A DNA stretch of 26,809 nucleotides from Candidatus Heimdallarchaeota archaeon. GTDB taxonomy: Archaea; Asgardarchaeota; Wukongarchaeia; Wukongarchaeales; JBHIFL01. Below, one piece after another: positions 1 through 26,809 of the stretch (its first letter is position 1; each line of letters opens with the position of its first letter). A model generated the notes under the pieces. That model was given only the letters and a program-made list of their open reading frames with translations, ran no database searches and was not told the DNA's origin. A program made the position numbers and the translations under genes. Where the stretch lies: the NCBI GenBank assembly GCA_046761065.1, contig JBHIFL010000057.1:1-26809 (forward strand), read 5' to 3'.

Positions 1-33
1 GAGGCGGTTGAAGAGATTGCTGCGGCCAAATAA
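1..33 (+). CDS. 3' end of an upstream CDS truncated by the window edge (...EAVEEIAAAK*)
   Basis: Frame 1 is open with protein-like codons and ends in TAA at 31-33, followed by a pyrimidine/T tract at about 72-82. Too short to identify. Confidence 0.55.
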   Translation, partial: EAVEEIAAAK

Positions 34-266
34 GCTGAATCAGCATCCTAACGTTTCTAATCCCATCCTACCTCTTTTTTTCTATCACCTGGTTATGTTC
101 TAACCGTATTTTTCGCTTTATTTTGGATTATTCAGTGTCTATTAGAAGAAAAAACTCGAAAAATCGAGCCCATAAATTTATATGATTTCTACAATTTATT
201 TTGAATTAATGGATGTTATATTTCACATAAAAAATTAAAAAATCAGTTCAAGGATAGGGATTAAGA

Positions 267-1871
267 TTGAATCAAATGGCAAAGAAAGGGCCCAAAGTCA
301 TTTTATGGATTCTTGATGGATGTAATGTGGATGCCTTTCTACAGGTCGCTCAAACCAATCCAAACCTGAAGACCTTATATGAGGGGGGGTATTATACAAA
401 ATGTGTTACGACCTTTCCATCGACAACCCCTGCTGCACACGCGGCGATTTTAACGGGGTGTTATCCTACAGAGACTAGGGTACCAGCTTTCGATTGGGTT
501 AATGTTGAGAAACTCAGGTGGTACGAAAGGTGTTTCGATTTAATTTTTAAGAAGAATGATTCATGGGGTGAGACCCGGAATTACATAAGGAGCAGTCCTG
601 AGATCAAATATTATCGAGACGAGAACCTTGGTAACCAGATAAAACATTTACAGAATTTCATTGCAGACCTTGAAGACGCCCTAAAGTTGAACACAGAATA
701 TTTGAATAGCAAGGTAGCAACAATTTTTGAAACTTTGAAGGATAAATACACAGTATCAGTTAAGGAGTGGATACATCGCGGAGCTGACGACTTCTTCCGG
801 GTGACCCTAAAGGTAGTGTTAGTAGAGCTTATTAGCGAGCAGATAATTGATCGGGAGACTATACATGCAGAATTAGAAGAGCTTGTTAGCGAACAGATAA
901 TTGATCGGGAGACTATACAAACTGTATTAGAAACGTCTGTGGGGGTGGATGCCTTCATACAGGCAGTATTAGACGAACTAGTAAGCGCGAGAAAAAGAAA
1001 GCTCCCCGACTTGATGGTCTACTGGGAATACAGTACAGACCTAATAAGCCATATACATGGTCCGGGGTCAACTGAATTACGGAATTCGATTGACAAATCA
1101 ATAAATAAACTTGTTGCCACTCTTAAATTCTATGAAAAGCAGAATGTACAACCATATGTGATGATCATCGCTGATCACAGCCATAGCTATGTTAATGAGT
1201 TCTCAACCCTGATCCAAGATTTCAAAAAAGCTATGAGAAATCAAGGATATCAAGTTGCAGGCAGAGAAGACAGATCAAACCGAAAAAGAATAACCCAAGC
1301 AGATATAATTGTAGCTAACAATGAAAGGGCTGTTCTCTTCTATGCATTTAATGGAAAAACATCGAAACAAGCAACGAAAAAAGCTATAATAGACTTCTTA
1401 AAATCGAGGAGCAAAACTGATGTTGACCTAATTTTATATAAGAATAATAAGGGGCAAATACTGGTGATTCAACCACCTAACACTCTCCCAATGAATATTG
1501 CTCAATTTATCCAAGCTGGTAACAACACGAACGACTTCCCGTGTGCTAAGGAGCGAATACAGGGATTATTAAACGGAGATAATTGGGGCGATGTTGTTAT
1601 TTCACTAAAAGAAGGCTATTCTCTACATCCTAGCCTTAACCCTGAAGCAAGTAGTAATGAGCCGATACAAGGAGATCATGGTGGCCTTAACAAAAACGAT
1701 TCTATCGTCCCATTTCTGATATGGGGACCCACAATAAAGAGCAATGCCAAGGATGCAGACTCATCATTGTCATCAATCAGGATAGTTGACATTACACCAA
1801 CTATAGCAGGGATCTTCGGTGAAAAACATAAACCCAAAGATGGGCATGTTCTTGATAAAGTATTTAAGTAA
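267..1871 (+). CDS. Alkaline-phosphatase-superfamily nucleotide pyrophosphatase/phosphodiesterase (type I phosphodiesterase), no signal peptide
   Basis: Motifs ILDG (metal Asp), TFPSTTPAAHAAILTG (nucleophile Thr), DLISHIHGP (DxxxH), IIADHSH and GDHGG. Start is TTG 267 or ATG 276. Confidence 0.85.
   Translation: MNQMAKKGPKVILWILDGCNVDAFLQVAQTNPNLKTLYEGGYYTKCVTTFPSTTPAAHAAILTGCYPTETRVPAFDWVNVEKLRWYERCFDLIFKKNDSWGETRNYIRSSPEIKYYRDENLGNQIKHLQNFIADLEDALKLNTEYLNSKVATIFETLKDKYTVSVKEWIHRGADDFFRVTLKVVLVELISEQIIDRETIHAELEELVSEQIIDRETIQTVLETSVGVDAFIQAVLDELVSARKRKLPDLMVYWEYSTDLISHIHGPGSTELRNSIDKSINKLVATLKFYEKQNVQPYVMIIADHSHSYVNEFSTLIQDFKKAMRNQGYQVAGREDRSNRKRITQADIIVANNERAVLFYAFNGKTSKQATKKAIIDFLKSRSKTDVDLILYKNNKGQILVIQPPNTLPMNIAQFIQAGNNTNDFPCAKERIQGLLNGDNWGDVVISLKEGYSLHPSLNPEASSNEPIQGDHGGLNKNDSIVPFLIWGPTIKSNAKDADSSLSSIRIVDITPTIAGIFGEKHKPKDGHVLDKVFK
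819..930 (+). repeat. In-frame 54-bp (18-aa) tandem duplication inside the phosphodiesterase
   Basis: 825-865 matches 879-919 over 41 nt with 2 mismatches. The 26-mer cagataattgatcgggagactataca is identical at 840-865 and 894-919. Protein: ELISEQIIDRETI / ELVSEQIIDRETI. Confidence 0.95.
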
Positions 1872-1966
1872 TTTTTTTGAGTGAAAAATCTTAGGGACCC
1901 CATTTCAGTCCAATAGCAGTTGATAGGATCTCCGTAGCTTATAATATTGATGAAAATCCATAATTC

Positions 1967-2179
1967 TCAAATCCTCTCCCAATCTATCTTTTTTTTACCA
2001 ATCACTTTAATAGGTACAATAGTATTAAGCCACGGTTTAGCTTTTTTGATGTGGTTTGGTTTATATAATATATCATTGGGAGATACAAATTTAGCGATCT
2101 CAAGTTCGCCTTTTGATTTAACACGAATTTTCCAGTTATTGGTTTTGTATTTATACCAAGTATTGGATTCTTTCATCAT
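1967..2179 (-). CDS. Small basic hypothetical protein, or C-terminal part of a frameshifted gene
   Basis: 70-aa Lys-rich ORF whose ATG overlaps the TGA of the upstream ORF (ATGA at 2176-2179). Confidence 0.35.
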   Translation of the reverse strand: MMKESNTWYKYKTNNWKIRVKSKGELEIAKFVSPNDILYKPNHIKKAKPWLNTIVPIKVIGKKKIDWERI

Positions 2180-2394
2180 GAGAATATAATTCCGTGTAAA
2201 CGTACACTATCAGGCATTTTCATATATAAAATAACTGCAATTCCAGTAGAACAAATAGTAATTGCTACTTGCATCCAAACGGGGAGACTTGGGAAAATCT
2301 GCCGTATCAACGCAACGCTCATAGCAATACAGAGGTAAAAAATTAGCATTAGCTTTTTGTTTATTACCCACTCATACTCAACCATTTTGATCAT
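2176..2394 (-). CDS. Small two-TM membrane protein (hypothetical)
   Basis: Two hydrophobic stretches, LMLIFYLCIAMSVALI and VWMQVAITICSTGIAVILYM. ATGA coupling to the next ORF. Confidence 0.5.
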   Translation of the reverse strand: MIKMVEYEWVINKKLMLIFYLCIAMSVALIRQIFPSLPVWMQVAITICSTGIAVILYMKMPDSVRLHGIIFS

Positions 2395-2577
2395 ATTATA
2401 TTTATTAAATTTAGTTTAAAATGTTGATGGTTCAACTTAATATTAATATATTAACCTCTCTGCAAACCCTGATGCGCACTAAACCAGTACGTGGCCACAA
2501 CGCGTAAATGGCTTATAATATAGAAAATACAATAGGATTTAATTCCTAATAAGTAAAAAATCCAAAGAGTTTATTAA

Positions 2578-2884
2578 GAGACGTTACCGAAAATTCAAGA
2601 TGAAAATGATTGATCTATTATTAAAGCACTGCATATTCTAGCTCGGTGTATAGGCTGGAAGCCGAAGTTTCATCATGAACAGGCGATAATTGACCAACTT
2701 CGCTTGTTTATAAAGGAAGACTCTAAATTTTTCGTCGAAATCTGCAATAATAAGCTATCTGGCAATTGACTGGAGTTTGAATTATCCTTTGTGTCATAGT
2801 AATAAAAAAGATGAGTTAATCAACGATATTCATAGGCTAACTAGGGAATTTAACATACCCGTTTCGAAAACGTGGTACCAATGA
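2578..2884 (+). pseudogene. Possible decayed gene fragment (helical protein)
   Basis: ETLPKIQDEND*SIIKALHILARCIGWKPKFHHEQAIIDQLRLFIKEDSKF, then in a second frame SKSAIISYLAIDWSLNYPLCHSNKKDELINDIHRLTREFNIPVSKTWYQ*. Protein-like, with a TGA at 2611-2613 and a frameshift. Confidence 0.3.
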
Positions 2885-3109
2885 AAATGGAACAGGACCG
2901 GCATGAATACTATTTAATCCCAATCTAGTGAAATTTGTGCCACATTGTTAAAAGTAAATAGACGAATTTATCGATAAAGAGGTCCATATGACCCTAAACG
3001 AGGATCAGTTTGGATTTGATGAATAAATAATGATTTATTATCGTTCAAGGATTGAAGTGGTCTGTTTCTGTAATTTGGCATCTCCTATCTATGTTACGAT
3101 CAGTAGCTG

Positions 3110-3967
3110 TTATGGTTTAGGCGATTTGAAGATGACTTGATATGTTCCTAATGAGCAGCCTTCTATCGATAAATTTCCTGCTACATCAATATTGTTTGAA
3201 ACACTACGATAACTGTTCGCAGGAGCGATTTGAATGAGTTGATAATTTGTCGGAATCCCTGAGATGGTAACATCTACATCATTCTGTTTAACTGTGAAGA
3301 GAAGTATATCATAGATTTCCGTTTGGTTTATTTGTCGAGTAGTAAGATGTTCCTCAATAATTTGATTGAACTCAAGAATCATCACATCGAAACTTACTGA
3401 ATAGGTAAAAGCACCCCACTGCTCTTCTTTAAACTCGTAGTGGGCACATACCTTGCCGTCAATCCAATGGGCATCTGATAATGCAGTCCATGTCCTTGTG
3501 CCATTCGTTGTTTTAGTCGTATTTAAACTAAATATCGTAGATTCGCCACCATCATGCTTATAGATTTTGAAATCATGTGAATAAATTGGACCTAAACTAC
3601 TAATATTCACATCATATCTGAGTTGTTTCAACGCGTCGGGATAGCCCACGTCCCATTCCCAATAAATCTGATCAAGCGCATATATCGCCCCGTCAGTCCA
3701 TTGATAATCCGTTGTATTACCATCGTTGGCAATGGCGTTAGCCCAACTGGTGTGCACTTGATAATCCGTCAGCGTATAAGACGTTGTTCGCGATGGGATC
3801 ATTGGATTCGGTTGAATGGTTAGCGTGACAGGAATTCCGGTAGATGTGGTGTTTGTATTTCCCTCTTCTCCTTGCCCGATACAGCCCGAAAGGGTAGCTA
3901 TTCCTATCACAAACATATTTAGAAGCATAAACGCCTTAATTGCTTGCGTGTCAACTTTTGGCCACAT
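3110..3967 (-). CDS. Secreted/lipid-anchored surface protein (lipobox-like LSGC)
   Basis: Likely ATG at 3967 after GAAGGT. Hydrophobic h-region, then ATLSGC, a Thr/Asn-rich linker and a beta-rich body with 7 N-x-S/T sequons. Confidence 0.75.
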   Translation of the reverse strand: MWPKVDTQAIKAFMLLNMFVIGIATLSGCIGQGEEGNTNTTSTGIPVTLTIQPNPMIPSRTTSYTLTDYQVHTSWANAIANDGNTTDYQWTDGAIYALDQIYWEWDVGYPDALKQLRYDVNISSLGPIYSHDFKIYKHDGGESTIFSLNTTKTTNGTRTWTALSDAHWIDGKVCAHYEFKEEQWGAFTYSVSFDVMILEFNQIIEEHLTTRQINQTEIYDILLFTVKQNDVDVTISGIPTNYQLIQIAPANSYRSVSNNIDVAGNLSIEGCSLGTYQVIFKSPKP

Positions 3968-4312
3968 TTTAATACCTTCTTTTAGATACTGCAAGAATCA
4001 CTTAAATAACAATTTAAGTCGATTATTAATTTTTCTATCTCTAGCAATTTACCTATTTTGAGTGTAAGAATTCTGAGAACACTTTATGAATTAAAGGGCA
4101 ATTTAGAATTACTTGAACATCGAGTGGATAGAAATTGAGATAATATAGGCATCAAGTCTTCTATGGCTTGGTCCAGCTGTTTTTAATAACATCCCTGTCA
4201 GCTGCGATATGGAAGGTTTACCAAAAAAGAAGAAAAGGGCATTTCCAAGAAATTATCACATTCTCATACATACGTTTTAAAAATTTTTTTTGGATTTACG
4301 AAAAATCCCTAT

Positions 4313-4651
4313 TTAGGAGTTTCCGGGGTTGGTTTGTTTTTGTTGCTCCGATTGTTGAACAAAATTCACTTGGAGATCAGTTAAAAGGCTTTTAAGCCTG
4401 AACCGTTCGTTTTGGTTCAATTGAGGTTCTAACTTGTCCAAGAGATATCGAATGCAATCGATAGCCACACTAGCTCGTTCAAAATCTGTTTTGATTTCAT
4501 TAGTTTTAGGATCTGTTCGTAATCCCATATCACGCCAAGCTTGAACACTGAGCAGATTGATAAATAGACCCAATAGCGTGTAAGTATCCAACATCGAGAT
4601 ATCTACAGCTTTAACCTTTTCTTTTTCAGCTGTTTGTTCGTTTTCTCCCAT
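4313..4651 (-). CDS. DUF1844-family protein
   Basis: ATG 4651 preceded by AGGAGG. Pattern L..QAW..MG...P...E...D...A..AID....L and L..L..LQ.NFV is typical of DUF1844. Confidence 0.75.
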   Translation of the reverse strand: MGENEQTAEKEKVKAVDISMLDTYTLLGLFINLLSVQAWRDMGLRTDPKTNEIKTDFERASVAIDCIRYLLDKLEPQLNQNERFRLKSLLTDLQVNFVQQSEQQKQTNPGNS

Positions 4652-4778
4652 TTTCGGTTCCTCCTTAAAGAAATAACTATCTGATAAAATCCTCATAAAG
4701 TCGTATCTTGAGAAATCTTATACTTGCATCTTTTTTTTCTAAGGATAATGATACGCCATCCTTTTATCAGTATTAATA

Positions 4779-5606
4779 TTATCGATGAATTTCCTCGACA
4801 TCACGCCACCAGGGTTTGTTAGTTCCTTGCACCGCGCGTTTCTGCCACTTTTTCGGTTTTGGGGTGGTATCCAAGGCTGAAAGGGTCTGGTTGACTTTCT
4901 CAACCACATTTGCGAGATCCAGGGTTGATAGTATTCCTGTCTCTCGGTACTGTCTCCCATATACTTTGACTTTCTCCAAATTGGTTTTAGCATCAAACCA
5001 AAAACCCCAATCATCAGACAGAATAGATGAAACATATTCCAGATTGATGACTTCTTTTTCGTCTCTGAAACCAAGTTTGTGAGCTCGTAATAGCACAATC
5101 AAATCTTTAATGTCCTTTTCAGTGATTTCGTGAATTTGGAGTTTTGCCAAGAGGAGGTCTGCCAATGAAACAGTGGGAAAATCGAGTTGAAGGCGGCCCT
5201 TTTTTGGGTTGGAACCAAATACAATTTGATGACTAAAATTGAGGGTGTCAAGAAAAATATCAATGTGGTAAAGGCCATCTGGATGGTAATACAGGAGCCG
5301 CTGCTTCCGATGGAGAAATAGTACATGCTTATCCGGTTGAAAATTCAACTGTTTCTCAAATAACTTCCGGATTCCGGAACTCTGCTTCTGGTATCCAATG
5401 AAATCAATGTCGGTAAAGGTTGTACTTATTTGATCCAATCGATTAAGGCTTGTATGAAGACCCTCATACTCTGAGCTATGAACCCAAATAGCGAGAGCTC
5501 CTAATAATCGTAAATGGACACCGAATTTCTCACCTTCCTCAGCTATTCGGATCGCATCTCGAATTAAAACTTCATCTGATAACCCTCTTTCACTTTCAGT
5601 GCCCAA
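4779..5606 (-). CDS. Pol-beta-superfamily nucleotidyltransferase, paralog 1
   Basis: LRLLGALA...TDIDF (hG[GS]-like plus DxD), third Asp in HIDIF, and LAKLQI.EI.EKD..D. Probable TTG start at 5606 after GGAGA; the ORF track extends to 5663. Confidence 0.75.
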   Translation of the reverse strand: MGTESERGLSDEVLIRDAIRIAEEGEKFGVHLRLLGALAIWVHSSEYEGLHTSLNRLDQISTTFTDIDFIGYQKQSSGIRKLFEKQLNFQPDKHVLFLHRKQRLLYYHPDGLYHIDIFLDTLNFSHQIVFGSNPKKGRLQLDFPTVSLADLLLAKLQIHEITEKDIKDLIVLLRAHKLGFRDEKEVINLEYVSSILSDDWGFWFDAKTNLEKVKVYGRQYRETGILSTLDLANVVEKVNQTLSALDTTPKPKKWQKRAVQGTNKPWWRDVEEIHR

Positions 5607-5740
5607 TTTGAGGATGTCTCCACAATGATCACATAGGTCAAGACGATTTGAAAGTGTGATCACAAAAAGATTACTGTCCTCGGTTCACTGCTTGTCAAAG
5701 TTAGTTTTTACTAATTTCTCTCACTTATTTTAGTATCCTT

Positions 5741-6694
5741 TTACCCCGAGGTAAACAGGTAGTGTTCGACTTTCTTTGGATGGAGTGTAAAAAGGAAGCC
5801 CTTGAGAATCCCTTCGGAGTATTCAGAGCCCGGATTACAAACAAACGTACGCCCAATCTTCGTAAATCCTTTCGCTTCATGAATATGGCCATGGAGCCCC
5901 AGTAGGGGTTGATGAGTTTCTATGGCGGATCTAACTGCAGTACTGCCTGTGGGCACCAGTTCTGGCTCGCCGCCTGGAAGTAACTGCGGCTTTAAAGACT
6001 CATCGAGCTTGGGTGCGTCATCAATAAGAGATCCATATGGGGGGACATGGATGTTAAATATCGCGCTTTCCATGTTTGTCACCTGGCTGGCCAGCTCTTC
6101 TATCTTCGTAGCAAGCTCTTTTTCAGGGACATCCCGCGGACAATGCCAGGGGGTAATATTTGAATACCCTAGGCTAATCATTTCATGGATCGGATCAATT
6201 TGGACTATCTTCTCGTTCGGATTAATGATATACTCGGAGTCGTTTAAAATCGGATCAATGGCAAAGTTGTCATCGTTACCAGGTTGGATATAGAGCTGCA
6301 CCTCTGTGTTTTGTAGTCGGTCCTCGACTAATTTGACCCATTCAGCAACAGACTCCACTATCAATGTTTTAAAGATCTCTTCCATCTTTTGAGGATCATT
6401 ACGCATTTTATTGACTTCATCTGCTTCGGTAATATAGGGATAATAACCTACAACTCGAATTCGTTTTACCAATGTCTCCAATTCAGTATGGGAAGTTAGT
6501 GTGAGTTCTTCCCCCAAAAACCGAGTAAAATATTTACCTTCCCGCTTCATAATCGGAATGATTTGTTTGCCTGTTATATCCCCCCCGCAGATCAAAATTT
6601 TGGCTTTATAGGTGTCTGCGGCATTTAGTAGCTTTCTAAAACACCGATCGGATCCATGAAGATCTGTCACGAAAAAGATTCGGGGGTTAGCCAC
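5741..6694 (-). CDS. Calcineurin-like (Icc-related) metallophosphoesterase, paralog 1
   Basis: TDLHG, GGDITGK, GNDD, HVPPY, HGHIHE, NPGS. GTG start after GAGGAG. Confidence 0.9.
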   Translation of the reverse strand: MANPRIFFVTDLHGSDRCFRKLLNAADTYKAKILICGGDITGKQIIPIMKREGKYFTRFLGEELTLTSHTELETLVKRIRVVGYYPYITEADEVNKMRNDPQKMEEIFKTLIVESVAEWVKLVEDRLQNTEVQLYIQPGNDDNFAIDPILNDSEYIINPNEKIVQIDPIHEMISLGYSNITPWHCPRDVPEKELATKIEELASQVTNMESAIFNIHVPPYGSLIDDAPKLDESLKPQLLPGGEPELVPTGSTAVRSAIETHQPLLGLHGHIHEAKGFTKIGRTFVCNPGSEYSEGILKGFLFTLHPKKVEHYLFTSG

Positions 6695-6774
6695 AAAATC
6701 TCCTCAATGCACTATCACAATCTCACTTGGGGCAAAAAAATGTAACGCCTTTTATAAGCTGGCATTAAGGCGAA

Positions 6775-6790
6775 TAAAAAAAGGGGAAGA
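6775..6790 (-). terminator. T-tract terminator after APC permease 1
   Basis: Minus strand reads TTCTTCCCC followed by a T run, about 40 nt after the stop codon. Confidence 0.5.
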
Positions 6791-6828
6791 ATGATGTTGG
6801 ATCGACTCTTGTAGTTAACGTTTTGTTT

Positions 6829-8370
6829 CTATTCTGGGGGGAGCTCTTTGAACGACAATTCGAGTGGGATCTTATTTCGGTGGTAGAAACTCGATATGTA
6901 GTATATCACGATTGCTAGAATGAAGATGAAGAACACAAAGCCAAGGGGACCCCACCGTTCAGGTCCTGTGACCCCCGCGATTGTCGGGGTTATGCCAATG
7001 TAGCCAAGATAGATGCTGAAAATCAGAGTAATAAGTCCAAGCCACTGAAGGACGTAAAGAGGTCCGGCTTTACGCCGCACAACCGCAGGACTTGCTTCGA
7101 AGAGTTCAGGTTTCCACTTGGGAAAGACTAAAGCACTGATTGCTACGATCCCTTGCATGATCATCCATTGGAACACCAAGTAAGCGAAGTATTTTGCCCA
7201 ATCAGTCCAAATCCATACCGCTTGTAGCAGCATCGCCACGATGGTGACTACAATCAAGGCATTGACTGGGCTATTGAATCGTGGATTAATCTCTGACAAA
7301 CGAGTGGGTACGATTCGGTCAAAGCTCCAGGCAAAGAGTAGTTTCACACAGATGTAGACGTACACTAAGATCGCAGAGAGTGTCATGCAGGCCCAACCGA
7401 GCGCTACGATGGCGTAGACCAATGTGCTATTCGTGGCATACTGGAACATGAAGAGGAAGGATTCTGTTTCCCAGAGGGCCGCAATAGCCCCAACAAAGTC
7501 CGATCCAAAGCCGGTATAAGTAACTTGGTAAGCCCACCATGTAATCAGGCCAAAGACGATGACCGATCCAATTATTGCGATAAACTGGGCTCGCGTGACC
7601 TCCTTAATCTCACCTGCAAGGTAAATACTGGTATTGAATCCTAAGAAGTTGATGAAGGTCAGTTGCATCCCTGTTAGTGTAGCCATCAATGTGAATTTGC
7701 CAGTAAATGCGGTGTCTGCCTTCGCACGAGCGATGAGTTCACTCATCGATTCTCCGGTGGCTGCCTGATAATTTGCTGCAACTTCATCGGGGCTTGTTCC
7801 AATCATAACTAGAGAGTAAGTAATCAGGCCTATTAGAACACCGACGAAGAAAATAAGCAGCACTTTAGCTGTAGTCTTCGAACCCATTGTTACAACGACC
7901 GCACAGAAAAGATAAAATAAGATGGCAACAATGTACATAGCTACGTCGCCGCTGATAGATGCGGCTGCACTTGATCTTCCTGCGAACTCAAGTAAGGGCG
8001 CCACTGCGAGTTGAGTGAACCACGGGATATAGGCACCAGCCACCTGCAACAAGACTATAAACAGGAAGAAGTTAATCATGAAGCCGATCGCTGGATGAAT
8101 CACTCGACTTACCCAAATGTAGTCGCCCCCACTCCGAGGCATACTGGCAGAATAGATAGCATAGAAGAACCCGATGATGATACTGATGGGAATCGCTATG
8201 AGTGCTGTAGCTGGCAAGTGCACGCCTGGCCATAGGCCCGCACCCCAGATGCCATACACAAAGACCGCTGTAGGCGCCATGAAAAGAATGTTTACGATCA
8301 TAGCATCCCATGCAGACAAAGAACGTACTAATCCTGAGGTTTTTCGTACAAATGGTTCTGCTTCACCCAA
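6829..8370 (-). CDS. APC-superfamily amino acid/polyamine permease 1
   Basis: About 14 hydrophobic segments. MPRSGGDY, AGEIKE and FAWSFDRIVP are APC motifs. N-terminus FVRKTSGLVR, C-terminus FKELPPE. TTG start after GGTGA. Confidence 0.92.
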   Translation of the reverse strand: MGEAEPFVRKTSGLVRSLSAWDAMIVNILFMAPTAVFVYGIWGAGLWPGVHLPATALIAIPISIIIGFFYAIYSASMPRSGGDYIWVSRVIHPAIGFMINFFLFIVLLQVAGAYIPWFTQLAVAPLLEFAGRSSAAASISGDVAMYIVAILFYLFCAVVVTMGSKTTAKVLLIFFVGVLIGLITYSLVMIGTSPDEVAANYQAATGESMSELIARAKADTAFTGKFTLMATLTGMQLTFINFLGFNTSIYLAGEIKEVTRAQFIAIIGSVIVFGLITWWAYQVTYTGFGSDFVGAIAALWETESFLFMFQYATNSTLVYAIVALGWACMTLSAILVYVYICVKLLFAWSFDRIVPTRLSEINPRFNSPVNALIVVTIVAMLLQAVWIWTDWAKYFAYLVFQWMIMQGIVAISALVFPKWKPELFEASPAVVRRKAGPLYVLQWLGLITLIFSIYLGYIGITPTIAGVTGPERWGPLGFVFFIFILAIVIYYISSFYHRNKIPLELSFKELPPE

Positions 8371-8420
8371 TAGTTTTCACCCTTATTTCGGGATTTAATT
8401 GGGATTGTAATTCAATCATG

Positions 8421-8438
8421 TATTTAAATTTTTGCTCG
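8421..8438 (-). promoter_or_regulatory. Archaeal BRE/TATA promoter of APC permease 1
   Basis: Minus strand CGAGCAAAAA-TTTAAATA, about 51 nt upstream of the TTG. Confidence 0.65.
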
Positions 8439-8577
8439 ATTTTAGCAACCTAATATCGGTAGTCAACTTTTTTCTCTGTATTAAGATATTACGAATTCAG
8501 AGATTGTAAAATTCTTATCAATCTGATTGACTTGTTATATCCAAATACATCATTGAGATCATTATCTAAAACGACAT

Positions 8578-8600
8578 AAAAATCAAGAAAAAAAAGGTGA
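8578..8600 (-). terminator. T-tract terminator after APC permease 2
   Basis: Minus strand CACC-T8-CTTGATTTTT, about 35 nt after the stop codon. Confidence 0.5.
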
Positions 8601-8632
8601 ATGAGGTGATTTTGGGTTGTATAAGAGTAACT

Positions 8633-10252
8633 TTATTCAGGCGCTATTTCTTGGAACGCTAGTTCGATATCTATGCCTTCGCGGCGACGATACCACCACG
8701 CAACAAAATAGAGAATCAGCCCACTAAGGAAAATCACTACAATCATCCACAACGATTCAGGTGCATTGGCAAATAGATTATCTTCAGTCAAATAGAAGTA
8801 GGTACAGAGCAACGTCACCGCAACTGTCCAGATTCCTGCCAAAACTAGTATTGGGATGCCAAATAGTTGGTCTTCTGCCACCACTGATTCTTCATACATC
8901 TTCTTTCTACGATATGGGAAAATAATGGCGCTAATCCCCACTAGAAGTATGATGAGGCAAAGCGCAAAGATGCTAGAGACCATAGTTATCCATGCAGTTG
9001 TGTGAAAGATGACGAGGAAGATCTCTGCTGCGATTAGGACAATGATGATGTTGAAGATCGGTGTGTGTGTCTGCTCATTTACTTCGGAAAGTTTTTCTGG
9101 AGCAATGCGATCAAAGGACCAAGCCAACATATTTCGGCTAATCAGCATAATGTTTTGTGGCACGAACCAGACACCCCAGACTAGATATCCAATACTAATC
9201 ACCAGAAAAATGATGGGATTGCTAGTAAGCACTCCTATGAGGGTCGGGAAATATGGAAGTACTCGGATATTATATTCTATATTGCCCCACCAAGCTGCAC
9301 CAATTCCGTAATAGAAGTCAGTACCGATAGTGAGTACATAGAGCAAGCCTAAAATCATGGAAAAGAGCCCTAAGAAGACGGTAGCGATTGGACCTCCATA
9401 GATCTGCGCTTTCTTGACATCTTTGATTTCACCGGCCATGAAGGTTGAACCTATGCAATAAGGCATGTAGGTGAAGCCCAATGGAACCAAGAGAAGAAAC
9501 GGTCTAAAAGCAAAGGGAGGATTCACATCGACTCCGGCATTTTGTGTGTCTGTGATGATCTGGTTGTAAGTATCGGAGGAGCCAGACTGCCAGTTGAAGG
9601 CCGCATTGAACTTTGCTGCGAAGTCAGCTGGGCTGTTTACGGCTATGAGAGCGAAAATGGTAACCAAACCGATTAAGAGAATGGCAAAAGCAATCTTCTG
9701 GAGGTTAAAGTACAAACGAGTGCCAGCAATCGCTAGTAATGCGAAGAGCACTAAAACGATTGCACCAATGATGAAGGTCCCCGAGGTGGTTTCGCCTAAG
9801 GCGCCCAGTTTTAACCCCCAATCAACAAGTCCCTGATTTCGGGTAATGGCGCCCCAAGTGCCCAGGATTGGACCTAACCCATAGCTTGTAAAAGCAAATG
9901 CACCCCAACAAGCCCAAAACGCCAGCCAGACACTCCAACTCCAGCTTACCATGAAACCTAAGGACGGGTGCAGCGATCGACTGACGTAATGGTAGTCACC
10001 ACCAGAACGTGGCATTATTGCAGCAAAAAGCGCATAGACACCAGTTATGGGAATTACCAAGATGGCACAGAAGGCGAGTCCTAGCCCAAGATTCGCTCCT
10101 GGTGAAATATTAGGTGCCCATAGAAAAACATAGCAGAGCACAAAGCCGAATGCAGTCCAGAAAATGTTGAACATAAATACGGAAGCTGATGTTGCAACTC
10201 TGACTAAGCCACTTGATTCTCTAACGAAAATTCCTTTTGATTCTGAAGTCAT
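8633..10252 (-). CDS. APC-superfamily amino acid/polyamine permease 2
   Basis: MPRSGGDY, AGEIKD, LAWSFDRIAP. N-terminus FVRESSGLVR, C-terminus FQEIAPE. ATG 10252 after GGTGA. Confidence 0.92.
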   Translation of the reverse strand: MTSESKGIFVRESSGLVRVATSASVFMFNIFWTAFGFVLCYVFLWAPNISPGANLGLGLAFCAILVIPITGVYALFAAIMPRSGGDYHYVSRSLHPSLGFMVSWSWSVWLAFWACWGAFAFTSYGLGPILGTWGAITRNQGLVDWGLKLGALGETTSGTFIIGAIVLVLFALLAIAGTRLYFNLQKIAFAILLIGLVTIFALIAVNSPADFAAKFNAAFNWQSGSSDTYNQIITDTQNAGVDVNPPFAFRPFLLLVPLGFTYMPYCIGSTFMAGEIKDVKKAQIYGGPIATVFLGLFSMILGLLYVLTIGTDFYYGIGAAWWGNIEYNIRVLPYFPTLIGVLTSNPIIFLVISIGYLVWGVWFVPQNIMLISRNMLAWSFDRIAPEKLSEVNEQTHTPIFNIIIVLIAAEIFLVIFHTTAWITMVSSIFALCLIILLVGISAIIFPYRRKKMYEESVVAEDQLFGIPILVLAGIWTVAVTLLCTYFYLTEDNLFANAPESLWMIVVIFLSGLILYFVAWWYRRREGIDIELAFQEIAPE

Positions 10253-10302
10253 GTTTTCACCCTTTCCTACCAATTTTATTTGGCCTCGTCAAGAGATACA
10301 CC

Positions 10303-10320
10303 ATTTAAAAAGTTATCCCC
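10303..10320 (-). promoter_or_regulatory. Archaeal BRE/TATA promoter of APC permease 2
   Basis: Minus strand GGGGATAACT-TTTTAAAT, 51 nt upstream of the ATG. Confidence 0.6.
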
Positions 10321-10424
10321 TAATTGACTCTTCGCTTTAAAAGCAGGAATCGTGCGTCTTAAAAAGAAATTATTTTTGAAAAAATAAGTAATTCGTTCAT
10401 CTTTCTGATTAGGAGACCAAATAC

Positions 10425-11183
10425 TTAGCGATCTGTTTCTCCAACCTCATTGTACCATTTTTTACGGGTACCCACGCTGGCTCGTAGCCGCCATTTGCGA
10501 CTCTTTGGAGCACTTCCAATAGCTTCAAGCAAAGAAAAAATGCGTGTCTGAATGATGTCCTTTTCATTAGGTCCAAGTAGCTTATATTCTAAAACATAGT
10601 TGGCAGTTTTATTGAGATTAGTTGTGGTAGTATAATAGAACCCCCAATCTTCACTTAATAGTTTGGCGATATAATTGATGTTAATCGTTTCCTCTTCAGT
10701 TGAGCCCAATTCATGTTCTAAAAGCAATACACACAGATCAATCAGATCTTTTTCATTAATTTCCACGATTTGTAATTTTTCAAGAAGCATATCAGCTAAT
10801 GAAATGGTCTTACCATTTGGGTCGACGGTTAATCGTTTGCGAAAGTCGATTTTGTGGCACATCGCTAATTGATCAAAGAAAACATCGATTTTTCGATTAT
10901 TTGTACGGTCAATAAAGAAATAACGCCCCTCATGAATAAGCAACTCTGACCTTAAAGAATATCCAAGATTTTTAAGTAAGTGACTTATCTCTTTTTTTTG
11001 CTTTGAAAGAGCTATTAAATCGATGTCTGACAGTTCCCTCCCAAATTTCCCAAAAAGATGTTGATATTTAGTACAATGGAGTCTATATGCAATTGCTCCG
11101 ATCAAGCGGAGCTCAATAAATTCTTTTTGTGCTTCTTCAATGATTCTTTGTGCCTCTTCGATAAAACTTGTTTTCTGAATCAT
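10425..11183 (-). CDS. Pol-beta-superfamily nucleotidyltransferase, paralog 2
   Basis: LRLIGAIA...RELSDIDL, KIDVFFD, LEKLQIVEINEKDLID, DWGFYY, C-terminal KWRLRASVGTRKKWY. Confidence 0.78.
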   Translation of the reverse strand: MIQKTSFIEEAQRIIEEAQKEFIELRLIGAIAYRLHCTKYQHLFGKFGRELSDIDLIALSKQKKEISHLLKNLGYSLRSELLIHEGRYFFIDRTNNRKIDVFFDQLAMCHKIDFRKRLTVDPNGKTISLADMLLEKLQIVEINEKDLIDLCVLLLEHELGSTEEETININYIAKLLSEDWGFYYTTTTNLNKTANYVLEYKLLGPNEKDIIQTRIFSLLEAIGSAPKSRKWRLRASVGTRKKWYNEVGETDR

Positions 11184-11256
11184 AGATTATCCCTTCTTGA
11201 TGATAACGTACCTTTGAGCTCCTCAAGCACCACATTCAAAGGACACGTTCTAAACC

Positions 11257-11324
11257 ATATTAAAAATTATCGAATATTTCTCATTCTTCGATATCAGAAT
11301 ATTCAAGATCCGATAGTTATTAAA
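11257..11324. promoter_or_regulatory. Back-to-back divergent promoters for NTase 2 and MPE 2
   Basis: Minus CGATAATTTTTAATAT (11257-11272) and plus CGATAGTTATTAAA (11311-11324). The plus box is about 27 nt from ATG 11351, consistent with a leaderless transcript. Confidence 0.5.
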
Positions 11325-11350
11325 CCGAATCAAGCAAAGAAGGTACAACA

Positions 11351-12304
11351 ATGGCTCGAACTCGATTGTTTTTCGCAACAGACGTACATGGCTCGTTAAA
11401 AGTCATGCAAAAGTTTGTTTGGGCAGGTAAATTTTATAAAGTAGATGTACTTGTTCTTGGAGGGGATATTACAGGGAAAGCAGTAGTTCCAATTGTAGCC
11501 CTACCAGATGGATCTTATCAGGTGAAAGTTGCTGGAACCCTCCAACAAGTTCAGACGGAGGAGGAGCTCAAACAATTAGAAACACGACTCCAAAATATGG
11601 GCAATTATATTTATCGTACATCTCCTGAAGAGATGAATCACCTTTCTTCCAATGTTGCAGCAATAGGTGAGCTTTTCTCACGCGTAATGACAGAATCGAT
11701 TCAAAATTTTCTTCGACATGCAAAAGAGTATCTAAAGCGAACAGGAATCCAAATTTACGTTCAAGCAGGAAATGATGACCCCCTAACGGTCAGAACACTC
11801 CTTAACGAATCTGATTTTGCTATCAACCCTGAAGAAAAAGTAGTAGAGATCGACAAATTTCACGAAATGATTAGCCTTGGACATTCTAATCTTACTCCTT
11901 GGAATTGTCCAGGTGATATTCCAGAGGAAAAATTACGCGACAAGATTGAACATCTGGCTTCACAGGTTACGAAAATGGACAACTGCATTTTTAATCTACA
12001 TTGCCCGCCATTCGACACAGAACTTGATATTGCTCCAGAGTTAGATGAAAGTCTAACTGTAATATTTCGCCAAGGTCGAATGAGCATGGTCTCAGTTGGA
12101 AGTACAGCTGTTAGGGAATCCATTGAGGAGCATCAGCCTTTATTAGGGCTTCATGGACATATTCATGAATCGAGAGGGGCATTCAAGATCGGGCGAACTG
12201 TTTGCATAAACCCTGGAAGCGAATATTCAGAGGGTGTGCTTCGGGGTGTCATAATTAATCTTTACAAAAAAGGTATGAAAGGGTATCAATTTGTCTCAGG
12301 TTGA
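11351..12304 (+). CDS. Calcineurin-like (Icc-related) metallophosphoesterase, paralog 2
   Basis: TDVHG, GGDITGK, GNDD, HCPPF, HGHIHE, NPGSEY. Confidence 0.9.
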   Translation: MARTRLFFATDVHGSLKVMQKFVWAGKFYKVDVLVLGGDITGKAVVPIVALPDGSYQVKVAGTLQQVQTEEELKQLETRLQNMGNYIYRTSPEEMNHLSSNVAAIGELFSRVMTESIQNFLRHAKEYLKRTGIQIYVQAGNDDPLTVRTLLNESDFAINPEEKVVEIDKFHEMISLGHSNLTPWNCPGDIPEEKLRDKIEHLASQVTKMDNCIFNLHCPPFDTELDIAPELDESLTVIFRQGRMSMVSVGSTAVRESIEEHQPLLGLHGHIHESRGAFKIGRTVCINPGSEYSEGVLRGVIINLYKKGMKGYQFVSG

Positions 12305-12327
12305 ACCTGTAAGTATCACTAGAAAGA

Positions 12328-12469
12328 ATGAGAAGAAAAAAAGCCCGCTGAAAATTCTTATACAATCCTAATGGGTGTATTGATCGTTTTGTTAGCAATT
12401 TTGATCGCAACTCTTCTATTCGAACTAATTGATGTAAGTTCCACCTCTAATTGTTGGTTTCACTGCTAA
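12328..12469 (+). pseudogene. Small membrane-protein ORF split at an A7 run, or a 32-aa ORF from ATG 12371
   Basis: Removing one A from 12336-12342 gives MRRKKPAENSYTILMGVLIVLLAILIATLLFELIDV..., a basic N-terminus plus a TM helix. Confidence 0.3.
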
Positions 12470-12810
12470 TAGTAAGATATCAGAAAAATAGGGTTCCTAA
12501 ATATCATAATGTGCTCTAGATAGTTTCAAAAGGTGATTTCTATTATTAGTCGTATCTATAAACCAATGAAGGATCATTAGTTCCCATGTCCAAAGGTCCA
12601 ATAGACATTCGATTTACTTCTCTGGGATAAAAAGGAAATATTTTACAGTCTATGTATGGATTATGGATGTTTATCTTGGCATTCTCTTGTGTGTGTATCA
12701 AGAACATCGACAAGTGACTCTTGTTTAGTGGTAGGTTTAATAGATCATTTGTAAAAACTAGGTAGCTTTATATAATAAAAACGAAAGGTGCCTTCTTGGA
12801 GGTTGTTCCT

Positions 12811-13707
12811 ATGTTTGAAAAGAAGATTCATCGGGTATCATTTGATCAGGTAGTATTCAAAACCGATAAGAACAATCCACCAGTGATACACGTTTCCTCA
12901 GGAGATACAATCATTTTTGAATGTCGGGATGCCTTTAATCGAGCTATTCAGAAACCCACGGATTTACCTACCGCTTTGGATTTTGACAGAGTTAATCCCG
13001 CCACCGGTCCCGTCTTTGTTGAAGGCGCAGAGCCAGGAGACACACTCGAAGTTCACATAGAGAAGATTGAAGTAGCGAATCAGGGCGCTTGCTGTATTGT
13101 GCCTAACTTCGGTTTTCTGGCCCCAGAGTACCCCAAACCATGGACCCGAATCATTCCGATCAATAAAGGTTTTGCTGAGTTTGGAAAAGGAATCCGGATC
13201 CCAATTGACCCCTTCCCGGGAACTCTTGTCGTTGCACCTCCTGACGAAGGTGAAGGTACACTTGTCCCCAAGGATCATGGGGGCAACATGGATACCAAAG
13301 CGATTAAACAAGGTACCGTGCTCTATTTACCAGTATTCGTTCCAGGTGCCCTGTTCGGAGTCGGTGATGTCCACGCGGCACAGGGAGATGGTGAAGTGTG
13401 TGGGACCGCTGTGGAGATCGATGCGGAGGTCACAATTAAGCTCATAGTGAATAAGCAAAAGAAGATTCAGCGCCCACAATTTGAAACATCTGACTCCTAC
13501 ATGACCACAGCATACGCAAAGACGACGGACGAAGCGGCAAAGATAGCTCTACGCGATATGATAGACTGGCTTATAGCAGAGAAAGGATTATCCCGCCAGG
13601 AGGCTTATGCGCTCTGTAGCTGTGCGGTTGATATGCGAATCAGCCAATTAGTTGACATTACACCTGGGGTTAGGGCAGTTCTCCCTAAAGCCATCTTCAC
13701 TGAATAA
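12811..13707 (+). CDS. Acetamidase/formamidase (FmdA/AmdA family)
   Basis: NPATGPVFVEGAEPGDTL, HGGNMD, GDVHAAQGDGEVCGTAVE. ATG 12811 after GGAGG; TTTATATA box at 12767-12774. Confidence 0.93.
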   Translation: MFEKKIHRVSFDQVVFKTDKNNPPVIHVSSGDTIIFECRDAFNRAIQKPTDLPTALDFDRVNPATGPVFVEGAEPGDTLEVHIEKIEVANQGACCIVPNFGFLAPEYPKPWTRIIPINKGFAEFGKGIRIPIDPFPGTLVVAPPDEGEGTLVPKDHGGNMDTKAIKQGTVLYLPVFVPGALFGVGDVHAAQGDGEVCGTAVEIDAEVTIKLIVNKQKKIQRPQFETSDSYMTTAYAKTTDEAAKIALRDMIDWLIAEKGLSRQEAYALCSCAVDMRISQLVDITPGVRAVLPKAIFTE

Positions 13708-14011
13708 CAAATTAGGCTTTTCTTCGAACTTCAGGGATTCAAGCGAGACAAAACTTTAGAAACAGACTTGGCTGGATGAAATTCTCCACCAGAGAATGGG
13801 TAACGACCAAGACAGTGAGTTTTTTCAACCTTCATCTTCATTCTAGCTGTTGTAATTACTACATCATGAGTTACTACCCCACTTTCCCACTTGCAACAAC
13901 ATTGCCATTTATAGTTATAAGCTTATAATTCATGAAGTAGCAATCCCAATACTACAGGAGTTTGCATAGATACCATTCCACCTGTCGTAGGGGCCTTCTT
14001 GAGATGATCAG

Positions 14012-14950
14012 ATGAAGCTTCTGCGTCTTGAGTTCACACTTACTACACGTTGTAACTCTCAGTGTATCCACTGCCAAGCTGATGCTTCTCCGTCGAGAAA
14101 CGAAGTGATGAGCGTTGAAGATGCATTCAATTACCTAACTGAAGCAACCGCTATTTCAAAACTCGACTCTTTTATGATATTCGGCGGAGAACCTATGCTT
14201 TATCCAAAACGAACAATAGCCATTATCAAGAAGGGCCACCAGTTGCGGATTCCAAAGATCGAAATGATAACAAACGGAATATGGGGTAAAAACAAGGAAA
14301 CCGCCGAAAAACTAGCTATGAAATTGAAAACTGCGGGTCTTAACACTATTAACATAAGCATTGACGCCTTTCATCTTCGATACATACCAATTAAATATCC
14401 GCAAAACGCAGCATTAGCTTCATTAAAAGCAGGCATAAACAATATTGTATACAATGTTGCTGTCATTGATTCCATAAACGCTCAAAACGAATTTGATAAG
14501 AAAACAGCTCAGGTACTAAAAAAGCTGGAACCAAAAAGAATAGATGTTCGCATAGTCAACATCGTACCAGTTGGACGTGCACTGCAAAATCTAAGTCAAA
14601 ACTTTCAGCAAACCTCATTAAACGGACCGTGCGAAGGAGAAGCAATAACAGGCAATACATTAACAGATCCAGAAAGCATCTGCATCGAACCTTCTGGCTC
14701 AGCAAACATATGCTGGAATTTACCAATTGGAAATGCACAAAGCATCTCATTAAGACGATTAATAACCGAGTACAAATGGAAAAGAAATTCAATCACGAAA
14801 ATTTTAGTGGAGGAGGGTCCCACAGGATTGTTAAAACTTCCCGAAGCACGTAGCGTTCAATTTCAAGAAAAACAGTATATCAACAAATGTCACTTTTGCA
14901 TAGCAATCAGAAAAGCCCTTAGGCCATTTTACCAGACCATATATTCCTAA
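14012..14950 (+). CDS. Radical SAM protein with C-terminal SPASM/twitch-like Cys region
   Basis: CNSQCIHC (CxxxCxxC), FGGEP, TNG, ISID. C-terminal C..IEPSG..NIC..IGN and CHFC. Confidence 0.9.
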   Translation: MKLLRLEFTLTTRCNSQCIHCQADASPSRNEVMSVEDAFNYLTEATAISKLDSFMIFGGEPMLYPKRTIAIIKKGHQLRIPKIEMITNGIWGKNKETAEKLAMKLKTAGLNTINISIDAFHLRYIPIKYPQNAALASLKAGINNIVYNVAVIDSINAQNEFDKKTAQVLKKLEPKRIDVRIVNIVPVGRALQNLSQNFQQTSLNGPCEGEAITGNTLTDPESICIEPSGSANICWNLPIGNAQSISLRRLITEYKWKRNSITKILVEEGPTGLLKLPEARSVQFQEKQYINKCHFCIAIRKALRPFYQTIYS

Positions 14951-15507
14951 AAGGAATTCGCTATTTCTTACACGCAAGCAATTTGCATATAGACTTTCTA
15001 TGGTGCAAGTGATAATGAACTTATGAACGAAGAACATGGTCAAAAATATGGTTAATCTCATATTTAACTCCCTCATCAATCTTTCTATTGGTTTTTGAAC
15101 ACGACCTGAACTGAAATCCCATGGCATCATTTTTTTGGTTTTGTTTGAGCAAAAAGCTAAGAATCCCTCTCCCTCAAAAAATCCAGCAACAATTAATTGC
15201 AAAGATCCTGAATACGGCTAAAAATGTTATAACTGCCCCTCATTGAATGCGAAGATACTATTTCCCAATAAGATTTAAATGAATCCCCAGAGGATTATAA
15301 CCAGAAGTTGAACCAAAAGGAAGAATTCAACATGAAAACCTCTCCTTTATGGAATGGAGACCCTAAGAGCTCCGGTTACTTCTGTGTCCGCGTGAGCTGA
15401 TAAAAAGAGGGTGAATTCGGGTTTATTGGAGTTAAACGTTTTTTTCCTCAACAGGCTCAAACTTGCCCACTTGAAAATAATAAATAAAAGGCATCTCTAG
15501 TTTCGCT

Positions 15508-15933
15508 TTGGTGGAATCGAAAATGGTTACAACCATGATAGTTAGAGTAAGAGATTTAATGAACGAGAACATTATCTCGGTTGACGTTAGCGCATCAATA
15601 CTCGATGCTATCCAAATTATGACTGCTAACGAAATCGGATCCATTGTTGTAACTCGGGGTGGTGACCCCGTTGGAATTCTAACAGAACGGGATTGCCTCA
15701 AGAAAGTTTGTGGGGAACTTGATTGTGCTATCGTCACAGCTGGGGAGATAATGAGCACTCCACTCATAACCATAGATGCAGATGCCAGTCTTTATAAAGC
15801 AGCTCGAATGATGCTTGAAAACAATATCCGCAGGCTTTTCGTGATTCGTGATGGAACGATAGTAGGGATTTTTACCCAGAAGGATCTTCTTACCAAGATT
15901 AATGACGTTTTCCTAGCCCTTGCATCTATTTAA
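15508..15933 (+). CDS. Stand-alone CBS-pair (Bateman) protein
   Basis: VRDLM, GILTERD, IMSTPLITID, IRRL and GIFTQKD are CBS motifs. True start may be ATG 15523 or 15535. Confidence 0.92.
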   Translation: MVESKMVTTMIVRVRDLMNENIISVDVSASILDAIQIMTANEIGSIVVTRGGDPVGILTERDCLKKVCGELDCAIVTAGEIMSTPLITIDADASLYKAARMMLENNIRRLFVIRDGTIVGIFTQKDLLTKINDVFLALASI

Positions 15934-16040
15934 ACTCTTTTACCTAATTCCCTCACCCATTGGTAGTATTACTTGATTTCTGAGCTTAACAAGCAATCTA
16001 ACCGCAATCTTTTTATCTTATGTATAATATAGATAATACA

Positions 16041-16301
16041 ATGAACATAATGACTACAATATCTATAAAAAAGAAAACACATAAGAAATTATTGAAAATC
16101 GCAGCTGACCTTCAACAGCGCTTAGAGACACGTATTGACTTTGATTTTACCATTTCTTTTCTCACAGATCTCTATGAGCGGCAGCAACAGAAATTAGACC
16201 TCTTTCAAGAATTTTGTAAGGAAATTTCCAATGTGTCCTTTAACAAGGCTTACGAAATTTTAAGAGAAGAGCGGATGGTTGATGACAGGCAGTATGAATA
16301 A
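16041..16301 (+). CDS. Putative VapB-like antitoxin (RHH-like N-terminus)
   Basis: MTTISIKKKTHKKL strand-helix start. Directly upstream of a PIN gene and overlapping it. Start is ATG 16041 or 16050. Confidence 0.65.
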   Translation: MNIMTTISIKKKTHKKLLKIAADLQQRLETRIDFDFTISFLTDLYERQQQKLDLFQEFCKEISNVSFNKAYEILREERMVDDRQYE

Positions 16302-16719
16302 AATCGAAAGTTTTGCAGCTGATGGCGGGGTTCTACTCGCTTTAGCTCTAAATGAACATACAACTTTACCACTTAAAGAGAAAATACTCAATGGAGTTGC
16401 AAGTATCTATACTCATCACTATGCATTAACGGAACTGCTCTATGTAATTTGTAGAACTACTGGTATGGAAACAGCAAGAAGAAAGCTACATCTGTTAGAG
16501 AAGTCGAGAGTTGTTACCATAATTTCACCAGAAGAACTTATTGATTATGCTGCTCGCGAAAAATGTAATCGGCGTATAGCCCTAGCTGATTGTTTTACTA
16601 TCGCTCTTGCAATATTCAAGTCATGTGTAGCATTATTCGCTAGAAAGGAACGGGAACTTTTGGAATCGATGAAGCAGAAACCCTTTCCAATTCCAATTCG
16701 GTTCTTGAAAGATATCTAA
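16294..16719 (+). CDS. vapC: PIN-domain ribonuclease (VapC-like toxin)
   Basis: AADGGVL (first Asp), LTELLY (Glu), IALADC (Asp), ALFARKEREL. 8-nt overlap with the upstream gene. Confidence 0.8.
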   Translation: MNKIESFAADGGVLLALALNEHTTLPLKEKILNGVASIYTHHYALTELLYVICRTTGMETARRKLHLLEKSRVVTIISPEELIDYAAREKCNRRIALADCFTIALAIFKSCVALFARKERELLESMKQKPFPIPIRFLKDI

Positions 16720-16885
16720 CTGATTCGACTAAGAATAATTGTAATTTCCCACAACATTGGGGTATTGAATCATCAATGTTTTTCACATAACTTTCTGTTG
16801 GCACTTAAGTCTCAATATATTTTTAAAATGAATGTGATTGACTGAGTATGGAGGGGGTATCATCTTGAGTTAAGGAGGTTATAAA

Positions 16886-18436
16886 ATGGGACTTTCACCT
16901 TCTCAATTACTTAAACACCTACCTGAATCAATTACTAGCGAAGAAATGGCCGTTATTGATGAAAATTCTGCGAATCTTGGGATTTCGACCTCACTATTAA
17001 TGGAAAATGCCGGAGCAGAGATCGCACGGACTATTCTTGACACGTACGGGGCTGCGGGACAAAAGATTCTCATTGTTGCAGGGACAGGAAATAATGGAGG
17101 AGATGGATTTGTAGCAGCGCGGCATCTAGCCAATTTGGGTGCCGTCGTTTCGGTCTTGCTCCTAGGAAGATCTGACACCATTAGGACTTCTGAAGCACGT
17201 ATGAATTGGGACATCTTAACACAAATGACAGAATGCATCAAATTAAAAATCATGGCAAATTCTTCACAGCTTGAAATTCTAGAAGAAAAAATCAACACGG
17301 CGCACCTCCTTATTGATGCTATTCTGGGTACAGGCATACAGGGACCATTGAAGGAACCTATAGCTACTATTGTTAAGCTGATGAACGAATCGAATCTTCC
17401 CATTCTCGCAATCGACACGCCTACGGGACTCAACCCGTCCACTGGAGAAGTTCACGGGATCGCGATACGAGCCCAAATGACAGTCACGTTTCATCGTATG
17501 AAATGCGGGTTGATTGGAAAGGAAGAATATACCGGTAAAGTGGTAATTGGTAATATCGGCATTCCTATAGAAGCAGAACTGTTTACAGGACCAGGTGATG
17601 TGCGGCGTGTCACGAAACCGCGTGATCCCTATTCACATAAAGGAGACCATGGGTATGTTCTTATTGTTGGGGGGAGTACTGTCTATTCTGGTGCTCCTGC
17701 GCTTGCTGGACTGGCGGCTTTAAGAACCGGCGCAGGACTGGCTATCTTAGCTGTCCCGCAAAGTATCGCTCTTGCAGTGAAGGCATATTCTCCTGACCTC
17801 ATAATCCACCCATTAAGTGGCGATGTAGTCAATCCAAAGGATGTCTCCAAGATAGAAATGTTACTTCCACGCATGGATTCCTTAGTAATTGGACCAGGAA
17901 TTGGGCTGGCTCCCAAAACCCAGCAAACCATTCATGAAATCTTATCTATCGCACAAAAACTATCAAAACCGATTTTAATTGATGCGGACGGCATCAAAGC
18001 GTTGAAAGAACAGCTATCACTTATCCGGGGAAGTGGCACTATCCTGACTCCTCATGCGGGCGAGTTTAAAATTATTTCTGGGTTGCAGGCACAACCCCAA
18101 TGGCAAGATCGGCTTCAACCGGCCATTAAGTTTGCTAAAGAGAACGAATGCATTTTACTACTTAAAGGACATGAAACAATCATTACGGATGGTGCACGAT
18201 TCAAGGTAAATAAGACTGGCAACCCAGGGATGGCAACAGGAGGAACAGGAGATGTCCTTTCAGGCATTATAGCTACTTATTTGGCGCAACACTCTACTCC
18301 TTTTCTGGCGTCTGTAGCCGGAGCTTGGGTCCATGGGAGGTCTGGAGATCTGGCATTCCAAGAGAAAGGGTACCATCTCGTCGCATCCGACTTGATAGAA
18401 AAGATTCCTGACGTTTTGATGCCATTTGATAGGTAA
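16886..18436 (+). CDS. nnr: Bifunctional NAD(P)HX epimerase / ADP-dependent dehydratase (NnrE-NnrD, YjeF)
   Basis: LMENAG, GTGNNGGDG, DAILGTG, DTPTG, HKGDHG, GPGIG, DADG, TPHAGEF, GMATGGTGDVLSG. AGGAGGT RBS. Confidence 0.96.
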   Translation: MGLSPSQLLKHLPESITSEEMAVIDENSANLGISTSLLMENAGAEIARTILDTYGAAGQKILIVAGTGNNGGDGFVAARHLANLGAVVSVLLLGRSDTIRTSEARMNWDILTQMTECIKLKIMANSSQLEILEEKINTAHLLIDAILGTGIQGPLKEPIATIVKLMNESNLPILAIDTPTGLNPSTGEVHGIAIRAQMTVTFHRMKCGLIGKEEYTGKVVIGNIGIPIEAELFTGPGDVRRVTKPRDPYSHKGDHGYVLIVGGSTVYSGAPALAGLAALRTGAGLAILAVPQSIALAVKAYSPDLIIHPLSGDVVNPKDVSKIEMLLPRMDSLVIGPGIGLAPKTQQTIHEILSIAQKLSKPILIDADGIKALKEQLSLIRGSGTILTPHAGEFKIISGLQAQPQWQDRLQPAIKFAKENECILLLKGHETIITDGARFKVNKTGNPGMATGGTGDVLSGIIATYLAQHSTPFLASVAGAWVHGRSGDLAFQEKGYHLVASDLIEKIPDVLMPFDR

Positions 18437-18739
18437 TTTCAACTTTAACCTTCCTTTCTTTTTTAAGGAGCTATATGCATTTAGCAGGAAGTAATCCAGC
18501 TCTGATCGGCTGAATTTGTAAAATTAGGGGTATTGACTCAGAGATTATAATAAGGCGTTTAGTTCCCTTATGAGAGCGTTGCGATGAAACCCTCAAAAAT
18601 ATAGGCAATGCCATCATTTCTCTCTTATTTTACATAATATACTAGCATAACAAATGCTTTATCTCAAATGACCCGGTATATATTTTGACTTGGGCGAACA
18701 ATGGCTTTAATAGGTAGATCATTGGAGTGTGACTAGGGC

Positions 18740-20647
18740 TTGGTTCTACAGACTGTCGATTCAACTTGGAAAAAACGATTAAAGCATAAAATAACAGATG
18801 CAAAGACAGCCATTGGGAAAATTAAGCCGGGTGATCGGATTTTTCTCGGATCCGGGTGCGCAGAGCCCCAACTCCTCATGCAAACACTTCTTGATAAGGC
18901 CCGGGCGTATGCTATTGCGGATACAGAAATCCTGAAGTTTATGAGCCTAGGTCTAACGCCCTATGAAGATCAATTTAAGGATAAATTTCGCTATAATACG
19001 TTTTTTATTGGCTCCGATGGATGTCGTAATGCCGTCGCAGAAGCCCGAGCGGACTACACGCCCATGAGATTTTCCGAAATTCCTGATTTGTTTAAATCTG
19101 GTCAGATTCCAATCGATGTGGCATTGATCCAAGTTACTCCGCCTGATACCGATGATCAATGTAGCCTAGGGGTTTCGGTGGATATTGTCAAGGCTGCGGT
19201 AGAAAATGCTAAGTTTGTGGTTGCTGAAGCGAACCAGAAAATGCCTCGAGTTCATGGGGATAGCTATGTAAGTACCGAGCAAATAGACCTCTTTGTTCCC
19301 AACAATCAACCTATCATTGAAGTCAATCAGCTCAAGCCGTCCCCCGATCCTGTCGTCTATGAAATCGGCAGACATGTTGCGCAGCTTATTGAAGATGAAA
19401 GTACCTTCCATGTAGGCGCCGGTCGAACAGTCAATGCGATCCTGTCCTGCCTTGAGGAAAAAAGGGACTTGGGTATTCATACGTGCGCAGTGACTGATAG
19501 CATCGTCGAGCTAATAGAACATGGAGTGGTCACAAATACGAAAAAGACTTTGCATCCCCATATAACGATCGGTAGCTACGCGATGGGAACTAAGCATCTC
19601 TATAACTTCCTCGATGATAACCCTGCTGTCGAACTTTGGCCCGGTGACTATGTCAGTGATCCATGGGTCATCTGTAAAAACCAAAAAATGGTTACCCTGA
19701 CCTCAGCGTTCGAAGTTGACCTGACTGGTCAAATCTGCTCAACTAGCCTTGGACCTCTCATTTACTCCGGAATTGGTGGTGCTGTCGATTTTATTCAAGG
19801 CGCTGCGCGATCAAAAGGCGGTAAATCAATTGTTGCCCTACCATCCACAACTCGAGATGGAAAGAAGTCTCGTATAGTATTCCGCCTTTCAGATGGTGCT
19901 GGGGTGATGATCCCTCGTTGCGATGTTCACTATGTCGTCACCGAGTGGGGAGTCGCGTATCTTCATGGGAAGAGTCTCCGCGAACGAATTCTGACTATGA
20001 TTTCTATTGCTGCGCCACGGTTCAGAGCGGAGCTTTTACAAGAGGCCAAAAAATATGGGTATATCTACCCACACCAAATTGAACCACCCGGGTACGCCAT
20101 TTACCCAGAGAAATGGCAAACCACCCTCCCACTTGATAGTGGCATAACGATCCACTTTCGACCCGTTCGTCCTGACGATGAATCCGCAGTGAAAGAATTT
20201 TTTTATGCGATCTCCCCAGAATCTCGCTACTTGCGCTTCATGCGACCTCTCCGAATCATGTCACAACGTCAAATTCAAGAGTTTGCAAATATTGATTATG
20301 GGGAACATATGACCATTATCGGGGTAATTCAAGAAGAGGAGACTGCGCGGGAAAAAGTCATAGCTATGGGCAATTATTACGTGCTCCCTGAAAGTGAGCT
20401 CTTTGTGTTACCCACGGGCAATCTCGCTGAAGTCTCGCTCTTGGTTTTAGACAAATTCCAAAACCAAGGCATTGGAACTTTTCTCCTCGAGTTTCTGGGT
20501 CAAATTGCCCAATCATTTGGAATTCGCGGTTTTGTGGCGGAAATATTATTTGAAAACACCAAAGTGTTGCACGTTATTGAGAAAACTAACTTAAAAGTCA
20601 CTCGGAAAGTTGGAGAGGGTATTTACCAAGTGCAGATGACATTTTGA
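18740..20647 (+). CDS. Acetyl-CoA hydrolase/4-hydroxybutyrate CoA-transferase-like domains fused to a Pat-type GNAT acetyltransferase
   Basis: GRADY-like ARADYTP, SLGVSVD, EVDLTGQ, SGIGG.VDF, VVTEWG. C-terminal RPVRPDD, SPESRYLRF, AEVSLLV..FQNQGIGT. TTG start. Confidence 0.9.
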   Translation: MVLQTVDSTWKKRLKHKITDAKTAIGKIKPGDRIFLGSGCAEPQLLMQTLLDKARAYAIADTEILKFMSLGLTPYEDQFKDKFRYNTFFIGSDGCRNAVAEARADYTPMRFSEIPDLFKSGQIPIDVALIQVTPPDTDDQCSLGVSVDIVKAAVENAKFVVAEANQKMPRVHGDSYVSTEQIDLFVPNNQPIIEVNQLKPSPDPVVYEIGRHVAQLIEDESTFHVGAGRTVNAILSCLEEKRDLGIHTCAVTDSIVELIEHGVVTNTKKTLHPHITIGSYAMGTKHLYNFLDDNPAVELWPGDYVSDPWVICKNQKMVTLTSAFEVDLTGQICSTSLGPLIYSGIGGAVDFIQGAARSKGGKSIVALPSTTRDGKKSRIVFRLSDGAGVMIPRCDVHYVVTEWGVAYLHGKSLRERILTMISIAAPRFRAELLQEAKKYGYIYPHQIEPPGYAIYPEKWQTTLPLDSGITIHFRPVRPDDESAVKEFFYAISPESRYLRFMRPLRIMSQRQIQEFANIDYGEHMTIIGVIQEEETAREKVIAMGNYYVLPESELFVLPTGNLAEVSLLVLDKFQNQGIGTFLLEFLGQIAQSFGIRGFVAEILFENTKVLHVIEKTNLKVTRKVGEGIYQVQMTF

Positions 20648-20849
20648 TCCAAAAACTCTTTTTTAAAAATTTGTTTTTGATTAATAAATCGACGAATCTT
20701 TATATAAGATAGCTGTGATGGAACAAGTACAACTTTCTGGAAAATTTTTTAAAACAATAAATTCTATCTTGATGCAAATCCTTTCTAATTACTATCAAAT
20801 AAGATATAAACGTATAAATGCATGTTAGAAATGTGGAGGCAAATATTTA

Positions 20850-21344
20850 ATGAGCCCACTAGTTTCAATTCTCTACATCTGTGATTTTTGTAAAGCAATA
20901 CGACAATTCGACGTTTCAATGGACAAACTCGAGTCAGAGGGAGGTCTCTATAAGGTAAAAGATGCACACGAGAATCATGAAGTAATTCTATATCTCAATT
21001 CCCAATACGAACTCGAAAGGGTAACAACCGATCCTCCTGCTCCCGCGGTGGAGGAGCCGATCATTAAAAGTCTTGCTGTTATTGAAGCTGAAAAAGGCCT
21101 TAAAGAACCAGAACGCTTTACGTGGGCAAATAGGATCTTTATTCCAACCAAAGAGATTCACCGAATTCCTGTTCATGAATTCCATAAATTAGTTGTGCTT
21201 AATATGGATGGCAAGAACACTCTCGCAGACATTCTCAAAAAGCTTAGAGTTGATCAGCCTGATCTCGCCCCCGAATATCTAGTGAGAATTGTCCACAGCC
21301 TTAAAATCAGAGGGTGGGTCCGAGAGAAGGGAAGCATGGAATAG
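20850..21344 (+). CDS. Hypothetical protein: CxxC/HxxH putative Zn domain plus C-terminal winged-helix-like domain
   Basis: CDFC...DAHENHEVILY, a Pro-rich linker, then MDGKNTLADI...IVHSLKIRGWV. Confidence 0.7.
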   Translation: MSPLVSILYICDFCKAIRQFDVSMDKLESEGGLYKVKDAHENHEVILYLNSQYELERVTTDPPAPAVEEPIIKSLAVIEAEKGLKEPERFTWANRIFIPTKEIHRIPVHEFHKLVVLNMDGKNTLADILKKLRVDQPDLAPEYLVRIVHSLKIRGWVREKGSME

Positions 21345-21660
21345 CATAGGGGAGGAGCGGGCTGGAACAAAACAAAAGACCGGAAAAATCGTGAAAAAGG
21401 GAAGATAAAGTCAAACACTTTCTTATGGATAATTTATCTTCTCGAAGTTGAATTTAAAATGTATTTGTCTAAAAAAAGAGAATCTATTTACTCAGTAACA
21501 TGAAGTAAAAGTCCTCCTATCGAAGTTATACACCATATTTTGATGATAAATGAAGTCTGAAGAAAGAAACAATGGACTTTTGACAGAGAAAAGATAAAGA
21601 AGATATATTGATCCGAAAAAAAGGTAGAGGAGTTTTAACCCCTCCCTCAAAATTCTCGCC

Positions 21661-21676
21661 CCTAAATTTTTAAATA
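21661..21676 (+). promoter_or_regulatory. Archaeal TATA promoter of the M24 gene
   Basis: CCTAAATT-TTTAAATA, 35 nt before ATG 21711, with a GAGGT RBS in between. Confidence 0.6.
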
Positions 21677-21710
21677 GACAAAAACTTGTTATTCAAAAGA
21701 GGTTTAGGCA

Positions 21711-22913
21711 ATGAGTGTTGACTATGATAGATTGCATAAGGATCGAGTGACTAAAGCTCGACAAGTAATGAAAAAATTAGATCTCGATGCTTTTATAGCA
21801 ACAACACTTGAGAACGTTTGGTACGTTGCGAATAGGAGGCCCTTCTGGGTCCTAGGTTGGATGCCCAATGCCATGGCAGTTCTTCCTAAGGAAGGGGCTG
21901 CTGTTTTCCTGCATGCGGATGATTTTGTAGCTCCAACATCTCATTGGGAAAATGAAGGTAGAACCCTTGCAAACGAGTATCAAGGCATAAATCACTATTC
22001 AGTGTGGAATCCAGTACTTGCTACGGACATTTGGACTAGATGGTTGAAACAAAGCTTGGATTCGCTTGGAATTAAAAGAGGAAGGCTTGGTTTAGACGCG
22101 GCTCCTTGGCAATGGTATGCATCTTTCAAGAAAACCTTGCCTGACTTTGAGATCGTTGATGCGGAAGAGGAAATAATCTACGCACGCGCAATAAAGACTC
22201 CGGATGAAATAACCCTACTTAAAAAAGCAAACGAAGTAGCTAGCAGGGGTATTGAAGCAGGATTGGAGGCAATAAAGGCAGGAGTTCGAGAGTACGAGGT
22301 ATTTGGTGCCTTCATGGGCGAACTTTATCGGCACGGATCCGAAGGGGATGGGTTTTGGCCTTTCTTGACTTCAGGTCCAGTCAAAGAAGGAGCTCTCTAT
22401 CCTACTAATCGAATGATCCAAGAAGGAGATGCTGTAGTTCTCGATATGGGCCCGATCCTAGAAGGGTATAATGGCGATTGCATGAGAACCGCGTTCGTTG
22501 GCAAGCCGACTGAAGATTTCAAAGAGATGTATAAGGTCAACTACGACTCTATGTACGCTGCGATTAATACCGCAAGACCGGGAGCCACGGCTTCTGATTG
22601 TTATGAAGCTGCAGCCCAAGTTTACCGAGAAGCAGGGTACCCTGAACCACGATTTGACTTTGGGCATGGAATCGGACTAAGCTGTTGCGAGATGCCAACG
22701 CTTGTGAAGAAAGACGCTTACGATTGGATCGGTGGACCGGCTCGCAGAGATATTGAGTTGAAGCCTGGCATGTGTTTTTCAGTTGAACCAAGAATCTATA
22801 AGTACGTTGATGCAAATACATTCATACAGGCTGCATTGGAAGAAATTTTGGTTGTCACGGACACTGGTCGAGAAGTGATGACCTCAGCTCGTTTTATTGA
22901 TGAATTACTCTAA
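21711..22913 (+). CDS. M24 (pita-bread fold) Xaa-Pro-peptidase-like hydrolase with creatinase-type N-domain
   Basis: RAIKTPDEI, LDMG..GYNGDCMRT, GHGIGL, FSVEP, LEEILVVT. Confidence 0.88.
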   Translation: MSVDYDRLHKDRVTKARQVMKKLDLDAFIATTLENVWYVANRRPFWVLGWMPNAMAVLPKEGAAVFLHADDFVAPTSHWENEGRTLANEYQGINHYSVWNPVLATDIWTRWLKQSLDSLGIKRGRLGLDAAPWQWYASFKKTLPDFEIVDAEEEIIYARAIKTPDEITLLKKANEVASRGIEAGLEAIKAGVREYEVFGAFMGELYRHGSEGDGFWPFLTSGPVKEGALYPTNRMIQEGDAVVLDMGPILEGYNGDCMRTAFVGKPTEDFKEMYKVNYDSMYAAINTARPGATASDCYEAAAQVYREAGYPEPRFDFGHGIGLSCCEMPTLVKKDAYDWIGGPARRDIELKPGMCFSVEPRIYKYVDANTFIQAALEEILVVTDTGREVMTSARFIDELL

Positions 22914-22923
22914 GGATGCCAAG

Positions 22924-22957
22924 TCCTTCCCTTCTTCCCTTCTCTTTTTTCCTTCCC
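22924..22957 (+). terminator. 34-nt pure pyrimidine tract between convergent genes, probable terminator
   Basis: tccttcccttcttcccttctcttttttccttccc begins 11 nt after the M24 stop codon. Confidence 0.55.
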
Positions 22958-22988
22958 ATTTTCGAAATAGAAATACAAATATAATTTT

Positions 22989-23408
22989 TTACTCTTCAGG
23001 TAACAGATCGAGTTGTTGCAGGATTGTTGCCGCATCGTAGTATTCAATGATTCGAGAAATCTTTCCTTCATGAAGCTTGAAGAGATAAGCGATTCTTAAC
23101 TTGACCACTTTATCGGTACCAGGGATTCCTCTGAATTCCTCTTTATGTGTTCCTTCCCAAATTATCTCAAAGAGTACCTGATCTCCTCCAGTAACACGGT
23201 TAATAATAGCACTCTTACAGTCTGGAAATGCGTAGAACAATTCTCTGTAGGCTTCGGTGATCGCTTTTTTCCCTGCGAAAACTTCAGGTTCAGGTACCTC
23301 ATCTGCTACTGCATCATCTGTATAGAATGATTCCATTTCTTCTAAATCATACCGATTCATGGCATCCATCCAATTTTCAATAATTCTAAGATTTTCTTCC
23401 GAATTCAA
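22989..23408 (-). CDS. SnoaL-like / NTF2-fold ester cyclase family protein
   Basis: AFPD, WEGTHKEEFRGIPGT, GKISRIIEYYD...LQQL. TTG start. Confidence 0.88.
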   Translation of the reverse strand: MNSEENLRIIENWMDAMNRYDLEEMESFYTDDAVADEVPEPEVFAGKKAITEAYRELFYAFPDCKSAIINRVTGGDQVLFEIIWEGTHKEEFRGIPGTDKVVKLRIAYLFKLHEGKISRIIEYYDAATILQQLDLLPEE

Positions 23409-23700
23409 GGAGGTGGCTTCCTAATTTATATTTGAGACTTCGATCAAATCAATTGCTATCAAATATAAAGTTTGGCGTGATTCAGAGAAAGAAGTTTATT
23501 TAGTTCGGTATGCGCATCCTAAATGAGAATGACCAATGTAGTCCAGAAAGATTAGCTTGTTAGAAAATGGTATTCTTTGAATCTTATTAGAATTCTAGCT
23601 AAGTCCTGTTCTAACCTCCCAAAATATTTTGGAACCCCGTTCCTTCCGAGAGAAATATTAATTAATCCCTCGAGTGGATAACGCACCCCTAGGTGTTATT

Positions 23701-24531
23701 ATGACTAACCAAGAGGAAATTTTGAAAAATCCCTTATTTACCGATTTGCGGAAAACTGGGCACACAGCTGAACAAGACATCAATACTTGGTCTCAAGGAA
23801 TGGCAATTCATAATTCAAATCTCCTCGAAGCCTTAAAAGAAGTACAGCCTTCTACACGCGAAAGGATTTTGAAAGACATTTGGTCTGAGGTTGCTGTATA
23901 TGTACCTGAAAAGGTAAAGAAGGCCCTAAGTTTAGATGTCGAGATAAATGTGGACAAAATAAACGAATTTATGAGCCAGATGTTGGCGGATCCCAATTTC
24001 TGGGCAATTAAAGGTGTTGGGGATACAATAGAAGAAGCAATCCTCAATTGGGTTAATTCATTTGCGGTTTACGATTTTTCCATATACACTTACCTCGAGA
24101 AACACTTGGGTTCCAAAGACTGTATGAGAATCTACATGGGGCTCTGGGAAAGCTTTGCACTCGGCGCATTGGATCATGTGAAACAAGCATTTGGAATTAC
24201 TGAGGACATAGATATTGACATGGATCTGATAGGTAAAATCTCAAAAGCCTATTGGGAAAGCATTGCTTGCCCCTACAAGGTGATTCGGCACAGTACAGAA
24301 GTGCATGAAGCAGAGATCGAGGATTGTCCTTATTGGCAAAATATGAAAGTGATCCTGGGTGAGGAAAAAGCACGTTCCATGACCCTAAAATGCGAGGCAG
24401 CGGTCTCAGTAAACTACTATGATGCCATCCTAAAAGCACTCGGCGTCTTTGACAAATATTCGTTTACTATGGATAAATTCCAATGCTGTGGTGATGAGAA
24501 TTGCAGAGTTCGTTTCGAATTACGAAAGTAA
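23701..24531 (+). CDS. V4R/ATC-hydrolase-like protein with duplicated N-terminal helical unit
   Basis: C-terminal EIEDCPYW...KCE...CCGDENCRVRFE resembles the V4R/ATC-hydrolase Cys pattern. ATG 23701 after AGGTG. Confidence 0.65.
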   Translation: MTNQEEILKNPLFTDLRKTGHTAEQDINTWSQGMAIHNSNLLEALKEVQPSTRERILKDIWSEVAVYVPEKVKKALSLDVEINVDKINEFMSQMLADPNFWAIKGVGDTIEEAILNWVNSFAVYDFSIYTYLEKHLGSKDCMRIYMGLWESFALGALDHVKQAFGITEDIDIDMDLIGKISKAYWESIACPYKVIRHSTEVHEAEIEDCPYWQNMKVILGEEKARSMTLKCEAAVSVNYYDAILKALGVFDKYSFTMDKFQCCGDENCRVRFELRK

Positions 24532-24616
24532 ACCACTATCCAGTAAATCAACACAAGGGTTGGGTTTGTTACCATGGATTAGTTTCTCTCACAAAAAAGA
24601 TATAGAGGATTTCGAA

Positions 24617-25390
24617 TTGCCTTTGACAAATTTTATAGACGAAGCATGGAGAGTTGTTGATTACTCTAAAGATCAAGGATTAACGTTAAGAGTGCTAGGA
24701 GCTTTGGCCTTTCGAATCCACTGTTCCCAATGGACTCCCTTGCATGTAGCTTTGGGACGAGAAATAACCGATATCGACTTTATAGCTAATGGTGAACATA
24801 GGAAAGATGTAATTGAACTGTTAAAGGGACTTGGCTACGTGATGAATAGAGATCAACTCAGACTCATGAGATTATATCGCAGATATATGCTTGATGACCC
24901 AGACAACGACCGTCATATTGATGTGTTTTTCGATAAGCTTGATTATTGTCATACGATAGAGCTCAAACAGCGACTTGAAATTGACTATCCAACCATTTCT
25001 CTGGGAGATCTCATGCTGGAAAAGCTTCAAATTGTAGAACTTAACGAGAAGGATGTGATCGATGTCATTGTACTCCTGAGGGAGCATGAGGTTGGTGATG
25101 ATGACGAAGAAACTGTCAATAGTGAATACATTTCGGAAATACTTGCAATAGATTGGGGGTTCTACTATACTGCAACTACAAATTTAAAGAAAATCCGAGA
25201 GTATCTCCTTAATCATAAAACTATGAAGAATATAGACAAAAAGATTGTAGAAACGAAAATTAATCGATTGTGTGAGCATATCGAGGAAACTCCGAAGTCA
25301 AAAAAATGGAGGATGCGCGCAACGGTGGGTACGAAGAGAAAATGGTACAAAGACGTCTATGGGGGAGATATTAGCACTAAGAGAGTCTAA
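24617..25390 (+). CDS. Pol-beta-superfamily nucleotidyltransferase, paralog 3
   Basis: LRVLGALA...REITDIDF, HIDVFFD, LEKLQIVELNEKDVID, DWGFYY, KWRMRATVGTKRKWY. TTG 24617 after GAGGA matches the length of paralog 2. Confidence 0.78.
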   Translation: MPLTNFIDEAWRVVDYSKDQGLTLRVLGALAFRIHCSQWTPLHVALGREITDIDFIANGEHRKDVIELLKGLGYVMNRDQLRLMRLYRRYMLDDPDNDRHIDVFFDKLDYCHTIELKQRLEIDYPTISLGDLMLEKLQIVELNEKDVIDVIVLLREHEVGDDDEETVNSEYISEILAIDWGFYYTATTNLKKIREYLLNHKTMKNIDKKIVETKINRLCEHIEETPKSKKWRMRATVGTKRKWYKDVYGGDISTKRV

Positions 25391-25706
25391 TTTACTTGAA
25401 CGGCAAATGGACTTAGGTTACAAGAAAATGGATTTTGATTCTACTGGAGCAGAACTTTTTATAATTTACATGCAATTCATGCAAAGTATAACATTTATTT
25501 GCGTGAAAATATTTTGTCTCGTAAAGATAATTCATAATATGAACTAATTCCAATTTAGAAGGTTAATAACATATTACAAGATTAAATTTCTCTATAGTTT
25601 TTAAGGAAAAGTATTTGTAAATTCGTGTTACTGGTTTGATAATTAAGCTGCTGGTCACATGTTCTTTCAGAACGGAATGGCTTCCCATAGCTTATGAGGG
25701 TTTCAA

Positions 25707-26663
25707 TTGAATACGCGAATATTCTGTTCGACAGACGTTCATGGATCCGATGTAGTTTTCAGGAAGTTTGTGAATGCAGGAAAATTCTATAAAGCAGATA
25801 TAGTTATTCTTAATGGAGATCTGACTGGAAAGGCAATCATACCAATAGTGGAGAAAGCCCCAAATACCTTTGAGGCAAAAATCCTTGGATCGAAGCAAGA
25901 TGCCAAGAGTATGGATGAACTAAAAAATCTTGAAAGTAAGATTGCCAATTTGGGCTTTTATCCATATCTTACCGATGAGCAGGGATTGGAGGAACTCAGC
26001 GTAAACCCCACGAAAGTTTTAGATCTTTTCAAGCATTTTATGATTAAGACAATTGAACGATGGATAGATCTCCTAGAGCAACACTTGAAAGGCACTGGGA
26101 TCAAATGCTTCATGCTTCCGGGAAACGATGATGCTCACGACATTGATGTGCCGATCCAAAGATCAGATAATATCATAAACCCCGAAGGTAAGGTTATTGA
26201 TCTGGATGGAACCCACGAAATGATAAGTACGGGTTATAGCAATCCTACACCTTGGGATACCCCGAGGGAGGAGAGCGAGGCAGCGTTACGAAATCGAATA
26301 GAAGCAATGATTTCTAGAGCAAAAAATACACAATCGTGTATTTTTAATCTACATCCTCCCCCTTATGACAGTGGACTTGATGAAGCCCCACAATTAGACA
26401 GAAACCTTAAACAAGTATCAAGTGTAGGGGAGATTGTAATGTCCGCGGTAGGTAGCACAGCAGTTCGGGAGGCCATAGAAGCATATCAACCGCTGGTTGG
26501 TCTACACGGGCACATTCATGAGTCAAAGGGTGCACGTAAAATTGGGCGAACGCTTTGCCTGAATCCTGGTAGTGAATATCAAAGCGGGGTCTTAAAAGGG
26601 ATCTTATTAAACCTTGACCGGAAGAAGAAGAAACTAAAATCACACCTCTTCACTTCTGGTTAG
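25707..26663 (+). CDS. Calcineurin-like (Icc-related) metallophosphoesterase, paralog 3
   Basis: TDVHG, NGDLTGK, GNDD, HPPPY, HGHIHE, NPGSEY. TTG start after GAGGG. Confidence 0.9.
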   Translation: MNTRIFCSTDVHGSDVVFRKFVNAGKFYKADIVILNGDLTGKAIIPIVEKAPNTFEAKILGSKQDAKSMDELKNLESKIANLGFYPYLTDEQGLEELSVNPTKVLDLFKHFMIKTIERWIDLLEQHLKGTGIKCFMLPGNDDAHDIDVPIQRSDNIINPEGKVIDLDGTHEMISTGYSNPTPWDTPREESEAALRNRIEAMISRAKNTQSCIFNLHPPPYDSGLDEAPQLDRNLKQVSSVGEIVMSAVGSTAVREAIEAYQPLVGLHGHIHESKGARKIGRTLCLNPGSEYQSGVLKGILLNLDRKKKKLKSHLFTSG

Positions 26664-26809
26664 ATGTTCTTTAATAGTATGGAAATAGAATATTTAGGAA
26701 TTTTAAAAAGAAATTCACCATGTCACCTCGAAGGTTATGGTGGAAAACAACGTTAATAGCTTGTTGCCCTAAAAGTTGAACCGTGGGAACGCATCTATAG
26801 CGATATTTT

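Follow-up and report, generated by a model that had tools for sequence, protein, structure and literature searches.

The nucleotidyltransferase (NTase) and metallophosphoesterase (MPE) pairs found in the 26,809-nucleotide stretch of DNA analyzed here, which we call the window, are two parts of a conserved three-gene unit spread over many archaea and bacteria. A divergent APC-family permease completes the trio, and the permeases at 6829-8370 and 8633-10273 of the window belong to the first and second pair, respectively. We found no publication describing an NTase/MPE/permease module and regard it as previously undescribed.

Gene sets of the window and of the assembly

The ORF list contains all three NTase and all three MPE reading frames of the preliminary description of this DNA, in the three arrangements it gave: MPE then NTase, a divergent pair, and NTase then MPE. 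It had seen no credible gene between partners, and indeed the gaps, which measure 78-134, 167 and 316 bp, contain no such gene, no Rfam matches and no tRNAs. The first set lies on the minus strand in the order permease 1 (6829-8370), MPE 1 (5741-6694) and NTase 1 (4779-5606 from the likely start, with the frame open to 5663), the permease being upstream. Permease 1 scores 63.5 bits against Pfam AA_permease_2, over the cut-off, and ends in ...LSFKELPPE; MPE 1 is a calcineurin-type protein of 317 aa with the motifs DxH, GD, GNDD, H and GHxH; NTase 1, a minimal Pol-beta-fold nucleotidyltransferase, matches its family profile with an E value of 2e-131 (profile search of its own genome) and shows GALA...DIDFI...IDIF and K..KDxxD in the alignment. 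In the second set, permease 2 (8633-10273, minus strand, C-terminus ...LAFQEIAPE) is downstream of NTase 2 (10425-11183) on the same strand, and MPE 2 (11351-12304, plus strand) diverges from NTase 2 across 167 bp (11184-11350), presumably a shared promoter region for the two genes, in which no RNA family was matched. The third set, on the plus strand, consists of NTase 3 (24617-25390, with the frame open from 24449 and homology from about 24578-24617) and MPE 3 (25707-26663; ORF list, alignment and profile search); no third permease is visible because the contig ends 146 bp downstream of MPE 3. The window also encodes a stand-alone CBS-pair protein of 141 aa (15508-15933, plus strand; Pfam CBS, E 1e-32) and a PF01663 phosphodiesterase (267-1871).

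The window paralogs share 38-48% (NTases) and 47-48% (MPEs) pairwise identity. Their divergence at the DNA level, already claimed earlier, is plain from the codons, whose second positions are 62-75% identical and whose third positions only 30-35%; this marks the copies as old duplicates kept by purifying selection, and not as the product of a recent tandem duplication. The module had been called triplicated, which describes the three pairs of the window but not the whole assembly, where seven NTases, seven MPEs and six permeases with the conserved C-terminal tail described below were counted. All seven NTases are linked to one of the seven MPEs and at least five of the seven pairs adjoin a permease, while the sixth tail-bearing permease (196-1791, minus strand) opens contig C39 and has no NTase/MPE pair next to it. 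Because the contamination of this MAG is 8.2%, only the three copies on the window contig surely share one genome.

Linkage, co-variation and genomic context

Linkage was counted in other species, in 49 loci whose NTase is flanked on each side by 3.5 kb or more of sequence, and a partner was scored when it lay within 3.5 kb. The homologues are mostly linked there as well: an MPE is near the NTase in 41 loci, a pairing that survives every gene order, a permease in 40 and both partners in 39. The NTase/MPE pairing is far above chance. Among 40 relatives the permease was found in 19, a strong-scoring MPE in the same 19 and the NTase in 18 of those, and the other 21 have none of the three. The three genes are co-inherited in archaea and bacteria in nearly every order, with varying orientation and with the permease sometimes between NTase and MPE. 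They are present in multiple copies, have a patchy distribution and have spread horizontally, NTase identity between archaea and bacteria being 41-51%. Because permease and MPE also occur together without an adjacent NTase (G040:C6, G030:C129, G038:C71), the MPE may act independently of the NTase, and such pairs do not fit an MPE that is solely the eraser of its NTase. In locus L005 a permease is followed by two MPEs, and the MPE family, with more than 8000 matches, is larger than that of the NTase, with about 1950.

The congruence expected of the partner trees is only partial, with a Mantel r of 0.72 over 57 NTase/MPE pairs but of about 0 among the seven paralogs of the genome, and these Mantel correlations are confounded and inflated by species relatedness. 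The distances of both enzymes track the permease (NTase-permease r = 0.84, MPE-permease r = 0.86) more than they track each other, so that the permeases, previously taken as mere neighbours, are in fact the unit's third member and the one with the strongest correlations. The nearest homologues of permease 1, MPE 1 and NTase 1 (trio C57a) coincide, in loci L015 and L029.

The trio lies in a metabolic and not a defensive context, as the preliminary description had suggested, with no specific PADLOC family, no match in phages and a single one in plasmids; no NTase matched a PADLOC model, and the MPEs gave only a weak local match to PDC-S10 (27-30 bits). Across loci the trio is accompanied by varying genes for the catabolism of amines, amides and choline-type compounds; its neighbours include formamidase, class-III aminotransferases, CN-hydrolase, amidohydrolases, creatininase, MttB with a corrinoid protein, dimethylglycine-oxidase-like genes and choline kinase; choline kinase and MttB lie beside it in Bathyarchaeia and Chloroflexota, and the trio of Halobellus limi adjoins GbsB/GbsA-like genes. 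A constant trio in changing contexts suggests that the NTase/MPE pair serves its constant partner, the permease, and not any one pathway. The CBS protein of the window is 44% identical to a CBS gene that adjoins the trio of L072, and a CBS gene stands directly 3' of the NTase in 13 Chloroflexota loci. The genome of the window contains many unlinked CBS genes, and the protein is a possible occasional accessory of the module whose membership is uncertain.

Folds, motifs and the permease tail

The Pol-beta fold attributed to the NTases was recovered in the AF2 model of NTase 2 (pLDDT 92.7, pTM 0.90), which VIA-align matched to ANT(2'')-Ia (Z 12.7, 155 residues aligned, rmsd 3.3), MenT1 (Z 12.5), LnuA (Z 11.0), MenT3 (Z 9.8) and MenT4 (Z 8.9). 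Foldseek and VIA-align group it with ANT(2'')-Ia, MenT1, JHP933 and LnuA, and the TM for CdnE is only 0.27. All Pfam scores of the NTases are below the gathering cut-offs, including that of NTase 2 for PF14907 (NTP_transf_5; 21 bits), to which 25 of 33 family members give weak matches. The catalytic motifs hG[AG], DxD, third Asp and K...KDxxD are retained, and judged by these the NTase looks catalytically active. It has the compact NTase core and catalytic carboxylates in common with ANT(2'')-Ia and LnuA, its best structural matches, at a sequence identity of only 13-16%, and differs from them in the absence of a resistance context, in its obligatory MPE and permease partners and in an extra helical C-terminal domain that is conserved, rich in Trp and Lys/Arg, and invariant at many residues across subfamilies. 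AbiEii/MenT (DUF1814) and PF14907 show the same motif order, hG[AG], DxD, third Asp, K...[KR]DxxD; unlike AbiEii/MenT, the window NTases have no antitoxin-type partner and occur in a transporter and catabolic context instead of a mobile or defence island. Their family has a near-neutral median pI of 6.3, unlike typical RNA binders.

The MPEs retain all five metal/catalytic motifs (DxH, GD, GNDD, H, GHxH) and likewise look active, although they score close to or under the Pfam cut-offs. The AF2 model of MPE 2 (pLDDT 93.6) was matched by VIA-align to aq_1956 (2YVT; Z 24.4), TT1561 (1UF3; Z 23.9) and MPPED2 (Z 21.4), with further matches to GpdQ (Z 17.8), ADPRibase-Mn (2nxf; Z 17.7) and PptH (Z 16.2). 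The window MPEs have the dinuclear-metal motif set in common with the first three, two of which, aq_1956 and TT1561, are uncharacterised proteins; they differ from these in an insertion of ~85 residues between motifs II and III (about residues 44-130 of MPE 2) and in having GNDD in place of GNH[DE]. Neither the NTase nor the MPE has a sensor domain.

The cytoplasmic tail of the permease has the consensus G-[IV]-D-x-x-L-A-[FY]-K-E-I-P-P-x-COOH, which ends 46 of the 46 permeases examined and 8 more from relatives and Halobellus limi. In the tail alignment no Ser, Thr or Tyr is invariant and the Lys is not invariant either, so that the tail resembles a docking motif and offers no obvious acceptor residue. 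Identity between permease bodies is only about 27%, against about 44-45% for NTase and MPE, a contrast that is weak evidence because divergence is generally faster in membrane proteins than in soluble proteins. No nucleotide-binding domain was found in the permease.

Possible roles of the module

Our leading proposal, to which we give a probability of about 0.38, centres on the transporter: NTase and MPE would catalyse opposing nucleotidyl reactions, both devoted to the permease of their own set. The permease would import a nitrogenous compound, in some subfamilies perhaps one of the choline type or an amino alcohol, here some other amine or amide, and its tail would recruit the two enzymes as dedicated accessories. 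The NTase would add NMP from NTP as a phosphodiester, the MPE would hydrolyse the NMP bond, and uptake could be switched or tuned by this reversible nucleotidylylation of a protein, be it the permease itself, the MPE or some further bound factor. If so, each of the seven paralogous sets of the genome would be a separate, privately controlled uptake channel. The linkage of the trio, its variable contexts, the co-variation, the shared tail and the intact catalytic motifs count for this proposal. Precedents are GlnD, GlnE and DrrA, Pol-beta-fold enzymes that NMPylate proteins; MntA, a minimal NTase with HepT as its AMPylation target; and PptH, an MPE that removes a protein-bound phosphodiester. 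Counting against a protein switch are the lack of a sensor domain that could bias writer versus eraser, the small-molecule (ANT(2'')-Ia, LnuA) or tRNA (MenT1/3/4) targets of the closest solved NTases, the absence of an invariant Ser/Thr/Tyr in the tail, the permease-MPE pairs without an adjacent NTase, and the inflation of the Mantel values by relatedness together with r about 0 among the seven paralogs. In AmtB-GlnK-GlnD and GlnE/glutamine synthetase a nitrogen-compound transporter is likewise genetically coupled to a Pol-beta-fold NTase and a reversing hydrolase, and a nucleotidyl switch on uptake would be the common logic. Our module lacks a PII protein, an HD domain and an ACT sensor domain; its hydrolase is a separate MPE, its transporter an APC permease bearing a characteristic tail motif, its NTase minimal and ANT/MenT-like, and its protein target hypothetical.

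Almost as likely, though doubtful taken singly, is nucleotidylation of the imported substrate, in which the NTase would O- or N-nucleotidylate an amine or amino alcohol as a trap or nucleotide handle, the MPE would later hydrolyse the NMP adduct or the resulting phosphoester, and the paralogs would differ in substrate. The top structural matches of the NTase are small-molecule O-nucleotidyltransferases, its near-neutral pI agrees with such a target, and the pair is tightly coupled to transporter and catabolic genes. ADPRibase-Mn and GpdQ, among the fold neighbours of the MPE, cleave CDP-alcohols and glycerophosphodiesters, and Fom1/FomD of fosfomycin synthesis offer the precedent of a CMP handle that is added and then removed. 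The MthK/MthB pathway of Eubacterium limosum, which activates choline to phosphocholine ahead of MttB-family demethylation (PMC12155760), similarly gives an imported quaternary amine a phosphate handle, and choline kinase and MttB adjoin several trio loci. Neither NTase nor MPE belongs to the published MthK/MthB cluster, MttB and choline kinase are both absent from the window, and it is genomic context alone that links the two systems. It is unlikely that catabolic neighbours differing from locus to locus all accept NMP-tagged substrates; NTase and MPE are far more conserved than the cargo-defining permease bodies, down to the residues of the C-terminal NTase domain invariant across subfamilies; NMP put on and taken off with no step between would be a futile cycle; and the conserved tail would have no role.

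We consider it improbable that the module scavenges phospho-amines, with the permease importing zwitterionic aminoalkyl phosphates (phosphocholine, phosphoethanolamine), the MPE as its primary partner freeing phosphate and amine, and the NTase secondary or separate. This would suit the permease-MPE pairs without an adjacent NTase, the two MPEs of L005, the severalfold larger MPE family, the recurring choline-type contexts (including that of Halobellus limi) and the PF01663 phosphodiesterase of the window. The NTase is nevertheless present in 18 of 19 carrier genomes, usually adjoining the MPE, no phosphate-regulon genes recur among the trio neighbours, a choline kinase would work against a phosphocholine phosphatase next to it, and the substrate is wholly inferred.

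A similarly low probability attaches to a local second messenger made by the NTase, degraded by the MPE and sensed by the permease or the CBS protein, by analogy with the c-di-GMP and c-di-AMP synthase/hydrolase pairs in the control of osmolyte uptake. The opposed chemistries, the many paralogous pairs per genome (compare GGDEF/EAL proteins), the CBS genes in Chloroflexota, L072 and the window, and the resemblance of the MPE to the cyclic-nucleotide phosphodiesterases MPPED2, Rv0805 and Lmo2642 are consistent with it. The NTase, however, belongs with the minimal ANT/MenT/DUF1814-like group and not the CD-NTases (as the TM for CdnE indicates), neither enzyme has a sensor domain nor the permease a nucleotide-binding domain, the CBS link is lineage-restricted, and seven parallel diffusible signals would cross-talk.

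Very unlikely is a toxin-antitoxin or defence system in which an AbiEii/MenT-like NTase toxin modifies tRNA and the MPE, as an enzymatic antitoxin, undoes the modification, since the motif order and fold similar to MenT1, MenT3, MenT4 and JHP933 and the multi-copy, patchy, horizontally spread distribution are set against the lack of an AbiEi or MenA-type partner, the variable gene order with a permease at times parting NTase from MPE, the linkage of the pair to a permease in 80% of loci, the near-neutral NTase, the PADLOC, phage and plasmid results given above, and an NTase identity across two domains that is more typical of metabolic enzymes.

Paired nucleotidyltransferase and phosphoesterase genes

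The six open reading frames named in the preliminary description were all found at their coordinates, three encoding nucleotidyltransferase-like proteins (NTase 1, 2 and 3 at 4779-5606, 10425-11183 and 24617-25390) and three encoding calcineurin-type metallophosphoesterases (MPE 1, 2 and 3 at 5741-6694, 11351-12304 and 25707-26663). Over their full length the NTases are 38-48% identical, and they share the motifs GALA...H, [TS]DID, IDhF, K-L-Q-I...E-K-D-x-x-D and DWGF as well as a C-terminus rich in Trp and in Lys/Arg, and the MPEs are 47-48% identical. Identity between copies is 62-75% at codon position 2 and 30-35% at codon position 3, which indicates that the copies are ancient and under purifying selection, rules out a recent tandem duplication as the source of the pairs and agrees with the old origin first proposed for them. 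The partners are separated by gaps of 78-134, 167 and 316 bp that, as originally described, hold no credible gene; no Rfam family or tRNA was found in them either, and Rfam, tRNA and tandem-repeat scans of the whole window returned nothing relevant.

Two divergent permeases of the APC family accompany the pairs. Permease 1 (6829-8370) lies on the same strand as MPE 1 and NTase 1, upstream of both, and permease 2 (8633-10273) follows NTase 2 on its downstream side. Both belong to the APC superfamily, with PF13520 scores of 63.5 and 59.5 bits (Pfam cut-off 27), and a crude hydropathy scan detected multiple transmembrane-like segments, where about 12 are expected for an APC protein; no NCBIfam subfamily came near its cut-off on them. 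The assembly (4.4 Mb in 234 contigs, 91% complete, 8.2% contamination) contains seven NTases, each linked to an MPE, seven MPEs and six permeases of this family, five of them beside a pair and the sixth at the first bases of another contig (C39). Because window pair 3 and the pair on contig C64 abut contig ends, seven complete trios of NTase, MPE and permease are possible in this genome.

AlphaFold2, with a 33-sequence alignment as input, modeled NTase 2 (pLDDT 92.7) as a minimal enzyme of Pol-beta fold whose C-terminal domain is helical. VIA-align gave Z scores of 11-12.7 to ANT(2'')-Ia (12.7), MenT1 (12.5), JHP933 (11.1) and LnuA (11.0) and of 9.8 to MenT3, and Foldseek agreed, with a probability of 1.0 to several NTases; the Pol-beta fold first assigned is thus borne out. 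The features of the superfamily (alpha/beta core, hG[GSA], [DE]x[DE] and a third carboxylate on a neighboring strand) are all present, G29, D53/D55 and D100 are invariant across the 33 sequences, and the C-terminal K...[KR]DxxD motif, a trait of AbiEii/MenT, is present as K136...K145-D146-x-x-D149, invariant or nearly so in the same set. Named families fit the protein less closely. PF14907 (NTP_transf_5, gathering cut-off 31.2 bits) scored 21.1 and 21.5 bits on two window NTases, did not match the third, and matched 25 of the 33 family members, always below the cut-off, suggesting from sequence that the two families may be distant relatives at most. AbiEii/MenT PF08843 (DUF1814) matched 6/33 members, again all below the cut-off (best E-value 0.013), and no AbiEi wHTH or MenA antitoxin forms a two-gene operon with the NTase, whose neighbors are the MPE and the permease in varying orders. 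The NTase consists of one domain (about 250 aa), no further Pfam domains were detected in it, and it does not have a GlnD/GlnE-type architecture (HD plus ACT, or tandem NTase domains). The NTases match no model of CD-NTases, CBASS or another cataloged defense system, a class that would also call for an effector gene beside the NTase, and the Foldseek TM score to CdnE was 0.27. A PDB sequence search with the NTase profile returned noise only, and NCBIfam assigned none of the NTases, MPEs and permeases to a specific family.

The model of MPE 2 from its own 33-sequence alignment (pLDDT 93.6) carries all five metal motifs of the calcineurin-like superfamily on a beta-sandwich fold. Its best structural matches by VIA-align are the uncharacterized proteins aq_1956 (Z 24.4) and TT1561 (Z 23.9), followed by MPPED2, Mre11, Rv0805, GpdQ, ADPRibase-Mn and PptH. 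Residues D11/H13, G38/D39, G140-N-D-D143, H217 and G269-H-x-H272 are invariant in the 33 sequences; motif III reads GNDD instead of GNH[DE], and an insertion of about 85 residues lies between motifs II and III. Metallophos (PF00149) scores are weak overall and above the cut-off for two window MPEs, and Metallophos_3 (PF14582, the aq_1956/TT1561 group) reached 20.5-25.4 bits against a cut-off of 28.2, despite both proteins being the top structural matches. The intact motifs and confident predicted folds make both NTase and MPE look like active enzymes.

Linkage of the three genes across archaea and bacteria

We found about 1950 close clusters of the NTase family (90% identity) among 5.8 billion database proteins, and 944 representatives of 50%-identity clusters at E < 1e-30 among 1.8 billion. 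At least 572 NTase-encoding loci are present in one-genome-per-species contigs, with 41-51% identity to the window copy, and their carriers include Bathyarchaeia, Nitrososphaerales, Thorarchaeota, Chloroflexota, Alphaproteobacteria, Actinomycetota, Planctomycetota, Caldiserica, Dormibacteria and others. Linkage was counted in 49 loci having at least 3.5 kb on both sides of the NTase: within 3.5 kb, an MPE occurred in 41, a permease in 40 and both in 39, so the NTase-MPE linkage expected from the window extends to other genomes. The three genes occur in every relative order and orientation, and metagenomic contig gene tables concur, for example GCA_038851825.1 with the order permease-MPE-NTase. 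Of 40 related genomes in the phylum, 19 have the permease, the same 19 have a strong-scoring MPE and 18 of these have the NTase; the other 21 have none of the three. The trio is a strictly linked gene set spanning archaea and bacteria. Some permease and MPE pairs have no NTase next to them (G040:C6, G030:C129 and G038:C71), and a set of lower-scoring NTase matches is unlinked to any MPE.

The composition of the loci also varies. Two NTases stand beside one MPE at G013:C1:1911172-1914354 and at the loci L015, L019, L029, L034, L036 and L062 of other species, so the NTase copy number per module is variable. The sole NTase-MPE fusion encountered is one 581-aa open reading frame in a Planctomycetota MAG (SOJX01000071.1; L021:499-2244), for which an error of assembly or sequencing could be responsible. 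Longer NTase forms had no clear extra domain except one with a MarR-like wHTH. A search for longer proteins yielded two, of which P0391, the one compared, has no similarity to the MPE.

Distance matrices of the partners correlate across species, at r = 0.72 for NTase and MPE (57 pairs), 0.84 for NTase and permease and 0.86 for MPE and permease (48 trios each), all values being inflated by species relatedness; the observed value was reached in 0 of 500 permutations in each comparison. Compared with one another, the seven paralogs found in this genome show no correlated distances (r = -0.02), so the congruence of partner trees that the preliminary description had called for is partial. Within this genome, the trio of permease 1, MPE 1 and NTase 1 and the trio on contig C46 are the only ones mutually closest for all three genes, and the nearest orthologs of the former are at L015 and L029 for NTase, MPE and permease alike.

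The genes surrounding the trio vary between loci, yet they are nearly always genes for nitrogen compounds. In the window they include a formamidase, an M24 creatinase/prolidase-type peptidase and a CBS-pair protein; elsewhere in this genome they include class-III aminotransferases, an M28 peptidase and a CN-hydrolase that separates a permease from its NTase. Other Bathyarchaeia have amidohydrolases, creatininase, ADI/DDAH and OTCase in these positions. Across phyla we counted dimethylglycine-oxidase-like genes at 20 loci, CBS proteins at 14, MttB with a probable corrinoid protein at 9 and choline/ethanolamine kinase at 8. In the cultured haloarchaeon Halobellus limi (strain CGMCC 1.10331; L090) the trio lies on a megaplasmid (NZ_CP031312.1, 386259-389795) as MPE, then NTase, then the permease on the opposite strand, and is adjoined by GbsB-like and betaine-aldehyde-dehydrogenase-like genes and an IclR regulator. 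These neighbors make a choline-type cargo likely for some permease subfamilies; choline is phosphorylated ahead of MttB-family demethylation (PMC12155760).

The permease tail and the proposed function of the module

In each of the 46 full-length trio permeases, the last transmembrane helix and a basic stretch are followed directly by a terminal G-[IV]-D-x-x-L-A-[FY]-K-E-I-P-P-x-COOH, with G in 43, F/Y in 43, E in 38, I in 36 and the two P in 44 and 43. Mean identity among the permease bodies (26.6%) is well below that of NTases (43.6%) and MPEs (45.2%). The tail, a feature specific to this permease family, is carried by all six members in the present genome, by eight further permeases from relatives, including copies unlinked to NTase or MPE, and by the one of H. 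limi, with ...HSEIPKD as its terminus. It contains no invariant Ser, Thr or Tyr, and judged by its residues it looks more like a docking peptide than an acceptor site.

We infer a constant target, associated with the permease, for both NTase and MPE. Our leading reading, to which we give a probability of roughly 0.38, is that the two enzymes would reversibly nucleotidylylate a target and so control or couple uptake, with the permease tail as their recruitment site. An alternative that we consider rather unlikely, though the nearest to it, is that the NTase nucleotidylates the cargo; this fits the structural neighbors ANT and LnuA and the precedent of an activation handle, but accounts more poorly for the conserved tail and for the variable pathways around the trio. 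Phospho-amine scavenging by the MPE is improbable, and a local nucleotide signal is improbable to the same degree. A toxin-antitoxin pair is very improbable, and this reading and a defense role are opposed by the absence of any PADLOC family match for the NTases, 0 matches in 50,697 phage records and 1 among 72,556 plasmids; the median NTase pI of 6.3 also counts against a defense or mobile-element role, and the MPEs gave a weak local PDC-S10 match only. Together with the nitrogen-compound neighbors, these searches favor the metabolic over the antiviral context, as was first suggested.

Acting on the permease as a switch, the pair would control APC transporters post-translationally in a new way; acting instead on the cargo by modifying it, the pair would activate amines by a new route. 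More tentatively, the module may represent a cross-domain coupling of enzymes to a transporter, in which the peptide ...[FY]KEIPPx of an APC permease recruits a private NTase and MPE and the permease complex, or the cargo at entry, is reversibly nucleotidylated. Such a cell would have many independent "nucleotidyl-gated" amine and choline uptake channels. Coupling through a permease C-terminal peptide might then be a previously unrecognized way of joining enzyme to transporter, a possibility we put forward with some doubt. A literature search found no paper describing the NTase-MPE pair or the trio, and PF14907 appeared once, as an uncharacterized neighbor within a phosphonate cluster; the NTase, MPE and permease families are all uncharacterized. 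As linked gene sets go, the trio is one of the stricter ones seen in uncultured archaea of soils and sediments (Bathyarchaeia, Nitrososphaerales, Asgard) and in bacteria (Chloroflexota, Alphaproteobacteria, Actinomycetota and others). Its loci serve choline, methylamine, amide and amino-compound breakdown and bear on carbon and nitrogen cycling and methylated-amine turnover, and the conserved tail and a cultured carrier, H. limi, make the module tractable to direct tests.

Other genes of the window

The CBS-pair protein of the window (15508-15933) is a stand-alone one; homologs come immediately after the NTase at 13 loci in Chloroflexota, and another adjoins the trio in Bathyarchaeia (L072). 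A radical SAM protein (14012-14950) lies downstream of the formamidase, and its best NCBIfam match, a YydG-type peptide epimerase, is weak (77 bits; cut-off 300). A 285-aa open reading frame (23674-24531) that immediately precedes NTase 3 has no Pfam or NCBIfam family, and its Atlas neighbors are "hypothetical protein" clusters only. Another, of about 290 aa (3110-3994), likewise has no Pfam or NCBIfam family; its N-terminus resembles that of a secreted protein or lipoprotein, with a hydrophobic segment and then a Cys. At 18740-20647 a 635-aa protein joins the N- and C-terminal domains of an acetyl-CoA hydrolase/transferase to a C-terminal GNAT acetyltransferase. A PIN-domain open reading frame (16279-16719; Pfam PIN E 2e-6) overlaps the end of a 93-aa open reading frame of no family (16020-16301), and together (16020-16719) they have the layout of VapBC-type toxin-antitoxin genes. 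A 534-aa type I phosphodiesterase/nucleotide pyrophosphatase of the alkaline-phosphatase superfamily (267-1871; PF01663) could release phospho-headgroups or act on nucleotides, and a 54-bp tandem repeat within its gene (819-932) gives the protein a duplicated ELISEQIIDRETI segment.
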